Source of the DNA: a virus | Virus record (IMG/VR): IMGVR_UViG_3300028198_000256 | Coordinates: 51,004 to 115,003 of that record | Direction: 5' to 3' (one strand) | Length of the DNA stretch: 64,000 nucleotides | Shown here: piece by piece, positions 1 through 64,000 of the stretch | Layout: each line of letters begins with the position of its first letter | How positions within the stretch are numbered: the first letter of the stretch is position 1 | Made by a program: the position numbers and the translations under genes | The notes under the pieces: generated by a model | The model's input: only the letters and a program-made list of their open reading frames with translations | Database searches by the model: none | Told to the model about the DNA's origin: nothing

Positions 1-46
1 AGGTTTCTTCATATCACACCTCTTACATACCATTTTTCTAATGCCA

Positions 47-946
47 TTATGTTAAGAAAAAATCATCCAATACAGTTGACGTTGAAGACGTTATATTATT
101 ATGTTTAATATTATCAACTCCCATTTCAAAATCAGGTCTATTTTTATCCGATTCATTAATAATAATAACATCTTTAAGATCTGTTACATCTTTCCATTGT
201 AGTTTATCTTTTTTTGGATAATTCTTAGTCCAATTCATAGACGATAATTTAAGTAATATTTTAGCAGAACGTTTATCTAATGGATATATGTATCTAAACA
301 TATAACCCTTATATCTACGTATACCACGTTCTTTCATAAATCCTGTGGTCAACCAACTCAACTTATCTTTTTTAAACATATCATCATTACGTCTTTCCCA
401 CTCTACATTTTCTTTACATAAATCTTTACTACTTCTTGGATGTAATTTCTCACCATTTTCCATCATATAAACATCTGTCCAATACCGTTCACCAAAATAA
501 AAATTAGATGCTTGATAAACATATCCACATTTACCCATAATTCCATCTGCCATAGTATACAAATATTTACAATTAGTATTCCGTTTAATCCACCTAATAC
601 TTGATGATATCATGCAAGACCCATATGACTTAGTTCCATTTAATTTAGGTAACAAACACATTTTACCAATTTCAAAATAATAATTAGTCAAAGAATGTTT
701 ATATCCAGAACTCCGAACATTTGGAACATTCAATTCAAACAATTCATCCTTCAACGTTGGTAATATTTTAGCAATAGTATGTCTTGGTCGTGTACCCCAC
801 CCCAATGTCATAACTCCTGATAATTCATCCTTTAAAAAAAACCCAAGATAATGTGTAGTTAGTGCCGGCATAACTGGTGAATAATGATACTTTTCTATAA
901 ACATAACAGCTGTTATTTTATCAATTTTTTTTACTTCAAACTTCAT
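47..946 (-). CDS. mom: Mom-family (GNAT-fold) DNA adenine hypermodification enzyme
   Basis: Motifs colinear with phage Mu Mom: HYS, LGFF..DELSGVMTLG, YFEIGKMCL, ADGIMGKCGYVYQASNF, FRYIYPL, YPK; C-terminal VLDDFF. Confidence 0.8.
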   Translation of the reverse strand: MKFEVKKIDKITAVMFIEKYHYSPVMPALTTHYLGFFLKDELSGVMTLGWGTRPRHTIAKILPTLKDELFELNVPNVRSSGYKHSLTNYYFEIGKMCLLPKLNGTKSYGSCMISSSIRWIKRNTNCKYLYTMADGIMGKCGYVYQASNFYFGERYWTDVYMMENGEKLHPRSSKDLCKENVEWERRNDDMFKKDKLSWLTTGFMKERGIRRYKGYMFRYIYPLDKRSAKILLKLSSMNWTKNYPKKDKLQWKDVTDLKDVIIINESDKNRPDFEMGVDNIKHNNITSSTSTVLDDFFLT

Positions 947-2045
947 AATACTCCATAAGTTCTAATGATTCAGCAACCATTAAATTAGTGATTCTACCAT
1001 TATGTGTATATATACCATTTGTGAAATTAGGATCCACGTTATCAAGACCCATATCAGCCAAAACAGTTATATATGGTAATGTCGCCTTAGTAAGTATGTT
1101 AGTAGCACTTTTAGGATATGCACCGGGCATATTAGACACACAATAATGAATAACCCCATGGTGCATAAATACAGGGTTCTGATGACTCCTAATATGTGAC
1201 GTTTCAATGCAACCACCTTGGTCAATAGACACATCAACCACCACCGAACCGTTCCTCATACTTTTTACCATATCTTCAGTAACAACAATAGGAGATTTCT
1301 TTCCTGGTATTGAAACTGCACCAATAACTAAATCAGCATCTTTAACAGCAGGCTCCAAATTCCATGAAGTGGAACACTTATATTCAATAGAAGTATCCAT
1401 ATGACCTCTACTCAAATACTCCCAACGATAATCGGTTTCCAACCCTAAAATAATAACATTAGCACCCATCCCATTTGCCATCTCAGCCGCATGTCTACCA
1501 ACAACACCATCACCAACAACTACCACATTACCAGAATTAACACCATTAATTTTTCCTAGTTGTACACCAGACCCATCAAAAAACATTGACTTATCTGTAT
1601 ACTGAAGATAATAACTACCAATAGTAACCGCCATATTACCAGCAATAGCAGACATAGGTGACAACAACGGTAAATTACCAAAATTATCTGTTATTGATTC
1701 ATATGCTATGGCAGTAGTATTGGTGGATAATAATTTAAGTGTCAGTTCTTTATCTACACCCGCAAGATGAAGATAAGTAAATAATATTTGCCCATTAAAA
1801 TATTTGTATTCTTCCACTTGAGGTTCTTTAACTTTAACCACAAGATCCGAATCCCATGCATAAAAGTCGTGGCATATTGTCGCACCGGATGATATGTAAT
1901 CATCATCCGAATAACCAGAACCAACCCCAGCTTCAAATGTTACACATACAGAGTGACCTCTATCAACCAATTCACGCACACCATTTGGGGTAATTGCTAC
2001 CCTATGTTCGTTTTCCTTTATTTCTTTGATTAATCCAATTTTCAT
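936..2045 (-). CDS. ald: Alanine dehydrogenase
   Basis: MKIGLIKEIKENEHRVAITP, VKVKEP, FTYLHLA, VVVVGDGVVG, DVSIDQGGC, HYCVSNMPGA. Confidence 0.95.
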   Translation of the reverse strand: MKIGLIKEIKENEHRVAITPNGVRELVDRGHSVCVTFEAGVGSGYSDDDYISSGATICHDFYAWDSDLVVKVKEPQVEEYKYFNGQILFTYLHLAGVDKELTLKLLSTNTTAIAYESITDNFGNLPLLSPMSAIAGNMAVTIGSYYLQYTDKSMFFDGSGVQLGKINGVNSGNVVVVGDGVVGRHAAEMANGMGANVIILGLETDYRWEYLSRGHMDTSIEYKCSTSWNLEPAVKDADLVIGAVSIPGKKSPIVVTEDMVKSMRNGSVVVDVSIDQGGCIETSHIRSHQNPVFMHHGVIHYCVSNMPGAYPKSATNILTKATLPYITVLADMGLDNVDPNFTNGIYTHNGRITNLMVAESLELMEYYEV

Positions 2046-2649
2046 ATTTAGTCCTCACTGATTCAACTTCCATCAATCTAGGAAGAATTTCATTAATAAC
2101 CCCTATATACAATTCAGATTCAGTAGCACGACAAGCATCACCTAACGATTGCACATCATCATTATCTCTAACTAAAACTAAATTCTGTTTCAATATCGGT
2201 CCAGAATCATATTCATCAGTAACAATATGTACAGTAACTCCTGTAACCTTATCATTAGACTCTAAGACTGATTTATATATATCATCACCAAACATATTAC
2301 CATGTTTAGGCAATAATGATGGATGGATGTTTAATATTCTATTTTCATACCCATTCAATACTATATTATTAACATGTTTCCTGTATCCAGACAACACTAC
2401 CAGATCAGTTGCAACTGATTTTAATTTATTAAAAATAGCATTATCTTCGTCATGTAGATTAGTTTTACCAGATATTATAGAAACATTAATACCATTATCA
2501 TGACACCATTGAACTATAGGAGCATCTTTATTATTACATATAACAACACCAACTTCAGCTACAATTCTCCATGAATTAATTGCTCCTATAACATCCCTAG
2601 CAGCAGTACCACCATCTGACGCCAAAAAACTAATAATTGGTGTCTTCAT
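2002..2649 (-). CDS. purN: Phosphoribosylglycinamide formyltransferase
   Basis: ILNIHPSLLP, TGVTVH, EYDSGPI formyltransferase motifs. Confidence 0.88.
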   Translation of the reverse strand: MKTPIISFLASDGGTAARDVIGAINSWRIVAEVGVVICNNKDAPIVQWCHDNGINVSIISGKTNLHDEDNAIFNKLKSVATDLVVLSGYRKHVNNIVLNGYENRILNIHPSLLPKHGNMFGDDIYKSVLESNDKVTGVTVHIVTDEYDSGPILKQNLVLVRDNDDVQSLGDACRATESELYIGVINEILPRLMEVESVRTKYENWINQRNKGKRT

Positions 2650-2653
2650 AATA

Positions 2654-4777
2654 TCACCTCAAATCTTTATCAAAATCATCTACCATAATTGATTCATGTT
2701 CTAAAATTCCATCTAATTCGCCTTTCAGATTAGACTCATATGCCCTTTCTAAAATATTTAATGCATCCTTTGTATTAGATGATGTAAAAGTTTTATCTGT
2801 CAACCTAGACCTTGCATCAAATCCTAATGCAGATTTAATTGAATTAGGAACATTGACCACCGACTTCACCATTCTACTATTCAACTTATCTGATGGACCC
2901 TTATATCTTCTACCAAATGGAAATATCAAACGTCTTAATATAAACCCAATGAACTTTGAAGGATAATTGTCTAAAATGTCCTCAAACGATTTCTGTATAT
3001 TATATAATCCAGACTCAGCACCCCATGTAACATATAATATATCATTCTTCTTATCCATATCATCAGTATCTTCGTAACGTTTTAATACCGCAGATGTCAT
3101 ATACAACTCTGAAAATGCATCTGCAAATCTACCAGTTATTCTTTGTCGTTTCTTAAGATCAGCACCCAACACCGATATACTTATATCAGATAACAATGCA
3201 AAGTTCTTTGATTCCAATTCAATACGTTTATAATACTTACCAATTTCACATGATGCGTCTTTTGGTTTAGATATAAACATACCACCAGTAATATTATGAT
3301 ATAATGACCCAAATATATTACCAATAGTATATTTAAGATGACCCATTAACGCCTTATTAAATGCAATCGCATCACCACATTCAGCAGAAGTTACTTCATC
3401 TTTTATAAATGGATGACACCGTAAAGATCCTTGAGAAAATACAATTAGAGATCTCGTTAATATATTCGCACCCTCAACAGTATTAGCAATAGGTTGTGTT
3501 ATATAATAATTCAATAATAAATTATTAGGACCATCAGATATACCCTTTCCAGCCAAAATGTCCATACCATCAATAATACATTGTCGCATCCTTTCAGTAC
3601 ATTGATATTTCAACATGGCAGAAATAACAGATGGTTTTTCACCATTTACTATTGCAGTAGTAGTGAGATTACACGCAGCCTCTACAACATAACATTGTCC
3701 AATTATCCTAGACAATGGCTCTTCAATACCTTCCATCTTGGAAATTGGAATTTTAAATTGTTTTCTTATCCTAGAATATGCAGTAGTAACTTTTAATGTA
3801 TGTTTAATACCAGCCATAGATAATGATGGTAATGATATTGCCCTACCAGCCGCAAGACACGCCATTAACATTCGCCAACCCTTTCCTACCCCATCAATTC
3901 CACCTATAACATGATTCAATGGTAAAAATACATCTTTACCATAATTTGGTCCATTCATAAATGCTTGTCTAGCAGGATAATGTCTGCGTCCTATACGAAC
4001 ACCCTTAGTATCAGTTGGAACTAATACTAAACTTATACCCTCAACAGGAGGCGAATGCTCAGATTCTTTCAATAACTCATCAGGATCCACAATATGACAC
4101 GCAACACCAAGTAATGTAGATACTGGTCCTAGTGTGATATATCGTTTTTCCCAATTTAATCTAATACCTAATACCTTTTCACCGTCATATTCCCCATATT
4201 CAACAACACCATAATCTTCCATCGCCGCAGCATCTGAACCAGAATATGGTCCTGTTAATGCAAATGCCGGTATATCTTTACCTGATGATAATGTAGGTAA
4301 CCATTTATCTTTTTGTTCTTGTGTGCCAAACTCATAAAGCAATTCACCAGGACCCAAAGAATTTGGAACCATAGTAGTAATTGCTAATGATATACTTCTT
4401 GATGCTAAAATTGATATGATACACGATTGTGCATATGCTGAAAATTCCAAACCACCATATTCTTTCTTGATATTAAGTGCAAAAAAACCATTATCTTTTA
4501 AATAATCCCACACCTCAACTGGTAAATCTTTATGTATAACATTAACTTCCCAATCAGACACCATTTCACAAACAGTATCAACTTCAGAGTTAATGAAATC
4601 ATGTTCTTCTTGTGTTAATTTAGTTTGTTCTGTATTTAATAATATATCCCAGTTTGGTCTACCACCAAATAACTCAGATTCCCACCATACTGTACCGGCA
4701 TCTAAAGCCTCTCTTTCAGTATTTGATATCTTTGGTAATATCTTTTGGAATAATTTCATACCATATTCATTCATCAT
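2654..4777 (-). CDS. fadE: Acyl-CoA dehydrogenase, FadE type, lacking the N-terminal membrane segment
   Basis: ISNTEREALDAGTVWWE, MVPNSLGPGELL, FALTGPYSGSDA, WEKRYITLGP, TVEGANILTRSL. Confidence 0.93.
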   Translation of the reverse strand: MMNEYGMKLFQKILPKISNTEREALDAGTVWWESELFGGRPNWDILLNTEQTKLTQEEHDFINSEVDTVCEMVSDWEVNVIHKDLPVEVWDYLKDNGFFALNIKKEYGGLEFSAYAQSCIISILASRSISLAITTMVPNSLGPGELLYEFGTQEQKDKWLPTLSSGKDIPAFALTGPYSGSDAAAMEDYGVVEYGEYDGEKVLGIRLNWEKRYITLGPVSTLLGVACHIVDPDELLKESEHSPPVEGISLVLVPTDTKGVRIGRRHYPARQAFMNGPNYGKDVFLPLNHVIGGIDGVGKGWRMLMACLAAGRAISLPSLSMAGIKHTLKVTTAYSRIRKQFKIPISKMEGIEEPLSRIIGQCYVVEAACNLTTTAIVNGEKPSVISAMLKYQCTERMRQCIIDGMDILAGKGISDGPNNLLLNYYITQPIANTVEGANILTRSLIVFSQGSLRCHPFIKDEVTSAECGDAIAFNKALMGHLKYTIGNIFGSLYHNITGGMFISKPKDASCEIGKYYKRIELESKNFALLSDISISVLGADLKKRQRITGRFADAFSELYMTSAVLKRYEDTDDMDKKNDILYVTWGAESGLYNIQKSFEDILDNYPSKFIGFILRRLIFPFGRRYKGPSDKLNSRMVKSVVNVPNSIKSALGFDARSRLTDKTFTSSNTKDALNILERAYESNLKGELDGILEHESIMVDDFDKDLR

Positions 4778-5066
4778 ATATCATACCTCTAAAATAAAAT
4801 AAAATCCACCACCCATACTATTATATATAACATTAATGGTATACCAAATGTCAATACAGACATCCAAACCGACTTAGTAACAGATTTACACAACCCATTA
4901 CATTGATAATTAATCTTTTCCCTTATTCTCTCCATCCTTGACTGTACTAATTCTTCCACTTTCTTTATTCTCCGTTTTTTGTTTATTATTAAATATCATA
5001 TCCCAATTATCTCTATATTGTTTATTACTTACTTTAGATTTTATAGAATCTCCTGTTATATCATTC

Positions 5067-5402
5067 TTAGCTACCATTTTCTATTTTTCTGTTTAATTTT
5101 TCTATTTTTCTGTTTAATTTGTCGCGATTCCGTTTAAGAGATTTAATCTCACGTTTTAAGTTTCTCACATCATCCAAATACCGGTTTGCATCATTTATAT
5201 CACCACATTTAGCCTCCATACGATTACCAATGCTCTGTAATTCCTCCAGTAATCCCATAACAATTGAAAAGTTTCGTGTTTTATAACAAGAACGCATTTC
5301 ATCTATCACAGTACAAAAATATCTATTTGCCATAAATTCCTCCTCATCTATCCAAATTTCTTTTTTCATATTAAGCAACCATTCTTGCAAATTCTTGTGC
5401 AA
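5067..5402 (-). CDS. Hypothetical coiled-coil protein
   Basis: ORF co-oriented with neighbours; heptad-like C-terminus. Confidence 0.6.
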   Translation of the reverse strand: MHKNLQEWLLNMKKEIWIDEEEFMANRYFCTVIDEMRSCYKTRNFSIVMGLLEELQSIGNRMEAKCGDINDANRYLDDVRNLKREIKSLKRNRDKLNRKIEKLNRKIENGS

Positions 5403-7551
5403 TCAACTTGTTAGATTTCTTGTTCTTTTGGAACTTTTTAAAATCACGTTTGATTGTATTCATTCTCTTACGGTCTGTTGTAAACAAAGGGTCATCATCA
5501 GCAACTGTTACAAATTCATCATCTTCTGCCTGTAACCGTTTATCATGAACCACAATGTAACGGTCATAAAACTCATTATCCGAATCAATTTTATCATGAA
5601 CAATATATCCCACTTTTGGATTAACCAATTTACGATATGATGTTAAGAAAAAACCAATTACATTATATCGTTTTCGTAATGCATCAAACATCGCCTTTTG
5701 ATATAATTTAGTTCTTGAATAATATGAATAAATACCACCCACGTTCGCCTCAAGTCTACCATAACCTTCAACATCAAAAACTACAACCTTTTGATCACCA
5801 TAACCCAAACTTTTAGTTCTGATATCTTGTGCCTGACCATCAGTCAGGAAAACCACATTCATCTTTTCAGTATTATGTTTCTTAACAAAATCATCCGCAA
5901 GAATTAATGAGTAAGCAGCAGTTTCAATTAATGGTGTTCCACCCATTGAAAACAGTTTCTCTTTCATCCAAGCATTACCACCTGTCAATGTTTCAGAAGA
6001 AAACATAACTCGTTGAGTCATTTTGTTCTGTTTACTCGTTGTCCAACTAGAATCGGCAATTTTAATCATTCCTAATGCATAATTGGCAAGGTCATATTTA
6101 CCATAATCTTCACCTTTACCAAACATGTTTCTTTTGCCATTATCTTTCCATTTTTTACCATTAGTAGTAAATGTATATAATTCATATGGAATACCAACAC
6201 GTTTCGCAAACATAATCAAAATAACAGACTGTTTTACGGTTTCATATAAACGACCCCACATAGAACTAGAGAAATCAACATACATCAATAATCCATGATT
6301 CTTAGCATCAGGAAATGACATGATTGACTTGAAAATATGATCGTCTAACTTATATTGCCACAATTTATCCACATCAATTGAACCACTTGTAGACTGTCTT
6401 GCCTTTCTTGATTCCATTGCAGATTTACGAAGTTCAAATTGTTGAACCATAGCATTTACTGCGGGTTTAACATCACGAATAAACTCTTTATATCTTACAT
6501 TAATGAACTCATCATGATAAATTTGCATAGCGGGTTGATTATTCTTCATTTCTAAGAATTCAGTATAACTTCTCTCCACCTCTTCATCAGTATATAAAAA
6601 CTCATTAACCAATTGTTCCTTTGTGAATTTAAGATATGAAGTACCACTACCCTCATTAATCATCTTATTTTCATTCTTTCTAAATGCATCATCAGTAACA
6701 GAATGATATGGATCTTCACCAGTAGTATCACCAGTATCAGAAAGTCCACCACCAGAAGAAGAAGAAACATTATCTTCTTCAACACTATTATCATCAGTAA
6801 CATTAGCATCAGCATCAGTATCAGAAGAACCAGATTCTAATGAGTCATCACCATCTTCTGAAGATTCAGTATCACCAACATCAGAATTTAAACTTTCAGA
6901 CAATCCAGAAGAATCTTCAGATTCTTCAGATTCTTCTGAATCACCAGAACCATCACTTGATTGTTGCTGCTGTTGCTGTTGTGGTTGCTGCTGTTCATCA
7001 AGAAACTCCATCAACTCACGTGAAACTCTAACTGTATCATCCCAAGTATCAATTTGAAATACTTTAGACATCATAACAGATTCTTTAAATGAAAACTTAA
7101 TATCAATAGTTTTTGATAACTTAGCCTTCAAATTCAATCTATCAAGAAATCCCAAAGTATCAACATCAACATCTTTAATACCAAAGAAATTATCTGCAAC
7201 TAAATGACGATATCCTTTTAGGAAATCATTAATTAATCCAGGATAAAATTCACGAACAAGACGTTCAATACGAACATCTTCAACAATATTTAAAATAGAA
7301 TGTGGTATATCTTCAATATCAGGTAATAACTTATTTATACTTTCATCATGACTGAAAATACTAGGTGTATATAATGCATGACCAACCTCATGTCCAATGA
7401 ACAGAGTGGCAGCATCTTTATATTCTTCTTTCAATAATGGCAATCTAAGAATACGATTAGTAGGGTCAAATGAAGCAGTTCTAAAATTACCCTCAATAAC
7501 TTCTAAATCTTCTCTTGCCATTAATTTGGAAAGTAGTGAAGTGTTTAACAT
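5371..7551 (-). CDS. Metallopeptidase-like (HExxH) plus VWA domain protein, CobT-like family of T4-like phages
   Basis: GHEVGH and NIVEDVRIE; acidic/polyQ linker; MIDAS elements DFSSSM, GGTPL, FLTDG. Confidence 0.8.
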   Translation of the reverse strand: MLNTSLLSKLMAREDLEVIEGNFRTASFDPTNRILRLPLLKEEYKDAATLFIGHEVGHALYTPSIFSHDESINKLLPDIEDIPHSILNIVEDVRIERLVREFYPGLINDFLKGYRHLVADNFFGIKDVDVDTLGFLDRLNLKAKLSKTIDIKFSFKESVMMSKVFQIDTWDDTVRVSRELMEFLDEQQQPQQQQQQQSSDGSGDSEESEESEDSSGLSESLNSDVGDTESSEDGDDSLESGSSDTDADANVTDDNSVEEDNVSSSSGGGLSDTGDTTGEDPYHSVTDDAFRKNENKMINEGSGTSYLKFTKEQLVNEFLYTDEEVERSYTEFLEMKNNQPAMQIYHDEFINVRYKEFIRDVKPAVNAMVQQFELRKSAMESRKARQSTSGSIDVDKLWQYKLDDHIFKSIMSFPDAKNHGLLMYVDFSSSMWGRLYETVKQSVILIMFAKRVGIPYELYTFTTNGKKWKDNGKRNMFGKGEDYGKYDLANYALGMIKIADSSWTTSKQNKMTQRVMFSSETLTGGNAWMKEKLFSMGGTPLIETAAYSLILADDFVKKHNTEKMNVVFLTDGQAQDIRTKSLGYGDQKVVVFDVEGYGRLEANVGGIYSYYSRTKLYQKAMFDALRKRYNVIGFFLTSYRKLVNPKVGYIVHDKIDSDNEFYDRYIVVHDKRLQAEDDEFVTVADDDPLFTTDRKRMNTIKRDFKKFQKNKKSNKLIAQEFARMVA

Positions 7552-7582
7552 TTAATTTACCTCTTTATTAACTTATATAGAG

Positions 7583-7611
7583 AGTATATCATACTTTAAC
7601 CGATATGTCAA
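7583..7611 (-). promoter_or_regulatory. Sigma70-type early promoter
   Basis: TTGACA-17 nt-TATACT with extended -10 TG. Confidence 0.8.
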
Positions 7612-7619
7612 GAACTATT

Positions 7620-8495
7620 TTATAAAAATTCATCCAATGTTGATACGTTACTCTTATAATTCATCAATAACAATTCCTTTCTTTTCTTTTGATTCTCCAC
7701 ATATGACGTTAACTGATTATTCATGGTGTATGTGAGATCCCATTCCTCTTGAGTCCATTCACTATACCATTCACGCAGAGTTGGATTGGAATTATATGTA
7801 ATCATACACGTATTACCAGACTTTGATACCTTTTCATAGAATTCTCTATGATTAAATCCTTTATGCATCGAACCATCCTTTCCATATAAAGAATCCTTGA
7901 TATCATATGGCGGATCCAGAAACAAAAATACATTCGGGTCATCATCAATTAATTCAGAATAATCTAGGTTCGTGATTTTCCAATTCTTGATAATCTTTCC
8001 GAATATTGTTAACGATTCTATTACCCTAAAGTTGAAACAATCTCTCATTGCCCATGTTGACATAGTACCAGATTCAGTTAAACCAGAGAAAGACATTCTA
8101 TTCATAGCATACCATCTCCATCCAACCTCAAATGGGTCTGTCTGATCTCCTATCTCCGATTTCATTTCATTGAACAATTCACGACTCTTGTCCACATCAT
8201 CTCCTACTGATTCCTTCTTTTTCTTTAAAATATTGACTAATTGTTCGGTATCACTCTGCAAAGTAATCCAGAAATAATATAGATTCTGATACTTATCATT
8301 TATATGAATGGGAATATTTGGGAATAAACGTGCAAATGCCAAGGAAGGAGACCCCCCACCACCGAAAGCATCTCGGTACTGGGTAATCTCCTTTATATTG
8401 GCTGGAAGTTTGGTATCATGAAACAAATACTTCATTGCCTTTGATTTACCACCTGGATACCTTAGTGGTGTTTTATAGTTGTTTAACGACCTCAC
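7620..8495 (-). CDS. dam: DNA adenine methyltransferase (Dam/D12 class)
   Basis: PLRYPGGKS, DAFGGGGS, FLDPPY; ends STLDEFL. Confidence 0.9.
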   Translation of the reverse strand: MRSLNNYKTPLRYPGGKSKAMKYLFHDTKLPANIKEITQYRDAFGGGGSPSLAFARLFPNIPIHINDKYQNLYYFWITLQSDTEQLVNILKKKKESVGDDVDKSRELFNEMKSEIGDQTDPFEVGWRWYAMNRMSFSGLTESGTMSTWAMRDCFNFRVIESLTIFGKIIKNWKITNLDYSELIDDDPNVFLFLDPPYDIKDSLYGKDGSMHKGFNHREFYEKVSKSGNTCMITYNSNPTLREWYSEWTQEEWDLTYTMNNQLTSYVENQKKRKELLLMNYKSNVSTLDEFL

Positions 8496-9592
8496 TATTT
8501 GCTATTTACCTCTTCCAACATCCAATCTTCTAAAATAACAGACTGTTCCTTTGGTAATCCATCCTTCGTTTCAATTGGTGAAATATCTTGATGAAGAAAC
8601 CCCTTAAACACTATAGGTAAATCAAAAACATACTCTTGACCCGTAGTTTTCTCATAAAACTCTTTAGCAAACAACAAAACATGTTTTTTAAAACTTTTTA
8701 ACCACGCCATCCTTTGTCTTTTAAGAACGTCAGATGCCGGCGATGGGTCTTCTATAAACCCTCGGATTTCTATTGGAATATACACACCATCAACTTTAGA
8801 TACCTTCTCATTAACAATTAATGCCATACAATCATGCAATAATGGTTTAAATGTGCCTTGGGGTTTAACATAACCACATTTTCCAGATTCCTGTTCATTA
8901 ACAGATCCCTTATATGGCAACGTCTTTTCCTTACAGAAAGCGTTGGCTGAATCACTATCCCATGTTTTAAGTGTAACATGTCCGCTATCACATGCTCTAT
9001 ACTTTTTAAGTATCAAATTACGATGTTTTGTATCCTTACCAGGAGTCAATTTGATAATAAGATCTTTAATTGCGATTTGTTCTGGGTCTACCAACTTATC
9101 AGCAGTAATAGTGTTTTGCTCAACACACCTCTTAACAGAATTAACTGTATCTTTAATCCTGTTAATTTTCTTTGGATTGCCATTATTTGAATTGTGTTTT
9201 GCAATTTCTCTAAATAATGGAGTTCTATAAACTACCTTATCAAAAGGTAAACAATCCCACTGCGGAATCTTTGCCGCCTCGTAACGGTGAAACCCAGTAG
9301 TACCCTTATTACCATCACGTGAGTCTTCATATTGCAACGGTGGTTCACCATGATCCCAATTTTTAGCTAAAAAAGATTCCCCAATTTCTGATATATTTTC
9401 CTTAATATTTTCTTCAACCTTGTTTTGGTCATTGACATCAAACCTAACTTTGTTTAAGTTCATAACATGTCTTTTCAAAAATTGCACTCCCGGCTCTCCA
9501 TACCATTTTTCCCCATTGGGACCTATGCCATAAATATATTCAGGTGGACACCTTTTTAATGAGTCTTTTAAATCAAAATTTAATTCTAACAT
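8495..9592 (-). CDS. Hypothetical protein with possible ParB/Srx-like domain
   Basis: EPP...GFHRYEAA resembles the ParB GxHR motif; stop overlaps the dam start. Confidence 0.45.
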   Translation of the reverse strand: MLELNFDLKDSLKRCPPEYIYGIGPNGEKWYGEPGVQFLKRHVMNLNKVRFDVNDQNKVEENIKENISEIGESFLAKNWDHGEPPLQYEDSRDGNKGTTGFHRYEAAKIPQWDCLPFDKVVYRTPLFREIAKHNSNNGNPKKINRIKDTVNSVKRCVEQNTITADKLVDPEQIAIKDLIIKLTPGKDTKHRNLILKKYRACDSGHVTLKTWDSDSANAFCKEKTLPYKGSVNEQESGKCGYVKPQGTFKPLLHDCMALIVNEKVSKVDGVYIPIEIRGFIEDPSPASDVLKRQRMAWLKSFKKHVLLFAKEFYEKTTGQEYVFDLPIVFKGFLHQDISPIETKDGLPKEQSVILEDWMLEEVNSK

Positions 9593-9756
9593 TTTCTTTC
9601 CTTCTAATAAAGAGGTCTACTGACCAAATGATAAGGACATCACTGACATCCTTTTAATAAAAAGTATTATCTTTCACTGAAACTTTCACTGAAGATTAAT
9701 ACTAACTTTGTTCTTATTTTTTATAACTCATTGAGAAATAAGAAACTCAATTTAAA

Positions 9757-9831
9757 TGGAGCGGACGGGTCGGAATCAAACCGCCTCTTTCTGTATGGTA
9801 TACAGATATTCTATCATTAAATTACACCCGC
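9757..9831 (-). tRNA. Non-canonical tRNA-Gly-like gene (anticodon ACC, CCA encoded)
   Basis: GCGGGTG-TA-ATTT AATGATA GAAT-A-TCTGT ATACCAT ACAGA-AAGA-GGCGG TTTGATT CCG(A)CC-CGTCCGC-T-CCA; Gly identity elements G1C72, C2G71, G3C70, U73, C35C36. Confidence 0.8.
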
Positions 9832-9860
9832 AATATTATTTTAACTTAGTACTTATAATG

Positions 9861-9889
9861 ATCATAACACATAATGTCGGAATTGTCAA
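9861..9889 (-). promoter_or_regulatory. Sigma70-type early promoter driving the tRNA-Gly-like gene
   Basis: TTGACA-17 nt-TATGAT with extended -10 TG. Confidence 0.75.
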
Positions 9890-10068
9890 GTTTTTAACAC
9901 CGTCACATTTCCCTCAATAACCTTTACTGTGTTTTCTTGTCTCCACGTATATCTGTCATCAAATTTATGTCCACATTTTTTATAATCATCCCACTTCATA
10001 CATAAAATATCCTCTGTCAATTTACCACCACCTTCACCTTCAATTATCGGTTGTATCATCATTCCCAT
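9886..10068 (-). CDS. Hypothetical protein
   Basis: Short ORF with GGTGA upstream. Confidence 0.5.
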   Translation of the reverse strand: MGMMIQPIIEGEGGGKLTEDILCMKWDDYKKCGHKFDDRYTWRQENTVKVIEGNVTVLKT

Positions 10069-10078
10069 ACTTCACCTG

Positions 10079-10285
10079 TCATATTTTAATTTGTGTCTTC
10101 TTTACTAATGGATATACTATATCTGTATTACTAAAACTAGGAATCTTCTCCAACAATCTAGAAGTCCAAACTACTAAAATTATTAATGATAAAAATAAAG
10201 AAAGTATAATTATTAACTTATAATCACCCCACCCCATATCAGAATCAATATAATGTATTCGATTATTTTTCGTCCGTGTAATCAT
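10079..10285 (-). CDS. Small membrane protein
   Basis: One hydrophobic helix; AGGAG SD. Confidence 0.6.
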   Translation of the reverse strand: MITRTKNNRIHYIDSDMGWGDYKLIIILSLFLSLIILVVWTSRLLEKIPSFSNTDIVYPLVKKTQIKI

Positions 10286-10327
10286 AAATACTCCTTTTTT
10301 TTATAAAGTTGTATTAGTATTTATACT

Positions 10328-10356
10328 ATAATAACACATTGCGTCAGAATTGTCAA
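10328..10356 (-). promoter_or_regulatory. Sigma70-type early promoter
   Basis: TTGACA-17 nt-TATTAT with extended -10 TG. Confidence 0.75.
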
Positions 10357-10363
10357 GGATTAT

Positions 10364-10879
10364 TTAAGTTTTACACTTAGATGAGTGAACATCCACCGTT
10401 TCCTTCACACACGTTAATGATTCAATCGTAACTTCTCCTGGATATGGCCAAGTTTGTCTTGGTGGCAATTTCCCCACCTGACTCCCATTATCATACCACC
10501 GTTCACCATATGCCATTTGATTAACAGGGTCTACCGTATCAAGAAAAGTAACTACTGTGGGGAAATACCCACTTTCAATTAACTGCAAATGATATTCCCA
10601 AGTAACTGTACCATATGCAACTATTATAACGTTATCACCAACATCACATAATTTTGCTGCGGCACCATTCACTGAAATAGTAAAAGATCTTTCATCGGGG
10701 ATTGCATATGTTGTGAATCTCTCACCATTATTAATATTATATATTTCAATTTGTTGATAAGGTAATATATTCGACTTCTCTAATATATCATTGGAAATAC
10801 CACAAGAACCCTCATAATCAATATCACATTCTGTAATTGTTGCACCGTGTATTTTTGATTTTAATATCTGTATTTCCAT
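10364..10879 (-). CDS. panD: Aspartate 1-decarboxylase with C-terminal extension
   Basis: KSKIH, YEG/SC autocleavage site, NGERFTTYAI, NGAAA. Confidence 0.92.
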   Translation of the reverse strand: MEIQILKSKIHGATITECDIDYEGSCGISNDILEKSNILPYQQIEIYNINNGERFTTYAIPDERSFTISVNGAAAKLCDVGDNVIIVAYGTVTWEYHLQLIESGYFPTVVTFLDTVDPVNQMAYGERWYDNGSQVGKLPPRQTWPYPGEVTIESLTCVKETVDVHSSKCKT

Positions 10880-10881
10880 AA

Positions 10882-11319
10882 TTATCCAACCGACCGACTA
10901 ACAAACGATTCCATACACGTTAATACACTCTCACTAAAATTCCTATGAGCATCACTTAACCCCTTTTGACCAAATTCACGCTTTAATCTATACCACATAT
11001 CTTTAGGAGTAAGTTCTTCCATAGTATGAAGTTCTTTATTAAATTTAGAAGAATAGTTCTCGGTAACTGTTTTAAATTTAACTAAATCTGAATATAATCC
11101 ATATTCTTTACCACGTCTTGGATCAAACGTAACATATCCAGACATATTCTTCCCAGATACATCAACCACACACTTACTAAATGACCTAGGCTCAATTGAA
11201 TAATCTATAAGGTCTTGTTCATTCTCAAATAATTTATATACGGCATCTTCATACTTATCTTTGTTTTCAGAACACCCAACCAAAAATAATACCATAAATA
11301 CCAACACAACTTTCTTCAT
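10882..11319 (-). CDS. Lipoprotein of unknown function
   Basis: Signal peptide with lipobox LVGC. Confidence 0.75.
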   Translation of the reverse strand: MKKVVLVFMVLFLVGCSENKDKYEDAVYKLFENEQDLIDYSIEPRSFSKCVVDVSGKNMSGYVTFDPRRGKEYGLYSDLVKFKTVTENYSSKFNKELHTMEELTPKDMWYRLKREFGQKGLSDAHRNFSESVLTCMESFVSRSVG

Positions 11320-11684
11320 ATCACACTCCCATTTTGTTCAATCATAAAATCATAATATAATACATATTCAAACGAATAAGCATAATCTTCATCTAATTCT
11401 CTTAAATTTATATACTGATATACATGAACCATCTCATGCATAACCGTACTAATTATTGTACCCCTATCCATATCACGATCAATGTATATATCATATGAAC
11501 TCCTATCATCTGGGTCGCATAATGCATATCCACGTAATGGTCCACCGGGTTCATTACTTAAATCATCAACATAAATTTTAATTTCAATATCATCTGGTAT
11601 ATCTAAACGATAACATACCCACTCAATGACTGCCTTAAATACAGACACATAATAATCATTAACGTCATCGTCATACGATACCAC
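11316..11684 (-). CDS. Small zincin-type metallopeptidase-like protein
   Basis: TVMHEMVHVYQ (HExxH). Confidence 0.65.
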   Translation of the reverse strand: MVSYDDDVNDYYVSVFKAVIEWVCYRLDIPDDIEIKIYVDDLSNEPGGPLRGYALCDPDDRSSYDIYIDRDMDRGTIISTVMHEMVHVYQYINLRELDEDYAYSFEYVLYYDFMIEQNGSVI

Positions 11685-11690
11685 TTACAC

Positions 11691-12857
11691 TCAACGTAAA
11701 TCCACGCCAATTGCTTCAGATATATTATTATAACCATCACGTCTAAGTAATTCTACAAGTCCTATATTAATTTCAGCTGAAATTTGAGGTCCGTGAAATA
11801 TCATACCAGTAATCAAATGTATTAATGTCGCACCACTTCTTATTTTCAAATAAGCATCTTCAGCAGTATCACACCCACCTATACCTATAACTATAAATTT
11901 ATATTCATTATCTTTAACATGTTGTCCACATACCTTAATTATATGATTAGTCATAGGACGTAATATATGTCCACTTAAACCACCACGGTCATCTGGCATA
12001 ACTCGTTTTTCTATCTTACCACCATGTATGACATATGTAACCTTATCATCATCGGGTATCAATTCACGTTTTACTGTAAGATTACAAGTCAAAATACCAT
12101 TAATACCATACGTATGCATAACATCTATCATCTGACAGATTTCTTCATCTGTATGATCTGGACCAATCTTACAATATACAGGATATTCATTCAACCCCAT
12201 CAATTCTCTTACACTCTTAACCTTTACTAACAATTCTGTTAAATTTTCCATATCAAAAAAGGGATTAGATACCCCCAAATTAGGACAACTAAGATTAATA
12301 GTAGTATAATCTCCATATGGAGACAATCGTTTAAATGAAGTTAATAAATCATCTATAACATCATCCTTATCAGATACACCGTTTGTTGCAGAAACTGATA
12401 CACCACAAACACCATCGGCATGTTTCCAATCAGGGGCAACACGGTCTGCCACATGTAATGAACCAGAATTATTCAACCCATACCAAACATTAATAGATTG
12501 TGACTTAACCGCTCTCCATAATCTAACCGGTGGATTACCATCATGTGGTTCTTTTGAAAATGAACCAAGTTCAATACCAGAAAATCCTAAATCACGTATG
12601 ACAGGTGGCAATACCCCATACTTATCAAATCCAGCAGAAATCAACAATGGATTACTATAATGAACACCATTTACACCTTGAGATAACATAGTATTATCAT
12701 ACCTATATAAATATCTCAATAACTTTTTACTATATGGGATACGTTGAACCCATCCTATAATATTTTTAACTACATCGTGTGCCGTTTCAGGACACAATTT
12801 AAACAATATAGGTCGTAATAACCACTTATAAACAATCCTTTGCATTCTATACTTCAT
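11691..12857 (-). CDS. pyrD: Dihydroorotate dehydrogenase (quinone, class 2)
   Basis: PETAHD, SAGFDK, INLSCPN, KIGPD, GGLSG, IGIGG. Confidence 0.9.
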   Translation of the reverse strand: MKYRMQRIVYKWLLRPILFKLCPETAHDVVKNIIGWVQRIPYSKKLLRYLYRYDNTMLSQGVNGVHYSNPLLISAGFDKYGVLPPVIRDLGFSGIELGSFSKEPHDGNPPVRLWRAVKSQSINVWYGLNNSGSLHVADRVAPDWKHADGVCGVSVSATNGVSDKDDVIDDLLTSFKRLSPYGDYTTINLSCPNLGVSNPFFDMENLTELLVKVKSVRELMGLNEYPVYCKIGPDHTDEEICQMIDVMHTYGINGILTCNLTVKRELIPDDDKVTYVIHGGKIEKRVMPDDRGGLSGHILRPMTNHIIKVCGQHVKDNEYKFIVIGIGGCDTAEDAYLKIRSGATLIHLITGMIFHGPQISAEINIGLVELLRRDGYNNISEAIGVDLR

Positions 12858-12866
12858 AATATTCCT

Positions 12867-13217
12867 TTATAATTTATTTCCTGGATTATGCTCTGACGGC
12901 AATTCTTCATATTTCTCTTCTGGCATATGATTTCCACCACATCCACCCTCTATATGGTGGTTAGCGCCACAACCAAATTCACCAGTAAATGTATATTCGC
13001 CCAATCTTTGTGTCGTTATGTCCTTAACATTCTTAATATCATTCTTGAGTTTTGCTTCAATAGCAGACATATCTATTTCAGTTTGTTTTACATTATTTGT
13101 AACGTCAACTCCACGTTGAATATACTCTCCAACTAAAGAATTCCAATTAATATCATATGCACCATATACACCAACTAACGTACCTACCGTTAATAACACC
13201 TTATTTCGTTTTTTCAT
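12867..13217 (-). CDS. Membrane-anchored protein with repeated GCG-x-NH motif
   Basis: N-terminal hydrophobic segment; GCGANHH and GCGGNH repeats. Confidence 0.6.
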   Translation of the reverse strand: MKKRNKVLLTVGTLVGVYGAYDINWNSLVGEYIQRGVDVTNNVKQTEIDMSAIEAKLKNDIKNVKDITTQRLGEYTFTGEFGCGANHHIEGGCGGNHMPEEKYEELPSEHNPGNKL

Positions 13218-13219
13218 GA

Positions 13220-13468
13220 CTAACCTCTTTTCAAATTATCAATATGATAAACCCCATTAGTTTTCTCAAATTCAATCAACACATTATTTTCATCAAGTAT
13301 TCGTTTAATAACACCACCACTTCCACTATTACTATCCCAATCCTTAAATGCCAAACACGACATACCCACTTTAACTGCATGTGTATTAAAAAAATCAACT
13401 TCAAGCTTATCTTGAATCACTTGCAATTCTTCTTCACTTGGTTCTTTATCTTTACCAAATTTAAACAT
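13220..13468 (-). CDS. Hypothetical protein
   Basis: Co-oriented, tightly packed ORF. Confidence 0.55.
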   Translation of the reverse strand: MFKFGKDKEPSEEELQVIQDKLEVDFFNTHAVKVGMSCLAFKDWDSNSGSGGVIKRILDENNVLIEFEKTNGVYHIDNLKRG

Positions 13469-13477
13469 AATTATTCC

Positions 13478-13963
13478 TTAACATCTGTTATTATATCTAT
13501 AAATACCATCATCAATTACTCTCTTAGCCTCTGAATTATCACCCCACCCATTAACTTTTGCCCACTTGTTTTCATCTAAATCCTTATAATGTTCAAAGAA
13601 ATGATATATACTCTCCAACTGGTCAATCGGAACATCTATAATATCATACCAATCAGAATATACCTCATCATCAGGTACTGCCAATATTTTAGGATCGTCA
13701 CCCGACTCATCTACCATATGGAGAACCCCAATGACATTACATAATATTTTGCAATTAGGTATTAATGGATATGGTGTTATTACCAAAACATCAACAGCAT
13801 CATTATCACCACCTATTGTATTTGGCAGACAACCATAATTGCAAGGATAGTGCATTGGTGTGTGTAAAAATCTATCAAATCTAAGCACACCCGTTTTATG
13901 ATCAACTTCATATTTAATATGTGAAGTTCCCATAGACATTTCAATCAATACGTCAATATTCAT
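13478..13963 (-). CDS. ppa: Inorganic pyrophosphatase, family I
   Basis: IKYE, YPCNYG, GDNDAVDV, DESGDDPKI, FFEHYKDL. Confidence 0.93.
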   Translation of the reverse strand: MNIDVLIEMSMGTSHIKYEVDHKTGVLRFDRFLHTPMHYPCNYGCLPNTIGGDNDAVDVLVITPYPLIPNCKILCNVIGVLHMVDESGDDPKILAVPDDEVYSDWYDIIDVPIDQLESIYHFFEHYKDLDENKWAKVNGWGDNSEAKRVIDDGIYRYNNRC

Positions 13964-14132
13964 TTTTTTGTATATTCATTTAATACCTTTTCATTAATAA
14001 TGCCCATTTTATACAATTCATGTAATGTAACATTTACAGCTAAATACCAACCATGTCTAAACCCTGCCCTGAATGAAACCCCAGCACATATTCCTAATAA
14101 AAATATCCATATTATATCTTCCATATCTATAT

Positions 14133-14774
14133 TTAGGAGTCATGATATATTATAAGAATGTTATGTAACCATTCAACCTCATAATATTCTGCAAATTCGT
14201 GTATTCCAGAAGATAAAAAATACAAAGCAAATATCGGAAATACATATGATGAAGCTTTAAATATATATTTCGTATTAAAATTGTTAATACGTGTTCCAAT
14301 ATATACTAATATACCAATACCAATCAAAAATCCAAATAACATACCAATAACATCTGATAATACTGATGTATATAATGAGAAATAAAATAACACAACTTCT
14401 ACACCTTCTCTCAATATAGTAAAAAACGATACTAAGACAAATGCCATGGAATTATTATATTGTAAATGTTCGTTAATATGTTTATTTGCATTAACACACC
14501 AAACAGAAATATATAATAACATCAACCCAGTTATAACCTGTACATAACCCTCAAATAACTCTAAATCAGAATGTTCAAATATATCAACAAATAAATAAGC
14601 AACCAAGATTGATGACAGTATACCTAAAAATGAACCCAAATATACATATCTCTTATGTTCATATTCCGTCAACTTTAATATTATCATCAAAAGTAATAAT
14701 ATCTCTATACCTTCTCTAACAATAATAAATAAAGAACTACTTAATGACGGTAAAAAATAATCCCCAAATTCCAT
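14133..14774 (-). CDS. FTR1-family iron permease
   Basis: Two REGxE motifs (REGIE, REGVE) in a multi-TM protein. Confidence 0.85.
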   Translation of the reverse strand: MEFGDYFLPSLSSSLFIIVREGIEILLLLMIILKLTEYEHKRYVYLGSFLGILSSILVAYLFVDIFEHSDLELFEGYVQVITGLMLLYISVWCVNANKHINEHLQYNNSMAFVLVSFFTILREGVEVVLFYFSLYTSVLSDVIGMLFGFLIGIGILVYIGTRINNFNTKYIFKASSYVFPIFALYFLSSGIHEFAEYYEVEWLHNILIIYHDS

Positions 14775-14783
14775 AATATACTC

Positions 14784-15077
14784 CTAATGCGATTCATTCC
14801 CCAATGCCAATATTATATAATGAACAGCCTTTAGCAAATCATCTCTATTAGACCCATTCTTCTTACCATACCTCATTAAATATTTCAATGAATTATCAAT
14901 ACACGTATTAGTCATAGTTCCCCTAGCACGATATATATCAAGTACTTGTATATCATTATTATCATTAGTATAATGTGACACATAAGTAGATCCAATATAA
15001 TCTCTTATCTCTGATAAAACTCTAGTTTCATCATATCCTTCAGAATATGGCAATTCCATTGTTTCACTTTCTCTCAT
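14784..15077 (-). CDS. DUF3310-like phage protein (likely start MRESE at 15077)
   Basis: YIGSTYVSHY, KYLMRYGKK, DLLKAVHY. Confidence 0.7.
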   Translation of the reverse strand: MRESETMELPYSEGYDETRVLSEIRDYIGSTYVSHYTNDNNDIQVLDIYRARGTMTNTCIDNSLKYLMRYGKKNGSNRDDLLKAVHYIILALGNESH

Positions 15078-15214
15078 GGCAATGCCCCATTTAATACCCA
15101 TTTAGAAGTAGGATGTCGTTTCTTTGTATATGACCCATGCCCACTTTGTTTACCAAATGATTTCCCACGGGCATTCTTTTGATCACTTCTAAATGGTTTA
15201 GCTCTTTTACTCAT
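15074..15214 (-). CDS. 46-aa basic peptide, possibly ArfA-like (not in ORF track)
   Basis: MSKRAKPFRSDQKNARGKSFGKQSGHGSYTKKRHPTSKWVLNGALP; GGAG SD; directly behind a promoter; ATGA coupling to next gene. Confidence 0.6.
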   Translation of the reverse strand: MSKRAKPFRSDQKNARGKSFGKQSGHGSYTKKRHPTSKWVLNGALP

Positions 15215-15241
15215 AAAACTCTCCTTTTAATATTTAACACC

Positions 15242-15270
15242 ATTATAACAGATTTTTAACCAAATGTCAA
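15242..15270 (-). promoter_or_regulatory. Sigma70-type early promoter
   Basis: Perfect TTGACA-17 nt-TATAAT with extended -10 TG. Confidence 0.85.
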
Positions 15271-15379
15271 GTCATATTTTAATTTAAACTGACATTTATA
15301 ATATACCCAATACCTATTAATATTGCATTTGCACAAATAAAAATAGCAAATAATAACCCTAAAAATTTAAATTTCTCTT

Positions 15380-16333
15380 TCATGATACTAACGCCTTTAA
15401 TGATTCACCATTACGAAATCTTCGTATCGTCTCCGATACCAAGTCCTTTACACTTATTACCTTTATCTTTGATGTCAACTCAGAAGTATGTTCTATGGAA
15501 TCTGTAATATACAAAGTCCCGATATCAGACTGTTCTATTCGTTCAATAGACTTTCCAGAAAAAACACCATGAACTGCAACACAATCAACCCTCACCGATC
15601 CAGACAACTTTAATGCCTCTGCAGCACCAACCAATGTTCCCCCACCATCAATCATATCATCTACTATAACACATTTTTTACCTTCAACATCACCAATAAC
15701 ATTCATAACTTCAGACATACCCGGCTCTGGTCGACGTTTATCAATAATTGCGATTGGTAAATTTAATTCCTTTGCAAAATACCTTGCACGACCAGAACCA
15801 CCCACATCAGCAGCAACCACAACATCCCAATAAGAAGGAACAATTGCGGCAACAATAGAATCCCTCATAGTTTTTAAAGCTGATATATGTTCACAAACAA
15901 CATTGTTATTAAAAAATGCTTGTGTTTGTAAAGAATGTAAATCCATACAGATTACTGAATTTATACCAGAATAACAGAGCATATTAGCAAACACCTTACC
16001 AGATATAGGACTTCTATTAGTACGTCTATCTTGTCTAGCATATGCATAATATGGGAATATAACATTAATAACAGATGGATTTGAACGTCTAACTGCATCA
16101 ATAAGTAACATCAATTCCATTATATCATTGTTTCTATTAGAACCTACCCCAGATTTAAATCCAGCTATAATAAAAACTTCCTCTAACCGAATGTTCTCCT
16201 TAATCTCTACATAAATCTCTGAATCAGGAAAATCTCTAATTTTCACCTTGGTCAATCTCATACCAAGATTCTCAGCAACTTGTTTGGCCAACTTTGTATT
16301 AGACCGTGTTGAAATTATTATAGATTTTTTCAT
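15380..16333 (-). CDS. prs: Ribose-phosphate pyrophosphokinase
   Basis: FPDSEI, PYYAYARQDRR, DLHSLQ, IIDKRR, VIVDDMIDGGGT. Confidence 0.95.
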   Translation of the reverse strand: MKKSIIISTRSNTKLAKQVAENLGMRLTKVKIRDFPDSEIYVEIKENIRLEEVFIIAGFKSGVGSNRNNDIMELMLLIDAVRRSNPSVINVIFPYYAYARQDRRTNRSPISGKVFANMLCYSGINSVICMDLHSLQTQAFFNNNVVCEHISALKTMRDSIVAAIVPSYWDVVVAADVGGSGRARYFAKELNLPIAIIDKRRPEPGMSEVMNVIGDVEGKKCVIVDDMIDGGGTLVGAAEALKLSGSVRVDCVAVHGVFSGKSIERIEQSDIGTLYITDSIEHTSELTSKIKVISVKDLVSETIRRFRNGESLKALVS

Positions 16334-18060
16334 AAATTATCTTTACATAATGTTTCAATTATATTTTTCATTGCAATAGATTGATCATCTGGGGCAATCT
16401 CTATATTTAATACATAAGATTGTGACACATCATCTAATGCAGTTTCTAATGCATTCCTGAATTGAGAAGAATCTGATATATACATCCCAACACCACCATC
16501 CATTAAATCTGTTATTTTATCATATCTCCAATTATGAATATCATTGAACTCACCTTCCATAATTGCCTTTTCAGTAGAATATCCCCTATTATTAAGTATA
16601 AGAATAACAGTATTCAACTCATTACGAATGTGGGATGAAAATTCAGAACCCGTCATTTGAAAGGCACCATCACCAACAATGACTATTGGTCTTTTATGTG
16701 GTTTTGCATACTTAACACCAACTGCGGCAGGAACCGAAAATGACATAGATGTATAATATGCCATACATAAAAATTGTCCTTTCCTCATAGGAACATCAAT
16801 AATACCAAATAACGATTCACCTATATCTGATATTACTATATGATCCTCACTTATCAATTCACCTATAGTATCAAATACATATTCCAATTTAGTAGGATTC
16901 GTCATGTCATGTGACTTAAATGACAATTTACTGGTATCTACAATATTAGTCCATCTACTTATAGAATTATCAGATTGAATCTCAGAATCATCTAAATATA
17001 CCAAAAATGAACGAACCAATTCATAAAAATCCTCAGTTGTGGATTTTAATGTTTTAATATGTTTATTTTGAAACATGATACCATCATCCATATTAATAGA
17101 AATATCAGCAACAAAATCAAATGATTCAATATCCGTATTAACCATACCAATAGTAACAATACAGTCTGATTTTTTTATCTCATCAATAACTGACGAATCA
17201 GAAAATAAACCAGAAACACACCCAATAGAATTTCGACTGAACTCTGAAATGGTGGATTTACCAAGCAAAGTTGTAAATATTGGAATATTAAACTTCTTTG
17301 CAAAATTAAGAATATGATCTTCTAATGAATTACGAAATACCTCATGACCAATAATTAAAACCCTATTACTTGCAGATTTAAATTTATTCAAATTATCATA
17401 TGGTAAATTTATAGATTTGCATTCTTTAGAAAATGGAGTATCCTTAACAATGACATTATTAGAATCCTTCACATATGCTGGAAAGATTTTTGATGGTACA
17501 TCATCCCCATATACTGTTTGAAATTTCTTCAAATATTCATCAACTGAACGTACTATATCTTTATTTGAAAATTCAATATAAATTGGTCTAGAATGTTTTC
17601 GCATTTTATTCAATGCCAAATGAATCATAGACATATTAAAAAACATATCTTCAGAATCTAACGAATAAGTATTAGTGGTTATATTCTTGAATATATCCCT
17701 TTGTGTATTTGCATTATTGATTGTGTGATGTCTATTTGGATTTACCAATAAATCATCAGATGATGGTTTACCAACAAGAATAACAACTGGTGACCTTTCC
17801 GCATAGGCACCAGCAACCGAATTCATAATATTCATAGCACCAACTGAATACGTGACACATACCACACCACAACCACGTAATCTACCATATGCATCTGCGG
17901 CATATCCAGCAGAATCTTCTCTACTCACTCCAACATATTCCATATCAGAATGTTCTTCAATTTCACGCATAAAATTTAACGTGTAATCTCCTGGTATACC
18001 AAATATATGACCTGCACCATATAACTTTAATTGTTCTATTAAAAAATGTCCTAAATTCAT
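16330..18060 (-). CDS. ThDP-dependent 2-oxo-acid decarboxylase (pyruvate/indolepyruvate decarboxylase family)
   Basis: FGIPGDY, AGYAADAYGR, GDGAFQMTG...ILNNRGY ThDP motif. Confidence 0.88.
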   Translation of the reverse strand: MNLGHFLIEQLKLYGAGHIFGIPGDYTLNFMREIEEHSDMEYVGVSREDSAGYAADAYGRLRGCGVVCVTYSVGAMNIMNSVAGAYAERSPVVILVGKPSSDDLLVNPNRHHTINNANTQRDIFKNITTNTYSLDSEDMFFNMSMIHLALNKMRKHSRPIYIEFSNKDIVRSVDEYLKKFQTVYGDDVPSKIFPAYVKDSNNVIVKDTPFSKECKSINLPYDNLNKFKSASNRVLIIGHEVFRNSLEDHILNFAKKFNIPIFTTLLGKSTISEFSRNSIGCVSGLFSDSSVIDEIKKSDCIVTIGMVNTDIESFDFVADISINMDDGIMFQNKHIKTLKSTTEDFYELVRSFLVYLDDSEIQSDNSISRWTNIVDTSKLSFKSHDMTNPTKLEYVFDTIGELISEDHIVISDIGESLFGIIDVPMRKGQFLCMAYYTSMSFSVPAAVGVKYAKPHKRPIVIVGDGAFQMTGSEFSSHIRNELNTVILILNNRGYSTEKAIMEGEFNDIHNWRYDKITDLMDGGVGMYISDSSQFRNALETALDDVSQSYVLNIEIAPDDQSIAMKNIIETLCKDNL

Positions 18061-18103
18061 ACAACCACCTTTATTTAAAAGTATTACATAATATCTAACA
18101 TCT

Positions 18104-18886
18104 CTATAGTTCTTCTGGATTACCCCTTGTCGATTCTAAATGTTCAGCCCACGCACAACAGTCATGATACCCTGATGATGAATGATCATTAAAAGAATCT
18201 ATTTCAAATTGCAATAATCCACCACACATACCCCATATATATTGTCCAATCAAATACATTCTAGAATATCCAGAAACAACCCTACCATTACAATCAAAAT
18301 ATTTTAATAATCCAATATGTCTGAATCCAACAAGTTCTAATGGGTGTCGTGTAACTATATCACAATTATTTTTAAATCTATAAAATGTTGGAGTAAACGA
18401 AGATGCAAAATCAGAATCACCCACTCTAGGCGACCCAAAAGTATATCCTATAGAATCTTTTCCACCAAATCGTGATGAGGCTAAAGTACATAAAGCAGCT
18501 CCCAAACTATGACCTGTAAAATATACATTCCTGTGTTTATCTCCGACTATTGAATAATCTACATAATGTTGAAACAAATCATCATATATCAAGTCTAATG
18601 CACCCTTAAACCCCCTATGAACACTACCAATACTGTCTGATTCAACCTTTCTAAATTTTATATCTGCCTCAATATCTGACAATTGTGTCGGTTCCGTCCC
18701 CCGAAATACATATATAATATCTTCATCATCCCATAATCCATAACATTGAGTAGACCCATTATTAAAAAACTTAATATCATATTTCTCTGAATATATTTCT
18801 GAGAAATCTGCAACATCCAAATAAGCATTCATAGACAATCCAGAAAAAAACGTTGCATTTTTATAACTAAATTCCCTATTTAACAT
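18104..18886 (-). CDS. Lipase, class 3
   Basis: VFRGT, VHRGF, TGHSLGAA, TFGSPRVG, NNCDIV. Confidence 0.9.
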   Translation of the reverse strand: MLNREFSYKNATFFSGLSMNAYLDVADFSEIYSEKYDIKFFNNGSTQCYGLWDDEDIIYVFRGTEPTQLSDIEADIKFRKVESDSIGSVHRGFKGALDLIYDDLFQHYVDYSIVGDKHRNVYFTGHSLGAALCTLASSRFGGKDSIGYTFGSPRVGDSDFASSFTPTFYRFKNNCDIVTRHPLELVGFRHIGLLKYFDCNGRVVSGYSRMYLIGQYIWGMCGGLLQFEIDSFNDHSSSGYHDCCAWAEHLESTRGNPEEL

Positions 18887-18887
18887 A

Positions 18888-19094
18888 TCAATCTCCAGAA
18901 CAATTAACTTTTATTGAATTTGGCGCCACAGCCTCACTTACTTGTTCACGAAGGGCAACTCTGCCCATATCACTAATAGAACAATATTGTTCTACTGTAT
19001 GATATGCCGCCAATTTTACTGTATCCATCTTAGAACAACCATACAACATGATAATAATTGACATTATCAAACTCAACTTAACTAACCTTTTCAT
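18888..19094 (-). CDS. Small lipoprotein
   Basis: Lipobox LYGC; GGAG SD. Confidence 0.7.
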   Translation of the reverse strand: MKRLVKLSLIMSIIIMLYGCSKMDTVKLAAYHTVEQYCSISDMGRVALREQVSEAVAPNSIKVNCSGD

Positions 19095-19095
19095 A

Positions 19096-19224
19096 TTACT
19101 CTCCTATTATAATTTTACCTTCTAATGTTTGTGAAGCCGATATTCTTATTGGGGTCATATTAGAACACCCAATAGACGAAATAATAATTAATAATATCAA
19201 ATTCACTTTAACTAACTTTTTCAT
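19096..19224 (-). CDS. 42-aa lipoprotein-like peptide (not in ORF track)
   Basis: MKKLVKVNLILLIIISSIGCS..., signal similar to the downstream lipoprotein. Confidence 0.5.
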   Translation of the reverse strand: MKKLVKVNLILLIIISSIGCSNMTPIRISASQTLEGKIIIGE

Positions 19225-19254
19225 ATACCACCCCGCACATATATCTTCTGGTTA

Positions 19255-19285
19255 GAATAATTCCGTCAAATTGGCGGAATTATTC
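19255..19285. terminator. Stem-loop, probable terminator or processing hairpin
   Basis: GAATAATTCCGTCA-AAT-TGGCGGAATTATTC inverted repeat. Confidence 0.5.
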
Positions 19286-19297
19286 ATAATAAATATA

Positions 19298-19615
19298 TTA
19301 ATTGAAATTATATCGGTACTCTACCGCTACATTTTCAAGATGTTGATCATTCCCTTCAAATAAATCCCAAGGTCCAGACATTTGTTGTCTATTATACATC
19401 ATGGTAACTTCATGTGATTTTGAACCAACATAAGCAGTAGTGAATAATCGTAGACCATTAGTATCTTGATCACCACTCCAAAAATTATCTAAGTTATCCA
19501 TATCTTGAGTCCAACGAAAACCAGCATCCTTCATTTTCATTGAAAATGAATCTGCAACAGCCACCGTTGTTGTAAATGCAAATAATACAGTTAATAAAAT
19601 TAATACCTTCTTCAT
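19298..19615 (-). CDS. Secreted or outer-membrane protein (likely start MKKVL at 19615)
   Basis: Sec signal peptide ending AVA; GAGG SD; beta-strand-like C-terminus YRYNFN. Confidence 0.65.
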   Translation of the reverse strand: MKKVLILLTVLFAFTTTVAVADSFSMKMKDAGFRWTQDMDNLDNFWSGDQDTNGLRLFTTAYVGSKSHEVTMMYNRQQMSGPWDLFEGNDQHLENVAVEYRYNFN

Positions 19616-19646
19616 ATTTTTTTCCTCTTTGTTGTAAAAATGAAAC

Positions 19647-19678
19647 ATAATGTGGGTATTTTCCAACACCCACATTAT
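19647..19678. terminator. Hairpin downstream of the tmRNA coding piece
   Basis: ATAATGTGGGT...ACCCACATTAT, 11-bp inverted repeat. Confidence 0.5.
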
Positions 19679-19684
19679 ATATAT

Positions 19685-20178
19685 AAGAGGATTTCTGTTG
19701 CCAAGTATCCCCAAACTCCGCATACTTATATACTAAGCTGCAACCGCAAAATTATCATCTGCATTTATTTTTTTGATTTTTACATCTTTCTTGATGAATA
19801 GTCCATATACAATATAGTACATTGTCGAATCTGTTCTCCCCCACAAAAATTGTCTAGTCACAACCCAAAAGTCCTGCAGAACTTCATGAACGCCACTTGC
19901 GGCTAAGGATACCCGGGAGTTTGTTGTCCCGTGTTCACATACGTCCATATATACATTGTAGAACCCATCATCGCTGGTTTGGTGCTAAGTTAAATGAACC
20001 CGTTGGCTCTGGGGGAATTCCCCCTCACCATCTTTCGTACGCTCCATCTATTCTACTAAGTATACCGTGTGTCACACATTCCGTATATATGCATTATACA
20101 TCTACACTAGACAATTTATGTGGAAGAGGTGGGAATCGCACCCACGTCCAACATACATAAAATATACTTCAAACTATT
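19685..20178 (-). ncRNA. ssrA: Circularly permuted (two-piece) tmRNA
   Basis: Acceptor piece GGAC-GTGGG TGCGATT CCCAC-CTCTTCC-A (ends 20121) lies upstream of the 5' strand GGGGGAG-AACAGATTCGAC (starts 19842); G3.U70 pair; helix 2 AATGTAC/GTATGTT; tag (A)ADDNFAVAA* at 19762-19733. Confidence 0.9.
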
Positions 20179-20479
20179 ATGCTTTTAACTTTAAATCTTC
20201 CTCCGTTACAATATCTTCATACCCATCATACTCACGAACATAAAACTTTAACCCCTCTGTAACATATGACAATCTCATATTATCAAACTCATATAAATTA
20301 TGAGTTGGTTCTGACATCTCCATCACCTGTTTATGAAATGATTTCTCATCCCCATGCAAAAATTCATAAATTAATTCAGCATCCATTCTAAGTGATTGGG
20401 GTTTAATGGAAAATCCACTACCCCAACCAGCATGTATAAGAACTCCTACTTTACCATCTGCACTATAATATTTGCCCAT
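20177..20479 (-). CDS. Conserved phage hypothetical protein
   Basis: GKVGVLI.AGWGSGFS and FYVREYDGYE pattern seen in phage proteins. Confidence 0.65.
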   Translation of the reverse strand: MGKYYSADGKVGVLIHAGWGSGFSIKPQSLRMDAELIYEFLHGDEKSFHKQVMEMSEPTHNLYEFDNMRLSYVTEGLKFYVREYDGYEDIVTEEDLKLKA

Positions 20480-22460
20480 CTAAATTCTCCACTAATTGTG
20501 CATCTTGAGAATGATATTGTTTAGTGATTTCTTTATCTGTTTCATCTGAATAATGTAATGGACCACCTCTAAATGGAGCAAATCCAGTACCAAAAATAAT
20601 ACCAGAATCTATAAGATCAGCAGACTCTACAATACCATCATACAAACATAATTTACACTCTCTAATAATTTTTTCAATTAACCTTGTCGTTATCTCTATT
20701 TTAGGATCCGCATAAACCGCATCCACGGGTTTACCTTTGTCATATATGTAAAACCCACTACCAGATTTAATACCCAATTTACCCTTGTCTACTAACTTCT
20801 TTAATCTTTTTGGAACAGTAATTCCAAGATCCTCACTTATTATATCCGTAACAAAATAACAAACATCAAGTCCTACAGTATCTGCCAATAATAATGGACC
20901 CATTGGCATACCAAAATCAGTAAAAGAATTGTCAATTTCTTCTTTACTATATCCCTCATCCAACATATTAATAGCCTCAATAAGTGTAGGCATTAACACA
21001 CGATTAACTAAAAATCCTGGACTCGATTTGACTTTTAATGGTAACTTATCAATATGTCTACAAAATGACATAGACTTCTCTATAACATCCTCTGATGTAA
21101 TATCTGAATATACCACTTCAACCAAAGGCATTTTTGCAACTGGATTAAAGAAGTGTATACCAACTAATCTCTCAGGATTTTTCATTTCACTTGATAATAC
21201 TTCCAACTTGATAGAAGATGTATTAGTGCCCAATATAGCAGTACGTTTCATTTCAGATTCTAATTCACTATATAATTGACGTTTAATATCCGCATTTTCA
21301 ACAATAGCTTCAATGACTATATCTGCGGAAGATATACCATATCCATTTTTATCAGGAATCAACCTATCATACACGTCATTGATTAAATAATCCTTTCCAG
21401 AAAATCTTTTTACATAAAATTTATACGATCTTTTCATTGCGGCAGCTATGGTGTTATCATCAATATCTTGTAAAGTCACCTTATATCCCCTTAGAGCCGC
21501 CCACATTGCAATGTCTCCACCCATTACACCAGCACCTATAACGTGGACATGTTTAAGATCTAACTTAGATTTATCACCAGAAGATTTAAGTAAATCCTGT
21601 AACATAAACACTCGTAATAAATTCTTTGCAGTATCTGTCATTGCTAACTTAGAAACCGACTCCGCCTCTGCATTCATAAAATGATGCTCATCATATCCAT
21701 ATTTTTCCCATATATCAACTAAAGCATATGGAGCAGGATAATGTTGTTTATTTGCCTCTTTCCTTAAATTTCTACGTATCTGCATTGATAATAACTTTCT
21801 ACCAATACCAGAATTCAATACAGAATCTAATTTATCTGGTCGTCTAACGGGAGGACACTTTGCAAGTACATCTTCCGCAGATTTAACTAATAAACGTTCA
21901 GGAACTGCATAATCAACTAATCCCATCTTTTTTGCCTGATATACTGATAAAGTACGTCCACTTAACATCATACCCATAGCCTTAATAACACCAAGAACTC
22001 TAATAGACCTAACAGAACCACCAAATCCAGGATGTATCCCCAACTTAACTTCAGGAAATCCGACTCGGATATTAGGAGAATCTAATATAATTCTATAATC
22101 ACATGATAATGCAAGTTCCAATCCACCACCAAGACACAATCCATTAATTAATGCCAATGTAGGAAATTCCATATCATCAATTAACCACATCACTTCTTGT
22201 CCTTTAGTAATGGCTTCATAAGCATCATCATACTCATGGAAATCCTTAAATTCTGTAACATCAGCACCAGCAATAAACCCAGTTGATTTATCAGAACAAA
22301 TAACCATACCATCAGGATTATCAGATTTAACCTCTAATAATACATCTTTTAATTCCGTTAATACTTCACCAGATAATACATTCATACTACCATAAGAATA
22401 ATCAAAATGTACCCATGCTATATTGTTAGAATATTTTAATTTAAAATGTTTATAATTCAT
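20463..22460 (-). CDS. fadJ: Multifunctional enoyl-CoA hydratase / 3-hydroxyacyl-CoA dehydrogenase (FadJ/FadB)
   Basis: FIAGADV, CLGGGLELAL, PEVKLG, VIGAGVMGG, TNTSS, GIHFFNPV, GMPMGP. Confidence 0.93.
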   Translation of the reverse strand: MNYKHFKLKYSNNIAWVHFDYSYGSMNVLSGEVLTELKDVLLEVKSDNPDGMVICSDKSTGFIAGADVTEFKDFHEYDDAYEAITKGQEVMWLIDDMEFPTLALINGLCLGGGLELALSCDYRIILDSPNIRVGFPEVKLGIHPGFGGSVRSIRVLGVIKAMGMMLSGRTLSVYQAKKMGLVDYAVPERLLVKSAEDVLAKCPPVRRPDKLDSVLNSGIGRKLLSMQIRRNLRKEANKQHYPAPYALVDIWEKYGYDEHHFMNAEAESVSKLAMTDTAKNLLRVFMLQDLLKSSGDKSKLDLKHVHVIGAGVMGGDIAMWAALRGYKVTLQDIDDNTIAAAMKRSYKFYVKRFSGKDYLINDVYDRLIPDKNGYGISSADIVIEAIVENADIKRQLYSELESEMKRTAILGTNTSSIKLEVLSSEMKNPERLVGIHFFNPVAKMPLVEVVYSDITSEDVIEKSMSFCRHIDKLPLKVKSSPGFLVNRVLMPTLIEAINMLDEGYSKEEIDNSFTDFGMPMGPLLLADTVGLDVCYFVTDIISEDLGITVPKRLKKLVDKGKLGIKSGSGFYIYDKGKPVDAVYADPKIEITTRLIEKIIRECKLCLYDGIVESADLIDSGIIFGTGFAPFRGGPLHYSDETDKEITKQYHSQDAQLVENLDGQIL

Positions 22461-22463
22461 AAT

Positions 22464-23768
22464 TTATCTCTTTAAATTTTCAACTAATATTGCACCACCT
22501 TGTCCATGTCCAATACATAAAGATGCAACCCCATAATGTCCACCACTTGATTCTAACGTCTTAATTAAATGATATACTATCCGTGTTCCAGAAGCACCTA
22601 CAGGATGTCCTATACTAATAGAACCACCATGAACATTTAATTTTTCATCAGGTATTAACCCAAATGGTTCATTCAATCCAAACTCAGATAAACAATAATC
22701 TGCATCATTCATTGCCCTTGTACAACCAATAACTTGTGATGCAAAAGCTTCATTTAATTCCCAACTATCAATATCATCACATCGTAACCCATTTCTCATA
22801 ACAAGAGGAACTATTGACTGAACTGGTCCCAATCCCATCTCTGATGGATCTACTCCAGCCCACTTAGTATCAATAATTTTTGCAATAGCTTTATCACGTA
22901 ACCCATACTTATCCAAGGCATCCTCACTTGCCAACAAAACAAATGAAGCACCATCCGTAATAGGTGAAGAATTACCCGCAGTCACATTACCAAATATTTT
23001 ATCAAAAACTGGTCTTAATTTCCCTAATTTTTCAATAGTGTTCTTGGATCTAACAGATTCATCTTTATTGTAAAAATTCCCATCAGTATCATATATAGTA
23101 ACAATCTCATCCTCTAATACATTAGTATTTTGTGAGATAGACGCTTTCATATGACTATCTAATGAATAAGCATCCATATCATTTCTAGATATATTAAACT
23201 TATATGCCAAATTCTCGGCAGTCTGTCCCATTGATAAATTAATAGTTGGATCTTTTAATGCACGTAATAAACTAATCACTGGAACTAATAACTTAGGTCT
23301 AAACTTAAGTAACACAGACAACTTCTTAGAAAATGTCTTAGCTAATGTAAATTCAGACAACCACATAGTCATATCATCATTAAATAATAATGGTGCCCTA
23401 CTCATAGTTTCCGTACCACCAGCAATAATCAAATCAGACTGTCCACAAGATATACTCCTATATGCCGAATCAATTGACTGCAAACCAGAAGCACAATTTC
23501 GTTGTACCGTATATGCCGGTATATTAACATTAAGTCCTAATCGTAATGCTAACAATTTTGCAATATTACACTCATCGGCGTTGGGGTTCATGCAACCAAC
23601 AACCAATTCATCCACATCATCATTACCAATATCATTACGAATCAACATAGGTCTAACCACCTGAATAGCCAAATCCAATGCCTTAAACTTTCCAGGACTT
23701 CCTTTAGCCTTTAAAAAAGGTGTCCTACTACCATCTACAATATATACATCATTTAACTTATATTTCAT
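22464..23768 (-). CDS. fadI: Acetyl-CoA acyltransferase (3-ketoacyl-CoA thiolase, FadI/FadA)
   Basis: RNCASG, TAGNSSPITDGA, NEAFA, GHPVGASG, CIGHGQG. Confidence 0.93.
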   Translation of the reverse strand: MKYKLNDVYIVDGSRTPFLKAKGSPGKFKALDLAIQVVRPMLIRNDIGNDDVDELVVGCMNPNADECNIAKLLALRLGLNVNIPAYTVQRNCASGLQSIDSAYRSISCGQSDLIIAGGTETMSRAPLLFNDDMTMWLSEFTLAKTFSKKLSVLLKFRPKLLVPVISLLRALKDPTINLSMGQTAENLAYKFNISRNDMDAYSLDSHMKASISQNTNVLEDEIVTIYDTDGNFYNKDESVRSKNTIEKLGKLRPVFDKIFGNVTAGNSSPITDGASFVLLASEDALDKYGLRDKAIAKIIDTKWAGVDPSEMGLGPVQSIVPLVMRNGLRCDDIDSWELNEAFASQVIGCTRAMNDADYCLSEFGLNEPFGLIPDEKLNVHGGSISIGHPVGASGTRIVYHLIKTLESSGGHYGVASLCIGHGQGGAILVENLKR

Positions 23769-23773
23769 AACTA

Positions 23774-23962
23774 CTATCCCCCTTCTTCAAGGTCTTCCTT
23801 TAATTTCATAAATTTCTTACGTTCCAATAATAACATATAACACCTACCACAATGCCACGTGCTATCATCTTTTAATAATTTTTTAACCAAATCTAACTTC
23901 AATTCACAATAACTAATATCATTACATAAGCATATTATATTCCTATGCCCTATCATGTCCAA
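23774..23962 (-). CDS. Bfd-like [2Fe-2S] ferredoxin
   Basis: ICLCNDIS...HCGRC cysteine spacing. Confidence 0.6.
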   Translation of the reverse strand: MDMIGHRNIICLCNDISYCELKLDLVKKLLKDDSTWHCGRCYMLLLERKKFMKLKEDLEEGG

Positions 23963-24148
23963 TCATGGTATGTTGTCCTTAACCGAAATGAGTCCTGTTG
24001 CAATAATTATCCATATCGGTATTAATACAAATAAAATACCTAACAATATTTTATTTGTAATATCTTCAGCCTTCACCGACATATTCATAACATTACATAA
24101 AATCACAAATGACAATATACATAACCAAACTATTTCAAACCATCCCAT
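23963..24148 (-). CDS. Small membrane protein
   Basis: Two hydrophobic helices; GGAG SD. Confidence 0.55.
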   Translation of the reverse strand: MGWFEIVWLCILSFVILCNVMNMSVKAEDITNKILLGILFVLIPIWIIIATGLISVKDNIP

Positions 24149-24157
24149 TTTAAACTC

Positions 24158-25180
24158 CTATTCAAACTTTGACAAAGACCGTAATATCTTTTCATGTTTA
24201 GAATTAATATTTTTAGGAATTTGCAAATCAATACTACATATTAAATCTCCAACACGACCATTACCTCGACGTATACCTTTACCAGTTATTCTTAATAACT
24301 TACCAACAACACTCCCACGTGATATTCTAACTTTAAGAGTGGTATTATCTAATAAAGTTAACTGAACCTCACCACCCAAACACAAAGTGGAATATCCAAC
24401 CTCTAACTTACGAATCAAATTAAAAGCATCTCGTTGATATATGTCATGTGGTAATATTTTAACTGATATATATAAATCACCGACAACACCATTATCTTTG
24501 TTAGTAAATCCACGTCCTTGATATCTTAACCTCTCACCACTGGTTATTCCAGAAGGTATAGTTAATTTAAAATTTTCCTGTTTTTTTGTATAACCTTCCC
24601 CATTACACACTTTACAAGGTTTTATTATAACCTTACCACGACCACTACAATAACCACACTCAGAAGCAACCCTTTGTCCAAACAGATTAGAATGATATAA
24701 CATACCATTACCACCACAAGAACGACAATCAATCTCATCTTTAGGAGATAATATACCACTACCCCTACATGGTGTACATCTATATTCCTTTGGTATCTTT
24801 ATTTCTAAATCATCACCATATACTGATTGTTGTAAAGTTAAAGAAACCGTATATTCAACATCACGACCCCTATGGTTTTGTCTTGGTCGACTTTGTTGTT
24901 GTCCAAACCCACCGAATATATCTGAAAATGGATCAAATCCACGTCCACCCTGTCTTTGTGTATCATGTCCAAATGTATCATACTGTCTGCGTTTTTCAGA
25001 ATCAGACAAAATTTCATACGCCTCAGTAACATCTTTAAACTTAGATTCACAAACAGTATCACCCTGGTTTTTATCAGGGTGATATTTCATTGCCAACTTA
25101 CGATAACTTTTCTTTATATCACCAGAAGATGCATTCTTCTTCACACTCAATACATCATAATAATCACGTTTAGACATCAA
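24158..25180 (-). CDS. dnaJ: Chaperone DnaJ
   Basis: J-domain HPD, G/F region, four CxxCxGxG repeats. Confidence 0.95.
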
Positions 25181-25189
25181 ATCACCGAA

Positions 25190-27100
25190 TTATTTAGTTT
25201 CTGTTTTTTCTTCTGGTGTCGGTTCCACAATCTCAGCATCTACAACTTCTGCCTCTTCGGGAACGACACCATCAACGACTTCTGCTTCAGGTTCCGGAAC
25301 TGGCTTTTGTAAAGTTGCAGATAACTCAGCCAACGATTGCACTTTAGTATTAATATCATCTAAATCTTCACCAGACATAGATTCTTTCAATTCAGAAACA
25401 CTATTTACGATCTTCTCACGTTCTTCATCTGGTACTATAATTTCTTCGTCTGCTAATTTCTTCTCAACATCATTAATAAATCCTTCCGCCATATTTCTTG
25501 CACCAACCAACGCAGTATACTTATCATCTGCATCTTTATGTTCTTCACCCTCTTTAATCATACGTTCTACATCTTCATCAGATAACCCCGATGAAGATTT
25601 AATTTCAATTGATTGTTCCTTACCAGTGTTTTTATCCTTGGCAGAAACATGCATAATACCATTAGCATCAATATTAAATTCAACTTCAATTTGTGGTGTT
25701 CCGCGTGGTCCTGGTTGAATTTCTGTTAAATCAAATCTACCTAAAGAATTATTACCAGAAGCAACTGAACGTTCACCTTGAAGAACATGAATAGTTACAG
25801 CTGATTGATTATCCTCTGCCGTCGAAAATACTTCACTTTTTTTCGTTGGAATGGTGGTATTCTTTTCAATTAATGTGGTCATAACACCACCCATCGTTTC
25901 AATACCTAATGACAATGGAGTAACATCAAGCAATAACACATTGTCAATACCACCAGATAACACACCACCCTGTGTAGCAGCACCAAGAGCAACTGACTCA
26001 TCAGGATTTACATCCTTTCTCGGTTCAATTCCAAAAATAGATTTTACCATTTCTTGAACTTTAGGCATTCTAGTTTGCCCACCAACTAAAATAACATCAT
26101 CGACCTTAGTAATGTCTGCATCCTTTAACGCAGTAACACATGGGTTTTTTGTACGTTCAATTAATTCAGATACCATCTTCTCCAATTTAGAACGTGAAAT
26201 CTTAACATTTAAATGTTTAGGACCAGTAGAATCCGCAGTAATATATGGTAAATTTACTTCAGTTTCTTGAGTCGATGACAACTCAATTTTACACTTTTCT
26301 GCCGCTTCTTTTAATCGTTGTAATGCAATAGGATCATTATGAAGATCTACACCATTTTCTTTTTTAAATTCATCACAGAGATAATCAATAAGTCGTAAAT
26401 CGAAATCCTCACCACCTAAAAATGTATCACCATTAGTAGACAATACTTCAAAGGAATATTCCCCATCCACATTCGACATCTCAATAATAGAAACATCAAA
26501 AGTACCACCACCAAGATCATAAACAGCAACTACCTTATCATCTTTAATATCACCCTTATCTAAACCATAAGATAGAGCCGCAGCAGTAGGTTCATTGATA
26601 ATTCGCATAACATCTAGTCCTGCAATCTTACCAGCATCCTTTGTTGCCTGTCTTTGTGAATCATTAAAATAAGCAGGAACAGTAATAACCGCCTGTGTTA
26701 CTTCAGAACCCAAATATGACTCCGCATCTTTTTTTAATTTCATTAAAATTTTTGATGAAATTTCTGGGGGAGATAATAACTCACCACCAGATTTTACCCA
26801 CGCATCACCATTATCCGCCTCTACAATGTCATAAGGCACCATAGATATGTCCTTTTGAACTGCATCATCTTTAAACTTTCTGCCAATTAATCTCTTAACC
26901 GCAAACAATGTATCTTTTGGATTAGTCACCGATTGTCTCTTAGCCGACTGTCCTACTAATATTTCCGAATCCGAATGTGAAACTATAGATGGTGTCGTCC
27001 TAGAACCTTCACCATTTTCAATTACTACTGCCTTACCATTCTCTAATACAGCTACACATGAATTAGTAGTACCCAAATCAATACCAATAATATTACCCAT
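25190..27100 (-). CDS. dnaK: Chaperone DnaK (Hsp70)
   Basis: [37 protein letters not shown]. Confidence 0.97.
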
Positions 27101-27122
27101 TTTTACTTCTCCTTTCTCAATT

Positions 27123-27425
27123 TTAAATTAAACCGCTTTTCTTTCTTGCATTATTAATAATCTCTGTATTCTTTACAGTTTTCGCGTCCCTACCACCCAA
27201 CTTCTCAGCAAGTGGGGTATAAGGATTATTCTCTGCAACTTTAGAAAGTACCTCTTTAAACCCCTCACTGACTTTCATATCACCCCTACCAGATATTATC
27301 TTAGGAGCACCAATTATTTGTTTTATATTAGAGTTATCTGATAAAAATACATCCTTTTCAGATATACTAATAAACTTATCGAATACTTCGTCCGTATCAT
27401 TATTTTTAAATGTATATATAGGCAT
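27123..27425 (-). CDS. Conserved T4-like phage protein (FmdB-like N-terminus)
   Basis: MPIYTF...GFKEVLSKV pattern. Confidence 0.6.
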
Positions 27426-27941
27426 CTATTTTCTTACCATTATTCTTAATTCTAAATTATCACTTTCTTTACAGAAAGTCTGTTCGAAATTAGATTCCAT
27501 TTCTTCCATATAATCCCTCTCTATATATAAATTACTATTTATTTTTTTATCTAATACTGTCGCAATATAAAACATATTAATATATTTCCAATATGTCATA
27601 TATGTATAATACCCACCAATAATATGTACATTCATATGTGAATGATCGGACAACCACGACAATGAATCAGATATATTAATCTTAAATGATTTCTCATCAT
27701 ATGTTATTTCATTATTAGTCACAACATACTTCATATAATCTTCTGGTAATATACTAAATAATTGCTTATATGTATTATGCCCCATCAACAATATACCATT
27801 TCTCATTCTCATAGTACGGTCAAACCACGCCTGTGTCTTTTTAGAATACACAACAAGATTACAACCATTATCATCAATGCCATAATCTTCACTCAATATT
27901 ATACTTGCACTTACTGTCCTTTTTGTATTAATCATATTCAA
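27426..27941 (-). CDS. Dihydrofolate reductase-fold protein, divergent
   Basis: LLMGHNTY and HIIGG motifs; the LPW..D region is degenerate. Confidence 0.65.
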   Translation of the reverse strand: MNMINTKRTVSASIILSEDYGIDDNGCNLVVYSKKTQAWFDRTMRMRNGILLMGHNTYKQLFSILPEDYMKYVVTNNEITYDEKSFKINISDSLSWLSDHSHMNVHIIGGYYTYMTYWKYINMFYIATVLDKKINSNLYIERDYMEEMESNFEQTFCKESDNLELRIMVRK

Positions 27942-28342
27942 TCTAATAAATTTGGAAACACCTCGTCTACTAATCTTCTAGTTAACCACTTAACCTTCAT
28001 TTTTTTATTTATAATTTTGACAACGATCTCAGACTCTTTATGATGTAAACTCTCCAAGAATTGAATAAATCTATGTTCACTCCTATAATTAACGAAATAA
28101 GATTCATCTAAAAATACTTCAAATTCTGATAACCTTTTATGCAAATTACTTAGAGTATATCCCTCCGGAGAATCATCAGGAGTATACTTAGGCACTTTAT
28201 CTAATGCAAAATGAAAATCATCAAACATCAATTTTAATGTTTTTAATAATAACTTACTATTATTTTGCAATAACACATGTTTTCTTTCTTTTGTATTCTT
28301 TGCCTCATCAAACTCAAAAAATACTTCGTGTATATGTTTCAT
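27938..28342 (-). CDS. Conserved T4-like phage protein downstream of rnh
   Basis: FIQFLESLH..E, VDEVFPNLL pattern; probable start MKHIHE. Confidence 0.65.
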   Translation of the reverse strand: MKHIHEVFFEFDEAKNTKERKHVLLQNNSKLLLKTLKLMFDDFHFALDKVPKYTPDDSPEGYTLSNLHKRLSEFEVFLDESYFVNYRSEHRFIQFLESLHHKESEIVVKIINKKMKVKWLTRRLVDEVFPNLLD

Positions 28343-29219
28343 TTATATCCTCTTTAAAATTATCTAATTGCATAAAAAACATCATCATTCTACGTGCTTG
28401 AAAATATTCCATCATAGTACGATTGTTACCATTTGGAGATTTAACGAAAGAATCCAATATATTATTAACAATTTCATCTGGTATACATGAAAAATCTATA
28501 AGTTGTTTGTTTCTATCATATCTTCTAATCATATCCTCATTACAAAATTCTGAAGGGTTCTTCGATATATCCATCATATCAATTATACTTTTTTTACGTA
28601 AAGATGTCTGCCGTTTACCAGTTGCGAATACATCATCATCTGATAATATATTTGGAATTCCATCTGATCTATCACCCCTTATAATATGTTCTCTTAAAAA
28701 CTTTAATGGGTTATCAGTAACTAAAAACTTACCAGCACTTTGACTATATTGAAACACGCCATCATAAATTTGTAATTGTTTAAAATCTTTATCAGAAGAT
28801 AATATCAATACCTTTTCAAGATGATGATACTCTTTAGTCAAAATTGCAATAATGTCATCTGCCTCAGTTTTATCAATCTCTAACACTCTATATGGAAAAT
28901 AATCAACCAAATCCTTCTTTATGGAAGACATGCCATCAAATACAAATTTCCAATCAAATTTAGAAGTCTCTCTATCTTTCTTCCTAGAATGTTTATAATA
29001 CGGAAATATATCCTTTCGCCAAAAATGTTTATTATCACAACATATAACAATATTACCATATTTTTTAGAATATTTCTTTTTAACAGATAATACATATTCT
29101 AAAAATAAATTCATAACCGCAGAATATTCAACTATATCATCTGGTTCCTCTCTTAACGTATTGTTCAATTCCCTAATAGATAAACTTATTATAATTTGAT
29201 TAAAATCTATTAATATCAT
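28314..29219 (-). CDS. rnh: T4-type RNase H (5'-3' exonuclease)
   Basis: ILIDFNQ, WRK..FPYYK..R, EADDIIA, SSDKDF, GDRSDGIPN. Confidence 0.92.
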   Translation of the reverse strand: MILIDFNQIIISLSIRELNNTLREEPDDIVEYSAVMNLFLEYVLSVKKKYSKKYGNIVICCDNKHFWRKDIFPYYKHSRKKDRETSKFDWKFVFDGMSSIKKDLVDYFPYRVLEIDKTEADDIIAILTKEYHHLEKVLILSSDKDFKQLQIYDGVFQYSQSAGKFLVTDNPLKFLREHIIRGDRSDGIPNILSDDDVFATGKRQTSLRKKSIIDMMDISKNPSEFCNEDMIRRYDRNKQLIDFSCIPDEIVNNILDSFVKSPNGNNRTMMEYFQARRMMMFFMQLDNFKEDINETYTRSIF

Positions 29220-29399
29220 ATATCACCAATTTATTCACCAAAATCTAAACTAAGGTATTCCGTCACGTCAACATTAGTTCCGCACATACTACAGTATTTA
29301 ACACCATTATCATCGTCATCCATCAACACCACCACATATTCAGATTCACAATTATCACATTTTATTTGTATATCCATATACCTATCCCTCTCTTAATAA

Positions 29400-29579
29400 T
29401 CAGAACACATCTTCATCCCTTTGAAATTTCTTACTTACTTTTTTATCCTTAAAAGTATTTCTGTATTCTATTTGTTCCCATCTAATTTTACCATACATAG
29501 AAATAAAACTCTCTTTATCCATTTCTAACCAATCGTTCTCAGACTCAAAATCTATATCATGTAAATTCATTTTAGACAT
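29400..29579 (-). CDS. 59-aa hypothetical protein (not in ORF track)
   Basis: MSKMNLHD...DWLEMDKESFISMYGKIRWEQIEY; similar to the C-terminus of 29737-30156. Confidence 0.5.
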   Translation of the reverse strand: MSKMNLHDIDFESENDWLEMDKESFISMYGKIRWEQIEYRNTFKDKKVSKKFQRDEDVF

Positions 29580-29736
29580 AATACTACACCTACTCTCCTA
29601 ACTCATTTTTTTAACAATTCTTCTATATGATCAACTACAGAAGTACTCCTTGCAGCCAACCAAACATTAATATACTTATATCCATATTTTTTACCAAATT
29701 CAATCATACTCATAGTTTCAACATCATCACTCATAC

Positions 29737-30156
29737 TCATACTCCAATAACCCTATTAGCCTCTTCTATCATATCATCCGCCTCTTTTGAATATGTATAA
29801 AATTCATATTCATGTCTATCCCAATCTTCAATACAATATTTCTTGACAAAATCTTCTTTTGTCATATCATACCACTCTTCCGACTGTCCTGCATAATTAT
29901 ATAAATACTTAAATTCAATAACATTCTCTGGTCGAAATGATCTCCAACCCTGTGAGTTAACATCCCACACAGAAATAACTAATTCAGATACATTACCATT
30001 ACCCTTTGGTAAAAACGATTCAGGAACAAAAATCATATCTAATGTGCATGACATAACACGTAAATCACCATTAACTTTATTAAAAGTTACTTCACACACA
30101 CCATCTTTTAAAGAGTTAACCATTCCGCTCTTACTTCTAATATCATTCATAATCAA
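29737..30156 (-). CDS. T4-like conserved SH3/WYL-like protein with C-terminal add-on
   Basis: VTFNKVNGDLRVMSCTL, VWDVNSQGWRSFR. Confidence 0.7.
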   Translation of the reverse strand: MIMNDIRSKSGMVNSLKDGVCEVTFNKVNGDLRVMSCTLDMIFVPESFLPKGNGNVSELVISVWDVNSQGWRSFRPENVIEFKYLYNYAGQSEEWYDMTKEDFVKKYCIEDWDRHEYEFYTYSKEADDMIEEANRVIGV

Positions 30157-30393
30157 CCACCCTCATATAACGCAGCACCAGTAATCATTGATAAAAACCC
30201 AACAAACGAATATGAAATCATAGAACCAATATCATACGTCGCAGAATCAACAACCCCTAGAATAACAAAAAAACCCAAAACACTCAATAAAACACATAAA
30301 AAATTATACATATATCCTCATATTAAACTAATTAAAAAACAAAACCAAACTATATTAATACATATCAATTCAATTAATATATCTATTATAAAA

Positions 30394-30576
30394 TCATAAA
30401 TTCTTTTTGGCAATATAGTCATGACTATAATCTATCTCAGTATGTGTATCTCTATCATGATCGTGAACACTCGCATAATCACCATTTACAATCGGTATAA
30501 CAAATACTATCCATAAAAAACCAACTACTATGCACAACATAGTAACTATAATTTTCTGTATAGTTAACTTATCCAT
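30394..30576 (-). CDS. Small membrane protein
   Basis: TM helix plus His/Asp-rich tail. Confidence 0.5.
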   Translation of the reverse strand: MDKLTIQKIIVTMLCIVVGFLWIVFVIPIVNGDYASVHDHDRDTHTEIDYSHDYIAKKNL

Positions 30577-30747
30577 GGCAGATTACCCCACTAATATACG
30601 ATTCTGCACTTCCTCTATCTCAACATCAGTAAATACCTTATTACCAACTAAAGCTGGAAACAGTAATAACATTATAATTAAACCAAACATCAATCCCAAT
30701 AAAACCAATCTTCTTATTAAAATACTCATTTTAATACTCCATTAAAT

Positions 30748-30969
30748 TTAAAAAAACCATCTATAAATAGCTACAATGTCAATAACAAAATAAACAACAT
30801 TCATCCACATTAAAGAATATTCATGAATCCTATACCCATAAATACACCAAAGAATTGAAGAAACTCCAAATAATATAAAGGAATATGGACTAATAGTTAT
30901 ATTCAATGCCAATAATATTGCGGCAACAACTCCAAAAATGGTTCCCCAATCGGCAATATTAAGTTTCAT
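30748..30969 (-). CDS. Small 3-TM membrane protein
   Basis: Three hydrophobic segments; ATG 5 nt after a -10 box. Confidence 0.65.
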   Translation of the reverse strand: MKLNIADWGTIFGVVAAILLALNITISPYSFILFGVSSILWCIYGYRIHEYSLMWMNVVYFVIDIVAIYRWFF

Positions 30970-30974
30970 AACAC

Positions 30975-31003
30975 ATTATATCATAAAGTCATCTAATTGT
31001 CAA
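30975..31003 (-). promoter_or_regulatory. Sigma70-type early promoter (probably leaderless transcript)
   Basis: TTGACA-17 nt-TATAAT with TG; ATG at 30969. Confidence 0.8.
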
Positions 31004-31269
31004 GTGGTTTTTAACCTTTCCCATAAAATAGTTACTAAAGCTCTATGACTTTTACGTCTATCCAATTCTATATTTAAAAATTCTCTACCAAAAGTTTCTA
31101 ATTGCAATTTATTCATTTTTAAAAGATCCTCATGTGTTACTGATTTTGGATCACCATTTAAATAAGAAAAATCACAATCATCTATTATAACATCCTCTGG
31201 TTTCTTAATGACCCCAGCCGGATCTTGTACTGAAGACAAAAACATATCTTTAATCCACTCAAATATCAT
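31000..31269 (-). CDS. Hypothetical protein
   Basis: GAGGTG SD; LETFGRE..IELDRRK pattern. Confidence 0.6.
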   Translation of the reverse strand: MIFEWIKDMFLSSVQDPAGVIKKPEDVIIDDCDFSYLNGDPKSVTHEDLLKMNKLQLETFGREFLNIELDRRKSHRALVTILWERLKTT

Positions 31270-31278
31270 ATCATCACC

Positions 31279-31944
31279 TCAAAAACTATTATTATACTTA
31301 TATATAGTATCTTTAAGATCCGTCGTCCAATTATCTCGATGTTCTTTAAATACTTGTGGTTCGTGTCCATCAACTGCAATAATAATTACTAATTCTACTA
31401 TTGGTATATTAGTACGTTCTTCCCACATTATTGCATAAGCAGCACATTGCATAAAATATGACGATATCCATTCTTTCTTTTTCAATTTCTTTGATGTTTT
31501 AAAATCTATAATACTTAACTTTCCATCAAATTCAGCAACACAATCTACTCTACCAGCCAACTTCAAATGATTAGAATATAATGCACACTCTTGTTCATAT
31601 ATACTACCAATACGATCAAGAGTAGATTTCACCGAAGATAATGATGATATTATATTAGGAAAATATCCTTTCGTATAATCAACATCATTATCAAGATACT
31701 TCTCTATTATTTCATGTACTTGTGTTCCACGATAAGACGCAGCATAAGAAATCTTATTAGCCGCTTCAATACCAACACGTCTTTTCCATTTATCAATGAA
31801 TTCCTTTGATAATATAGATAAGACAGTTGTAACAGACGGATATTCAATACCATCTGGTGTCACATATTTCCTAGAACCATCAGATGACGTGACAGATTCC
31901 AAATCATCATAATCCTTAAAATTAATCGGACAATGTTCAAACAC
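31279..31944 (-). CDS. PD-(D/E)XK exonuclease
   Basis: YPSVTTVL, RGTQVH, AGRVDC, IIDFKTS, YFMQCAAYA. Confidence 0.88.
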   Translation of the reverse strand: MFEHCPINFKDYDDLESVTSSDGSRKYVTPDGIEYPSVTTVLSILSKEFIDKWKRRVGIEAANKISYAASYRGTQVHEIIEKYLDNDVDYTKGYFPNIISSLSSVKSTLDRIGSIYEQECALYSNHLKLAGRVDCVAEFDGKLSIIDFKTSKKLKKKEWISSYFMQCAAYAIMWEERTNIPIVELVIIIAVDGHEPQVFKEHRDNWTTDLKDTIYKYNNSF

Positions 31945-32465
31945 TAATTAACTCCCGTCGAACCAAATCCACCAGATCCCCTACTAAAAGAACCATCACC
32001 AGTACTTGGTAATTCATGCAAATCACTACATACAACTATATCAGGACTTTCATGTGGTATAAACATAATCTGAGCAATCCTATCTCCATCATTTACTCTA
32101 AATTTATCTGAACCATGATTCTGCAATACAACACCAACAACACCACGATAATCAGAATCTATCACACCAGCTAATACATCAATCCCATGTCTTAATGCCA
32201 ACCCAGACCTTGGTTTAATTATACCTACAAATCCTTGACGTATACCAAACACCACACCAGTAGATATCAATAAACGTTCTCCTGGATATATATATGACGT
32301 TCTATGTTTTATACCAGTAGGATTAGATTCATATGTAATTGTTTCATCTACAGATGCATATAAGTCATACCCAGCAGAATAATTAGTACCCCTAGTTGGT
32401 TTTTTAGCAGTCTCATTCATTAATATAACTTTCACACCTAATAGAGAATTTTCATCATATATCAT
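31944..32465 (-). CDS. dut: dUTPase (trimeric)
   Basis: AGYDL, PRSGLA, GVIDSDYRG, RIAQ, RGSGGFGSTG. Confidence 0.95.
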   Translation of the reverse strand: MIYDENSLLGVKVILMNETAKKPTRGTNYSAGYDLYASVDETITYESNPTGIKHRTSYIYPGERLLISTGVVFGIRQGFVGIIKPRSGLALRHGIDVLAGVIDSDYRGVVGVVLQNHGSDKFRVNDGDRIAQIMFIPHESPDIVVCSDLHELPSTGDGSFSRGSGGFGSTGVN

Positions 32466-32647
32466 TCTCCACCCCCTATTTGATATTCATATTTTAATAC
32501 ATTCCAAGGCAACTTATCATAAGATGACATACCTTCATCTGTTGGTTTCGGTATGTTAACCCAAATCATATCAGTACCCCTATATCTAACTCTAATACGT
32601 TTATTAGATTTCCAATCATAATTCAACTGTAATACACTTTTACTCAT
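32462..32647 (-). CDS. Hypothetical protein
   Basis: Overlapping start/stop with neighbours. Confidence 0.5.
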   Translation of the reverse strand: MSKSVLQLNYDWKSNKRIRVRYRGTDMIWVNIPKPTDEGMSSYDKLPWNVLKYEYQIGGGE

Positions 32648-33404
32648 AATCTCTCACCACCTTCTTCATAGTTAATGCTTCCCACGAAATAGGATACAAC
32701 GCCCCTAATATTCTATTCCACTCATCAGCAAGTTCACGTATCTCCAATTGAGCCGTAGAACTTTTTCTTAAATTATATGCTCTTGCCCAAGCATATAAAG
32801 ATCCTGTTACAAAATATTCAGTCATCATAGACTGTGGTAGAACCATACGAGCCTGTTCTGGACACACACCCGACTCAATCATCTCCGTATATAATCTAGT
32901 TGATTGAGTAATATGACTCATATATGCGTCTTCTAATAATGGAGAAGTTAGTCCATTCATGAATGGTTCTTTGAAATGAGTTATAAAATCCGTATCAGAA
33001 GAACCCTGTTTAACCTTCTCTGGGCGTGTTCTCCACCCATTAGTTTCTGGTACATGGAAATCTGGAGTATCTGATACATATCGTCTAGACACTTCATTAT
33101 AACTAAACCCCACAACATGCTTAAATCTCTGTCTAGCAACAAAAATAGGCACTTTCTCACGTAACGTAACCATTTCATGTGTAAATGGTGTGAAGTGGTT
33201 ATGTTTGGCCAAATACCTAATCAACTTTTTATCACCATCTTTAACATTAGGAATAAATGCGTGTAATGTACACTCTCCATCTTCATCCACGTGTTCTACA
33301 ATTTCATCAAAGCCAACCCCCTCAGAAAACTTAGCAAATGAAACACGAGCAGAATTAACTACTGTAATATCATCACCCATATGATTAACATATTCTACCT
33401 TCAT
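32640..33404 (-). CDS. thyX: Flavin-dependent thymidylate synthase
   Basis: VVNSARVS, HFTPF, PIFVARQ, NEVSRRY, EQARMVLP, AQLEIR. Confidence 0.93.
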   Translation of the reverse strand: MKVEYVNHMGDDITVVNSARVSFAKFSEGVGFDEIVEHVDEDGECTLHAFIPNVKDGDKKLIRYLAKHNHFTPFTHEMVTLREKVPIFVARQRFKHVVGFSYNEVSRRYVSDTPDFHVPETNGWRTRPEKVKQGSSDTDFITHFKEPFMNGLTSPLLEDAYMSHITQSTRLYTEMIESGVCPEQARMVLPQSMMTEYFVTGSLYAWARAYNLRKSSTAQLEIRELADEWNRILGALYPISWEALTMKKVVRDYE

Positions 33405-33413
33405 ATATACCCC

Positions 33414-33827
33414 TCATAACCTATTTAAATGTGACTTCCTAACCTTAACCATTATCCAAGAATTGTAATATTCATCAGATTCTAATACTTTATAATCAAA
33501 TTGATACTTAGCCTCAAAATACGCACATTCCGACTTAGTTTTACACAACCTCAATATCTTCCTATCAAACTGTTCAGCCCCAATTTTATTCAAATCTTCT
33601 AATAATAATTCAGAAGAACCATAGTAATCTTGCCAATCAGATTCTACCTTCTTCTTCTTTCTCTTTTTATTCTTTTGATATGACTTAACTGACCAAAAGA
33701 ATTTCTTACCTATATACTTCTTACCATTATCTTTATTAGTTATTTCATATACAAACCCATATAAAAGTTTTGGATCTAAATTCTTGGGTACATATACCTT
33801 ATTCCTATACATCCATGTCATACACAC
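33414..33827 (-). CDS. GIY-YIG family protein
   Basis: GFVYEITN...KYIGKK, DWQDYYGSS. Confidence 0.75.
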   Translation of the reverse strand: MCMTWMYRNKVYVPKNLDPKLLYGFVYEITNKDNGKKYIGKKFFWSVKSYQKNKKRKKKKVESDWQDYYGSSELLLEDLNKIGAEQFDRKILRLCKTKSECAYFEAKYQFDYKVLESDEYYNSWIMVKVRKSHLNRL

Positions 33828-33836
33828 ATCCTTATA

Positions 33837-34442
33837 TTACAAAATAATATCCCTCCAATCCTTATCATCAATATGCTCAATACTTCTTAATGATATAGGA
33901 CCAAAATCAGACCTACTAATTAAATCATATGCTTCAAATACAAATGCCCTATTATTTACCCTAGAAAATCCATTTATTCCAGTTTTACCAAATTTAGGTT
34001 TACCTAACTTTTCTTTAACACCAACCCGTCCAAATCCTGGCCAACTGTTCTCACACATATTAGTAGATACCGCATAATAATCAGACTCCTTTTCTGCATA
34101 CGTTATTGCATCCTGTTCAAAATCCTTTCCAAGTTCAATAAGATCTTTTAATAACTTACCAGAATCCTTAAGGTCAACAACATAATATGATGCCTCTGAT
34201 ACCTCTTTACCACCATTCTCAATCCAAGAACCCTTTATTTTAGTAATACCATATCCACGTTTTAATAACTTAGAACGTAAAATACTATTCTTACCAGTGT
34301 TCTGTTTCTTTGTATACTTAACACCGTCACCACATTCAGCAGTATCTCTAAATGCTGTAATAGTACCAGTATCATGATCTATCCACGCCGACCGAATACG
34401 GTTCAATGTCGATTCCGATAGAATCTTTGTTATACTACTCAT
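33837..34442 (-). CDS. Hypothetical phage protein
   Basis: ITAFR...N..L, G.WIE, GKDFEQDAI pattern. Confidence 0.6.
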   Translation of the reverse strand: MSSITKILSESTLNRIRSAWIDHDTGTITAFRDTAECGDGVKYTKKQNTGKNSILRSKLLKRGYGITKIKGSWIENGGKEVSEASYYVVDLKDSGKLLKDLIELGKDFEQDAITYAEKESDYYAVSTNMCENSWPGFGRVGVKEKLGKPKFGKTGINGFSRVNNRAFVFEAYDLISRSDFGPISLRSIEHIDDKDWRDIIL

Positions 34443-34451
34443 AAATTTCCC

Positions 34452-35645
34452 CTAATATACATCCGTCCAATCTCCCTTTAAACCACCAACTTCATATTCT
34501 GTAACACGATTCTCAAAAAAGTTAGTATGATCGGGTGCATTTAATACCCAATCTAACCACGGTAACGGATTCTCTTTAACTCTATAATTAGGTTTGAATC
34601 CTAATTGTAATAATCTTCTATCAGCAATATATCTGATATATTGTTTAACATCATCTTTATCTAAATCTTCTATAATAGAATCTCCATATGCAAGATCTAT
34701 AAATTTATCTTCTAACTTAACAACTTTACGTAACATACTATATATATCTTTCTTAAAATCATCAGTAACTATTCTTGGATGTTCTTCACAAAACTTCTTA
34801 AAAATTTGAGTCATACCATCAACATGCATACTTTCATCACGAATAGACCATTCTACAACTTTACACATTCCTTTCATTTTACCAAATCTTTGAAAATTTA
34901 ATAACATTACAAATGATGCAAATAATGATATACCTTCAGAAAATACAGATTTTGCAATAGCAAATGCCAAATTAGAATAGTTAGAGTTATCGTTATCTCG
35001 CATAAATTCTACTTTATTATACATTTCTTTATATTCTAAAAAGGACTGAAATTCGGATTCAGGCAACCCCAATGTATCATTCAACAAAGCATATGCTCTT
35101 TGATGTACTCCCTCTCTAGCAGCAAATGAACCGAGCATGTTACGTATCTCATTATTCTTTAATTTTGGAATAAAAAAATCATAATAATTCTGTCCTACTG
35201 CAACATCAGATTGTGTGAATAATCTCAATACTTGAGTAATATAATCCCGTTCAGAATCTGATAATTTACCATTCTTCCAATCTGCAACATCATCTGATAA
35301 ATCAATCTCATCTTCAATCCAATGTGACTGTTCGTGTCTTTTTGTTAATTCAACTGCCCATGGATATCGAAATGGTTTATATGTTTCAGATGGTGTATGC
35401 ATACTAACAGGAGTATTAAATAAAAATTTCTCTTTATTTTTCATAACTACATCTAAATTGCCAAAATACTCACCGTCAATAACAACTTGTGGAACAGTTC
35501 TTTGATTCAGTTTATTAAACTCTTCCCAATATTCCTTTTTTGATTGAATGTCTTTTTCAACAAAATCAACACCATTGGTATTAAACCAATCTTTCAAATT
35601 CACACAAAAAGGACAAGACCCCTGTGAATATACTACTATTTCCAT
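34452..35645 (-). CDS. nrdB: Ribonucleotide reductase class I beta subunit with N-terminal glutaredoxin domain
   Basis: Grx CPFC and TVPQ; YKPFRYPWA, EGVHQRAY, IRDESMH, NFFE. Confidence 0.93.
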   Translation of the reverse strand: MEIVVYSQGSCPFCVNLKDWFNTNGVDFVEKDIQSKKEYWEEFNKLNQRTVPQVVIDGEYFGNLDVVMKNKEKFLFNTPVSMHTPSETYKPFRYPWAVELTKRHEQSHWIEDEIDLSDDVADWKNGKLSDSERDYITQVLRLFTQSDVAVGQNYYDFFIPKLKNNEIRNMLGSFAAREGVHQRAYALLNDTLGLPESEFQSFLEYKEMYNKVEFMRDNDNSNYSNLAFAIAKSVFSEGISLFASFVMLLNFQRFGKMKGMCKVVEWSIRDESMHVDGMTQIFKKFCEEHPRIVTDDFKKDIYSMLRKVVKLEDKFIDLAYGDSIIEDLDKDDVKQYIRYIADRRLLQLGFKPNYRVKENPLPWLDWVLNAPDHTNFFENRVTEYEVGGLKGDWTDVY

Positions 35646-35657
35646 TTATTTCTCCCT

Positions 35658-37139
35658 TTATAAAAAACTATCCAAATCAGTCACAGGTTCAACCGAATCT
35701 ATTCTTAATGTTGCAATCTCAAAATACTCTTTCTCTCTCTCAATACCAATAAAATCAAATCCTTCATATTTAGCAGCCATACCAGTAGAACCAGAACCCA
35801 TAAATGGGTCTAAAACAGTACCGTCTTTCGGTGTAACCATTCTACATAAGTATTTCATTAACTCTACAGGTTTAACCGTTGGATGTACATTCTTTCGTTC
35901 TGTTACAAATCTTCCAGTAACATCATTATCTATCTTTGATTTATCCATTTCATGTGGATCTCGTCTACCAGACATACTTGATGTCTTTTTGATAGGCATT
36001 CCATCACAACCCTGATTTCTCTCTTTCTTAGACACCTTTGGCGAATAGAAATATCGTGAGGCAGAACCCTCATCACCATATTCTCTACCGGCTGGGGTAC
36101 CAGTTGATTTATCCCGAATACCACCAGATTTTGAACCTTCACCTTTGTATTTACCAGCTTTAGTATCTGGAAATACCCCTTTCACCGCATCAGAACCATC
36201 ATGCATTACATTTGACGGAAATCTACCTCTTGGGTCTGCATCAGCATAATGATTTACTTCCTGTTTCATACCTGAGTTTTCATTAGTAAATACATTATCA
36301 TCGGGTCGAGATTTACGATTAGTTGTTTTCCGTTTTGGAAATACCTCTTTCACAACATCAGAACCATCATGCATTACATTTGATGGGAATCTACCTAACT
36401 CACTTGATCCTGTTTTTTCTCCAGCATATCCACCAACATAAACATCTTTTGCCATCTTGTCGGTTTTCCAAGTTCCTTTACCACCTAATCTTGAATCATC
36501 ACCCTCGGATAATCCCACTCTACAACCATCAATATTAATACCACCAGTTCCATGCTTCAGAACATTTGCGACAATAGTCTTTTCTGATAATGGTTTCCTA
36601 GCCATAACAACAGGTTCGTGTGCTGGTTTGAGTGCGGTTCCCCACCCCTCATATTCTGAATTACCCATGGTTTCTTTATATGAATCATCACTTTTCCAAT
36701 CATCATCATGCATAACTCCGAGTGAACTCATAGGTTTCCCTTTACCGACAACATCTCTTTCATTACCAAGTTTCTTATCAATCTGTTTTCCGATATTCAA
36801 ACTCTTTGGAAATCCAGAACCATATAACCACATAATCTGATCTCGTATCTCAAACCCAGCGTCCTCAATAGCAACTGCCATTCTATGATAGGTTCTAGAA
36901 CCAGAAAATGCAAGTAAATGACCACCCGGTTTCAATAACTTTAGTGCCAATTCCCATGTTTCTTTAGAAAATGCTATACCAGTATCATCCCATTGTTTCC
37001 CCATAAATCCTAACTCATATGGAGGATCCGTAACAATTGAATCAACTTGCACACCATCTTCTATCATCTGTTTCATTCTATCAATACAATCATCACAATA
37101 CAGTATCATCACCACCATCCTTACTGGGGAAAAAATCAT
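35658..37139 (-). CDS. DNA amino-methyltransferase (beta class)
   Basis: TDPPY, HPTVKP, VLDPFMGSGST; ends TDLDSFL. Confidence 0.9.
   Translation of the reverse strand: MIFSPVRMVVMILYCDDCIDRMKQMIEDGVQVDSIVTDPPYELGFMGKQWDDTGIAFSKETWELALKLLKPGGHLLAFSGSRTYHRMAVAIEDAGFEIRDQIMWLYGSGFPKSLNIGKQIDKKLGNERDVVGKGKPMSSLGVMHDDDWKSDDSYKETMGNSEYEGWGTALKPAHEPVVMARKPLSEKTIVANVLKHGTGGINIDGCRVGLSEGDDSRLGGKGTWKTDKMAKDVYVGGYAGEKTGSSELGRFPSNVMHDGSDVVKEVFPKRKTTNRKSRPDDNVFTNENSGMKQEVNHYADADPRGRFPSNVMHDGSDAVKGVFPDTKAGKYKGEGSKSGGIRDKSTGTPAGREYGDEGSASRYFYSPKVSKKERNQGCDGMPIKKTSSMSGRRDPHEMDKSKIDNDVTGRFVTERKNVHPTVKPVELMKYLCRMVTPKDGTVLDPFMGSGSTGMAAKYEGFDFIGIEREKEYFEIATLRIDSVEPVTDLDSFL
36168..36396. repeat. Imperfect ~61-bp direct repeat, period 168 bp, inside the methyltransferase
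   Basis: Two copies encoding GRFPSNVMHDGSD.VK.VFP (36168-36228, 36336-36396). Confidence 0.85.
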
Positions 37140-37377
37140 TTACTTGATGACCTTTAAATTTAATAGTATCAGGTTTTTCAAAACACGACTCATAACCCTT
37201 CCACAACGATTCCATCCTTAACTCAAATAATTTGGATACTGCAACAATATCCTCACGTTCTGAACTAACTCTCATTTTTTTAATAATTAATTCTAAATCA
37301 TCAGAAAATCCCCACACCTTCATTATTAATTGATCTAACTCATACAACCTATCTATTTTATCTTTCTTCATAATCAA
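37093..37377 (-). CDS. Hypothetical protein
   Basis: Co-oriented ORF. Confidence 0.55.
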   Translation of the reverse strand: MIMKKDKIDRLYELDQLIMKVWGFSDDLELIIKKMRVSSEREDIVAVSKLFELRMESLWKGYESCFEKPDTIKFKGHQVNDFFPSKDGGDDTVL

Positions 37378-37742
37378 CCCTTATACTTGTTATACATCCC
37401 CATATAATAATTATAACACATAGCAGAACAATACATATTTTCACACTTTTCTATCCACTCATCACTAGGATATCCATCATCATAATATACCGCCAATGGT
37501 CTATACACAGGAGCATTTATATCAAAAAAGGCATACTTCCCATTTACTCTTTGTAATTCTGGTATATTAATAAGTCCAACAGACACCCTCTTTATCACAT
37601 ATAAATTTTTCATCAGTCGACTCGCACCAACAGATGTTGCATCACACATCTGCACACACAGGTACAAGTGAACACACCCACCTAATACCATATCTATCAA
37701 ATGAAACCTTATAGATATTAAACACATTACGCACATTAACAT
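37374..37742 (-). CDS. Hypothetical protein (true start probably internal, MKNLY)
   Basis: Co-oriented ORF; N-terminal part looks spurious. Confidence 0.4.
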   Translation of the reverse strand: MLMCVMCLISIRFHLIDMVLGGCVHLYLCVQMCDATSVGASRLMKNLYVIKRVSVGLINIPELQRVNGKYAFFDINAPVYRPLAVYYDDGYPSDEWIEKCENMYCSAMCYNYYMGMYNKYKG

Positions 37743-37825
37743 CTAATACAATACCATATCCATATCTTCCAGATATAACACCATCTCCACTACATATTTC
37801 TCTCATAACTATTCCCTACTAAAAT

Positions 37826-37901
37826 TGGTGGGTCTGGTAGGACTCGAACCTACACTCGGCCGATTATGAGTCGGATGCATTAACCATTATGCTACAGACC
37901 C
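37826..37901 (-). tRNA. tRNA with CAU anticodon (probably Ile2/lysidine type, or elongator Met)
   Basis: GGGTCTG...TCCGA CTCATAA TCGGC...GTAGG TTCGAGT CCTAC CAGACCC A CCA, 76 nt. Confidence 0.92.
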
Positions 37902-38040
37902 CATTCTTTAAAACAAATGATAAGCAAAATATATTCCTGTCACAACCAAATGAAATAAAACTAAATTCGGTTCAAACGTTATTTTTCTATCTATTAAATT
38001 AACTAACATATTCTCCCCAATTAAAACAACTTTATAACAT

Positions 38041-38069
38041 ATAATACCACAATATGACTCAAATGTCAA
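38041..38069 (-). promoter_or_regulatory. Sigma70-type early promoter upstream of tRNA(CAU)
   Basis: TTGACA-17 nt-TATTAT with TG. Confidence 0.75.
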
Positions 38070-40341
38070 GTCTTTTTTCAATAAACATTGAAATTCTTTC
38101 CCATATTAAATCAGAATTATTATACAATATACCATGACAATCAGAACCAATAATATGCATTTCTTTATCTACAGAAGATATATTATTATATATATAATCA
38201 GCACCATCTACTGAAACTAATGTGTCATCCTTAGAATAAATGACCAACATAGGTATTGTTACATCACATAAACACTTCTTCACACTTTTAACTAATTTAC
38301 CTATTTCATATATACTACGTGTGGGAACTAACCAATAATTAATATGTTCATTCTCTGGAATATTCTTAAAAAAAGGTTTCACTCCATTATTCCCTATCAC
38401 CAAACCCACCACCCTATTAACATAATGAACTAATGGTGCAAATTTAACCCGGAAATCCGTATAAAAAAATGGAGCTGATATAACAACTACTGATTTAACT
38501 CTATAATCAGAAGAAAATTCTTCACGTAATGCAATAAGTCCGCCAGTAGAAAATCCAACAATCACAATATTTTCAGATAACATAGAAGTTATTTGAAAAT
38601 ACTCGTATACTGATTTAATCCAATCTTCATAACTATATGATAACAAATCATAAGGTGATGTACCATGTCCAACTATTCTTGCACCAACTACAATATATCC
38701 TATACCACATAAATATTCACCAAAACCTCTAACTTCATATGGAGATGACAATAATCCATGGATTAATAACACAACAATACCATTAGACTTCTTAGGAAAT
38801 AGAATAAATGGTTTATTATCAGAAGAATTAATACCATCAAATTTAGAATTATATTTATCATTAATATACATATTCTTATCGTACTCATATGACAACTGTT
38901 GGTCGTCCAATAAATGCATTGCAATATCTTTGTTACTAATAGTATCTACACTTTCAACAATCTTATTAATAACTTTACCAACAATAGAAACCGGCTGTAC
39001 TTCATTATAATATACAACTAATAAATTCTCAACCCTAACCGTCAACGGATCTACACCAGAATCAAAATTACCAGATAAATATATAACATCACCACCAATA
39101 ATTAGCAATCCTTGTTTTTCAAGAGAATCAATATACTTAATCATGTTAACATTATTACCATTTAATATATCACCATATATATTAGGTCGCATTAAACCAT
39201 CGTGCAACCTCACTCCTGATTTATGTTGTAATGTTTTTAATGTTAAATATAACTCCTTATAAAGTGTTTTCTTATTTACAAATGATATATTTTGTTTGAA
39301 TCTATACATCAATAAACAAGATGTCAGATGGCTTAAATTAATAGTAACATAAGAATAAATACTTTTAGTGTAAAAGTCACGTGTAACATTAGAACACTTT
39401 ATGAGATGTTTATGCAACATCTCACCTTTCCAAGACTTATCAACACTACCAATAGAAAACACATCATCTAAGGATTTTATAGAATCAGTAAATGTTTCAG
39501 TTAAAGATGACTTCCATGAATGCCAAATACCGGAGGTAGATATCACTTTACTCATAACAACATCCATATCAGTATCTTTAGTAATTAAATTCCCCTCAAC
39601 TATCAATTCTTCTGTTTGTCGTAATGTAAGTCCATTAGAAATATATTCAACAGCCTTCAATAAAACATTATCAGTCGCACGTAAAGGATAAAACGTTATA
39701 TTAGATGCAACTATATTAGTAGGTATTTCTACTGCTGCCAATAACTCATCCAAACTATGAAAATCTAATTCCTTTTGCCACATTAATAATCTATCCATAT
39801 CCATATCTCTATGAGCATTACGAACTATGAACTTAAACACCTCCAACCCATGTGACAAAACAGCTGCACCAGTATGTTGTTTCCGCACTTTCATGGTTGT
39901 TTGACATAACATATTATAATGTCCTTCATCATCAACAACCCGATGATCCTTTACCATCCCACCTTCAGGGAAAATAACTACTTTATGACCATGTAATATT
40001 TGTTTTGCTAATATAGAAAACAACCTTGGATGATCATGTGGTACAACCCCCAACTTCGTTAAATACGATGACAATATACCATCATTTTTAAAAAATTCAC
40101 CAGAACCAACAGAATAACAATAACTACCATTTTCTTCATGTATCAAATATTGAGGAATAAATGTTTCTATACGAGAAAAATGATTAAATACAAATATACT
40201 ACCATCATTTATATTACACGCAGAATGAATATTAACATTCATGCGTAACACTTTCTTCATAATACGAAATGCTCGTAAAGACAAACGATACATACGTTTG
40301 TCTATATCAACCCAATCATGATTATACTTAGAAAGTTTCAT
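38059..40341 (-). CDS. Glycerolipid acyltransferase (PlsB/C-like) fused to an alpha/beta hydrolase
   Basis: N-terminal NHFSRIET and IFPEGG; C-terminal LIHGL, GHGT, GFSTGG, D and H triad candidates. Confidence 0.8.
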   Translation of the reverse strand: MKLSKYNHDWVDIDKRMYRLSLRAFRIMKKVLRMNVNIHSACNINDGSIFVFNHFSRIETFIPQYLIHEENGSYCYSVGSGEFFKNDGILSSYLTKLGVVPHDHPRLFSILAKQILHGHKVVIFPEGGMVKDHRVVDDEGHYNMLCQTTMKVRKQHTGAAVLSHGLEVFKFIVRNAHRDMDMDRLLMWQKELDFHSLDELLAAVEIPTNIVASNITFYPLRATDNVLLKAVEYISNGLTLRQTEELIVEGNLITKDTDMDVVMSKVISTSGIWHSWKSSLTETFTDSIKSLDDVFSIGSVDKSWKGEMLHKHLIKCSNVTRDFYTKSIYSYVTINLSHLTSCLLMYRFKQNISFVNKKTLYKELYLTLKTLQHKSGVRLHDGLMRPNIYGDILNGNNVNMIKYIDSLEKQGLLIIGGDVIYLSGNFDSGVDPLTVRVENLLVVYYNEVQPVSIVGKVINKIVESVDTISNKDIAMHLLDDQQLSYEYDKNMYINDKYNSKFDGINSSDNKPFILFPKKSNGIVVLLIHGLLSSPYEVRGFGEYLCGIGYIVVGARIVGHGTSPYDLLSYSYEDWIKSVYEYFQITSMLSENIVIVGFSTGGLIALREEFSSDYRVKSVVVISAPFFYTDFRVKFAPLVHYVNRVVGLVIGNNGVKPFFKNIPENEHINYWLVPTRSIYEIGKLVKSVKKCLCDVTIPMLVIYSKDDTLVSVDGADYIYNNISSVDKEMHIIGSDCHGILYNNSDLIWERISMFIEKRLDI

Positions 40342-41378
40342 AATGTTAAAAAACCATCAAGTGTCGGAATATTCTTACGTTCAATCTCAGTATTAACATT
40401 CTCTTTAGTTATCTTAAAAAACTGTTCTGATGCTTCAAATCCAATATACTTTCTACCAAGTTGTGATGCTCTAACTAATGTAGTTCCTGTGCCAGAAAAG
40501 GGGTCAAGAACAACACCACCTACTGGACAACCCGCAATTATAGGTTTATCAATTAATTCTGAATTATATGAAGCAAGGTGTGAAGAACGATTACCCTTTA
40601 TCGTGATATTCCAAAAATCAGACACATCACCCGGGTTCTTTCCTTTTGGATTTAATGAAGTATTACCACTATTGTATTCATCAATATCACGTCCACCATT
40701 CTTTGGTCTAGAAAGAGTTTGAGCGGAACTCACCCCAATACCAGTAGAATACTTATTTTCATTAGTACCACGTAAGGCTCTTTTAATAGAAGTAGTCATA
40801 TTCTCATCACGAATAGAATCAAGGTCAAAATAATAACCTTTAGGTTTCTTCGTCATTAAAAAGATATATTCGTGTTTCTTTGAGAATCTATCACGAACCG
40901 ATTCAGGCATACCATTTCTCTTTGCCCAGATTATATCATTACGAATAGTCCATCCACGGTCATAACAACCAATAGCAAATCTATGAGGAATCAATAATAA
41001 ACTTTTAGGTTTCAAATCAGATGGTTGGTTAATCTTCATACCACCCAAATAATCACCAGTTCTACTTCCAGTATGACCAGTATTAAGTCCACCAGATTTA
41101 GTAGAATATGTATCACCAAGATTGATCCATACAGTACCAGTATCTTTTAAAACTCTATGAATTTCATCCATCATTTCCCATAAATGTTCAAGATATTCTT
41201 GGAATGTGGGTTCTAATCCCCACTGACCATCAAACCCATAATCCCTTAATTGCCAATATGGTGGTGACGTAATGACACAATCAATAGAATTATCATCTAA
41301 CTTTTTGAAACCTTCCATGATGTCACAATTATATATTTTATCCAAATTAAACCCCCCACTATATTCATAGTATACCAC
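40338..41378 (-). CDS. DNA methyltransferase (SPPY, N4-cytosine type); real start probably the TTG of LDKIY
   Basis: TSPPYW, WINLGD, IIWAKRN, VLDPFSGTGTT; ends PTLDGFLTL. Confidence 0.88.
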   Translation of the reverse strand: MVYYEYSGGFNLDKIYNCDIMEGFKKLDDNSIDCVITSPPYWQLRDYGFDGQWGLEPTFQEYLEHLWEMMDEIHRVLKDTGTVWINLGDTYSTKSGGLNTGHTGSRTGDYLGGMKINQPSDLKPKSLLLIPHRFAIGCYDRGWTIRNDIIWAKRNGMPESVRDRFSKKHEYIFLMTKKPKGYYFDLDSIRDENMTTSIKRALRGTNENKYSTGIGVSSAQTLSRPKNGGRDIDEYNSGNTSLNPKGKNPGDVSDFWNITIKGNRSSHLASYNSELIDKPIIAGCPVGGVVLDPFSGTGTTLVRASQLGRKYIGFEASEQFFKITKENVNTEIERKNIPTLDGFLTL

Positions 41379-41397
41379 ACCACTAGCTAATTGTCAA
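41369..41397 (-). promoter_or_regulatory. Sigma70-type early promoter
   Basis: TTGACA-17 nt-TATACT with TG. Confidence 0.8.
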
Positions 41398-41405
41398 GAT
41401 GTTTA

Positions 41406-42050
41406 TTAATTTTTTTCCATTGCCGTGCCAAATGAAGGTCTATTAATACAACGGTCAACATACGATTTAAGATGTGGGAAATCATGTAAAAGTTCTGGGA
41501 ACCAATTCAATGTAGATGATACCATTATATCAACAACAGAAAATTCATGTCCTATCATATATGGACGTTGAACCATCATTGGATTATTACCATTCATAGA
41601 ATTATTAATAACTACTAATATTTTTTTATATCGTTCTAATGAATACTCAACTACAGACTGTCTACGTTTTTCTTTAGGCAACAACTTACTGTGTAAAAAT
41701 AAATCCACCAACGGATACTCCATAGTAGAAGTAACATAAAACATCCATTTCAAATACTCAGACCGATATAAACTAGACACGTCAGGAGACAACCCCGATT
41801 CGGGATTCATATCACACAAATACATACAAATAGCACCAGCCTCCCATATAACATTATTATTATATTTTAATGTCGGGACAGATGCATTCGGATTTATTGT
41901 TAGATAGTCTCTATTAGTTTTACCATCACCGAATATGTCTATTGGTGTTAACGTGTAATCAACACCTAATTCTTCTAACAACCATAAAGGTCTAAATGAC
42001 CTTGTATCAGTACAATGATACAGCTCAATAACATCTTTACTCATATTCAC
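41406..42050 (-). CDS. Glutathione S-transferase
   Basis: TRSFRPLWLLEELG, INPNASVPTL, EAGAI, FSVVDI, RPSF. Confidence 0.88.
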   Translation of the reverse strand: MNMSKDVIELYHCTDTRSFRPLWLLEELGVDYTLTPIDIFGDGKTNRDYLTINPNASVPTLKYNNNVIWEAGAICMYLCDMNPESGLSPDVSSLYRSEYLKWMFYVTSTMEYPLVDLFLHSKLLPKEKRRQSVVEYSLERYKKILVVINNSMNGNNPMMVQRPYMIGHEFSVVDIMVSSTLNWFPELLHDFPHLKSYVDRCINRPSFGTAMEKN

Positions 42051-42052
42051 TC

Positions 42053-42406
42053 CTACAAATTAGTTGGATTCACCGAGAAATATAATGCAAATGTCTTTAC
42101 CGTGTCAGGGTATACATGTTCATTATATTCTAATACTTTTCCTTCCTCTAAAAATTCACGTTTCAATAAACACTTGTCAACATGATTTGGTAAATTATCA
42201 AAATTATCATATAAATTCTGCATCACCTCATGATGTCTTGTTTCTGAATATATATTATTACTATCTGGATGATGAGTAAACAAATATGAATACATCAAAT
42301 AGTATCCTATTTCTTTTTCTAAATTGTATTTATCAGACTCCATATACTCATAATACTTATCAATCTTCATATCATTGATTCCGTTTATTACCAATAGAAT
42401 CACCAT
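42053..42406 (-). CDS. Hypothetical protein
   Basis: YYLMYSYL pattern loosely like the N-terminal helices of NAD-dependent ligases. Confidence 0.45.
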   Translation of the reverse strand: MVILLVINGINDMKIDKYYEYMESDKYNLEKEIGYYLMYSYLFTHHPDSNNIYSETRHHEVMQNLYDNFDNLPNHVDKCLLKREFLEEGKVLEYNEHVYPDTVKTFALYFSVNPTNL

Positions 42407-43088
42407 AAGCTAAACTCAACGGTAATAACTTATTTAATGGTAAATCAATCTGTATAACATTAAGTTTCATATTTTTGTTTATCAATAACGCAGATAAAAA
42501 TCTATGATGACCATCAATAATACGATTATCAGACGATACTATTAACGTCTTAGAATTCAATAAATCGATAGTGGATTCAACACCATTCTTAGATATGGTT
42601 TTAAACCCCTTATCAAAATATATTTGAGCCTGAATTGGTATCAAATCCTTTGCAGAAATCTTCCCACGCACAATAGATACAACATCATCTTCAGCATCAC
42701 CGTCATATTTCTTTAATCCTGACTTTAAAAAACTATTAGCTTTAGTGCCAGACAATCCTTCTGGAAATGGATTTGATTGATCAGTATCATCTGCAAATGG
42801 TTTTGTTATATCTAAAAACCCCTTAGACAATCTCTTTTGAAATTTATTAACATCCTTTGATGTTATAACAGGCATATCCTTTCTTTTAGTATGTCCTTTA
42901 CGAGCCAACTTCTGTGCTAAAATATAATTAGAATCAAAATCAGGGATATCTTCATCTAACGTAGACATCTTACTCAATGCAAACTTACGGGCATCTGATA
43001 GAGACGTAGTAAGAAGTTCAAGTTTACCAGCCGCAGCACCACCACCCTTTTCCATTAAATAATTCTTAAATGATTTCATTTCTCCCAA
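42372..43088 (-). CDS. ParB/Srx-fold protein with capsid-targeting-like N-terminus
   Basis: MKSFKNYLME start; LIPIQAQI and IIDGHHRF. Confidence 0.65.
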   Translation of the reverse strand: MGEMKSFKNYLMEKGGGAAAGKLELLTTSLSDARKFALSKMSTLDEDIPDFDSNYILAQKLARKGHTKRKDMPVITSKDVNKFQKRLSKGFLDITKPFADDTDQSNPFPEGLSGTKANSFLKSGLKKYDGDAEDDVVSIVRGKISAKDLIPIQAQIYFDKGFKTISKNGVESTIDLLNSKTLIVSSDNRIIDGHHRFLSALLINKNMKLNVIQIDLPLNKLLPLSLAYGDSIGNKRNQ

Positions 43089-44293
43089 CCTTTTATTATA
43101 TCTTTTGAAAAATTATTTGCTGAAAATTCCATTCGGTTTACCAATTTAACAGCATTATCATTACGATCAATTGCAACAAATCCTTCTGAACCAGATACTT
43201 TAAATCCATCCTTGGTTCTTACAAAGGTAGATATATCAGACACACTCTCCATTTTGTCTATTAAAATCTCTTTAGCATCAACTAAATGATTTTGTAACTC
43301 AAACATCAATCTTAAATTCTTTTTATTAGAATCCGAAAAAAAACTTAAAACATCTTCTCTTGATTTCGACTTTTTAGCTTTGCCTTTATCAGACTTCAAT
43401 TTGTCAATATCTTTTTGATACTTATCTGAAATATATTTAATAAGTTCATCTGTGTGTTTTCTAGTATTTGTAATCTTCTCTTGTGACCTAACTTTAGTAT
43501 TATTAAACGTATTAATCAACTGATTAATAACTGAATTGGTAGAAACATCATTTAATGTTGTTGCAGATATTTTTCTAAATATCTTACCAGCATCAGATAA
43601 ATGTGATGTAACTATATCAGTTTCAGATTTAGTCATAGTCGCGGTTCCAGACAAATCAGTAAGGTCAGCAGTTCTCGTCCATACACTCGAAGTCTTTTTA
43701 AAGTCACGAATACTAATATTAAATGATGCAGACATATTCTCAAAAGAATCACCAGTATATTTTGTATGCCAAACAACACCTATCTTTGACTGTAATATAG
43801 AACCAGCCTGTGATGTTGGTACAGCGTATACTATCGTATTAGGATGAAAGGTAACATAAGACTCACCATCAATTGTTTCATTCTTAAGATCAGAATTAGT
43901 ATACATAATATCACCTTGCATGACACCCTTAATACCAAGTTTCCTTAATTCAGTATATGCAATCTTTAACTTACTAGCTAAATCACCAGAAGTGTCGTCA
44001 TCTATATCGTTATGTGACTTATATACTTTTGGATTCTTATTAAATATACCCTTCTTCGCAACAAAAAACTGTCCATCTGTCGGGTCAATACCAGCAAACA
44101 CAGCAGGAGCGCCATCCCACTTAACAGTAACTGAATGTGAAGTATTAGAATTACCAGACAACATATCTCTCAATGACCTTAAAGCATTAATGGCACCACG
44201 TGTGCCATTAACGCCACCATCAAGGACAAGATCCTCAATATGAGTCATATGAGTATTTTTAGCTTCTGTTACATATTCTTGAAATGTTAACAT
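43076..44293 (-). CDS. DUF6267-like protein with ligase/nucleotidyltransferase motifs and capsid-targeting-like N-terminus
   Basis: MLTFQEYVTE; KNTHMTHIED; TVKWDG, QGD, EGFV, VKLVNR. Confidence 0.7.
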   Translation of the reverse strand: MLTFQEYVTEAKNTHMTHIEDLVLDGGVNGTRGAINALRSLRDMLSGNSNTSHSVTVKWDGAPAVFAGIDPTDGQFFVAKKGIFNKNPKVYKSHNDIDDDTSGDLASKLKIAYTELRKLGIKGVMQGDIMYTNSDLKNETIDGESYVTFHPNTIVYAVPTSQAGSILQSKIGVVWHTKYTGDSFENMSASFNISIRDFKKTSSVWTRTADLTDLSGTATMTKSETDIVTSHLSDAGKIFRKISATTLNDVSTNSVINQLINTFNNTKVRSQEKITNTRKHTDELIKYISDKYQKDIDKLKSDKGKAKKSKSREDVLSFFSDSNKKNLRLMFELQNHLVDAKEILIDKMESVSDISTFVRTKDGFKVSGSEGFVAIDRNDNAVKLVNRMEFSANNFSKDIIKGWEK

Positions 44294-44319
44294 ATATTAC
44301 AACTCTAATTGTAAAATTA

Positions 44320-44327
44320 TATTTATA
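44320..44327 (-). promoter_or_regulatory. T4-type late promoter TATAAATA
   Basis: Exact TATAAATA in the intergenic gap, 26 nt before the ATG at 44293. Confidence 0.6.
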
Positions 44328-44330
44328 ATA

Positions 44331-45608
44331 TTAAAACTGTTCCTCTTCAGTAGAACCATCCATAGCAGTAACCGATGAGTTACCACCTTGTATAACATTT
44401 GTAACAGAATCAAAATAACCAGCACCAACTTCCTCTTGATGCCTTGCAAATGTATATCCATCTTTAACCGAATTAAACTCAGGTTCTTGGACACCCTCCA
44501 CATAAGCAGTCATACCACGTTCAACATAATCTTTTGACAACTCAAACATAGAATGCCACATATCATGAATACCAGCCAGCGTAATAAATTGCCACTTGAA
44601 CCCCATCTCTCCCAATTTTTGTTGATAGTGTGCTATTTCTTCGTCGCTCAAATTCTTCTTCCAATTAAAAGACGGTGAGCAGTTATAAGCCAGCAACTTG
44701 CCAGGATACTGTTGGTGTATCGCAGTCGCAAATTTTTGAGCCTCTTCTAAATTCGGCACCGCAGTTTCACACCAAAGCATATCAGCATAAGCCGCATAAG
44801 ATAATCCCCTTGATATCGCTTGGTCTATTCCGCAGTTGACTCTAAAAAAACCCTCTTCAGTTCTCTCCCCTGTGACGAATTCCTTGTCACGAACATCAAT
44901 ATCAGATGTCAGCAAAGTTGCTGCGTTAGCATCTGTCCTTGCGATAATAACGATAGGCACACCCATAACATCAGATGCCAATCTCGCGGATACTAGTTTC
45001 TGGATTGCCTCTTGGGTTGGCACTAACACCTTACCACCCATGTGTCCACATTTCTTAGCAGATGACAGTTGATCTTCTAAATGAATACCAGACACACCAC
45101 ACTCTATCATAGATTTAGTCAACTCATAAGAGTTCAACACCCCCCCAAACCCAGCCTCAGCATCTGCGATAATTGGAGCAAAGTAATCAATATCATTTCT
45201 TCCCTTATTCCATTGGATTTCATCTGCTCTACGGAATGTATTATTAATACGTCTTACCATCATTGGTACTGAATTATATGCATATAATGATTGATCTGGA
45301 TACATAGTTTCTGACGAATTACCATCAGCAGCAACTTGCCAACCTGATAAATATATAACCTTAATACCAGCCTTAACTTGTTGCATTGCCTGTCCAGCAG
45401 TTATAGCACCCATAGAATTAACATATCCATCTTCGTTAATCAATTTCCAAAGTTTTTTAGAACCCACGGTAGACACTGTATATTCTTCATCAAACGAACC
45501 ACTTAACCTAATAACATCTTCTGCCGAATAATCACGTTTGACATTCAACCAACGCTCATTCTCTCTCCAATCTTTCTCTAAAGTTCGAACTCTACCCAAT
45601 TGTTCCAT
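44331..45608 (-). CDS. aceA: Isocitrate lyase
   Basis: [58 protein letters not shown]. Confidence 0.97.
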
Positions 45609-45629
45609 AAATAAATTCTCCTATTTTAA

Positions 45630-47393
45630 TTAACCTTCACAACTAACACAACCATCCTGACTAACAAATTCACCCCTTACACCTGTCAACAAATCTTGAC
45701 CAGATGGGGTTTCCGTATAATCCGTCATAGTATTCTGTTCTATCTTTTCCGATAATATTTCAGTACGATTTGATGTTTCTGTTCTTAAATAATATAACGA
45801 CTTATTACCAAATTTCCACGCATTATAATGTACTTCGTGTAAATATTTCTTATCAACTCCTGCGGGGAAAAATACATTCAAACTTTGGGATTGACAAATA
45901 TATTTTGCACGCTGACCACCCAAACGAACAATTGCATTTTGATCTATCTCAATTGCCGTTTTAAATACTTCTTTTTCATGTGACGTTAAGAAATCCAAAT
46001 GTTGAACAGAACCATTATTAGCAATAATAGAATTCCATATATGTTCATTATCTTTATCATAATCAATCAACAATTTCTTAATATATCTATTTTTAATCAA
46101 ATGACTCCCAGCACGTGTTCTATGAACAAATGCATTAGCCTTTATAGGTTCAATAGATGGAGATGTTGAAGCAATACTTGAACTATTTGCGTTAGGGGCA
46201 ACTGCCAACAAATTAGCATTTCTTCTTCCAGTACCAATCATATCAGAACACTCACCATATTGTTTTCCTAATTCCAATGACTGTTCAACTGCCTCGTTTT
46301 TAATATATGAAAATATTTCCTCATTAAGTTCTGCGGCAGATTGACTACCAAAAGGTATAGACTGTTTCATTAATAAATTATGCCAACCCATAGCACCTAT
46401 ACCAATTGACCGTTCCTGACTAGCAGAATATCTAGCCTTACCTATATCACACGGAGCGTGTTCTATAAAATAAGTTAATACATTATCTAAAAAAACAGTT
46501 AAATCTTTCACTAAAGAAGTTCCTTTCCACTCATCATAAGTTTCAAGATTCAATGAACTTAAACAACATACAGCAGTGCGTTCTTCATTAGTAGGTAGAG
46601 TTATTTCACAACAAAGATTAGAACCTCTTGAGAACAATCCTTTATCTTTTTGTGTTTGTGGATATGCATCATTTGCCGTATCAATAAAATATATGTATGG
46701 TTCACCAGTACGATATCGTGTTTCTAATAGAGTTTCCCATAACTCTCTAGCCATAACAGTATCGGTGGGATCACCAGATTTTGGATCAATAAGTTCCCAT
46801 ACTGAATCACTTTCAACTGCATTCATAAAACTATTAGGAACATTAACACCATGATGTAAATTAAGACACTTCCTATTAACATCACCCGTAGGTATTCTCA
46901 AAGACATAAACTCTAAAATATCAGGATGTGATATATCCATATACGCAGCATACGACCCCTTACGAGTGATACCCTGTTTATATGCAGTCATATCAGCATC
47001 CACAGTATGTAAAAATGGTATTGGTCCTGGTGCTATATCTGATACAGAACGAACATCCGACCAATGTCCACCAACACCACCACCCTTAACTGACAACCAC
47101 CTCAATTCAGATGTGTGTTCTATTAAACCCTCTAATGTGTCTGGTACATATCCCAAAAAACATGATATTGGTAACCCACGCACAAGTTCTTCCTTTTCTG
47201 GTGCATTTGACAAAATAGGAGATGAAAACATAAACCAATTCTTGTCAACATATGAATATATTCGTTTTGCCAATTTCTCATCATCAAAACTAAAAGCATC
47301 AGATGTTCGTTTAAATGCATCCTCTGGAGTATCTTCATACTCCCTCATATAATAATCACGTAATAACTTCAACCCCTGTTCACTTATATTCAT
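45630..47393 (-). CDS. nrdA: Ribonucleotide reductase class I alpha subunit (no ATP cone)
   Basis: PISCF, GSNLCCEI, VCCLSS, APNANSS, SLYYLR, C-terminal CVSCEG. Confidence 0.95.
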   Translation of the reverse strand: MNISEQGLKLLRDYYMREYEDTPEDAFKRTSDAFSFDDEKLAKRIYSYVDKNWFMFSSPILSNAPEKEELVRGLPISCFLGYVPDTLEGLIEHTSELRWLSVKGGGVGGHWSDVRSVSDIAPGPIPFLHTVDADMTAYKQGITRKGSYAAYMDISHPDILEFMSLRIPTGDVNRKCLNLHHGVNVPNSFMNAVESDSVWELIDPKSGDPTDTVMARELWETLLETRYRTGEPYIYFIDTANDAYPQTQKDKGLFSRGSNLCCEITLPTNEERTAVCCLSSLNLETYDEWKGTSLVKDLTVFLDNVLTYFIEHAPCDIGKARYSASQERSIGIGAMGWHNLLMKQSIPFGSQSAAELNEEIFSYIKNEAVEQSLELGKQYGECSDMIGTGRRNANLLAVAPNANSSSIASTSPSIEPIKANAFVHRTRAGSHLIKNRYIKKLLIDYDKDNEHIWNSIIANNGSVQHLDFLTSHEKEVFKTAIEIDQNAIVRLGGQRAKYICQSQSLNVFFPAGVDKKYLHEVHYNAWKFGNKSLYYLRTETSNRTEILSEKIEQNTMTDYTETPSGQDLLTGVRGEFVSQDGCVSCEG

Positions 47394-47567
47394 ATATTAT
47401 TCCTGTTTTTGTGTTCCTTTATATTCATTATCCATGGCATTCCATAAAACCTCATCCTTTACTTGATGTTCTGCATTATCATATTCCAAATCCTTTATCT
47501 TATGTTTTAATTCGTCATTCTCTTTTTTTAAAAAGTCAAGTTCGTCTTTGATTCCCATAAATCTCTC

Positions 47568-48587
47568 CTAACATCGTTTCCATTGATTAAGACATGCCTT
47601 CGCCGATAATCCATATTTTACATTATTAGATATAACTTTTTGTAAATCTTCCTCCGTATAACCATTAATGATCATGTCATTAATGTCTTTTTCATTAATC
47701 TCATCAGGCCATATAAGTACACCATATTCGTGTTCTATAACCTTCTCCATTTTCTTTACTATCTGTATATTTCTAGGTTCATTATCATATATAAAAACCA
47801 CATCATCAAACTTCTTAAAAATATCCAAATCACAATCACTTCCAGCCATTGCTATAGAATTATCAACAAACAATGAATCTAATGGTCCTTCTAATACATA
47901 TACTATATTAGTATCATCAACCGTATCCATACCATATATCTTCAATGAATCATCTTTTACTTTTATAGTAATATATCTAATAGAAGAATCACCAATAGAT
48001 CTACCTTGTATAGCAGTTAAATTATATTTATCATCATAAAATGGTATTACTATTCTAGGATCATTTTTAATCAAAGAATATGTATTCTTCGGTAATATAG
48101 AATCCACCATAAGTTTAAAATCATCAGAATAATATAATGACTGTAATTTAGTTATCTTTCTATTCTTTATATACTTCAATGCAGTATGATTTTCATCTAA
48201 TTCAGACAATTTAACCACATTATCATAATTAAAACTTTTTACCTTTTTATAAGAAAAATCCATATTATATTTAACTACAACTTCTTTCTTGATTTTCTTA
48301 TTAGATATCGATTTCCCCTCTTTCCATAAATCCATCACATACTCGTCATATAATGGTTTGTCAACAATTTTAATAAAATTCTTTAAAGTCATCGACGCAC
48401 CACAATTATGACACATATAAAAATAATTATTCTTTTTTAAATATATAAATCCACGTGATTTTACTTTATTCTTTTGCGAATCACCACACAAAGGACACCT
48501 AAAATTATAAAGAGACTCCTTTTTCTTTACAAACATATCAAACTTATAAGACATTCTCATAATATAAGAATTATCTATATAACTCAT
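47568..48587 (-). CDS. 61: DNA primase (T4 gp61)
   Basis: CPLCGDS...CHNCG zinc ribbon, EGPLDS, DNEPRN, KDINDM. Confidence 0.93.
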   Translation of the reverse strand: MSYIDNSYIMRMSYKFDMFVKKKESLYNFRCPLCGDSQKNKVKSRGFIYLKKNNYFYMCHNCGASMTLKNFIKIVDKPLYDEYVMDLWKEGKSISNKKIKKEVVVKYNMDFSYKKVKSFNYDNVVKLSELDENHTALKYIKNRKITKLQSLYYSDDFKLMVDSILPKNTYSLIKNDPRIVIPFYDDKYNLTAIQGRSIGDSSIRYITIKVKDDSLKIYGMDTVDDTNIVYVLEGPLDSLFVDNSIAMAGSDCDLDIFKKFDDVVFIYDNEPRNIQIVKKMEKVIEHEYGVLIWPDEINEKDINDMIINGYTEEDLQKVISNNVKYGLSAKACLNQWKRC

Positions 48588-48615
48588 ATCACCACCTCAC
48601 ATCATACTAAATAAT

Positions 48616-49284
48616 TTATACCTCGTTGTGTCTATATAATATCATCATACTACCATAAGTATCATCCTGAATCACAACATTCTTTTTTGGATTACTTTTA
48701 ATATACTTTCTAACATCCTTAGCCTCTTCAGATGACATATAATTCTTCCATCTCGCATACTTCTTCTTACCTTTCATCAATTTTACATATGTGTTAAATG
48801 TTACAGGATATACTGAAAACCCACCAAATTTAGATGGTGGAGTTTTTCCCAAACCCGCAAAATTACTAATCTCCCCACCCGAACTCATAGGTCCAATAGA
48901 ATTTGCGAATTCCTCAGTTAACAATAACTCATCAACCTTCTTAAATTCTATAGAATTTACATATTCAATTAAACATAATTTCAATATACGTGATGTGTTT
49001 TCATCAAACTCACTTTCTCTAATTAACGCAAATGCCGCAACATAAGAAGCAATTTGACTTTTACCACCAGGTACTTTACCAAGTAATCGTTTTAAATTAA
49101 AAATCAACCTATGCAATAAAGTATAAGAATCCTTCTCAGATTTTTTATCTAAATCTTTAGACTTCCTAAGAGCAACACCATTCTTATCAATAATACCATA
49201 TTTAAAAGCATCTTGTTTATGCCAAGGTCTAGTCAATATTCTTAAAAATCTATAAGAAATAAACCCATCTATAACTGCCGTCAT
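48616..49284 (-). CDS. Conserved T4-like phage protein
   Basis: YRFLRIL..PW...DAFKYGIID, LHRLIFNLKR. Confidence 0.7.
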   Translation of the reverse strand: MTAVIDGFISYRFLRILTRPWHKQDAFKYGIIDKNGVALRKSKDLDKKSEKDSYTLLHRLIFNLKRLLGKVPGGKSQIASYVAAFALIRESEFDENTSRILKLCLIEYVNSIEFKKVDELLLTEEFANSIGPMSSGGEISNFAGLGKTPPSKFGGFSVYPVTFNTYVKLMKGKKKYARWKNYMSSEEAKDVRKYIKSNPKKNVVIQDDTYGSMMILYRHNEV

Positions 49285-49673
49285 TACAACTCCCTTAAAA
49301 TTAAAAAAATATCTCTATCAATATCAATTGAAATGATATCTACATCAACAGACCCAATACCATATACCTTGTTAGGTAATCTATCCATAAATAATAAAAA
49401 TGTTTTTAATATATAATAATATTCTACATCAATTTTAAAAAATAATAATCTAGTACAAGATTCAGATTCTAATATATTATATAACACTATTAAATGATTT
49501 AATATCAATCTTTCTTTTAAAATATCTCTAACATGATATCGATAAAATAATCGTTTGATATATTCAAATCGTTTCATATCATCACTAAACTCGTCCATAG
49601 TACAACAACTATAATTCATATACGACTTCATCTGATACATAACTACATTCTTACTTGTCAAAACTTCAAACAT
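49284..49673 (-). CDS. Conserved T4-like phage protein
   Basis: EF.DDMKRFEYIKRL, ERLILNHLI. Confidence 0.7.
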   Translation of the reverse strand: MFEVLTSKNVVMYQMKSYMNYSCCTMDEFSDDMKRFEYIKRLFYRYHVRDILKERLILNHLIVLYNILESESCTRLLFFKIDVEYYYILKTFLLFMDRLPNKVYGIGSVDVDIISIDIDRDIFLILREL

Positions 49674-49688
49674 GATATTAACTAAAAC

Positions 49689-49895
49689 CTACTTATCTGA
49701 TACATTCTTCTTTTTCTTAGCAGATTTGGGTTTCTTAACAACTTTAGGTTTCTCTTCAACAACTTCAACAACTTCATCAACCACTAAACCGCGTCTTGCA
49801 ACCAATAATTCCTTAGTTCTTGGATGTCTCCAACCTTGAGGACTAGCTACCGCATCTTTGGCCCATCTTGGTGGCATTTGTTTTTCTACCGACAT
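49689..49895 (-). CDS. Small basic phage protein
   Basis: PPRWAKDAV..GW.HP.TKELLV; Lys-rich tail. Confidence 0.6.
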   Translation of the reverse strand: MSVEKQMPPRWAKDAVASPQGWRHPRTKELLVARRGLVVDEVVEVVEEKPKVVKKPKSAKKKKNVSDK

Positions 49896-50680
49896 ATCTT
49901 TTCTCCTATTTTATCTAATTCATTTAAGTTTTTTACCTTTGTAGACAATTCCACAAGATAACTATTATATTTATATAATTCCTCTGATATAATAAATTTA
50001 TACAATTCATCCGGAGTCTGTTCAATAACACTATAACTATCTAAACAATCAAAGTACTCAGACAACATCAAACTATCATTTGCAATAAAATCATATATAT
50101 CTTCACTGATTCCCATACCACTACGCACATCATTCATTAATGATTCTCCACCCTTAAATGATGTGGGAAGTCCTTTTTTAAAATTGTCATAATCATTTGC
50201 GGCTGCAGCCAATCGCATTTTTGATGCTGACATCCCAACCACTCCCTCTGCATCTGGATCACGTCTACCAGCAGATTTAACAGTAATAGTATTAAAATTA
50301 TAATACCCATGTCTAGCCTTAACATCATTATACTTTTTCATTAATAATTCGAACTCATTAACCCTATCAGCACCAACCACCATAGTAACGTTTTTATATC
50401 CACCTTTATAAATATGAACTAATATATCAAAAACATTATTTATATTTTTATCAGTCATTATATTTGAAGAATGTTTTGGAAACATCCGTTTCACATATTT
50501 CAACTTGTCAGAAAAGGTTAATGGGTTTTTCTTAGAATCATGACTCTTTGATAAATACATTCTATATTCGCCAGTAGACACAGAAGATAATGCATCTAAT
50601 AATTTACCATGACCTGTTGTTGGTGGATTCAATCTACCAAATGAAAAAGTAATTTCTTTATCCATTATCTCTATCCCCAC
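49886..50680 (-). CDS. Cytidylyltransferase-like (HxGH nucleotidyltransferase) protein
   Basis: FGRLNPPTTGH, VVGADR, SAGRRDPD, MSASKMR. Confidence 0.8.
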   Translation of the reverse strand: MGIEIMDKEITFSFGRLNPPTTGHGKLLDALSSVSTGEYRMYLSKSHDSKKNPLTFSDKLKYVKRMFPKHSSNIMTDKNINNVFDILVHIYKGGYKNVTMVVGADRVNEFELLMKKYNDVKARHGYYNFNTITVKSAGRRDPDAEGVVGMSASKMRLAAAANDYDNFKKGLPTSFKGGESLMNDVRSGMGISEDIYDFIANDSLMLSEYFDCLDSYSVIEQTPDELYKFIISEELYKYNSYLVELSTKVKNLNELDKIGEKICR

Positions 50681-51077
50681 CAGTTAATAACAAAATCTCA
50701 TCAATCTGTTTTTTTATTATCACTTCACGATTTGGCCAATAAATATAATCTTTATCATCATTCTTCATTAAATTATATAATAATGGCATAATCATACGCT
50801 CAACTTTCAACAATTTATCCTCGACAACTTCTTTACTTATATCAATACTACTGGATTTATCTTCGTAAAGTTGTTTTGTAGATAATAACTCACGCAATAC
50901 ATCATTTTGTTTCTCCAAAAAAACATCCATCTTCTCTAATACATGTTTTACTTCCACATTAGTAGTATCTATCTTTTTTGAAACCTCGTCATTTGTTGAT
51001 TTTATACTAACTAATTCTTCTTCGTCTACTGCCGTAAATCCAAAATCTATCTCGTCGTATTTATATTCATTAACCAT
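50658..51077 (-). CDS. Conserved T4-like phage protein
   Basis: DFGFTAVDE, PLL.NL, YIYWPNR. Confidence 0.7.
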   Translation of the reverse strand: MVNEYKYDEIDFGFTAVDEEELVSIKSTNDEVSKKIDTTNVEVKHVLEKMDVFLEKQNDVLRELLSTKQLYEDKSSSIDISKEVVEDKLLKVERMIMPLLYNLMKNDDKDYIYWPNREVIIKKQIDEILLLTGGDRDNG

Positions 51078-51085
51078 CTTAATTC

Positions 51086-51397
51086 CTACTTATTAAATAT
51101 ATATTTATCTTTTTCAACATATAGTTCTTCCATAAGTCCATCTACAATAATTTCCACATTCTCAATATTACTAGATTCTATAGTTTCAGACCTACAAGTA
51201 AACCATCGTTTTAATTCATATAATATCAGACGTTCTATATACAGAACGTCCTTTTTTTCAATGTCAAGTTCATAAATTTTATAATAACTCAAAGTTGGAT
51301 CACTCGTTCTATAAGACTTAATACGTTGATCTGTATTCTTAGTGATGCCAACCTTGATTCTGTTATCATGTATTTTTATTATATAATAATAATACAT
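51086..51397 (-). CDS. GIY-YIG/T5orf172-like protein
   Basis: YII...KVGITKN..QRIKSY.TSDP. Confidence 0.65.
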   Translation of the reverse strand: MYYYYIIKIHDNRIKVGITKNTDQRIKSYRTSDPTLSYYKIYELDIEKKDVLYIERLILYELKRWFTCRSETIESSNIENVEIIVDGLMEELYVEKDKYIFNK

Positions 51398-51831
51398 TAC
51401 TCCAATGGACTTTCAATACGACTTTCAAGAAACATCTTGCGATTACGTTGTAACATATTCCACTTTTCATCCATTTCCATCTTCGACCCACCATCATATG
51501 GCACAGCAAATCCTTCCATAACAAGAGTATCATTAATACTTCTATCATCAGATTCTGTTATAAACAACTCACCTAGTACTCTACCATACTTACCAACACC
51601 ATGAGATTTTATAATAAACTCACCATCATTCTCATCTATTATCTCATATAAACGATGTTTGGCTGCTATCCCCAATTCCTTTTCTTCAAGAAACTTCGTC
51701 CTTGACTCTGCCGTATCAATAAACATTAATCTAATTCGTTTTGTAACTGATACATCAAATCCCAAATCAATATAAGCATCTAATGTATCACCGTCAACAA
51801 TACGTTTTAAAATGGCATTATACGTATACAC
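51397..51831 (-). CDS. Thermonuclease (SNase) family protein
   Basis: RIVDGDT, RIRLMFIDTAES, GKYGRVLG. Confidence 0.85.
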   Translation of the reverse strand: MYTYNAILKRIVDGDTLDAYIDLGFDVSVTKRIRLMFIDTAESRTKFLEEKELGIAAKHRLYEIIDENDGEFIIKSHGVGKYGRVLGELFITESDDRSINDTLVMEGFAVPYDGGSKMEMDEKWNMLQRNRKMFLESRIESPLE

Positions 51832-52568
51832 TATTCTTCCTCATCATCTGTGTCAGTTCCATCAACACTACCATCCAAATAATGCATATACGTACCAATA
51901 ATATATTTATCATTAGATTTTGGAACATCACCTACATGTGGGTGTGTCCAAAATGGAGGAAATATTACAATAGTACCTTTCTTGGGTTTAATATTAATAC
52001 CATATTCAGGAAATATAGTTTCACCACCTTCCTCAACATCATTTAAATATAAAAATATAACCAAAAACCTTCTTGCAGATGGGTGATCACCAACATCCAC
52101 ATGATAATTGAAAAAATCTTCCTTTTCTGTACTATATTTTTTAATTCTAATCTCTTCGCAAGCAGCATTTCTAGGGAAAAATGATATATTATAAAATCTG
52201 CGATAACTCTCAATATAATCATATATCATTGTCATAAACTCGTATGAAAGTTTAGATGGTTCGGTGGTTGGTTTCTTTCCATCAATCAACTCATTATCAA
52301 ATAAATTCAACTCTGTAAATTGACGATATTCAGGATGTGCAGTATGTGTATGATCATCCTCATTTTCATCGAAAAACTTCACAACCTTATCACACCATTC
52401 CTCTGATATTGCACTTTCCCATGTTGAAACAAAAGCAGAATTAGTGGTTGGTTCAATAACCACAAAATCGTCAGTTGATTCCGTTTCTTCACTTTCCACA
52501 TTTACACTTTCGTTATTAACTTCAACATCACTCAATTCAACAGTTCCTACTACTTCTTCTTTACTCAT
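51831..52568 (-). CDS. 2OG-Fe(II) oxygenase
   Basis: HVD, YLNDVEEGGET, FPPFWTHPH, KY. Confidence 0.85.
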   Translation of the reverse strand: MSKEEVVGTVELSDVEVNNESVNVESEETESTDDFVVIEPTTNSAFVSTWESAISEEWCDKVVKFFDENEDDHTHTAHPEYRQFTELNLFDNELIDGKKPTTEPSKLSYEFMTMIYDYIESYRRFYNISFFPRNAACEEIRIKKYSTEKEDFFNYHVDVGDHPSARRFLVIFLYLNDVEEGGETIFPEYGINIKPKKGTIVIFPPFWTHPHVGDVPKSNDKYIIGTYMHYLDGSVDGTDTDDEEE

Positions 52569-53947
52569 AATACTATCTCCACATTTCCAATACGTTTATT
52601 ATTCCCGACACCAGTATAATTCTGACCGCCAGATTCGTTTGATATATTTGATTGTGCCGAATCCGACACATCATATAATCTCATCTTTGACTTATCAACC
52701 CCAACCACAAATCTCTTAGTCATATTTGGATCATTATATCTATTCTTTAATTGTTTAATCATAATTTGATTTAAATCATCCATTTCTTCTGAAGATATTA
52801 ACGCGAACATCAAATCCGCAGTAGCTGGTAAACCAAAACTTTCTGAAGTATCTTCCAATCCAAAATCAGAAGATACAAACCCCTGTCTGTTCACTTGAGT
52901 TGCACTAACCAATGGAACATTATATTCAACGGCAAGTCCACGTAATTCCTCAGCTATAGATTTTACATATGTATATGAATTTACATTACTCCCACCCTTT
53001 AATCTAGATGAAGTACATATATTCAGATAATCTATAAAAATAACATCAGGTTTAAATGAAATCTTTAACCACAACTCATTCAATAAATGTTTGAAATGAT
53101 TCGTGGATGCAGAAGCGGTTGGATACTCCTTAATTATCAACTTTCCAGTTATTTTTGATTTTGCCCTATCAATTCTTTTTGTATATATATCTAAAGGTAA
53201 CTCTGACAACTTCTGTATAGGTGTATCAAGTAAATTAGCATCAATACGTTCTGCAATCTTTTCTTCTGACATCTCTAATGTAATATACAAAACATTAAAC
53301 CCACTACATATATGACTTGCGGCAAGATCACACATAAATAAAGATTTCCCAACACCAGTACCAGCCATTGCAATATTTAAAGTCTTTCTAGAAAGACCAC
53401 CTTTAGTTATCTTATTGAACTTATCAATACCAAATGGTATTTTTTCTTCAACTCGATGATAAAATTCCCACCTCTCTTTATAATCATTAACAAAATCATG
53501 TCCAACATTATTATCAAAAGATACAGCAAGAGCCTCAGTCAATATCTTTGGTATCTCCCCTTTATCTTTAGTTCCTTTATCATCATCAATTATACCAATA
53601 GATTCTAAAATACCATTATATAATGCCCTTTCCTTACACCATTCCTCAGTAGTATCTAACAAATATTCTAAATCTTCTTTAACACAATCACCTAATACAT
53701 CTATAACATCCTTTGTAGATGTATAAAGAGATTCGACACCATCCATAGAATCAATTCCTATATATAATGAATTTAAACTTGGACGATTATTATATTTTAC
53801 AATATACTCATCAACCATGTTATATATTAATTTATATCTATCATCACTAAAATATTCACTTTCTATATATGGTATTACTTTCCTACAATATTCATCATTA
53901 TTTATCAGATTCTTCAATATTGTCAATTCCGTCAGACTCATCTTCAC
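52565..53947 (-). CDS. 41: Replicative helicase (T4 gp41)
   Basis: AGTGVGKS, ITLEMSEE, IKEYPT, IDYLNI, SESFGLPATAD, KQLKNRY. Confidence 0.95.
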   Translation of the reverse strand: MKMSLTELTILKNLINNDEYCRKVIPYIESEYFSDDRYKLIYNMVDEYIVKYNNRPSLNSLYIGIDSMDGVESLYTSTKDVIDVLGDCVKEDLEYLLDTTEEWCKERALYNGILESIGIIDDDKGTKDKGEIPKILTEALAVSFDNNVGHDFVNDYKERWEFYHRVEEKIPFGIDKFNKITKGGLSRKTLNIAMAGTGVGKSLFMCDLAASHICSGFNVLYITLEMSEEKIAERIDANLLDTPIQKLSELPLDIYTKRIDRAKSKITGKLIIKEYPTASASTNHFKHLLNELWLKISFKPDVIFIDYLNICTSSRLKGGSNVNSYTYVKSIAEELRGLAVEYNVPLVSATQVNRQGFVSSDFGLEDTSESFGLPATADLMFALISSEEMDDLNQIMIKQLKNRYNDPNMTKRFVVGVDKSKMRLYDVSDSAQSNISNESGGQNYTGVGNNKRIGNVEIVL

Positions 53948-54296
53948 TCTCTTTATTGTCTAAATATTCATATAATAAAAAATTCAAAATCTTACCAACA
54001 ACTATTTTAAATTCGTCAGATTCATCTAATTGTTCTATGGTATATTCCGAATTACCAACCAACACATTATATTCAAATTGTATATTTAATCTATCCTCAG
54101 TTTCTTCGGGTTCAATACTACCATATTTATAAACAACATCTACATATTCCCCCTTAGAAAGTTTAACAGCATAATAATCAAAATTATCGTTTTCTACAAC
54201 TTCAAATAATTCTTTAAATTCATTTACTACGTCATCAGATAACATAACATTAGCACATTCACTCAATCGTTCATCCATATCACACCCCTCAATCAT
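53898..54296 (-). CDS. gp40-like head vertex assembly chaperone
   Basis: Syntenic position between uvsX and 41; YKYGSI...FEY pattern. Confidence 0.6.
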   Translation of the reverse strand: MIEGCDMDERLSECANVMLSDDVVNEFKELFEVVENDNFDYYAVKLSKGEYVDVVYKYGSIEPEETEDRLNIQFEYNVLVGNSEYTIEQLDESDEFKIVVGKILNFLLYEYLDNKESEDESDGIDNIEESDK

Positions 54297-55347
54297 TAAA
54301 CAGATAATCAGTATCTGTAATAAGTTTTTTATTACTAGAAATACAATATTTATTACTTAAAAATGTTAAAAATTTATCAGATTGTAATATAGGTTTCCAA
54401 AATTCTATATTATTCGTAGTAGCCCCCCTAAACTTTTTATCTACAATCTCACCAGTTTCTAAATCAATAAGATTATACCAACCACCGGATCTCTTTATTA
54501 TACCACAATCCACCGCCATGTCAAGTAACCCAGACCATCTATCCAATCCATCCTCAAAGGAAACATTTATAGGTATCTTCGATTTCTCTTTAACATACCT
54601 AGATTTCTCTATATTAATTATAAAATTATAACCCGTCAGATCAGAACCAGTTTTATCTTGTTGTCTACCAACAATCCATATATTATCGGAAGAATAATAT
54701 GCACCCTTACCACCAGACACCACTTGTTTTGAAAACATTTCTTGTGTGTCATACGTATGATTAATAACAATCATTGGAATGTCATTTAATGTAAGATGTG
54801 GTGTAACCATCCTAAATAATGACTTGAATTGTTTTGCCCTTGTCATATCAGCAGCACTCTTCTCTGCATGGGCATCATCTACCTCTTTTTTCGATGCTAA
54901 ATTACCAACAGAATCTATCATAATAAATATTCTATCATCACGACTGATTTCCTTCACTTGTTTCATAATATCAAATTTAAGTTCCTCTAAATCTGTAACA
55001 GGAACATGCAACACTCTACTCGTATCAATCTCAAATGTATCAAAATATGATTGCGGTGTACCAAATTCGCTGTCATAAAATATACATATAGACTCTTCAT
55101 ACTTATCCATATAAGATTTCATACATAATAAACCAAATGCCGTCTTAAAATGTTTTGATGGTCCAGCAATCATAGTTAACCCAGAACTAAATCCACCAAA
55201 AGGACTTCCAGAAAAAGCAATATTAATAGCAGGAACTTTAGTAGTCACCACATCATTGTTATTCAAATAAATAGAATCTTGCAATACAGAAATTCTATCC
55301 TGCAACGTGGAATTCTTCCTCATTCTTTCCATTAAACCCATACACAA
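54289..55347 (-). CDS. uvsX: RecA-like recombinase UvsX
   Basis: AGPSKHFKT, YDSEFG, DSVGNLAS, ADMTRAK, NHTY. Confidence 0.95.
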   Translation of the reverse strand: MCMGLMERMRKNSTLQDRISVLQDSIYLNNNDVVTTKVPAINIAFSGSPFGGFSSGLTMIAGPSKHFKTAFGLLCMKSYMDKYEESICIFYDSEFGTPQSYFDTFEIDTSRVLHVPVTDLEELKFDIMKQVKEISRDDRIFIMIDSVGNLASKKEVDDAHAEKSAADMTRAKQFKSLFRMVTPHLTLNDIPMIVINHTYDTQEMFSKQVVSGGKGAYYSSDNIWIVGRQQDKTGSDLTGYNFIINIEKSRYVKEKSKIPINVSFEDGLDRWSGLLDMAVDCGIIKRSGGWYNLIDLETGEIVDKKFRGATTNNIEFWKPILQSDKFLTFLSNKYCISSNKKLITDTDYLFND

Positions 55348-55353
55348 TCTCCT

Positions 55354-57870
55354 TTATAAAAAATCATCTAAAACATTCCTACGTTCTACTGACCACCCTA
55401 TAGCATCCGTTATAGTTTTAATTGGATCTAAAAACGTTTTAATAAACTGAAGTTCATAATTGATATACGTATCTAATTTAAATTCTGGTGGCAACACATC
55501 CAACATGGATATGGTGTTATTATGAATAGGATTTGGTTCAGATAAATAACAAAATTTTATCTTATCCCCAGATTTTATTTCTTGATATTTACCAACCAAA
55601 CCAAGTTCTTTCAATAAATGATTATAAAATAAAGCACCCTTTACATGTATAGGAGTACCCTTTATATAAACATCTCTAGAATTATAATACTTATTAATAG
55701 CATTAATACCGCGTGGAAATGATATATCCACTATATTCATTTTTTTAAATTGTTCTTTGAATTCGTCAATAAACTCTATTAACTCATCATTGGTGTTAGA
55801 AAGAATTATTTTTAAAGATTCTTTGATTTTATCTCTGCAACATTCAGGTGTAGAACTTCTAACAGCCTCTATACCCATCATCTTTAATTTCGGAGTTGTA
55901 TATCTAACCCCCTCATCATCATATACATTTAATATATATCTCTTCTTTGCAGTCCATATACCAGCATCGGCAATAACTTCACGGGACATAACCATCTTAT
56001 TTTCATACCCATACATATAATTATACAAGTCTTTATATGCAGATTCTAACATTGGTTCAAACTTATCACCACATATCTTATCTAAAACATCAACCACTTT
56101 ATTTTTATTAGATGTATCCAATCCCAATTTAGTCACTAGCGGTTTAAAGTCAACATATAAAGAATCAGTATCAATTGCAATCACATAATCCTCAGAACCA
56201 ATACCCATTATCTTATTAAGATATTCATTCATATATTTCTCCGCCCACTTAATAGATAACTGACCAGACAAAGTAACACCCTCTGCAACTCGTAAATCAT
56301 AATATCTAAAATAAGGATTACCTAACGCACCATATAATGAATTCATCATAATCTTAATAGCTAATTGCTGATTATGTAATGAAGAAATCTGATTATCCAA
56401 CTTACCATGTTGAACACCCTCACGTTGTTTTTTGAGTTTAATCATATTCTTCTTAATAACACTTCGTTCAGAATATAATTTATCAATTACAGATGGTATT
56501 ACCCCAAGAACATCTGTCTTATAATGAGTGCCATTTGCCGCCATAGTAGATTCAGTAGAACCATACTGCCTATCAAAATCCATCATACTTAAACAACTAT
56601 CTACATCAACACCACTAGTAACTAACGGCAATATAGTTTCGGGTGACATATTATATTGTTGTAATAACATAGGATATAAACTATTCAAATCAAAAGATAC
56701 AATCCACTCATGTTTACCAATAAATGGGGTTTTAACATACCCACCAGCAAACGTACTCTTTATATTTTCTTTCTTTGGTGGAGGTACCATTTTTTGTGAT
56801 GATAAAAGCCGATAAATTAATGAATCCCATATTACAGTAGTACCAAACGCAGTTTCATAATTAACACCACCCTTATATGCAATATTAAAACACAGATCCA
56901 TCAATTGTAATTTAACATCCAACCTATCTACAATTTCAACATCTTTTATATTATAATCAATATATAATTGAAAATTGTTCGTGTATAAATCATGAAGATC
57001 AGTATATTCATGATATTGTAATTTACGATCACCAAGTTCGACATAAGCAACATGATCAAGTCTATATGACTCTAAATTTTTATATGTGAATTTACGATAT
57101 AAATCTATATAATCAATCTGTTGAATACCGTATATAACATAATATGGATGTTCCTTACCCATCTTTAATGTGGTTCTTTGACTAACCATATTCCATGGTG
57201 ATATCTTTTTCATAAAAGAGTCACTAAATAATCTAATACTACGATTAACTATATATGGTATGTCAAAAAACTTAATATTCCATCCAGTAATAACATCAGG
57301 AACATGTCCATCACTTGATAAAAATTTTATAAACTTACTTAATAAATCACCCTCATCATCACATTTAATATATTCTATATCTAAATGATCATGGATTGAA
57401 TCCTTCACCGAATATTCACCAAACCCAAACACATAGTATATATTTGAATTATCTTTAACTGTTATAGCTGTTATTGGGAATTTTGCTTGAGTCGGATCAG
57501 GAAACCCATCATCAGAATCAACTTCAATATCAATATTAGTTACATTAATTAAATCAGTATCAAATTCAATAACACCATCATGTTTATCATTAATATATTG
57601 TGATATATAATTACTCATACCATAAACATTAAAACTATCCACGTTCTCATATTTCTTCATAAACTCATGAGAATCTTTCATATTATCAAAAGATAGTTCT
57701 GATACAGATTCACCACTAATGGTTTTCCATGGACTATCAGAATTATTATTATTTGTAACATATAACGTGGGTTTATAATATTCTTTATATTTAACCACAT
57801 TACCACCATCATCGTATCCGCAATATAATATATTATTGCCCACTTTCTCAACAGATGTATAAAAACTCAT
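55354..57870 (-). CDS. 43: Family B DNA polymerase (T4 gp43)
   Basis: DIEV, GWNIKFFD, SFDLNSLYP, KIMMNSLYG, IDTDS, KKRY; ends NVLDDFL. Confidence 0.97.
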   Translation of the reverse strand: MSFYTSVEKVGNNILYCGYDDGGNVVKYKEYYKPTLYVTNNNNSDSPWKTISGESVSELSFDNMKDSHEFMKKYENVDSFNVYGMSNYISQYINDKHDGVIEFDTDLINVTNIDIEVDSDDGFPDPTQAKFPITAITVKDNSNIYYVFGFGEYSVKDSIHDHLDIEYIKCDDEGDLLSKFIKFLSSDGHVPDVITGWNIKFFDIPYIVNRSIRLFSDSFMKKISPWNMVSQRTTLKMGKEHPYYVIYGIQQIDYIDLYRKFTYKNLESYRLDHVAYVELGDRKLQYHEYTDLHDLYTNNFQLYIDYNIKDVEIVDRLDVKLQLMDLCFNIAYKGGVNYETAFGTTVIWDSLIYRLLSSQKMVPPPKKENIKSTFAGGYVKTPFIGKHEWIVSFDLNSLYPMLLQQYNMSPETILPLVTSGVDVDSCLSMMDFDRQYGSTESTMAANGTHYKTDVLGVIPSVIDKLYSERSVIKKNMIKLKKQREGVQHGKLDNQISSLHNQQLAIKIMMNSLYGALGNPYFRYYDLRVAEGVTLSGQLSIKWAEKYMNEYLNKIMGIGSEDYVIAIDTDSLYVDFKPLVTKLGLDTSNKNKVVDVLDKICGDKFEPMLESAYKDLYNYMYGYENKMVMSREVIADAGIWTAKKRYILNVYDDEGVRYTTPKLKMMGIEAVRSSTPECCRDKIKESLKIILSNTNDELIEFIDEFKEQFKKMNIVDISFPRGINAINKYYNSRDVYIKGTPIHVKGALFYNHLLKELGLVGKYQEIKSGDKIKFCYLSEPNPIHNNTISMLDVLPPEFKLDTYINYELQFIKTFLDPIKTITDAIGWSVERRNVLDDFL

Positions 57871-57892
57871 AATATACCTTATTTAAATTTAA

Positions 57893-58234
57893 TTATATTT
57901 TAACATACGCATTAGACCCGCCTTTAGGTTTAATTATATCTTTCTCACTAGGAACAATAATACCAACACCAAATATCTTATTATACTCATTCAATAAATC
58001 AACAACAGGATCAACAATAAACGCAACAAATGTCGCATCTACAACAATACTATCTTTTGCATTAGTATAAGGCATATATGGTGACAATCCAATCCTAGCA
58101 GTAGCTGTAGTTGGATCTGAATATGATGCAGCCAATTGACATATGTTTTTTAATTCATATGTACCTTTATTCTCTACAATTTCACCAATTAGTTCCTCCC
58201 CAGATATAAATCGTATAACTTTAATATTACTCAC
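57893..58234 (-). CDS. Conserved T4-like phage protein (Sm-like)
   Basis: KVIRFISGEELIG, LSPYMPY, YNKIFG.GII. Confidence 0.65.
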   Translation of the reverse strand: MSNIKVIRFISGEELIGEIVENKGTYELKNICQLAASYSDPTTATARIGLSPYMPYTNAKDSIVVDATFVAFIVDPVVDLLNEYNKIFGVGIIVPSEKDIIKPKGGSNAYVKI

Positions 58235-58478
58235 TATTTGTTTCTTCGTCTTTTTGTGCGAAATGCACTAACAAACTTTTTAATTTATTTTCAGCATCAC
58301 TCAATTTATGTAACCATGAATCCAACTCATCAGTGACGGATGGTTCAGTGAAAGTTTTATCCGAAACAACCGGATTATCAAACAAATTTTTAATATGTGC
58401 TATAGCATTATCCCTCTCATACTCATACTTACGTATCATAGTTCTCATAAACAAATTATTTACATAGTTATTACTCAT
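58227..58478 (-). CDS. Conserved phage hypothetical protein
   Basis: Co-oriented helical ORF. Confidence 0.6.
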   Translation of the reverse strand: MSNNYVNNLFMRTMIRKYEYERDNAIAHIKNLFDNPVVSDKTFTEPSVTDELDSWLHKLSDAENKLKSLLVHFAQKDEETNSE

Positions 58479-58499
58479 TATACTCTCCCATTAATTAAA

Positions 58500-58772
58500 T
58501 TAATCTTCCCAATCATAAGACTCACCTTCTTTAAGTCCATATTTTCTTGCCATCCTTCTGGCATGTTCACCAACATAATCACCCTCACCATATGTAGAAA
58601 CAATCCACTCTCTTTCTTCAAGAATCTCTTGTCTCCTTGTCTCACAAATACGTATCACTTCCCTAAGAATACTTCTTACTCGTATAGAAGCGGAATAATT
58701 ACTTTTTAAAAATTTGTCATTCTCCAACTTATATTCTTTAAGTAGAGAATCCAACTCATCTTCAACCTTCAT
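58500..58772 (-). CDS. Small helical protein, loosely Hc1-like
   Basis: ENDKF.K.N.SASIRVR..L.E...RRQEI pattern. Confidence 0.45.
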   Translation of the reverse strand: MKVEDELDSLLKEYKLENDKFLKSNYSASIRVRSILREVIRICETRRQEILEEREWIVSTYGEGDYVGEHARRMARKYGLKEGESYDWED

Positions 58773-58773
58773 A

Positions 58774-59166
58774 TTACTTTCGTTTACCTATATTATACTT
58801 TGGTATCAATTCCCATTCCTCTTTCTCTTTATATGGTATCACCTTTATTTGAGATATAGGTGCGTCAGGAAAAACATCAGATCTAACGACTTCTACTAAC
58901 CCCCACTCTTCTAATAACGAAACTATCTTATTTCGTCTACTTCTATCATTATCAGTAAAGTCTGAAGGTTTGCCATCTAATAAAAATAACTCCTTAAAAT
59001 GAACTATATAATACTTATCTTTTTTATGCAGAATATGACATGACTGAAATAATTTCTTTTCTCGTTTTGACGAAACCCCAATCCGTGTCAATGTTTCTAT
59101 TACTCTTAAAAAATCATCATCCTCTATCAAACTAACTTCAACTAAACTATCTACTACACTCATCAT
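58774..59166 (-). CDS. regA: Translational repressor RegA
   Basis: ETLTRIGV, LFQSCHILHK, YYIVHFKELF, WELIPKYNIG. Confidence 0.95.
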   Translation of the reverse strand: MMSVVDSLVEVSLIEDDDFLRVIETLTRIGVSSKREKKLFQSCHILHKKDKYYIVHFKELFLLDGKPSDFTDNDRSRRNKIVSLLEEWGLVEVVRSDVFPDAPISQIKVIPYKEKEEWELIPKYNIGKRK

Positions 59167-59183
59167 GTCCCTTTACTCCCAAT

Positions 59184-59585
59184 TCAATCACCCTTATACA
59201 TAATATCCTTAATATAATTAATTTGAGATTCAGTTAAAATTCCAATAATATCCTCAGTTTTCTTATCACTATAACTATAATACTCTTTAACTAACTCAAA
59301 ATCCTTGTGTTGTGTTTTTTTTGGCCAAGATGTAAATCGTTTCTTTGACCGTATTATATTTAGTAAATAGTCATATTGCATTTTATTATCTAAATGCGGT
59401 AGTTTATTCATTTCATTAGCATATAATATAGTATCCTTATACATAGAAAATATTTTATTTACCATATAAGGACTATAATTACTTTCCCATAACTCATCAT
59501 CAGTGTCTAATAAATTAGTTTTAGTATACGATATAGAATTTGCATAACCTTTAAATAAATCATACTTTTTATGTTCGTTTGACAT
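59184..59585 (-). CDS. 62: Clamp loader small subunit (gp62)
   Basis: YSPYMVN, ANEMN, QYDYLLN.IR.KKRF; synteny. Confidence 0.9.
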   Translation of the reverse strand: MSNEHKKYDLFKGYANSISYTKTNLLDTDDELWESNYSPYMVNKIFSMYKDTILYANEMNKLPHLDNKMQYDYLLNIIRSKKRFTSWPKKTQHKDFELVKEYYSYSDKKTEDIIGILTESQINYIKDIMYKGD

Positions 59586-59588
59586 AAA

Positions 59589-60530
59589 TCACTTCCAATC
59601 ACAATTACACATCAATTCCGTCAAACAAGCAACTAAATTAATCTCTTGATTAACCACAAATGAAGATTTATACTGGTAGTCTCCCAATATAATTACCGCA
59701 TCTGGGATTGACTGACTCTCAATATAATTATATAATCCATCATATATCATTTTAAAAACTTGATTGCAGTCAACAGAAGAATTAACAACAACCCATTTCC
59801 TCATTTCAGTAAATTTCTTATTTTTTAATGAAACACAAAGATCACTAATATCACACGTTTCTGATATAATATCAACATCAATCTTTCCATCATTAGAATA
59901 TGACTGCAATTCATTTAACGTCCGTCTCCAATCAGGGAAATGTTTCATAAGTACATCCCTTACTGCGGCAGAATCATATTCAACACCCTCTTTTGTCAAG
60001 ATTTCACATACTCTATTGTAAAATCTTTTTGCAATTTTAGGTTTTTCCTTATTAGTGATTTTAAATTCAACAACAGTACATCTACTATGCAATGGATCTA
60101 TTATCTTGTTTTTAAAATTACATGTGAAAATAAACCGACAGTTATCTGAAAATTCCTCAATAAATCCACGCAACGCTGGTTGTGCTGCCCATGATAAATA
60201 ATCAGCCTCGTCAATAATGATTACTTTAAACCTACCATCCAACGACACAGAAGATGCATACTGACGTAATGTGGTTCTTATACCATCAATACCATTGTCT
60301 TCCGTTCCATTTATAAAAAGATAATCATAATCCAACTCTTCACATAGTGCCTTAGCTACTGTAGTTTTTCCTACACCAGGACCACCAGATAATAATAAAT
60401 TAGGCATAACTTTAGAAGAAATTATATCAGTAAATATCTTCTTAATATCTGGTGATAATACACAATTTTCTATTGTCTTAGGTCTATATTTCTCAACCCA
60501 CAAAAAATTATCGTTCATAATATACTCCAA
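59589..60530 (-). CDS. 44: Clamp loader AAA+ subunit (gp44)
   Basis: LWVEKYRP, GPGVGKTT, IIDEAD, LHSRC, FPDWRR. Confidence 0.95.
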   Translation of the reverse strand: MEYIMNDNFLWVEKYRPKTIENCVLSPDIKKIFTDIISSKVMPNLLLSGGPGVGKTTVAKALCEELDYDYLFINGTEDNGIDGIRTTLRQYASSVSLDGRFKVIIIDEADYLSWAAQPALRGFIEEFSDNCRFIFTCNFKNKIIDPLHSRCTVVEFKITNKEKPKIAKRFYNRVCEILTKEGVEYDSAAVRDVLMKHFPDWRRTLNELQSYSNDGKIDVDIISETCDISDLCVSLKNKKFTEMRKWVVVNSSVDCNQVFKMIYDGLYNYIESQSIPDAVIILGDYQYKSSFVVNQEINLVACLTELMCNCDWK

Positions 60531-60535
60531 CCATA

Positions 60536-61249
60536 TTAAACTTTATTATAATATGAATCACTCTCTATAGCTACCCAATATTGTAATAATTCATTCTCAT
60601 TTTTAAAAGTAGACAACCCACTCCCCTTTTCACTTATACTTGATACACTAATTTTATAAGTACCGTCATATAATTTAAAATTATCAGATTTGAAATATAT
60701 TTTAAAATCATCAGTAGATTCCCCAACTGGCTCTCTAGACACATCACTCATGCTATTCTTTTTATCTAATGCAACAAAATAAATAATACCACCATCAGTC
60801 ATTAATGCATAATCTGGTAAAGAATTGATGGTTGATACTTTTTTAATACGACTCAAACTAGCTTCAGTTAAATTTACTGAAAAAAGGACTTCTGGGAATT
60901 CCTTACTCTCATCTGTATTAAATTCAGAACCTTCTAATTTAAATGTTTTTTTAGGATGAACTATAACCTTCTCATCTGTGGTTCTAAACTCATATCGTCT
61001 ATCTTCAGAAAACATCATAATGTGATCATCATGAAATTCCAATTCTGGGTACATCTGTAAATTAGATAAAAATCTTGGTAAATCGTATATTCCTATCTTA
61101 TTTGGGAAGTTTTCTTCTACATCAGAAGATACTATTATATTCCTCATAATAGACATAGAAGTGATTCTATGTCCTTTATTCAACAAAATTGATGGATTAA
61201 TTGTTGAGAAATTTCTCAATATTTGTTGCGTTTTTTCACTGATTTTCAT
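60536..61249 (-). CDS. 45: Sliding clamp (gp45)
   Basis: ILRNFSTINPSI, GIYDL..FL, YWVAIE; synteny. Confidence 0.9.
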   Translation of the reverse strand: MKISEKTQQILRNFSTINPSILLNKGHRITSMSIMRNIIVSSDVEENFPNKIGIYDLPRFLSNLQMYPELEFHDDHIMMFSEDRRYEFRTTDEKVIVHPKKTFKLEGSEFNTDESKEFPEVLFSVNLTEASLSRIKKVSTINSLPDYALMTDGGIIYFVALDKKNSMSDVSREPVGESTDDFKIYFKSDNFKLYDGTYKISVSSISEKGSGLSTFKNENELLQYWVAIESDSYYNKV

Positions 61250-61409
61250 AATTAATCTCCTTTAATTTCTCAAGCATCATCATCTGTCTATCTTTCATCT
61301 TTATCATCTTTTTCATAATCACCCTTTCAATATTGTAATTCTTCTTAATTCCTTTCGTCCGTCTTACCTTCTTTAATTGTTTTCGTTTCTTCATATTTGT
61401 CATAGACAT
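61236..61409 (-). CDS. 57-aa basic protein between genes 46 and 45 (not in ORF track)
   Basis: MSMTNMKKRKQLKKVRRTKG...; directly behind a promoter with GAGG SD. Confidence 0.4.
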   Translation of the reverse strand: MSMTNMKKRKQLKKVRRTKGIKKNYNIERVIMKKMIKMKDRQMMMLEKLKEINYENQ

Positions 61410-61444
61410 TAGTTTAATCCCTCAATTATCACCTAATCAATACA

Positions 61445-61473
61445 AGTATAACACATAATTACCTATTTGTCAA
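61445..61473 (-). promoter_or_regulatory. Sigma70-type promoter for the clamp/clamp-loader cluster
   Basis: TTGACA-17 nt-TATACT with TG. Confidence 0.8.
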
Positions 61474-63190
61474 CATCTTTCTTAATAAAACTAAAGTTTC
61501 TCTTTTTTTCAAAAGTTATTGTTTTTGCAAACTTATCATATAGAATATCACCTTTATGAGAAATAATAAAGACATTTCTATCAACAAAACTACTTATTAA
61601 CTTCAAAAAATCATCAGTACCATTTGTATCTAAGCTTGAATCAAAAACCTCATCTAATATTAACAAATTAGTATTAACACTATTCTTCATCCTTGCAATA
61701 TCTCTCCATGTGAACAAAAGAGCTAAATCTATACGCATCCTCTCACCCTCAGAAAACGAACTATATGTGAATTTATTACGATTCATAGACTCAATAGTTT
61801 CAGAAAACTTAGCATCTAACTTAAAATTTACATAAAAATTCATCTTATGTAAATACACATTAATGAGATGATTAATTTTAGGTAAATAATATTTTATAAT
61901 TGATATCTTAACACCATCATCATTCAATATTTTAGAAACTAAAGAATAGTGATGTTTATCATTACTTAACTCTTTTTTTCGTTCTACAAAATCATCATAC
62001 TCATATTCATAGGATTCAAGTTCATCTATCAAATCTGAAGTTGAGACTACATCGGATAATATACTTTTATTATCATTATTTAAATCCTCAATAGAACTTA
62101 ATAATGAATTGTTAGTCATTCTATATTCTAAACTGGTGTTTTCTAACTCGGAACACTCCAATCGTATATCATTAAGATTAGTAATCCTCTCTTCTACCCT
62201 GGATATCTCATCTGATACCTCAATTGACGATGCAGTTATATTATCAATTTTATTAATATTCTCTGATATTATAACTTTTTTATATTCATCACTTATATCT
62301 TGTTTACAAGATGGACACTCACTCTTATCAGAAAACCATTCTATTACCTTAGTAAACATATCTCTTGATGCATCCATCTTATATTTTACTTTATTAATAC
62401 CCTTTAACCTTTTCCTGAATTTATCTATTTTAAAATCAAAGGAATCCCTTAAATCCAATATATTCTTATCCAATCTATCAATTTCAAGTGAATTGTTTTT
62501 TAATAATTGTTGTTTTTGAGAAATCTTCTCCTTATTATTATTAATAATGTCAGTAGTATTTTTCTGTTTATCAGATATAAATTTCTTATGTAATGATACT
62601 TTATGTTCTAATATGTCAAGTTTACTAGACACTTCCATCAAGTCATTCTTACACAATGACTCCTTATTTTTTATAATATCATTCATATAAGAAAATATCT
62701 TAATGTCTAATATATCTTCTATTATATCTCGTCTATCAGAAGTATTTAATTGCATAAATGGTATAAATGTAGCCGAACCCAACAATACCGTCTGTGTAAA
62801 TGACTTATAATTTAGTTTTAATATACTATCTTCTAAATATTTTTGTGAATCTTTAACTCTCGAATCCTGATCTAATAACCTATCATTAACATATATGTTA
62901 AATATACTAGGTTTAATTGAACGGATTACTTTATATTCATTATCACCAATACTAAATTCTATTTCAACTACACAATCTTTACCATTAATAGAATTAACTA
63001 TCTGTGGTTTATTAATCTTCCTAAATGATTTTCCAAACAACACGAATGTCAACGCATCTAATATAGTAGATTTCCCAGCACCATTCTCACCAACAATCAA
63101 TGTACTGCCACATTCATTTAAAATTATTTCAGTAAATTTATCACCAGTAGCTAAAAAATTCTTCCAACGAATTCTCTCAAATATAATCAT
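61463..63190 (-). CDS. 46: Recombination endonuclease ATPase subunit (gp46, Rad50-like)
   Basis: WKNFL, GENGAGKS, CPSC hook, FSEGE, ILDEVFD, ISH. Confidence 0.95.
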   Translation of the reverse strand: MIIFERIRWKNFLATGDKFTEIILNECGSTLIVGENGAGKSTILDALTFVLFGKSFRKINKPQIVNSINGKDCVVEIEFSIGDNEYKVIRSIKPSIFNIYVNDRLLDQDSRVKDSQKYLEDSILKLNYKSFTQTVLLGSATFIPFMQLNTSDRRDIIEDILDIKIFSYMNDIIKNKESLCKNDLMEVSSKLDILEHKVSLHKKFISDKQKNTTDIINNNKEKISQKQQLLKNNSLEIDRLDKNILDLRDSFDFKIDKFRKRLKGINKVKYKMDASRDMFTKVIEWFSDKSECPSCKQDISDEYKKVIISENINKIDNITASSIEVSDEISRVEERITNLNDIRLECSELENTSLEYRMTNNSLLSSIEDLNNDNKSILSDVVSTSDLIDELESYEYEYDDFVERKKELSNDKHHYSLVSKILNDDGVKISIIKYYLPKINHLINVYLHKMNFYVNFKLDAKFSETIESMNRNKFTYSSFSEGERMRIDLALLFTWRDIARMKNSVNTNLLILDEVFDSSLDTNGTDDFLKLISSFVDRNVFIISHKGDILYDKFAKTITFEKKRNFSFIKKDVDK

Positions 63191-64000
63191 ATTTCCCTTA
63201 ACACATCCATATACACATCATTAATAATATTCTTCAATTTATCCTTATCTACATCAACAGTAGTTCCATCTATATATGTATATACCAATGACATAGTATC
63301 ATCATCAATAGACACTTTGTCATCAATACCGACACCATCTATCATAGTTTCATCAATAATATTAATATCAATCACATCATTCTTATACAACGTGTCAACA
63401 AATAAATCAAATTTATATACATCAGTCTTTTTATTAACAATTATCTTAATAAACTTACCATTATAATAAGAAAAATCAAAATCATCTACAGTATCTTCAT
63501 CATAAAATATCTTCTCAAATATAGTATATGTATTCTTAATAAATTCCAATTCCAATGTATCAGTATCAAATATATGAAATCCACGGTCATCTTTATAATC
63601 AGACCAAGTTAATTCATATGGATTGCCCAAATATGTTATATTATCCTCGGTTGACTTATGATGAAAATGACCAGAATATACTTTCTCAAATCTACTAAAT
63701 ATTGATTTTTTAATACCTTCCAAACAACGAATACCACTGTTCATTAAAAACCCAGATATTTCTAAATGACCGAATACTACGGTAGAATTAGTATCATTTA
63801 AATGCGATATAGACTCATCATAATTGTCATCATTAATCCACGGACATAAACAAATATCCAAACCATCAAAATTAACAGTATCAATGGACGAATATATCTT
63901 TGGTGATAACGGATTATCCACATCAATCAAAGACTCCATAGCATTCACTTTATTAGAATTCTTAAAATATGTATCATGATTACCTATAATAATATGGGTA
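63187..64000 (-). CDS. 47: Recombination endonuclease subunit (gp47, Mre11-like), 5' end outside the window
   Basis: IGNHD (63970-63990), PWI, GHLE, SGHFH, YLGNPY. Confidence 0.92.
   Translation of the reverse strand, partial: THIIIGNHDTYFKNSNKVNAMESLIDVDNPLSPKIYSSIDTVNFDGLDICLCPWINDDNYDESISHLNDTNSTVVFGHLEISGFLMNSGIRCLEGIKKSIFSRFEKVYSGHFHHKSTEDNITYLGNPYELTWSDYKDDRGFHIFDTDTLELEFIKNTYTIFEKIFYDEDTVDDFDFSYYNGKFIKIIVNKKTDVYKFDLFVDTLYKNDVIDINIIDETMIDGVGIDDKVSIDDDTMSLVYTYIDGTTVDVDKDKLKNIINDVYMDVLREI

Follow-up and report, generated by a model that had tools for sequence, protein, structure and literature searches.

A candidate three-part adenine-hypermodification system with a phage-encoded tRNA-Gly-like RNA

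The Mom gene and the accessory cassette

The window, by which is meant the whole 64,000-nt stretch of viral DNA analysed here, contains two insertions lying 8.5 kb apart, one of which carries a gene of the Mom family and the other a tRNA-Gly-like element together with a protein-coding gene, ORF365. The Mom-family GNAT (299 aa; 47..946, minus strand) is a clear but divergent Mom. It matches the Pfam profile PF25680 (“Mom”) over positions 2-202 of 202 with E=7e-46 (156.9 bits, cut-off 27.1), which bears out its identification in the initial annotation, and it is about 30% identical to phage Mu Mom (reference sequence from NC_000929). In the alignment of the two proteins the GNAT-core residues H58, Y59, S124, D149 and Y159 of Mu Mom are conserved, W48 and W181 are absent, and R111 and R151 are replaced by K and I respectively, as they are in every aligned marine homologue. 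Both arginines have been reported to be needed in Mu Mom, whose R111K and R151A variants are impaired (PMC13219725), and the co-substrate of this Mom clade is therefore an extrapolation from Mu Mom. A phmmer search of the PDB with the window Mom gave no match, and PADLOC and NCBIfam gave none for Mom or ORF365.

The synteny seen with blastn and the junction sequences place Mom on a gene-sized insertion (53..935), which is missing in two relatives that are 97-99% identical (G002 and G003) and is replaced in a third (G001) by a 381-aa MTase-like gene. The Mom ATG overlaps the 3' end of the AlaDH gene, and Mom lacks a promoter of its own; the next near-consensus promoter (TTGACA-17-TATACT with TG; 7583..7611, minus strand) heads the run of genes that ends in Mom. 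The genes for AlaDH, a formyltransferase, an acyl-CoA dehydrogenase and PanD that lie between the two insertions were considered as parts of a modification pathway and rejected, because relatives without Mom and the tRNA cassette also have them.

The second insertion is an accessory cassette of 1,394 nt (8498..9891), delimited by blastn synteny and its junctions, which comprises a promoter, the tRNA-like element, a leader and ORF365. It is a clean indel with a 3-nt microhomology, missing in L010, L012, L020 and L022, and one RNA-library contig joins position 8497 directly to 9892. The sigma-70-type promoter (TTGACA-17-TATGAT with an extended -10 TG; 9861..9889, minus strand) lies about 30 nt upstream of the 5' end of the tRNA-like element and agrees with the consensus at 11 of 12 positions, so that the tRNA-like gene does have the strong promoter of its own that had been claimed for it. 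Three sites of this kind, this one included, were found in 12 kb, every one of them intergenic, and near-consensus promoters occupy the same position in L028, L031 and L032. Between the tRNA-like element and ORF365 is a conserved structured leader (9593..9756, minus strand) made up of an AT-rich hairpin, a U-run and a second hairpin, the last of which varies with some compensatory change. The TAG stop of ORF365 overlaps the GTG start of a D12-class N6-adenine DNA methyltransferase (7620..8495, minus strand), a gene that cassette-free relatives have as well.

RNA-library contigs from three studies span the cassette; DNA carry-over is possible, which makes this coverage weak support for expression, and starts, ends, strand and true transcription are not readable from such contigs. 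The contig breaks at 9834 and 9892 were rejected as transcript ends, since a repeated promoter sequence and the cassette junction lie at these positions.

The tRNA-Gly-like RNA and ORF365

The tRNA-Gly-like element annotated initially (9757..9831, minus strand) is recovered by the Rfam tRNA model (RF00005) at 29.9 bits, marginally above the gathering score of 29 (E=5e-4 in 1 kb, 1.4e-5 in the whole 115-kb record); ARAGORN calls no tRNA at these positions. The bacterial GlyRS identity set consists of G1-C72, C2-G71, G3-C70, U73, C35 and C36. In the cmscan alignment the first three pairs are supplied by the acceptor stem GCGGGUG/CGUCCGC, U73 and an encoded CCA are present, and the anticodon ACC provides C35 and C36 together with A34. 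The full identity set had been read correctly, CCA included. The set is also invariant in three related elements, and the RNA is predicted to be chargeable.

Other parts of the molecule depart from the usual form. The 3' strand of the T-stem contains one extra bulged A, the T-loop (UUUGAUU) has U in place of C56, and the D-loop (AAUGAUA) keeps G18 and has A in place of G19, so that the conserved elbow formed by G18 and G19 with U54, U55 and C56 is not fully kept, although an A19-U56 pair could stand in for G19-C56. Distortion had been claimed for both the T-stem and the anticodon loop. The bulged A supports the first part of this claim, but the covariance model assigns the anticodon loop a normal length of 7 nt, and what is odd there is a Watson-Crick 32-38 pair and A34: A32-U38 and U33-A37 are able to pair, and the MFE fold leaves a 3-nt loop around the anticodon.

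ORF365 (365 aa; 8495..9592, minus strand) is modelled with a pLDDT of 89.6; an earlier AF2 model built from 9 sequences reached a pLDDT of 50 and was not used. According to the model, a ParB/Srx-fold N-terminal domain and a helical region make up residues ~33-212: this part matches the pNOB8 ParB-N domain with Z=10.2 (154 residues, rmsd 3.1), PadC with Z=9.1, KorB with 8.8 and sulfiredoxin with 8.1, and Foldseek matches ORF365 to a ParB bound to CDP at 4e-6. A profile of the family finds PDB entries at E=5e-4 with the “QxR” and “GxxRxxA” boxes aligned, and G100 and R103 are invariant across 52 relatives, the motif being GFHR as against GERR in ParB. Pfam, ParB_N included, has no match for ORF365 itself, and among the 52 relatives weak matches are confined to two (best E=5e-4). 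The C-terminal domain (213-365) has no clear structural match in its 150 residues. A complex prediction for Mom and ORF365 scored 0.00 in a run without controls and has no weight either way as regards binding. Neither an exact match to the leader motif or to the 3' half of the tRNA-like element nor a relative within the subclade of ORF365 itself was found in IMG/VR or among GenBank phages.

Linkage and selection across relatives

The initial annotation had proposed a two-part system of Mom and a dedicated tRNA-Gly, and had looked to co-occurrence of the two genes for its support. Co-occurrence is found in part. Four close relatives of the window phage (G001, G002, G003 and G006; 88-99% nucleotide identity) lack both Mom and the tRNA cassette, while G000 and L026 have both, in a comparison of relatives that are not independent lineages. 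More distant metagenome contigs give a second line of evidence, since five ORF365 lineages, 53-70% identical pairwise, place the same parts in several arrangements. In L032 the order is Mom, promoter, tRNA-Gly-like element (UCC), leader and ORF365 homologue, so that the tRNA lies between the other two genes; in L028 and L029 it is Mom, promoter, leader and ORF365; and in L030 it is tRNA-Gly-like element (UCC), leader and ORF365. L031 has a canonical tRNA-Gly(UCC) (59 bits) 15 nt downstream of ORF365, with no Mom in the 8.8 kb downstream of that gene. In L001/L002 and L009 a distant ParB-like relative immediately precedes Mom, another member of the family is part of a Mom-MTase-GNAT-ParB-like operon in L040/L050, and further members are located in DNA-modification clusters. 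The ParB/Srx-fold gene, a third part which the two-part proposal had overlooked, thus physically links the tRNA and Mom, and it is a more general companion of Mom than the tRNA is.

The association does not extend to Mom genes at large. ARAGORN, Rfam and a dedicated model run with filters off found no tRNA-Gly-like element near other marine Mom homologues (L001-L009, L040 and Melnitz), some eight lineages, and the tRNA is on this account an optional add-on. One match of the dedicated model, R1, in Melnitz was rejected as a tRNA-Gly because it is a tRNA-Trp. No tRNA-like element was found by Rfam or R1 inside or touching the window Mom gene or its marine homologues. The analysis found 812 Mom clusters and 8 clusters of the ORF365 subclade; this tRNA is evidently missing from most Mom clusters.

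Comparison of the four tRNA elements available (those of the window, L030, L031 and L032) shows which parts of the molecule are held constant. Pairing reaches 95-100% in the acceptor, anticodon and T helices, where both partners have changed at 10 pairs; none of 500 shuffles did as well, and slid controls were paired at 38-49%. In the D helix pairing falls to 62%. Pairs 1-72, 2-71 and 3-70 are invariant, as are U33, C35, C36, A37, U73 and CCA, whereas base 34 (U or A, giving the anticodons UCC or ACC) and the D-arm vary. The L030 element has no normal D-arm and scores 18.9 bits, and that of L032 is undetected by Rfam. Three arms have been kept by compensatory change, and it is exactly the nucleotides of glycylation identity that have been retained while decoding and elbow features drift. 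All four tRNAs adjoining ORF365 homologues are tRNA-Gly, but the elements probably derive from one ancestral cassette, so that their shared identity counts as approximately one event.

Interpretation and comparison with known systems

We propose, with a probability of roughly 0.55, that Mom, the tRNA-Gly-like RNA and ORF365 form a three-part adenine-hypermodification kit, with a tRNA-Gly dedicated to Mom, in a marine lytic T4-like phage. A phage tRNA-Gly that serves Mom is plausible and has comparative support from the gene order of L032, the conserved identity nucleotides and the joint presence or absence in close relatives; because the same three parts adjoin in other phage fragments, the tRNA probably gives glycine to Mom and not to ribosomes. 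The kit would be split between two neighbouring transcription units. Transcription from the host-type promoter would yield an RNA derived from tRNA-Gly which retains the GlyRS marks and CCA but has lost or altered features on which EF-Tu and the ribosome rely (bulged T-stem, changed elbow, pinched anticodon loop and A34). Host GlyRS would charge this RNA with glycine, and Mom would move the glycine from the RNA 3' end to adenine N6 in dsDNA, the reaction that Mu Mom carries out with host Gly-tRNAGly. The co-transcribed ParB/Srx-fold protein would bind NTP, associate with DNA and assist the modification enzymes. Since ordinary host tRNAGly is enough for Mu Mom (PMC13219725), a private donor is no necessity. 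GGU accounts for 476 of the 749 glycine codons (64%) in 23 long phage ORFs and pairs with ACC, so some decoding by the RNA would still be possible.

A stronger form of the proposal has a slim chance of being correct. In this form the three components would be an obligate machine that requires a non-decoding tRNA, the ParB-like protein would use nucleotide for loading Mom along DNA or for processing N6-glycyl-adenine, and the R111K/R151I clade would produce a base other than N6-carbamoylmethyl-dA.

There is a small but appreciable chance that the promoter, the tRNA-like element and ORF365 instead make up a self-contained mobile cassette (a “moron”) unrelated to Mom. ORF365 would then perhaps be a ParB-like protein assisting the Dam-type methyltransferase to which it is coupled, the tRNA-like element would be a hitch-hiking remnant or at most a processing or stabilizing signal for the ORF365 message, and the linkage to Mom would reflect shared DNA-modification islands. 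The clean indel with its microhomology and its own promoter is what such a cassette would look like, as is the overlap of ORF365 with the methyltransferase gene; the tRNA precedes ORF365 in three lineages and follows it in one, and in the wider ParB-like family 30 of 32 loci adjoin other modification genes, with Mom missing from the surrounding 8 kb. A processing signal, however, needs no invariant C35, C36 and U73 while base 34 varies, and independence from Mom does not account for the exclusive occurrence of glycine, the sole amino acid known for Mom, for the direct adjacency of Mom in two divergent lineages, or for a similar trio in unrelated Dehalococcoides elements.

The same RNA could be an ordinary, odd-looking translation tRNA that aids the reading of GGU, the main glycine codon, as its anticodon, strong promoter and encoded CCA would allow; tRNA-Gly is frequent in T4-like phages, and the L031 copy is canonical. 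This is nevertheless quite unlikely for a molecule on which ARAGORN is silent and Rfam is at threshold, which has a T-stem bulge, a Watson-Crick 32-38 pair and neither the D-loop GG nor C56, and whose relatives in L030 and L032 are still further from the general models. Related elements differ in having UCC or ACC as anticodon, close phage relatives manage without the gene, and A34 is to our knowledge almost unknown in bacterial tRNAs except tRNA-Arg(ACG).

It is very unlikely that the RNA is a decoy or spare tRNA-Gly directed against host defences that hit tRNAGly. The cassette is accessory, varies between strains and has an early-type promoter, and GNAT toxins that acetylate Gly-tRNAGly specifically do exist (TacT, discussed in PMC13219725), but PADLOC finds no defence or counter-defence family for ORF365 or Mom, and the adjacency to Mom and the ParB-like gene is left unexplained. 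A decaying, functionless pseudogene, suggested by the low scores on general tRNA models and the degenerate D-arm, is highly improbable when three helices are compensated across lineages whose neighbouring protein is 53-70% identical and the identity nucleotides, CCA and promoter are all retained.

The use of charged tRNAGly by Mom was shown only in 2023-2026 and has been seen as the scavenging of a host resource. If the dedicated-donor reading is true, this virus carries its own stripped-down glycine carrier, chargeable yet apparently unfit for ribosomes, which would be a viral counterpart to the staphylococcal cell-wall tRNAs and the first case of a tRNA reserved for modifying DNA. The same reading would provide a function for the “pseudo-tRNA” noted within mom in the Dehalococcoides islands, as well as for a widespread, unnamed ParB/Srx-like family of marine phage DNA-modification clusters. 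Because the cassette is small and its parts are defined, the idea is directly testable.

For Mu Mom, Gly-tRNAGly is the donor of the glycine placed on adenine N6 in dsDNA (Silva et al. 2026, PMC13219725), in agreement with the initial annotation, and all three E. coli tRNAGly isoacceptors serve it (PMC13219725), from which it follows that Mom probably reads the acceptor end. The window Mom shares the family and the GNAT core with Mu Mom and differs from it in the residues given above. Mu uses host tRNAGly and has neither a tRNA nor a ParB-like gene of its own; the window phage has both and lacks com. ORF365 resembles the ParB/Noc/KorB CTPases and sulfiredoxin/SerK (PF02195) in the fold of residues 33-212 and in its two boxes, and it differs from them in its GFHR motif, in the absence of a Pfam match and in having no partition context.

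Staphylococcal non-proteogenic tRNAGly species are glycylated, bind EF-Tu weakly, in agreement with the initial annotation, and act as donors for FmhB, FemA and FemB; in place of the triplet UUC their T-loop has UGC or UGU (PMC7826273). The L030 element shares the UGC triplet, while the window copy has UUU and a bulged T-stem, and these two changes, together with its pinched anticodon loop, are sequence hints of a likeness to them. The staphylococcal RNAs are cellular, well-formed cloverleaves whose glycine goes to a peptidoglycan precursor, whereas the window RNA is viral and its acceptor would be DNA.

A parallel in gene content was described in 2011, with no function proposed: Dehalococcoides ssrA islands combine a ParBc-domain protein with a Mom homologue and a conserved tRNA-Gly-like locus of 76 bp, a set recorded in 16 integration modules and also in a fosmid from the deep sea (McMurdie et al. 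2011, PMC3146451). In that integrative-island setting the tRNA-like sequence falls within the initial 150 bp of mom and the ParBc protein has about 210 aa, whereas the window phage, a lytic T4-like one, has a free-standing tRNA-like gene under its own promoter at a distance from Mom.

The phage and its Mom homologue

The window forms the final 64 kb of a 115-kb IMG/VR virus record, is coded on the minus strand throughout at a GC content of about 32%, and belongs, judging by its marker genes (PolB, a gp41-like helicase, a gp46-like SMC protein and RNR), to a T4-like myophage with many auxiliary metabolic genes. The metabolic set is unusually large for a phage (936-4777, 10364-18886 and 20463-27100, minus strand), comprising AlaDH, a formyltransferase, an acyl-CoA dehydrogenase, a FadB-like enoyl-CoA hydratase/3-hydroxyacyl-CoA dehydrogenase, a thiolase, PanD, DHODH, a pyrophosphatase, an FTR1-like permease, a PRPP synthetase, a TPP enzyme, a class-3 lipase and DnaK; taken as a whole, they resemble a nearly complete beta-oxidation set. 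The tmRNA gene at 19733-20178 (minus strand; 89.9 bits, threshold 47) is permuted, in two pieces, and of alphaproteobacterial type, which suggests an alphaproteobacterial host; its tRNA-like domain is the third weak tRNA match of the genome, whose sole canonical tRNA is a tRNA-Met (CAU, 72 bits; 37826-37901, minus strand). A second DNA methyltransferase (N6_N4_Mtase, 3.6e-34) lies at 35658-37139 on the minus strand.

The Mom homologue recognized in the initial annotation at 47-946 (minus strand) is a firm match to PF25680 (7e-46). The gene run that it ends starts with the gene for a 726-aa protein (5371-7551, minus strand) which matches phrog_459 ("peptidase") strongly (2e-131) and has no Pfam match. 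Mom moves glycine from Gly-tRNAGly onto the N6-adenine of double-stranded DNA, and all three E. coli tRNAGly isoacceptors serve it (PMC13219725), which is the donor that the annotation had named. The window's Mom clade shares only about 30% identity with Mu Mom and carries K at position R111 and I at position R151, either of which cripples Mu Mom when mutated, so its chemistry is one that we infer. The gene is the second clean insertion in the window; two related contigs (G002 and G003) lack Mom, and in a third (G001) its slot is taken by an N6/N4-MTase-like gene of 381 aa that contains a PPY motif (L023:11350-12495), so that the slot after AlaDH carries alternative DNA-modification cargo.

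A tRNA-Gly-like element on an accessory cassette

The tRNA-derived sequence at 9757-9831 (minus strand) scores 29.9 bits with the Rfam tRNA model (threshold 29), and ARAGORN makes no tRNA call there. It has the features that the initial annotation listed, namely G1-C72, C2-G71, G3-C70, U73, C35, C36 and an encoded CCA, together with a strong promoter (TTGACA-17-TATGAT, extended -10) about 30 nt upstream. Its T-stem contains a bulged A, its T-loop (UUUGAUU) and D-loop (AAUGAUA) place A19 and U56 where the G19/C56 pair usually lies, and its anticodon ACC is enclosed by A32-U38 and U33-A37, leaving a triloop in the MFE fold.

With PanD as the query, 13 related viral contigs were retrieved. The four closest, at 88-99% nucleotide identity, align with the window as far as position 9892 and again from 8500, so that the promoter, the tRNA-like element, a structured leader (9593-9756, minus strand) and ORF365 (8495-9592, minus strand) form one 1,394-nt indel, bounded by "…GTGTTAAAA" on one side and "TAGTGAG…" on the other. 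The TAG stop of ORF365 and the GTG start of a D12 adenine methyltransferase overlap, and in relatives without the cassette a small upstream ORF is coupled to the methyltransferase in the same way. One RNA-library contig has 8497 fused directly to 9892, so cassette-bearing and cassette-less forms coexist in nature. The Mom and tRNA cassettes are both absent from four relatives (G001, G002, G003 and G006) and both present in the window's own record (G000) and in a metagenome contig (L026), a joint pattern that can be no more than suggestive in so few and such related genomes.

Intergenic repeats of 80-110 nt, 80-94% alike, occur upstream of the window (G000:C1, ~46,300-50,800) and also in G001 and G003, and the promoter region of the tRNA cassette (9846-9896) is 82-86% alike to that at ~10356 (10313-10362). 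The repeats look like early-promoter elements where genes come and go.

ORF365 and its linkage to Mom

ORF365 has no match in Pfam, PHROG, NCBIfam or PADLOC. Its close homologues form only 8 clusters, to which a profile search adds 83 representatives at greater distance, every one of them from a marine or viral metagenome. In a confident AF2 model built from 52 sequences (pLDDT 89.6), residues 33-212 resemble ParB N-domains and sulfiredoxin (Z=10.2, 9.1, 8.8 and 8.1; Foldseek 4e-6); the family profile aligns the ParB "QxR" and "GxxRxxA" boxes (E=5e-4), G100 and R103 are invariant, and the C-terminal domain has no clear match. The leader is conserved and precedes every homologue (also at L028:262-362, L030:74-182, L031:296-399 and L032:929-1038); its first hairpin is AT-rich and leads into a U-run, an attenuator-like arrangement, and in its second hairpin two pairs covary.

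Proteins of the ORF365 subclade are encoded at eight metagenome loci, and its five lineages share 53-70% pairwise identity. Locus L032 runs from a Mom homologue (53% identity) through a TTGACA/TATAAT promoter, a 72-nt tRNA-Gly-like element (UCC) and the leader to ORF365; L028 and L029 keep the order of Mom, promoter, leader and ORF365 without the tRNA; L030 has a tRNA-Gly-like element (UCC), leader and ORF365; in the T4-like L031 a canonical tRNA-Gly(UCC) follows ORF365 by 15 nt; and L026 repeats the layout of the window, Mom included. The mom and tRNA-Gly-like genes are adjacent in L032 and occur together in G000 and L026. No further tRNA-Gly-like element was found near other Mom loci or the 32 wider-family loci by a dedicated covariance model, also run unfiltered, with ARAGORN and Rfam in agreement; a tRNA-Gly-like locus embedded in mom itself was likewise sought and not found. 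A tRNA near Mom in phage Melnitz was rejected as a tRNA-Gly; it is a tRNA-Trp. The searched database holds 812 Mom clusters (E≤1e-20) against 8 of the ORF365 subclade, which makes the tRNA an optional extra. Mom-bearing contigs number more than 8,000 in IMG/VR and GOV2 according to PMC13219725.

A profile of the wider family picked up more distant ParB-like genes beside Mom, immediately upstream of it in L001/L002 and L009 and within an operon of PolB, Mom, MTase-like, GNAT, ParB-like and UvsX genes in L040/L050; other members adjoin C5 or SAM methyltransferases, or a PP-loop amidotransferase-like, DruA-like or glycosyltransferase-like gene. The ParB-like family therefore accompanies phage DNA-modification genes in general and is repeatedly paired with Mom. 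The tight operon between PolB and UvsX at L040:5452-9020 (Mom, a 426-aa MTase-like, a 144-aa GNAT-like and a ParB-like gene) recurs without Mom at L049:6239-9005, and may represent a second type of module for GNAT-based modification of DNA. L001:8678-12132, with PolB, ParB-like (397 aa), Mom, a small ORF and a TET-associated glycosyltransferase (PF20691) in that order, is a DNA-modification island of another marine T4-like phage.

Selection on the RNA and comparison with known systems

When the four tRNA-Gly elements are aligned, pairing reaches 95-100% in the acceptor, anticodon and T helices, where 10 pairs have changed on both sides, and only 62% in the D helix; none of 500 shuffles reached the observed pairing, and slid controls were 38-49% paired. 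The first three acceptor pairs, U33, C35, C36, A37, U73 and CCA are invariant, and variation is seen at base 34 (U or A), at the 32-38 pair (A-U, G-C, A-U, U-A) and in the D-arm. Selection for glycylation and for the acceptor end, and not for decoding, would be expected to leave such a pattern. General tRNA models give 59 bits to L031, 29.9 to the window and 18.9 to L030, and do not detect L032.

The private tRNA-Gly donor for Mom that the initial annotation had proposed draws partial support from both linkage and the pattern of RNA selection, but its unit needs enlarging: it likely consists of Mom, the private tRNA-Gly-like RNA and the ParB/Srx-fold protein ORF365, and in the window phage it is split over two adjacent transcription units, each half on an accessory cassette. 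A functional glycine-donor role for the RNA is given a probability of roughly 55%. That the indel is instead a mobile cassette unrelated to Mom is unlikely, given the direct adjacency of Mom in L032 and in L028 and L029. An ordinary decoding tRNA, with which the 64% share of GGU among phage glycine codons is compatible through the ACC anticodon, is less probable again, set against the variable base 34. A decoy against tRNAGly-directed defences is improbable, and a pseudogene, given the conserved pairing, very improbable.

The T-loop UGC of L030 is the same change as in the non-proteogenic tRNAGly of Staphylococcus, whose weak EF-Tu binding, also mentioned in the annotation, is documented (PMC7826273). 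The 2026 Mom paper is silent on phage tRNA, ParB and gene neighbourhoods (PMC13219725), and a literature search found no paper connecting Mom, a tRNA-Gly-like RNA and a ParB-like protein. McMurdie et al. (2011) offered no function for a trio that they described from 16 Dehalococcoides island modules and one deep-sea fosmid, in which ParBc accompanies a mom homologue that itself contains a conserved tRNA-Gly-like locus (PMC3146451).

Follow-up and report, generated by a model that had tools for sequence, protein, structure and literature searches.

Polymerase-like C-terminal peptides as probable sliding-clamp docking tails on the DNA-modifying enzymes of a marine T4-like phage

In phages T4 and RB69, several otherwise unrelated proteins of one phage end in a short peptide of hydrophobic and acidic residues that follows a variable linker, and these epitopes bind the sliding clamp gp45 (PMC2988020). 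The C-terminal peptide of RB69 gp43 has been co-crystallised with RB69 gp45, and the tails of T4 gp43, gp55, and gp33 are interchangeable (PMC2988020, PMC9690074). The gp55 of RB32/T4 ends SPSLDFLYEAND, and the T4 motif reads S-L-D-F-L-[FY]. The clients in these cases are a polymerase and transcription factors. For a phage DNA-modifying enzyme on a T4-type clamp, the precedent is the T4 alpha-glucosyltransferase (alpha-GT), which has been reported to bind gp45 (Sommer et al. 2004, as cited in PMC13216743). The pull-down was repeated in PMC13216743, where modification concomitant with replication is the stated hypothesis and where the T4 alpha/beta glucosylation ratio was found to be set by promoter strength and not by gp45 binding. 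No methyltransferase (MTase) or Mom is implicated in that precedent, and in the T-even alpha-GT, a 400-aa protein ending ...FKEQFDIITK, nothing resembling the polymerase tail is appended.

Outside the T4-like phages, DNMT1 is brought to newly replicated DNA by a short PCNA-binding motif (PMC9690074); its task is maintenance cytosine methylation, however, and its motif is an internal PIP box, Qxx[IL]xxFF, unrelated in sequence to the phage tails. The plasmid enzymes M.BceJIII and M.EcoGIX are mobile-element MTases functionally coupled to the replication machinery, and clamp mediation of their association with Pol I was suggested by the authors; unlike the enzymes described below, they are single-strand specific, copurify with Pol I, and have no reported clamp motif (PMC7736820). 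No listing of DNA MTases as beta-clamp clients was found in the literature covered.

The DNA analyzed here, referred to as the window, is a 64,000-nucleotide stretch of a 115-kb contig from a marine T4-like phage (IMG/VR record IMGVR_UViG_3300028198_000256). The gp43, Mom, Dam, and beta-class MTases of this phage share the C-terminal end L-D-x-F-[LF]. The same phage encodes a cognate gp45, with full-length phmmer matches to the gp45 proteins of RB69 (1b77/1b8h) and T4 (1czd), and a cognate gp44/62 loader. Features are listed in Table 1. The C-terminus of its gp43 aligned with residues 699 to 899 of the 903-residue RB69 gp43, and RRNVLDD(FL) fell opposite KKASLFD(MFDF); judged by this alignment, the gp43 tail occupies a position homologous to that of the clamp-binding peptide in RB69. 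The earlier note had likened the peptide to those of T4 gp43, gp33, and gp55, and the likeness holds in kind, although L-D-x-F-L is one residue longer than the T4 motif. The window enzymes also differ from the T4/RB69 clients in being DNA-modifying enzymes, and the gp55 of the nearest relative has no tail.

Table 1. Polymerase, clamp, clamp loader, and tailed DNA-modifying enzymes (positions in the window unless a locus is named)
Feature	Position	Strand	Basis and C-terminal end
Mom-type adenine modifier, GNAT fold, 299 aa	47-946	-	PF25680; ...STVLDDFFLT
Mom tail TVLDDFFLT	50-76	-	coding position
D12-class Dam adenine MTase	7620-8495	-	PF02086; ...VSTLDEFL
Dam tail STLDEFL	7623-7643	-	coding position
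Beta-class N6/N4 MTase, 493 aa	35658-37139	-	PF01555; ...VTDLDSFL
493-aa MTase tail TDLDSFL	35661-35681	-	coding position
Beta-class N6/N4 MTase, 346 aa	40338-41378	-	PF01555; ...IPTLDGFLTL
346-aa MTase tail PTLDGFLTL	40341-40367	-	coding position
Third beta-class N6/N4 MTase, 310 aa, just outside the window	G000:C1:48255-49187 (L001:8255-9187)	-	PF01555; ...TSTLDDFL
gp43 family-B DNA polymerase	55354-57870	-	Pfam DNA_pol_B and exo domain; ...RNVLDDFL
gp43 tail NVLDDFL	55357-55377	-	coding position
Clamp loader, gp44 and gp62, whole span	59184-60530	-	
gp62	59184-59585	-	Pfam Phage_clamp_A
gp44	59589-60530	-	Pfam Gp44_lid/AAA
gp45 sliding clamp, proposed docking partner	60536-61249	-	Pfam gp45-slide_C

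The earlier note had stated that all four modifiers end like gp43. The five C-termini read as it gave them, but the modifiers number five, since a third beta-class MTase lies outside the window. The tail was thus present on all five recognized DNA modifiers of the 115-kb contig (Mom, Dam, and the three PF01555 MTases), at 0 to 2 residues from the C-terminal end in each, as in gp43. A profile search of the whole contig found exactly three PF01555 genes and no C5 or gamma-class MTase, and the other ORFs of the window and of the locus holding the third MTase (L001) yielded no additional modifier family. The metabolic, chaperone, and other replisome ORFs examined in this contig were all without the tail, in agreement with the earlier note, which had seen it on none of the metabolic proteins. 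In the 169-ORF proteome (approximately 34,000 positions), L[DE].F[LF], a pattern fixed post hoc from the same data, occurred seven times; six of the seven occurrences lay within the last 10 residues, all of them on gp43 or DNA modifiers, against 0.03 expected from the internal frequency (Poisson P ~1e-12). With residues shuffled, the count averaged 0.06 and never exceeded 2.

These counts bear on the reading that the similar ends are functionless and reflect chance, shared descent, or gene conversion, which we regard as very improbable. The AT-rich genome narrows codon choice, and the three beta-class MTases, being paralogues with 35 to 40% identity, may have inherited a single ancestral tail. 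Chance as the source was rejected on the statistics above, however, and Mom, Dam, PolB, and the beta-class MTases have unrelated folds. The Leu codons (TTG, CTT, and TTA) and the downstream DNA also differ among the genes, which rules out a repeat or a regulatory element in the DNA of the 3' gene ends and indicates a feature of the protein. As for the proposal that unrelated modifiers each acquired the tail, the sequences support independent gain for Mom, Dam, and the beta-class lineage only, and not separately for each of the three paralogues.

The enzymes themselves were assigned by profile and motif. Mom matched PF25680 with 157 bits (cut-off, 27), and a Foldseek search with its AF2 model (pLDDT 90) returned Mu Mom 8BV8 as the best match (E 3e-12, probability 1.0), placing the two in the same family and fold. 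A phmmer alignment set ISSS of the window protein opposite ISYA of the 8BV8 S124A chain, which marks a putative catalytic-serine region by a likewise putative equivalence to Mu Mom S124. Mu Mom acts on double-stranded DNA and uses Gly-tRNA(Gly), and the paper describing it makes no mention of a clamp (PMC13219725). Whereas the Mu Mom chain in 8BV8 has 232 residues, the window protein extends approximately 50 residues past the Pfam Mom domain and carries the tail at its end; residues 286 to 299 of the model have pLDDT values below 50, and the tail is accordingly predicted to be disordered. Tail-like ends were found in only about 10 of 56 full-length Mom representatives (a set without genomic context), implying that the tail is specific to a lineage and is not a trait of the Mom family.

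Dam matched PF02086 with 85 bits over residues 13 to 258 of 291 and showed the D12-class motif order, FGGGG at 44 (motif I) followed by DPPY at 194 (motif IV). In the beta-class MTases (PF01555, 115 to 181 bits), motif IV [DS]PPY precedes motif I FxGxG; the respective positions are DPPY at 38 and FMGSG at 446 in the 493-aa enzyme and SPPY at 38 and FSGTG at 294 in the 346-aa enzyme, the AF2 model of which was too poor for its tail to be judged (pLDDT 58). The Pfam domains of the MTases stop 12 to 33 residues short of the C-terminus, and the intervening linker varies among orthologues.

The tail persists in relatives in which the protein body diverges. The Dam tail was retained at 45 to 98% identity, and relatives of the 493-aa MTase end in STLEKFL, SPLDEFFS, STLEDFFA, and SPLLDFFE. 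In the complete 134.5-kb relative G003, 5 of 215 ORFs had the tail: gp43, a gp55-like sigma factor, two MTases, and an AsnB-like enzyme. A wider census of 178 related loci (1594 ORFs) found it on 12 of 13 gp43 proteins, 7 of 9 Mom proteins, 24 N6/N4 MTases, and 8 Dam proteins, and on only 11 of 1362 other ORFs, 7 of which were TAGT glycosyltransferases, AsnB-like enzymes, or an N6 MTase fragment. Near other gp43 genes, the tail was also found on a C5 MTase, PD-(D/E)XK nucleases, and an alpha-GT (the marine homologue L217, ending ...QGLEAFFA), and related T4-like phages, including the cultured Melnitz, bear it on the late sigma factor, TET, glycosyltransferases (TAGT and AGT), a C5 MTase, and small nucleases. 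This spread over TET, TAGT, AGT, and C5 MTase argues further against functionless ends, as does the constancy of the motif residues against a changing linker and x position. In 17 of 28 pairs, the tail variant (FL, FF, or IF) agreed with that of the resident gp43 (permutation mean, 10.1; P 0.0035); examples include a gp43 with STLESFF paired with a Mom with VTLESFF, and a gp43 and a nuclease that both have TLEDFFG. In Melnitz, the tails read TLEDFFG on gp43, TLEGFF on Mom, and NLNDFLGE on TET.

Tail-less homologues were also found. Approximately 59 Dam homologues of other T4-like contigs, many of them adjoining gp45, had no tail, nor did the Melnitz C5 MTase, so that docking would not be obligatory for phage modifiers. 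In the closest relative (G001), the gp55 homologue was without a tail as well, a frameshift being excluded. The contig under study ends inside gp47, and its gp55 and gp33 genes are beyond its reach. A 48-aa ORF at 29231-29377, ending YLSLDFGE, was considered as a gp33 candidate; its only matches were weak ones of the Zn-ribbon and Lar-like kind.

A swap of motifs was seen in more distant homologues. A total of 56 homologous MTases terminate in Q-x-x-[LM]-F, a pentapeptide of the bacterial beta-clamp type (QL[S/D]LF), and gp45 was absent from all five of the examined contigs with MTases so tailed. Homologues of both the 346-aa and the 493-aa MTases in gp45-less phages or MAG contigs have this pentapeptide at the same position; in the alignment of the 346-aa MTase (A3), the TL[DE]xF tail was present in 6 close relatives and QxxLF in 22 more distant ones. 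The window's own enzymes, in contrast, have no C-terminal QL[S/D]LF-type pentapeptide; the Gln is missing, and they end in LDxFL, the gp45 type. MAG homologues were without the gp45-type tail except on one phage-like contig.

The swap also bears on what the tail addresses. A partner other than gp45, such as a protease (with the tail as a degron), gp32, the clamp loader, or a packaging or localization factor, seems improbable to us. Such a partner would fit the tail-less gp55 of G001, which leaves the classical gp45 client set incomplete in the clade; the gp55 of G003, however, is tailed, the gp43 tail lies at the exact position of the crystallized RB69 clamp peptide, and a beta-clamp motif on orthologous MTases of gp45-less phages is predicted only by a clamp partner.

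The best explanation is probably that the C-terminal tails are gp45 clamp-docking peptides on DNA modifiers (probability roughly 0.75). The core reading of the earlier note, that the modifiers carry the clamp-docking tail of the polymerase, is favored by the homology to RB69, the conservation, the covariation with gp43, the beta-clamp swap, and the restriction to DNA-acting proteins; it needs amending in the number of modifiers (five and not four), in the paralogy of the beta-class enzymes, and in the motif, which is not literally the LDFL of T4. L-D-x-F-[LF] would then be a short linear motif on a flexible end behind a complete catalytic domain, and the modifier tails would dock on the gp45 trimer at the site used by the polymerase tail. 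The gp44/62 loader puts gp45 only on primer-template junctions and nicks, and clamps therefore mark DNA that is replicating or just replicated. Docking would enrich Mom and the four MTases on this freshly replicated DNA, and new duplex would consequently be modified before it meets host nucleases. The modifiers probably work from clamps that stay behind the fork or from free trimer subunits (a “tool-belt”). We infer physical binding, the timing of action, and any gain in protection or in the sparing of other DNA; docking might confine a toxic Mom to phage DNA, as the earlier note proposed, or might be needed for protection.

It is unlikely, in our estimation, that the tails bind gp45 mainly for something other than replication-coupled protection, be it clamp occupancy or polymerase exchange, recruitment to nicks or recombination intermediates, or a marginal kinetic gain. 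Such a role would suit three observations: in T4, the binding of alpha-GT to gp45 did not account for the shares of modification (PMC13216743); the gp45 trimer offers three sites to at least six clients plus the loader; and PD-(D/E)XK nucleases are tailed too in relatives. Nearly all bearers, however, act on duplex DNA and have a product that protects DNA, and retention of the tail over 45 to 98% body identity argues for selection on the enzyme-clamp link itself.

We lean, if narrowly, toward a broader view in which the tail is a modular, exchangeable “clamp address,” of the gp45 type in T4-like phages and QxxLF in phages with beta-type clamps, on the same catalytic scaffold. The families with a tail, at least ten, include Mom, Dam, beta-class and C5 MTases, TET, TAGT, alpha-glucosyltransferases, AsnB-like enzymes, and small nucleases. 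Nascent DNA may then be marked in step with replication, as a widespread and hitherto undescribed anti-restriction layer and a viral analogue of DNMT1-PCNA. In the literature covered, outside subscription journals, we found alpha-GT/gp45 as the only precedent and no paper that describes clamp-binding tails for phage MTases or Mom.

If the tails bind the clamp, then phage epigenetic self-protection would be wired directly to the replisome, which would explain how lytic phages complete DNA modification in the short interval before nuclease exposure. A one-line sequence rule would also become available for spotting unknown DNA-modifying enzymes, for example, among the AsnB-like and unannotated tail bearers. 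The same arrangement is present in a cultured phage, Melnitz on OM43, and peptides together with gp45 would allow a direct test of the idea. The exchange of gp45-type and beta-type tails would be a natural experiment in how a short linear motif takes on a new address once its gene passes into another replication system.

The 64-kb window takes up the right-hand part of a viral contig of 115 kb (CheckV completeness, ~64%), with a GC content of ~32% and nearly all genes on the minus strand. The phage is a distant relative of T4; its gp43 shares at most 47% identity with that of any deposited phage, the nearest by gp43 being cyanomyoviruses and their relatives. A lipid-catabolism and chaperone set unusually complete for a T4-like phage was also present, comprising acyl-CoA dehydrogenase, class-3 lipase, FadB/J-like hydratase-dehydrogenase, thiolase, isocitrate lyase, and DnaK and DnaJ genes (2654-4777, 18104-18886, 20463-23768, 44331-45608, and 24158-27100).

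Replication genes and tail-bearing DNA modifiers (window coordinates)
Feature	Position	Remark
gp46	61463-63190	T4 replication module
gp47	upstream of gp46	T4 replication module; interrupted by contig end
gp45 sliding clamp	60536-61249	full-length homologue of RB69 and T4 clamps
gp44	59589-60530	T4 replication module
gp62	59184-59585	T4 replication module
RegA	58774-59166	T4 replication module
gp43	55354-57870	PolB by Pfam; T4 replication module
UvsX	54289-55347	T4 replication module
gp41	52565-53947	T4 replication module
RNase H	28314-29219	T4 replication module
Mom	47-946	tail bearer
Dam	7620-8495	tail bearer
MTase, 493 aa	35658-37139	tail bearer
MTase, 346 aa	40338-41378	tail bearer

The five C-termini that an earlier note had described as sharing an L-D-x-F-[LF] tail all read as given when the sequence was reread, and Pfam bore out its enzyme identities (Mom, D12 Dam, two beta-class N6/N4 MTases, and PolB). 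Its statement that all four modifiers are tailed held for every modifier recognized but not for the count, which is five: a third beta-class MTase, ending in TSTLDDFL, lies 1.8 kb ahead of the window start. Family searches of the whole contig returned three PF01555 genes and no C5 or gamma-class MTase, and no additional modifier family was found among the remaining ORFs of the window and of L001, the locus of the third MTase; thus, the tail is carried by 5 of 5 recognizable DNA modifiers of the contig. All four MTases contained motifs IV ([DS]PPY) and I (FxGxG), ordered as in their class. The pattern L[DE].F[LF] occurred seven times in ~34,000 proteome positions, six of them within the last ten residues, compared with 0.03 expected (Poisson, ~1e-12; maximum of 2 in residue shuffles). 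Leucine codons differed among the tails and the downstream DNA was unrelated, implying selection at the protein level. A SAM lyase family ORF (33837-34442, minus strand; PF23780, 42.5 bits), which co-occurs in this phage with four SAM-dependent methyltransferases, lies ~1.2 kb from the 493-aa MTase, separated from it by an NrdB-glutaredoxin gene (34452-35645).

The last 200 residues of gp43 aligned to RB69 gp43 through residue 899 of 903, placing RRNVLDD(FL) opposite KKASLFD(MFDF); the C-terminal 11-mer of RB69 gp43 has been cocrystallized with RB69 gp45, and in T4 the tails of gp43, gp55, and gp33 are “highly similar” and can be exchanged freely for one another (PMC2988020; PMC9690074). The claim of a T4-type clamp peptide is thus supported by position, but the sequence is not T4's own: the RB32/T4 gp55 C-terminus is SPSLDFLYEAND, and L-D-x-F-L, being one residue longer than the T4 tail, is a clade variant. 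A 48-aa zinc-ribbon-like ORF directly upstream of the RNase H gene (29231-29377, minus strand), with weak Lar-like and Zn-ribbon matches alone, ends in YLSLDFGE, resembling the T4 SLDFL epitope.

Among relatives, Dam proteins kept STLDEFL at 86-98% identity and ended in NPLERFFS, NTLEDFMI, or TSLDTFLS at 45-52%, and Mom proteins at 46-48% identity ended in VTLESFF or NLEEFMA. C-termini were STLEKFL, SPLDEFFS, STLEDFFA, or SPLLDFFE in the 493-aa MTase family and SNLKDFIEK or T[SN]LDNFFFDGII in the 310-aa family of the third MTase. Two distant 493-aa MTase homologues (L173:107-1855:+ and L175:2752-4305:+) had a third type of end, QVGLDFDFGAAS and QMGFDFEDGGAA, exactly like neither LDxFL nor QxxLF. 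In a census of 178 loci and 1594 ORFs, the tail was not equally frequent in unrelated C-termini: it was found on 12 of 13 gp43, 7 of 9 Mom, 24 beta-class MTase, and 8 Dam proteins, versus 11 of 1362 other ORFs, 7 of which were TET-associated glycosyltransferases, AsnB-like amidotransferases, or an N6 MTase fragment. Bearers near other gp43 genes included an alpha-glucosyltransferase, a C5 MTase, and PD-(D/E)XK nucleases. In G003, a complete 134.5-kb relative (CheckV, 100%), 5 of 215 ORFs were tailed: two MTases, one of which overlaps a likewise tailed AsnB-like enzyme, plus gp43 and a gp55-like sigma factor; the presence of two classical clamp clients in so small a set ties the motif to gp45. 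The asparagine-synthetase-like (AsnB-like) glutamine amidotransferase (L183:13239-14675:+ in G003; also L169 and L170 at 1568-3004) ends in NPLESFFG, and its gene overlaps that of the next MTase by 4 nt; the protein is a candidate new DNA hypermodification enzyme. Three clade variants of the tail were distinguished, ...DDFL (in this phage), ...E[DS]FF[GAV], and ...DDIFG, and the variant of the clients tracked their own polymerase (gp43 STLESFF with Mom VTLESFF, TLEDFFA with MTase TLEDFFA, TLEDFFG with nuclease TLEDFFG, and TMDDIFG with clients ILEDIFG and DLSDIFGE), matching in 17 of 28 pairs, where permutation gave 10.1 on average (P = 0.0035).

At 50-65% identity, homologues of the 346-aa MTase retained the scaffold and catalytic motifs and ended in Q-x-x-[LM]-F; they made up 56 of the census ORFs and 22 of 28 rows of the 346-aa MTase alignment. 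Judged by sequence, these ends belong to the beta-clamp pentapeptide type, QL(S/D)LF (PMC9690074), and gp45 was found in none of five contigs carrying them, two of which were at least 90% complete. Ten homologues on MAG contigs had beta-type ends or no tail, the sole exception, on a phage-like contig of 106 kb, having an end of the gp45 type. G005 is a phage genome of 74.7 kb, complete and with direct repeats at its termini; in it, a 347-aa DnaN-like ORF (G005:C1:58667-58876, contig of L060; sub-threshold, 24.9 bits) adjoins an MTase homologue with the tail ...ARPKSFFNI.

Several modifiers and clients had no tail. In G001, the closest relative, whose gp45 is 70% identical, the gp55 homologue (phrog_234, L180:3026-3730:-) ends in KHNENSIDN without a hydrophobic clamp epitope, and a search for a frameshift that might restore one found none. 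The T4 literature regards this epitope as conserved, and it is present (TALELFMSAA) in the gp55-like protein of the more distant G003. On other T4-like contigs, approximately 59 homologues of Dam lacked the tail, and only ~10 of 56 full-length Mom representatives had a tail-like C-terminus. In the cultured OM43 phage Melnitz (MZ577097.1), gp43 (TTLEDFFG), Mom (TATLEGFF), and a TET/JBP oxygenase (GNLNDFLGE) were tailed, and the C5 MTase encoded between the gp43 and TET genes was not; the oxygenase (L282:5208-6194:+) and Mom homologue (L280:5992-6801:+) are annotated as hypothetical and DUF465, respectively. Because tailless gp55, Dam, C5 MTase, and Mom homologues exist, the tail is an addition specific to certain lineages, and these enzymes do not require it.

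Among precedents, T4 alpha-glucosyltransferase binds gp45 (Sommer et al. 2004, as cited in PMC13216743, the authors of which repeated the pull-down), and the alpha/beta share of T4 glucosylation is set by promoter strength, not clamp binding (PMC13216743). DNMT1-PCNA is a eukaryotic analogue of the proposed docking (PMC9690074), and plasmid MTases associate with Pol I (PMC7736820). The Mom model (pLDDT, 90) matched Mu Mom 8BV8, with residues 286-299 predicted to be disordered. The literature searched contained no report of phage MTases or Mom bearing clamp-binding tails, and the Mom paper (PMC13219725) nowhere mentions a clamp. From the sequence evidence, clamp docking is the best explanation of the tails (probability, about 0.75), and most probably they would work by attaching the modifiers to gp45. 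The clamp loader deposits gp45 at primer ends and nicks only. Docking would concentrate the modifiers on the nascent phage duplex, with a timing and benefit that we infer, and might, as the note proposed, hold a potentially toxic Mom in check; the chemistry of Mom, which acts on double-stranded DNA and uses Gly-tRNA(Gly) (PMC13219725), fits action behind the fork.

Follow-up and report, generated by a model that had tools for sequence, protein, structure and literature searches.

A probable auxiliary module for acyl-chain catabolism in an uncultured marine lineage of T4-like phages

The auxiliary metabolic genes known from marine phages serve mainly photosynthesis and the pentose phosphate pathway, or act in the metabolism of nucleotides, sulfur and phosphate. 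A 115-kb viral contig from IMG/VR (record IMGVR_UViG_3300028198_000256) raises the question of whether a tailed phage may also draw on lipid. The window analysed here is the 64,000-nucleotide stretch from position 51,004 to position 115,003 of that record, and all coordinates refer to it. As reported by the first-pass annotation, six open reading frames for lipid catabolism and isocitrate lyase (ICL) are interleaved there with T4-like genes on the same strand; all six were confirmed to lie on the minus strand and to have intact catalytic residues, among T4-like replication genes. Between them lie gp43, gp41, gp44, gp45, gp46, UvsX, RNase H and gp61, as well as the nucleotide-metabolism genes NrdA, NrdB and ThyX, and phage genes are found on both sides of every lipid gene. 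The reading favoured here, with a probability of roughly 0.65, is that the contig represents an uncultured marine lineage of T4-like myoviruses that has long carried an auxiliary module for acyl-chain catabolism, run along the route proposed below. With a complete beta-oxidation cycle, a tailed phage would gain control over lipid as a further fuel and source of carbon; this would matter most in dark or low-oxygen waters, where an infected cell has few other resources.

A FadE-type acyl-CoA dehydrogenase of 707 residues (2654..4777, minus strand) contains all four domains of the family in Pfam (Acyl-CoA_dh_N, M and 1 and the bacterial ACDH_C domain) and reaches 911 bits against NF007000 (PRK09463), for which the cut-off is 600. 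Of 220 columns that are near-invariant in bacteria it keeps 186, among them those of the TVEGANILTR motif with Glu435, the putative catalytic base by analogy with other acyl-CoA dehydrogenases. Enoyl-CoA hydratase and 3-hydroxyacyl-CoA dehydrogenase domains (ECH_1, 3HCDH_N and 3HCDH) are combined in a single protein of 665 residues (20463..22460, minus strand) that aligns over its full length with E. coli FadJ (8bnu), in comparison with which it keeps both hydratase Glu motifs, GxGxxG and the His of HFFNP, plus the Glu and the Asn. Because it falls below the equivalog cut-offs of both FadJ (NF008363, 496 bits against 869) and FadB (465 bits against 870), it was filed as FadJ/FadB-like and not as FadJ. 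Its gene lies 3 nucleotides downstream of that of a 3-ketoacyl-CoA thiolase of 434 residues (22464..23768, minus strand), in which both thiolase domains and the Cys, His and Cys motifs NCASG, GHP and CIGHG are intact. The thiolase passes the PRK08170-type model NF006030 (606 bits against 593), fails the FadI model NF006516 (313 bits against 560) and matches the beta subunit of the mitochondrial trifunctional enzyme (6dv2_A) over its full length. Of the names proposed in the first pass, FadE and isocitrate lyase stand, both proteins passing their cut-offs, and FadJ and FadI proved too specific. The phage enzymes are compact and diverged.

Two further proteins are lipase-like. A class 3 lipase of 260 residues (18104..18886, minus strand) scores 68 bits against Pfam Lipase_3 (cut-off 22), and its Ser, within GHSLG, Asp and His align with the triad of the fungal lipase 1dt3, which places it in the family. 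The other is a fusion of 760 residues (38059..40341, minus strand) that joins a PlsC-like acyltransferase (Pfam Acyltransferase, residues 36-135, with NHFSRIE and FPEGG motifs and no transmembrane segment) to a monoacylglycerol-lipase-like hydrolase (Hydrolase_4, residues 523-740). The hydrolase domain at the C-terminus resembles structures of monoacylglycerol lipase and Est30 (7e04, E 2e-24), and its Ser, Asp and His are intact. Finally, an ICL of 425 residues (44331..45608, minus strand), encoded 21 nucleotides downstream of nrdA, reaches 737 bits against NF011645 (cut-off 562) and carries the KKCGH active-site motif. Domain content and catalytic residues thus support the view, already taken in the first pass, that all four beta-oxidation activities are encoded together with lipases and ICL.

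Several other metabolic genes were observed on the same strand of the window. An alanine dehydrogenase (936..2045; TIGR00518, 393 bits against a cut-off of 392) belongs to the same gene string as FadE and is a possible NAD+/pyruvate link. The aspartate 1-decarboxylase PanD (10364..10879; Pfam Asp_decarbox, 123 bits) falls slightly below the cut-off of TIGR00223 (105.7 bits against 106); its product, beta-alanine, is on the route to CoA. There are also an inorganic pyrophosphatase (13478..13963; Pfam Pyrophosphatase, 172 bits) and a PRPP synthetase (15380..16333; Pfam Pribosyltran_N and Pribosyl_synth), the latter a likely sink for gluconeogenic carbon. Two candidate lipid genes were rejected. 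The TPP enzyme at 16330-18060, considered as a 2-hydroxyacyl-CoA lyase of alpha-oxidation, belongs instead to the 2-keto-acid decarboxylase family, as kin of KdcA and of phenylpyruvate/pyruvate decarboxylase, and scores under every equivalog cut-off. The 726-residue open reading frame upstream of FadE (5371-7551) matches the phage gene phrog_459, which is annotated as a peptidase.

That such cellular-type genes were found in a metagenome assembly without terminal repeats would be expected if cellular DNA had been misassembled onto phage DNA or if the contig were a cellular island. On the contrary, viral contigs from many separate metagenome datasets, more than 15 in all, share the same genes and the same junctions with phage genes. 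Viral loci number 11 for the thiolase-FadJ pair, 13 for FadE and 12 for the ICL of this lineage, and the junctions are conserved even in a second sub-lineage whose gene order differs. GC content and codon usage are uniform along the contig, and the GC3 and codon usage of the lipid genes match those of the phage core genes. The six genes are under purifying selection, with dN/dS values (0.04-0.28) similar to those of core genes: 0.12 for FadE, 0.12-0.20 for the FadJ-like enzyme, 0.10-0.15 for the thiolase, 0.14-0.25 for the class 3 lipase and 0.04-0.06 for ICL, the highest being those of the fusion (0.20-0.28). When the clades were checked as proposed in the first pass, FadE and the FadJ-like enzyme each fell into a phage-only clade with a support of 100. 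Their best bacterial homologues share about 50% and about 57% identity, respectively; a FadJ-like group at 59-62% identity also exists. Host-identical sequence, named in the first-pass annotation as an observation that would speak against its claim, was not seen, the metabolic proteins being 50-76% identical to any bacterial protein found. As the junctions recur, codon usage matches, dN/dS is low and the clades are restricted to phages, misassembly is effectively excluded, and the reading of the contig as a chimera or a cellular island is close to refuted. These are cellular-type genes that lie between phage genes and recur in related phages, in line with what defines auxiliary metabolic genes of phages.

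The closest bacterial homologues of ICL share 73-76% identity with it, and the ICLs of this lineage group with gammaproteobacterial ones, separately from other viral ICLs. A canonical glyoxylate shunt (aceA plus aceB) is not encoded, as there is no malate synthase. The first pass had noted the absence of FadD, ETF and malate synthase from the window, and this holds beyond it: no FadD or other acyl-CoA synthetase, ETF or malate synthase was found in the whole 115-kb contig or in five related records, nor was a malate thiokinase, FadL or FadR found in the contig. For these functions a pathway must rely on enzymes of the host or on the part of the genome, roughly 36%, that the contig lacks; acyl-CoA oxidation by FadE would be coupled to the respiratory chain. 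Outside the window, the contig encodes a malyl-CoA lyase, a hotdog thioesterase, a malate dehydrogenase and a PEP synthase. The malyl-CoA lyase gene, 11 kb beyond the window, is conserved in relatives at 89-97% identity, and its product gives full-length matches to 5ugr (E 8e-100) and 4l9y. Both PEP synthase and malate dehydrogenase score above their equivalog cut-offs; the former occurs in the second sub-lineage at 86-87% identity, and the latter was not found in the fragments of the relatives. Malyl-CoA lyase and a thioesterase together act as an apparent malate synthase (Rhodobacter Mcl1/Mcl2; human CLYBL). The phage malyl-CoA lyase could likewise condense ICL-derived glyoxylate with acetyl-CoA, a thioesterase then yielding malate; the candidate thioesterase of the phage differs in having a hotdog fold instead of being a CitE paralogue. 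Malyl-CoA lyase thus probably fills the malate synthase gap, and together with the thioesterase, malate dehydrogenase and PEP synthase it suggests a variant glyoxylate bypass toward gluconeogenesis and nucleotide synthesis. As the lyase reaction is reversible, the direction of flux is inferred.

Because the lipase, beta-oxidation and ICL genes are all intact, the phage can probably draw both energy and building blocks from lipid while it infects. In the proposed route, the cytoplasmic class 3 lipase and the monoacylglycerol-lipase-like domain of the fusion would free fatty acids from glycerolipid, and host FadD would activate them to acyl-CoA. The FadE-type dehydrogenase and the trifunctional-enzyme-like pair of thiolase and hydratase-dehydrogenase would then run the full beta-oxidation cycle, delivering acetyl-CoA along with NADH and reduced flavin, on which host respiration could draw. 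ICL would supply glyoxylate, malyl-CoA lyase would condense it with acetyl-CoA and the thioesterase would release malate, from which phage malate dehydrogenase and PEP synthase would drive carbon toward gluconeogenesis. PRPP synthetase and the nucleotide enzymes could finally channel this carbon into phage DNA. If expressed during infection, the module would affect host metabolism. The first pass had proposed that the phage burns host membrane or storage lipid. The analysis supports that the genes are phage-borne, intact, under purifying selection and conserved in the lineage; ICL in T4-like marine phages had already been published, and the malate synthase gap is probably covered. The burning of host lipid is itself an inference and not a result, because it depends on which lipid is used (membrane, storage or external fatty acids) and on an activation step for which no FadD is encoded.

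The same enzymes may serve other ends. Both lipases could instead act on the envelope, in lysis, superinfection exclusion or membrane remodelling, so that the module would comprise only FadE, the FadJ-like enzyme, thiolase and ICL. The fusion gene adjoins DNA methylases and is 15-35 kb away from the fad genes, its architecture is that of a widespread bacterial family of unknown function, and its dN/dS is the highest of the set. Nevertheless, neither protein has a transmembrane segment or, judged by eye and by a hydrophobicity scan, an N-terminus resembling a signal peptide (the class 3 lipase has no strongly hydrophobic segment), and in four unrelated viral contigs a Lipase_3 gene is the direct neighbour of ICL, which suggests a functional connection. 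A purely envelope-directed role is somewhat improbable, though deserving of some weight. It is unlikely, in turn, that the lipases are unrelated to the cycle and that the host's own lipid is spared, the beta-oxidation and glyoxylate enzymes easing bottlenecks in a host already feeding on external fatty acids, hydrocarbons or further substrates that yield acyl-CoA. Host catabolism would then be kept going after the shutdown of host transcription, as with cyanophage psbA. This would fit the lack of encoded FadD and FadL, by which uptake and activation must be host functions, the dispersal of the lipid genes among replication genes instead of in one operon, and the fact that the closest bacterial relatives are marine Gammaproteobacteria with fad genes of their own. 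However, at least two lipase-like hydrolases, perhaps three, are conserved beside the cycle and show no obvious signal peptide, and in one relative lipase, ICL and FadE lie much nearer one another.

The substrate could also be a short- or medium-chain storage polyester (PHA), or another short acyl-CoA, in place of long-chain lipid. The thiolase indeed matches an acetyl-CoA C-acetyltransferase model, and the hydrolase domain weakly matches an intracellular short-chain-length PHA depolymerase (36 bits against a cut-off of 300). Since PHB needs no FadE-type dehydrogenase, the hydrolase is a far better match to monoacylglycerol lipases and the thiolase and its partner resemble the subunits of the long-chain trifunctional enzyme, this origin of the acyl chains is very unlikely. 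A more speculative extension of the favoured route, which is doubtful, concerns the acyltransferase domain of the fusion. Run in reverse, it might serve as a CoA-dependent transacylase that yields acyl-CoA from phospholipid without FadD or ATP, the lipase domain clearing the lysolipid, with ICL, malyl-CoA lyase and the hotdog thioesterase replacing malate synthase. If so, the lineage would turn membrane phospholipid into nucleotide precursors almost unaided, bypassing two canonical enzymes; with beta-oxidation, malate dehydrogenase, PEP synthase and PRPP synthetase, this route would surpass in completeness every catabolic-to-anabolic carbon route known from tailed phages.

The phage set has the same four activities, domain order and catalytic residues as bacterial aerobic/anaerobic beta-oxidation (E. 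coli FadE with FadB-FadA or FadJ-FadI), the thiolase-first gene order of E. coli fadIJ, and full-length matches to the 6dv2 subunits of the mitochondrial trifunctional enzyme. Unlike in bacteria, the genes are split over three places among the replication genes of a lytic-type T4-like phage, FadD, FadL and FadR are lacking, and both subunits fall below the FadJ/FadI equivalog cut-offs. Viral ICL is already published and common in IMG/VR. It was noted in viruses of Pelagibacter and Woeseiales (PMC10721903), and TARA_ERS478052_N000008, a 179-kb T4-like environmental viral genome, carries an aceBA operon (Nishimura et al. 2017, PMC5332604). The latter is likewise marine, of similar estimated size and equipped with ICL as an auxiliary gene; it has aceBA, whereas the phage described here has malyl-CoA lyase and no malate synthase. 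Relative to the published ICL phages, a full beta-oxidation cycle and lipases are added, a combination that is absent from 36 other ICL-bearing viral records.

In parallel, lipid-fed energy metabolism has been proposed for giant viruses such as Prymnesium kappa virus RF01, which encodes a lipase and an acyl-CoA dehydrogenase, and enoyl-CoA hydratase and beta-ketothiolase were undetected in giant viruses according to a 2022 review (PMC9270025). The phage, in contrast, has the hydratase and the thiolase and lacks the acyl-CoA synthetase present in PkV RF01. Viral fatty-acid oxidation and glyoxylate-shunt genes were also proposed to provide energy on the basis of fadB, fadL and aceAB signals in Pacific Ocean viromes, fadB and aceAB being seen as reads only and not among the contig-validated genes (Hurwitz et al. 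2013, PMC4053976). The present loci place such genes in phage genomes, with their neighbours and evolution, and give contig-level support to the 2013 signals of fadB and aceAB. In INPHARED, the cycle was matched only by distant homologues and by records resembling bacterial DNA. The whole set of lipases, beta-oxidation cycle and ICL was found in no deposited phage genome and in none of the papers searched, in agreement with the first pass, which knew of no such tailed phage.

Clues to the host conflict with one another. For the FadJ-like enzyme, ICL and malyl-CoA lyase, the nearest named homologues come from Methylococcales, Thiotrichales and Thioglobus. The phage also encodes a permuted tmRNA, a form typical of Alphaproteobacteria and cyanobacteria, and its sole phage match at the DNA level covers a short part of the nrdB of a Pelagibacter phage. 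Regarding promoters, the T4 late-promoter motif TATAAATA shows no enrichment (13 occurrences, with 21.6 expected), and sigma-70-like sites overall are not above chance in the promoter scan. The best of these sites are located in the intergenic gaps that precede the thiolase, lipase and FadE genes, no more than a hint.

The lipid-catabolism and glyoxylate genes form a real, conserved and phage-encoded module. The IMG/VR viral contig that carries them (115,003 bp, 64% complete as estimated by CheckV, no terminal repeats found) has a GC content of ~0.32 that is even along its length and bears nearly every gene on the minus strand; the window makes up its right-hand 64 kb. A T4-like replication set is present in the window, comprising gp43 polymerase, gp41 helicase, gp61 primase, gp44 clamp loader and gp45 clamp, along with gp46/47, UvsX and RNase H, as well as genes for NrdA, NrdB-glutaredoxin, ThyX and a dUTPase-family protein. 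Genes for the baseplate proteins gp5, gp6, gp25 and gp53, as well as for gp32 and gp59, lie in the left half of the contig. Because its gp43 polymerase shares no more than 47% identity with any INPHARED record, the best matches being Phage C48C1 (Kyanoviridae) and cyanomyoviruses, the contig is assigned on sequence grounds to a distant, uncultured T4-like lineage.

All six open reading frames of the first-pass annotation were recovered on the minus strand at their exact coordinates and with the expected domains, yet two of their names could not be kept. The FadE-type dehydrogenase (2654-4777) passes the FadE-type subfamily model of NCBIfam (911 bits for a cut-off of 600) and isocitrate lyase (ICL, 44331-45608) exceeds its equivalog cut-off (737 versus 562 bits). 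On the contrary, the thiolase called FadI (22464-23768) scores 313 bits against a FadI cut-off of 560 and passes instead the PRK08170 model (606 versus 593); the trifunctional-enzyme beta subunit is a full-length match. In the same way, the bifunctional hydratase-dehydrogenase called FadJ (20463-22460) reaches 496 bits for FadJ and 465 for FadB, below NCBIfam cut-offs of ~870, and is better described as FadJ-like.

Judged from the alignments, catalytic residues are intact in all enzymes examined. In the bifunctional enzyme the two glutamate motifs of the hydratase are retained, as are the GxGxxG NAD site and the histidine of HFFNP; the thiolase retains its Cys, His and Cys motifs. The FadE-type protein keeps 186 of 220 near-invariant bacterial columns and the glutamate of its TVEGANILTR motif, which by analogy to other acyl-CoA dehydrogenases is taken as the catalytic base. 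A Ser-Asp-His triad is retained in the Lipase_3 enzyme (18104-18886) and a triad also in the C-terminal domain of the acyltransferase-hydrolase fusion (38059-40341), whose closest matches are bacterial monoacylglycerol lipases (7e04, E 2e-24). Neither lipase contains a transmembrane segment, nor did inspection by eye and a hydrophobicity scan reveal a signal-peptide-like N-terminus in either.

Assembly artefact or host DNA is effectively excluded as the origin of these genes. Searches recovered the thiolase-FadJ-like pair from 11 viral loci (57-100% identity), beside phage genes every time, FadE from 13 and the ICL of this lineage from 12; the loci stem from many different metagenome datasets, some being separate parts of one contig. 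A second sub-lineage, best represented by IMGVR_UViG_3300009703_000019 (60.9 kb), has the same genes in another order, with FadE between nrdA and nrdB and the pair after a PD-(D/E)XK nuclease gene, and ICL and FadE are adjacent in another relative. The two also lie side by side on DQME01000048.1 (locus L104, 5.7 kb), which is binned in a Gammaproteobacteria MAG. Its ICL is 92% and its FadE 86% identical to those of this lineage, and the contig most likely represents phage DNA that was binned wrongly. Pairwise dN/dS values against relatives (FadE 0.12, FadJ-like enzyme 0.12-0.20, thiolase 0.10-0.15, ICL 0.04-0.06, lipase 0.14-0.25, fusion 0.20-0.28) lie in the same range as those of the phage core (NrdA 0.06-0.14, gp41 0.21). 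The fad genes agree with the phage core in GC3 and codon usage (r = 0.94-0.96), ICL being somewhat GC-richer (0.40, r = 0.85).

Host-identical sequence, which the first-pass annotation had regarded as a sign of misassembly, was not observed among the closest bacterial proteins found. Among GTDB species representatives, the closest bacterial FadE is ~50% identical, the nearest named FadJ-like relatives, from Methylococcales MAGs, 55-57%, and gammaproteobacterial ICLs 73-76%. Phage-specific clades were recovered for FadE (a single one with all phage sequences, support 100, long stem) and for the FadJ-like enzyme (support 100) but not for ICL, which groups with the gammaproteobacterial enzymes (support 99). 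Its position apart from other viral ICLs suggests that this lineage acquired it separately and later.

As had been noted, FadD, ETF and malate synthase are not in the window; moreover, no AMP-binding acyl-CoA synthetase, ETF or canonical malate synthase was found in the whole contig or in five related records. Weak malate-synthase matches in relatives led to a 320-aa malyl-CoA/beta-methylmalyl-CoA lyase with an HpcH/HpaI lyase domain, encoded on the minus strand ~11 kb before the window (contig 39050-40012; L186:1050-2012 in locus numbering). It shows full-length matches to the solved malyl-CoA/beta-methylmalyl-CoA lyases 5ugr (E 8e-100) and 4l9y (E 8e-83), is 89-97% identical to its counterparts in relatives and is closest in bacteria to 'CoA ester lyases' of Methylococcales and Nitrosomonas (66-68%). 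This enzyme probably takes the place of the absent malate synthase. The left half also encodes, among gp32, gp59 and baseplate genes (contig 20004-33745; loci L185 and L186), PEP synthase (1101 bits, cut-off 598), malate dehydrogenase (418 bits, cut-off 271), FtsH, a hotdog-fold thioesterase, cyclophilin and a second Hydrolase_4 enzyme. The PEP synthase of the second sub-lineage shares 86-87% identity with this one; no malate dehydrogenase turned up in the relatives' fragments.

What is observed directly is the gene content, the intact active sites and the selection; from these we infer enzyme activity, flux direction, lipid source and timing. In the most likely mechanism, the lipases would release fatty acids that host FadD would activate, and phage FadE with the trifunctional-enzyme-like pair would drive the beta-oxidation cycle, its reducing equivalents passing to host respiration. 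Acetyl-CoA would enter a variant of the glyoxylate bypass that consists of ICL, malyl-CoA lyase and thioesterase. Malyl-CoA lyase catalyses a reversible reaction; the condensing direction is favoured because no malate thiokinase was found in the contig and a phage thioesterase is present. Malate dehydrogenase and PEP synthase could then direct carbon to gluconeogenesis and further to nucleotides via PRPP synthetase, a PurN-like formyltransferase, quinone-dependent dihydroorotate dehydrogenase, Nrd and ThyX, all in the window, with PanD (a CoA precursor step), pyrophosphatase and alanine dehydrogenase as possible helpers. PanD, the dihydroorotate dehydrogenase, inorganic pyrophosphatase, an FTR1-family iron permease and PRPP synthetase are clustered at 10364-16333 (minus strand). 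A TPP-dependent 2-keto-acid decarboxylase (16330-18060, minus strand), KdcA, phenylpyruvate or pyruvate decarboxylase-like and below all equivalog cut-offs, is conserved beside the PRPP synthetase and lipase genes.

The module belongs to the known class of auxiliary metabolic genes, and its ICL part has precedents. ICL in marine T4-like phages is already published: an aceBA operon was described in a complete 179-kb viral genome (Nishimura et al. 2017, PMC5332604), and ICL was recorded for Pelagibacter and Woeseiales viruses (PMC10721903). In IMG/VR, ICL was found in 78 viral loci. Outside this lineage, ICL without malate synthase is the usual state (35 of 36 ICL-bearing viral records, the remaining one having it), and none of the 36 contains 3-hydroxyacyl-CoA dehydrogenase or acyl-CoA dehydrogenase. 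Two near-complete jumbo phage genomes, L043 (337 kb) and L045 (321 kb), likewise carry ICL without malate synthase or either dehydrogenase. Since four otherwise unrelated viral contigs (L083, L084, L085, L098) have a Lipase_3 homologue (27-29% identical) immediately upstream of ICL, the lipase-ICL link seems to recur beyond this lineage.

Reads of fadB, fadL and aceAB were reported in Pacific viromes, fadB and aceAB being outside the set validated on viral contigs (Hurwitz et al. 2013, PMC4053976). For giant viruses, a 2022 review names genes for lipase, acyl-CoA synthetase and acyl-CoA dehydrogenase and states that enoyl-CoA hydratase and beta-ketothiolase were undetected (PMC9270025). Strong full-length INPHARED matches to the three Fad proteins are all in records resembling bacterial DNA filed as phage; such records (CAKLQH02..., CAKLQF02..., AGRM01..., AFYI01..., e.g. 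'Acinetobacter phage MD-2021a') hold chromosomal bacterial fadB, fadE, paaJ and aceA and yield false 'phage' matches for metabolic genes. Other matches are distant or partial, for instance an acyl-CoA dehydrogenase of Microcystis phage MaAM05 (24% identity) and an unannotated faecal contig. Full-text literature searches found no phage genome described with a complete beta-oxidation cycle. The earlier impression that no tailed phage had been described with the whole set agrees with both searches, and the complete cycle and its combination with malyl-CoA lyase and PEP synthase appear undescribed.

Methylococcales, Thiotrichales or Thioglobus are among the closest named homologues of the FadJ-like enzyme, ICL and malyl-CoA lyase, which points to a marine gammaproteobacterial donor and perhaps to such a host. 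However, a permuted tmRNA lies between the lipase and FadJ-like genes (19733-20178, minus strand; Rfam RF04321, 89.9 bits, cut-off 47; no ARAGORN call). Permuted tmRNAs are typical of Alphaproteobacteria and cyanobacteria and unusual on a phage, and this one is at odds with the gammaproteobacterial relationships seen in the metabolic genes. The GC content of 0.32 resembles that of SAR11 phages and also counts against a gammaproteobacterial host.

A weak tRNA-like match is present at 9761-9831 (minus strand, 29.9 bits, at cut-off, no ARAGORN call). Four DNA methyltransferase genes, one D12-class and three N6_N4_Mtase, lie at window 7620-8495, 35658-37139 and 40338-41378 (minus strand) and contig 48255-49187, and a Mom-family protein is encoded at 47-946 (minus strand, 157 bits). 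Finally, full-length DnaK (HSP70, 825 bits) and DnaJ are encoded directly upstream of the thiolase gene (24158-27100, minus strand); DnaK is 95-97% conserved among relatives, while DnaJ is just ~59% identical in some.

What the first reader, a model, noticed from the sequence alone, without database searches (positions are those of the whole stretch)
9757..9831. The tRNA-Gly(ACC) shows compensatory rather than random divergence
Seen: the near-universal G19-C56 elbow pair is replaced by A19-U56 (D-loop AATGATA, T-loop TTTGATT). The anticodon arm can close to 7 bp (TCTGTAT/ATACAGA), leaving a 3-nt ACC loop. Position 34 is A, which is highly atypical for bacterial Gly tRNAs. The T-stem has a bulged A at the EF-Tu contact region, and A15/A48 lacks the usual Levitt pair. 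The compensatory elbow change plus intact acceptor stem and CCA argue for selection. Alternative roles are a decoy or an anticodon-nuclease-resistant tRNA.
Basis: partly seen in the sequence, partly recalled or inferred. Interest (0 to 1): 0.7.

Follow-up and report, generated by a model that had tools for sequence, protein, structure and literature searches.

The report
Odd phage glycine tRNA tied to Mom
A marine T4-like phage carries a real but deformed glycine tRNA on a small optional gene cassette that travels with a ParB-like gene and with Mom, an enzyme known to take glycine from charged glycine tRNA to disguise DNA, so the RNA is most likely the phage's own glycine carrier rather than a decaying relic.

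Summary
On the minus strand at 9757-9831 lies a 75-nt tRNA-Gly derivative: ACC anticodon, A19/U56, a bulged A in the T-stem, encoded CCA. ARAGORN misses it and Rfam scores it 29.9 bits (cut-off 29), but a T4-type tRNA-Gly model gives 56.8 bits. All 21 cloverleaf pairs are kept.

It is not decaying. Three diverged homologues keep 97.5% of stem cells paired, and 12 of 21 pairs change on both sides (0/500 shuffles reach this). Neutral simulations give P from 2e-3 to below 5e-6. That supports selection, but through the stems. The A19-U56 swap is unique to this lineage and cannot be tested.

Context changes the reading. The element sits behind its own promoter in a 1.39-kb cassette with a ParB-like ORF. 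Genomes 97-99% identical lack the cassette and also lack the Mom gene at 47-946. In a diverged relative the order is Mom, tRNA-Gly-like, ParB-like ORF. Mom uses Gly-tRNA-Gly to modify DNA (Silva 2026), and the same trio is published for Dehalococcoides islands (2011).

Best reading (about 0.5): a phage-supplied glycine carrier linked to Mom. Main rival: an ordinary GGU-decoding tRNA (GGT is 62% of Gly codons).

Other agents of this scan reported Mom with a private tRNA-Gly on other DNA. Nothing here is tested at the bench.

The parts
9757..9831 (-). 75-nt tRNA-Gly derivative with anticodon ACC, encoded CCA, A19/U56, a bulged A in the T-stem and A15/A48
   Evidence: Rfam RF00005 29.9 bits. Model R1 56.8 bits, E = 1e-11. 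21/21 cloverleaf pairs. Not called by ARAGORN. Identical in L037 and L038.
9861..9889 (-). Sigma-70-type promoter TTGACA-17-TATGAT with a TG extension, about 30 nt upstream of the tRNA 5' end
   Evidence: 11 of 12 consensus matches. 100% conserved in L037/L038. About 82% like the promoter at 10328-10356.
9730..9751 (-). Hairpin (ATTGAG...CTCAAT) 6 nt after the CCA. L041 and L043 have a hairpin of different sequence (CCCATA...TATGGG) at the same place.
   Evidence: Read from the sequence.
9593..9729 (-). Conserved 5' leader of the ParB-like ORF: an AT-rich hairpin followed by a T-run, a second hairpin that keeps pairing through sequence change, CAGTAG/CAGTGA motifs and a Shine-Dalgarno sequence
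   Evidence: Alignment A4 of six leaders.
8495..9592 (-). ORF365 (P0001): a ParB-N/KorB/PadC-type N-terminal domain plus helical region (residues 34-203) and a C-terminal domain with no known fold match
   Evidence: PDB profile search hits Noc/ParB at E = 4e-4. AF2 model pLDDT 89. Foldseek finds ParB-CTP, KorB and Srx. VIA-align gives 5k5d Z = 10.5, and Z <= 5 for the C-terminal part. Invariant G100 and R103. No direct Pfam or PHROG hit.
8501..9891 (-). The 1.39-kb accessory cassette (promoter, tRNA-like element, leader, ORF365), inserted exactly between the last sense codon and the TAG stop of the upstream 60-aa ORF
   Evidence: Absent from L003, L004, L005 and L020 with 97-99% identical flanks. 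Junction alignment A1. The cassette-free joint 8497->9892 is seen in a contig of run X5.
47..946 (-). Mom-family GNAT gene (tRNA-dependent adenine hypermodifier), itself a clean accessory indel
   Evidence: Pfam PF25680, E = 7e-46. S124 is invariant and Mu R111 is K here. Absent from L025/L028, L026 and L027 at exactly this place. A homologue lies directly upstream of the tRNA-like/ORF365 module in L043 and of ORF365 in L039.
7620..8495 (-). DNA methyltransferase whose GTG start overlaps the TAG stop of ORF365 (context, not part of the cassette)
   Evidence: PHROG 56, E = 7e-69. Junction alignment.

Best explanation
The element is a genuine tRNA-Gly derivative, held in shape by selection, and descended from the tRNA-Gly of T4-type phages. 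It is made from its own strong early-type promoter, and its CCA end is encoded. It keeps every determinant that bacterial GlyRS reads, so it should be charged with glycine. That step is inferred, not shown.

It belongs to a small portable module with a ParB-like gene. The module is linked, by co-occurrence in this genome and by adjacency in relatives, to a Mom gene. Mom takes glycine from Gly-tRNA-Gly and puts it on adenine N6 of double-stranded DNA.

The most likely job of this RNA is therefore to give the phage its own supply of Gly-tRNA-Gly for (or to offset) Mom-driven DNA hypermodification.

The deviations lie where EF-Tu, the ribosome and the tRNA elbow act, and not where GlyRS or Mom are thought to read: the T-stem bulge and A19/U56 here, and the eroded D-arms in L041 and L043. 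This suggests (inference) that the RNA is partly or wholly kept out of translation. The non-proteinogenic tRNA-Gly species that feed staphylococcal cell-wall synthesis behave that way.
For: Real and constrained:
- RF00005 29.9 bits and model R1 56.8 bits; 21/21 cloverleaf pairs.
- Across the window, L041, L043 and L042, 97.5% of stem cells are paired, against 78% in shuffles and 39-49% with slid partners. Twelve of 21 pairs change on both sides, and 0/500 shuffles reach this.
- Unconstrained substitution at the observed stem divergence keeps the pairing with P = 2e-3 to below 5e-6.
- L041 vs L043: leader 92% identical, ORF 77%, tRNA-like element only 67%, yet the stems stay paired.
- GC is 45% against 23-26% in the non-coding flanks.

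Chargeable:
- G1-C72, C2-G71, C35, C36, U73, CCA and purine-4/pyrimidine-69 are all present, and invariant across the family.
- These are the determinants of bacterial alpha2beta2 GlyRS. Loop sequences matter little for charging (PMC10464925).

Expressed:
- A promoter matching 11 of 12 consensus positions.
- Contigs of two metatranscriptome runs cover the element, and one bridges it to ORF365. DNA carry-over is not excluded.

Link to Mom:
- Mom at 47-946.
- At least three close relatives lack both Mom and the cassette, each as a clean indel.
- In L043 the order is Mom, promoter, tRNA-Gly-like, ORF365. In L039/L040 it is Mom, promoter, ORF365.
- Mom uses Gly-tRNA-Gly, rejects Gly-tRNA-Ala and probably reads the acceptor end (PMC13219725).
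- The trio of ParBc protein, Mom and tRNA-Gly-like locus is published for 16 Dehalococcoides island modules and a marine fosmid (PMC3146451).

Ancestry: L042's canonical tRNA-Gly is 80% identical to the T2/T4 tRNA-Gly. The window element's 5' half is 79% identical to the RB16 tRNA-Gly, though that hit is weak (E = 7).
Against: - The tRNA-like element is tied more tightly to ORF365 than to Mom. In this genome it is 7.5 kb from Mom.
- In L042 a canonical tRNA-Gly follows ORF365 among replication genes (gp59, gp32), with no Mom in the 4.5 kb held.
- L039 and L040 have Mom plus ORF365 without any tRNA.
- Twelve other Mom contexts have no tRNA-Gly or look-alike within 6 kb and no ORF365 relative. 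These are nine viral contigs at 46-53% Mom identity plus the Melnitz, Edwardsiella and Psychrobacter phages.
- Mu Mom works with host tRNA (PMC13219725).
- The co-absence of Mom and the cassette in relatives involves only two of about five indels in this 13-kb stretch, so it is weak on its own.
- The window version keeps a complete cloverleaf. Its ACC anticodon is the Watson-Crick partner of GGT, which is 62% of this phage's Gly codons. That fits plain decoding.
- Charging, EF-Tu avoidance and use by Mom are all untested.
Confidence: 0.5

Rival explanations
1. It is an ordinary, if unusual, decoding tRNA. The phage supplies a tRNA-Gly whose ACC anticodon pairs by Watson-Crick with GGU, its dominant glycine codon. 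With unmodified A34 it may read all four GGN codons. The link to Mom is a coincidence of hyperplastic-region gene shuffling.
For: - GGT is 62% and GGC 2.7% of 1085 Gly codons in 44 ORFs.
- The full cloverleaf, 21/21 pairs, is kept in this lineage.
- It descends from the T4-family tRNA-Gly.
- An engineered UCC->ACC tRNA-Gly with unmodified A34 reads all glycine codons, and A34 is argued to be advantageous in four-fold boxes (PMC6103715).
- The genome has no other tRNA-Gly.
Against: - The bulged A in the T-stem, A19/U56 and A15/A48 lie in the parts used by EF-Tu and the ribosome.
- The sister elements L041 and L043 have truncated or malformed D-arms, and L041 has G55.
- The cassette is dispensable in near-identical phages with the same codon usage.
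- Natural A34 outside tRNA-Arg is very rare (PMC6103715).
Confidence: 0.25
2. It serves ORF365 rather than Mom or translation. It could be a tRNA-shaped processing or stability handle (an RNase P/Z site) at the 5' end of the ORF365 mRNA, or an RNA that the ParB-like protein itself binds or uses.
For: - A tRNA-Gly or look-alike lies next to ORF365 in four of five lineages. It is upstream in the window, L041 and L043, and downstream in L042.
- The layout is always promoter, tRNA, hairpin, conserved leader, ORF.
- One RNA-library contig bridges the tRNA-like element and ORF365.
Against: - A processing handle would not need U33, C35, C36, A37 and U73, which are invariant.
- L039 and L040 express the same leader and ORF without it.
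- No known ParB/Srx-fold protein acts on tRNA (my own knowledge). The fold searches gave only DNA-binding CTPases, sulfiredoxin and small-molecule kinases.
Confidence: 0.1
3. It is a non-functional relic of a tRNA-Gly that hitch-hiked when the ORF365 cassette moved, and it is on its way to decay.
For: - Borderline Rfam score and no ARAGORN call.
- A 1-nt insertion in the T-stem.
- G19->A, C56->U and three G-U pairs are all changes in the direction of AT pressure.
- The cassette is optional.
- The D-arms of L041 and L043 look eroded.
Against: - Stem pairing survives 30-60% stem divergence, with P = 2e-3 to below 5e-6 under neutrality, and shows strong covariation.
- The identity nucleotides are invariant.
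- It is a GC island between AT-rich flanks.
- The spacer just downstream of it has lost all similarity between lineages, while the cloverleaf has not.
Confidence: 0.08
4. One reading: a tRNA-Gly variant whose altered anticodon loop (A32, A34, U38) resists a host anticodon nuclease, or a decoy that soaks up such an enzyme or a GNAT toxin acting on Gly-tRNA-Gly.
For: - The anticodon loop differs from T4-type tRNA-Gly at positions 32, 34 and 38.
- Phage tRNAs with anticodon-loop changes have been proposed to evade host tRNases (PMC10264068).
- The body sequence turns over fast while the fold is held, as expected in an arms race.
Against: - No nuclease specific for tRNA-Gly was found or is named in the paper read.
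- The sister elements keep the ordinary UUCCA loop core.
- Nothing in the cassette or its neighbours points to a tRNase conflict, whereas a user of Gly-tRNA (Mom) is present.
Confidence: 0.07

Closest known systems
Integration modules of Dehalococcoides ssrA genomic islands: ParBc-domain protein, Mom homologue and a conserved 76-bp tRNA-Gly-like 'pseudo-tRNA' (McMurdie et al. 2011, PMC3146451)
   Same: The same three parts travel together: a ParB-N-type protein, a Mom-family gene and a tRNA-Gly-shaped RNA that annotation pipelines miss or flag as pseudo. Compare L043 and this window.
   Different: - There the tRNA-like locus is embedded in the first 150 bp of mom, in a bacterial integrative island, and the ParBc protein has about 210 aa.
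- Here the RNA is free-standing behind its own promoter in a T4-like phage. It sits next to a 365-aa ParB-like protein with an extra C-terminal domain, and in this genome it is 7.5 kb from mom.
- The 2011 paper gave no function.
Phage Mu Mom using host Gly-tRNA-Gly (Silva et al. 2026, PMC13219725; preprint 10.1101/2023.03.24.534169)
   Same: A Mom-family enzyme is present (PF25680, E = 7e-46) with the essential S124 conserved. Its known co-substrate is exactly the kind of RNA found here.
   Different: - Mu carries no tRNA and scavenges host isoacceptors.
- The paper reports no phage tRNA, ParB-like partner or gene context.
- Mu R111 is K in this clade.
Non-proteinogenic tRNA-Gly (NP1, NP2, NEW) of Staphylococcus aureus, glycine donors for pentaglycine bridges (PMC4574755)
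   Same: These are glycine tRNAs that keep charging but lack the G18/G19-U55/C56 elbow nucleotides. They bind EF-Tu weakly and feed a GNAT-fold transferase outside the ribosome. This is what the element would work like.
   Different: - The lineage, the organism type (Gram-positive chromosome) and the acceptor (peptidoglycan precursor, not DNA) all differ.
- Here G18 and U55 are kept, 19-56 is A-U, and the extra defect is a T-stem bulge.
- EF-Tu binding is untested.
tRNA-Gly(UCC) genes of T4-type phages (T2/T4, RB16, Aeromonas phage 4_4572)
   Same: Common descent. L042's canonical copy is 80% identical to T2's. The window element shares the RB16 D-arm and anticodon stem.
   Different: Those genes score 87-97 bits on R1 and lie in tRNA clusters. 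This element scores 56.8 bits, has ACC, A19/U56 and a bulge, and lies in an accessory cassette.
Engineered tRNA-Gly1 UCC->ACC with unmodified A34 (cited in PMC6103715)
   Same: The same anticodon. It shows that ACC can decode, and without discriminating the third codon base.
   Different: That is a laboratory mutant. Natural bacterial or phage tRNA-Gly(ACC) is not described in the papers I read.
PeSL promoter/terminator cassettes that shuffle genes in T4-like hyperplastic regions (PMC2839356, PMC4122927)
   Same: A small gene module bounded by an early-type promoter is gained or lost between near-identical T4-like genomes. The cassette promoter is about 82% like a neighbouring one.
   Different: The junctions lie at the -35 box and at the ORF stop, with only 3 nt of shared letters, and not inside repeated PeSL motifs.

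Membership tests
tRNA (Rfam RF00005) | Score at or above the curated gathering score, with a four-arm cloverleaf | tested here: met
   29.9 bits against 29, full-length 1-70 of 71. 21/21 pairs. This is a marginal pass.
tRNA (Rfam RF00005) | Conserved elbow nucleotides G18, G19, U55, C56 and a regular 5-bp T-stem | tested here: not met
   G18 and U55 are present. Position 19 is A and position 56 is U. One A is bulged between 63 and 64. ARAGORN gives no call.
Bacterial tRNA-Gly (substrate of alpha2beta2 GlyRS) | G1-C72, C2-G71, C35, C36, U73, and purine 4 with pyrimidine 69 (PMC10464925) | tested here: met
   All are present in the window element (G4-C69). They are invariant, or conservative at 4-69, across seven aligned sequences.
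Bacterial tRNA-Gly (substrate of alpha2beta2 GlyRS) | Actual glycylation | not testable with these tools
   Needs an in vitro charging assay or acid-gel Northern.
Non-proteinogenic (ribosome-avoiding) tRNA-Gly | Loss of elbow nucleotides while charging determinants are kept | tested here: inconclusive
   Partial in the window element (A19/U56, A15/A48, bulge). Stronger in L041 (no D-loop GG, G55) and L043 (malformed D-arm).
Non-proteinogenic (ribosome-avoiding) tRNA-Gly | Weak EF-Tu binding and use by a non-ribosomal transferase | not testable with these tools
   Needs EF-Tu protection or binding assays and a Mom activity assay.
Mom family (PF25680), gene at 47-946 | Pfam match over the cut-off and the catalytic residues S124 and R111 (Mu numbering; PMC13219725) | tested here: inconclusive
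   156.9 bits against 27.1. S124 is invariant. R111 is Lys in the window, L043, Melnitz, Psychrobacter phage and L049.
ParB-N / sulfiredoxin fold (ORF365) | The fold and the GxxR nucleotide-binding motif | tested here: met
   Profile search against Noc/ParB, E = 4e-4. 5k5d Z = 10.5 over 152 residues. G100 and R103 are invariant in 58 sequences. Pfam ParB_N hits only 2 of 58 members, and not P0001 itself.
Mom + tRNA-Gly-like + ParB trio (as in Dehalococcoides islands) | All three parts in one element, adjacent | tested here: inconclusive
   Adjacent in L043. In this window all three are present and co-variable, but Mom is 7.5 kb from the other two. L039/L040 lack the tRNA, and no Mom is seen in L042.
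PeSL-mediated cassette | Indel bounded by repeated promoter/stem-loop motifs | tested here: not met
   The junctions share only 3 nt, although promoter-like repeats are common nearby.

The most novel reading that the evidence does not exclude
A portable three-part DNA-disguise kit in marine T4-like phages:
- Mom.
- A private glycine tRNA that GlyRS charges, but that its T-stem and elbow defects keep away from EF-Tu and the ribosome. This would let DNA hypermodification proceed without draining translation.
- A ParB-like protein that loads or aims Mom on DNA, or that attacks DNA lacking the mark.

On this reading the fast sequence turnover of the tRNA body under a fixed fold reflects co-adaptation with Mom or escape from host factors.
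Probability: 0.3. Interest if true: 0.85.

Novelty: new variant of a known kind. Interest (0 to 1): 0.72.

Why it matters
Mom was shown only in 2026 to be the first enzyme that uses a charged tRNA to modify DNA. That work assumes the phage scavenges host tRNA, and it notes the possible cost to translation.

A phage-borne, chargeable but translation-unfit tRNA-Gly that travels with Mom would mean some viruses carry their own substrate carrier for DNA hypermodification. This would be a new use for viral tRNA genes, alongside codon supply and nuclease evasion. It would also explain 'pseudo-tRNAs' that standard finders miss.

It gives a function to the tRNA-Gly-like locus noted in Dehalococcoides islands in 2011. 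It also points to a ParB-like partner of unknown role.

The idea can be tested directly with existing in vitro Mom assays.

Tried and rejected
Contexts of the 94% and ~57% ORF365 clusters, and of the wider family, could not be fetched that way. I used the search for related loci instead.
- No DNA match for the region in GenBank phages.
- No ORF365 relative in IMG/VR by patterns or in GenBank phages by tblastn.
- Pattern searches for the anticodon arm and for the leader motif in viral contigs found nothing.
- The genome search 'relatives' is not available for a virus record. The records behind L041-L043 are not held.
- Alignment A5 was too diverse for the search for related loci.
- The MFE fold of the element alone is not better than shuffles (z = -0.97). 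Single-sequence folding is uninformative here.
- L037 and L038 carry an identical element, but they are the same lineage at the same site. Zero differences in 135 nt against 3.2% in the ORF is only suggestive.
- Runs X5 and X6 do not cover the tRNA-like element. That says nothing either way.
- The X1 contig ends at 9834, 3 nt before the tRNA 5' end. This is one study and a contig only, so it is not evidence of a 5' end.
- RNA-library contigs cannot exclude DNA carry-over.
- The 35-nt R2 hit (GCGAGGA...UGCUCGCUCCA) in L053 and L054 is marginal at E = 0.21 and lies antisense inside an ORF. I treated it as chance.
- The 378-aa ORF after Mom in L053 is not an ORF365 relative (hhalign probability 0.3%).
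- A blastn of the Psychrobacter mom gene against E. coli genomes found nothing and was not useful.
- I considered a homing-endonuclease reading of ORF365 (from memory, by analogy with T4 SegB in the tRNA cluster). No nuclease fold other than ParB-N was found, so I dropped it.
- Complex prediction was not used, because no protein-protein claim is made.
Full report
**1. What is at 9757-9831**

The window is the last 64 kb of a 115-kb IMG/VR viral record. The phage is a T4-like marine myovirus. Its gp43 polymerase is about 47% identical to cyanophage polymerases. The window is 31.8% GC, and all of its ORFs of at least 150 aa lie on the minus strand.

The plus strand starts TGG, which is CCA in reverse complement.
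- ARAGORN finds only a tRNA-Met at 37826-37901 and does not call this element.
- Rfam's tRNA model gives 29.9 bits against a gathering score of 29. The tRNA-Met scores 72 bits.
- A covariance model built from four canonical T4-type tRNA-Gly genes (L042, T2, RB16, Aeromonas phage) gives 56.8 bits, E = 1e-11. That is inside the 35-53-bit range of true tRNAs of other isotypes on the same model.

- A19 with U56, and G18 and U55 kept.
- Anticodon ACC with U33 and A37.
- One A bulged between T-stem positions 63 and 64.
- A15 and A48.
- Discriminator U73 and an encoded CCA.

All 21 cloverleaf pairs are standard pairs. The '7-bp stem, 3-nt loop' closure is only A32-U38 plus U33-A37. The canonical L042 tRNA-Gly folds the same way in silico.

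**2. It sits in an optional cassette**

Related viral contigs were fetched through two neighbouring proteins. Four of them (L003, L004, L005, L020) match the window's immediate flanks at 88-99%. In these the alignment jumps from window 9892 straight to 8500.

The missing 1.39 kb holds, in order:
- A promoter, TTGACA-17-TATGAT with a TG extension, matching 11 of 12 consensus positions.
- The tRNA-like element.
- A hairpin.
- A leader.
- A 365-aa ORF.

The insert lies exactly between the last sense codon and the TAG stop of the upstream 60-aa ORF, and that stop now ends ORF365. A contig in one marine RNA-library run carries the cassette-free joint, so both forms co-exist in nature.

Two metagenome contigs (L037, L038) are the same lineage with the cassette at the same site. 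Their promoter, short leader and tRNA-like element (135 nt) are identical to the window's, against 3.2% divergence in the ORF. This is one comparison and only suggestive.

**3. ORF365**

It has no direct Pfam or PHROG hit. An exhaustive profile search finds a family of about 80 representatives.
- A 58-sequence profile matches Noc/ParB N-domains at E = 4e-4.
- The AlphaFold model (pLDDT 89) matches ParB-CTP, KorB, PadC, sulfiredoxin and the pNOB8 ParB-N domain. The best is Z = 10.5 over residues 34-203.
- G100 and R103, the GxxR motif, are invariant.
- Residues 212-365 have no convincing structural match.

**4. Homologues of the element**

ORF365 relatives at 53-58% identity were found on six short metagenome contigs.
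- L041 and L043 have the same layout: promoter, tRNA-Gly-like element with anticodon UCC, hairpin, conserved leader, ORF. Neither ARAGORN nor Rfam at E <= 1 saw these. Model R1 scores them 39.0 and 48.4 bits, full length.
- L042 has no upstream tRNA. A canonical tRNA-Gly(UCC) of 59 Rfam bits lies 14 nt after the ORF. It is 80% identical to the T2/T4 tRNA-Gly.
- L039 and L040 have the promoter, leader and ORF with no tRNA.

In the structural alignment the invariant positions are G1-C72, C2-G71, U33, C35, C36, A37, G53-C61, U73 and CCA. These include all published determinants of bacterial alpha2beta2 GlyRS. That enzyme cares little about loop sequences (PMC10464925).

What has eroded is the D-arm and elbow:
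- L043 lacks the position 8-9 linker.
- L041 has a 13-nt stump and a T-loop with G55.
- The window has A19/U56, A15/A48 and the T-stem bulge.
- All three share purine-rich variable loops, unlike the canonical genes.

**5. Constraint versus decay**

- On the model-fitted alignment of the window-type element, L041, L043 and L042, 97.5% of stem cells pair. Shuffles give 78% and slid partners 39-49%. Twelve of 21 pairs change on both sides, and no shuffle out of 500 reaches any of the five measures. The caveat is that the alignment was fitted to the structure.
- I simulated unconstrained substitution over the 17 acceptor, anticodon and T-stem pairs, using the observed number of stem differences and a 2:1 transition bias. 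The observed pairing is kept with P from 2e-3 down to below 5e-6.
- Between L041 and L043 the leader is 92% identical, the ORF 77% and the tRNA-like element 67%. The sequence turns over fast while the fold is held.
- The spacer right after the element has lost all similarity between the window and the others.
- The element is 45% GC between 23-26% GC flanks.

The elbow is relaxed. The A19-U56 pair itself occurs in one lineage only and cannot be called compensatory on this evidence.

**6. Expression**

Six marine metatranscriptome runs from three studies hold the cassette. Only assembled contigs could be laid.
- In run X1 one contig covers 8000-9834 without a difference. It bridges ORF365, the leader and the element.
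- In run X2 a contig covers 9601-10227, across the element and promoter.

Contigs cannot show ends, strand or level, and DNA in RNA libraries is not excluded. Expression is supported only weakly.

**7. The link to Mom**

An earlier first-reader note on this genome (e1-6036337) pointed to a Mom-like gene at 47-946, and I tested that.
- It is a clear Mom-family protein (PF25680, E = 7e-46).
- S124 is conserved. Mu R111 is Lys throughout this marine clade.
- tblastn then showed a Mom homologue (53% identical) ending about 20 nt before the promoter of the tRNA-like/ORF365 module in L043. The C-terminal end of another lies just before the ORF365 promoter in L039.
- In the cassette-free relatives, synteny runs at 93-99% up to window ~935-943 and resumes at ~10-53. 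Mom is a second clean indel, missing from the same genomes that lack the cassette.

Published context:
- Silva et al. 2026 (PMC13219725) showed that Mu Mom transfers glycine from Gly-tRNA-Gly to adenine N6 in dsDNA. It accepts all three E. coli isoacceptors, rejects glycine on tRNA-Ala, and probably reads the acceptor end. The paper mentions no phage tRNA, ParB-like partner or gene context.
- McMurdie et al. 2011 (PMC3146451) described, without a function, a ParBc protein, a Mom homologue and a conserved tRNA-Gly-like 'pseudo-tRNA' inside mom. They found these in 16 Dehalococcoides island modules and a marine fosmid.

The trio found here is thus a recurring association seen in unrelated mobile elements.

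**8. Limits of that link**

- Twelve other Mom contexts have no tRNA-Gly or look-alike within 6 kb by ARAGORN, R1 or R2, and no ORF365 relative. These are nine viral contigs at 46-53% Mom identity plus the Melnitz, Edwardsiella and Psychrobacter phages.
- Their Mom genes sit among other DNA-modification genes: TET-associated glycosyltransferases and a DNA methylase.
- In this genome the element is next to ORF365 and 7.5 kb from Mom.
- L042 shows a canonical tRNA-Gly beside ORF365 among replication genes, with no Mom in the part held.
- The shared absence of Mom and the cassette is two of about five indels in the region.

The element is an optional add-on and not a requirement of Mom. Its closest partner is the ParB-like gene.

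**9. Reading**

Shown:
- It is a real tRNA-Gly derivative held in shape by selection, with all charging determinants, its own promoter and an encoded CCA.
- It lies in a mobile cassette with a ParB-like gene.
- That module is associated with Mom by adjacency in relatives and by co-occurrence here.

Inferred:
- It is charged by host GlyRS.
- Its Gly-tRNA feeds or offsets Mom-driven DNA modification.
- Its T-stem and elbow defects lower its use by EF-Tu and the ribosome, as in staphylococcal non-proteinogenic tRNA-Gly (PMC4574755).

I give this reading about 0.5. The main rival is plain decoding:
- GGT is 62% of the phage's Gly codons.
- An engineered ACC tRNA-Gly with unmodified A34 reads all GGN codons (PMC6103715).
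- This lineage keeps a full cloverleaf.

The two readings are not exclusive. A phage that spends Gly-tRNA on its DNA may simply top up the pool.

The ParB-like protein might load or aim Mom, or act against unmarked DNA. Mom domains in jumbo phages are typically fused to endonucleases predicted to do that (PMC7824862). This last point is speculation.

**10. Novelty**

- The Mom mechanism, the Dehalococcoides trio and ribosome-avoiding tRNA-Gly donors are each published.
- Among the papers I searched and read, I found none that describes a viral tRNA-Gly look-alike supplied together with Mom.
- Other agents of this scan have reported Mom with a private tRNA-Gly on other DNA, one case with a ParB gene. 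I did not check those notes beyond the two papers they cite.
- Specific to this case are the ACC anticodon, the free-standing promoter-driven cassette with a 365-aa ParB-like gene, the separation from Mom within the genome, and the paired presence and absence in near-identical phages.

Noticed in passing
window 9593-9729 (-); L039 262-362, L041 74-182, L042 307-399, L043 929-1038: The 5' leader of the ParB-like ORF is conserved across 53-58% diverged homologues. It has an AT-rich hairpin followed by a T-run (attenuator-like), a second hairpin that keeps pairing with different sequence, and repeated CAGTAG/CAGTGA motifs. It may be a regulatory RNA or a protein-binding operator.
   Followed up: partly
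window 2654-4777, 20463-22460, 16330-18060, 25190-27100, 936-2045, 2002-2649, 10364-10879: An unusual metabolic gene load for a phage: acyl-CoA dehydrogenase, a FadB-like hydratase/dehydrogenase, a ThDP enzyme, Hsp70/DnaK, alanine dehydrogenase, a formyltransferase and aspartate decarboxylase (PanD).
   Followed up: no
window 47-946 (-) C-terminus; alignment A8: Mom here ends in ...STVLDDFFLT. The marine homologues end in similar LD/LE-x-FF tails that Mu Mom lacks. An earlier scan note reads these as sliding-clamp-binding tails. I did not test that.
   Followed up: no
window 8495-9592 vs L037/L038: The 35 nucleotide differences in ORF365 are spread 11/9/15 over codon positions, and 96.8% nt identity gives only 94% aa identity. 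This suggests relaxed or diversifying selection on the ParB-like protein.
   Followed up: no
L030 1081-1380, L031 4681-4980, L035 3338-3632, L036 3479-3773; window about 20121-20185: Related contigs carry a permuted two-piece tmRNA with tag AEDNFALAA or AEYNFALAA. ARAGORN did not call one in the window, but R1 gives a weak tRNA-like hit at 20121-20185. Earlier notes describe a permuted tmRNA there.
   Followed up: no
L058 4991-5064 (Methylophilales phage Melnitz MZ577097, record about 68570-68643): A tRNA-Trp(CCA) found by ARAGORN and by R1/R2 lies inside an annotated hypothetical CDS and is not annotated as a tRNA. It is about 1 kb upstream of that phage's Mom homologue, which is itself annotated 'DUF465'.
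   Followed up: no
G000 upstream of the window (window coordinates about -234 to -4660); L025 and L026 tails: A family of 90-115-nt repeats at 80-97% identity recurs at least five times between genes. They are probably PeSL-type promoter/terminator motifs.
   Followed up: no
window 7585-7621, 5363-5371 and 10363-10372 versus L003/L025: The relatives carry extra segments that this genome lacks: about 1.6 kb between the methyltransferase and the peptidase, about 0.2 kb and about 0.3 kb. The region is a hot spot of indels.
   Followed up: no
L049 7272-9039: In a 64-kb viral contig the Mom homologue is followed by two TET-associated glycosyltransferase genes. In L054 it is followed by an N6/N4 DNA methylase. 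Mom sits in DNA-modification islands.
   Followed up: no
window 37826-37901 (-): The only canonical tRNA has anticodon CAT, in a genome with 544 ATA codons against 473 ATG in the ORFs counted. It could be a tRNA-Ile2 (lysidine type) rather than tRNA-Met.
   Followed up: no
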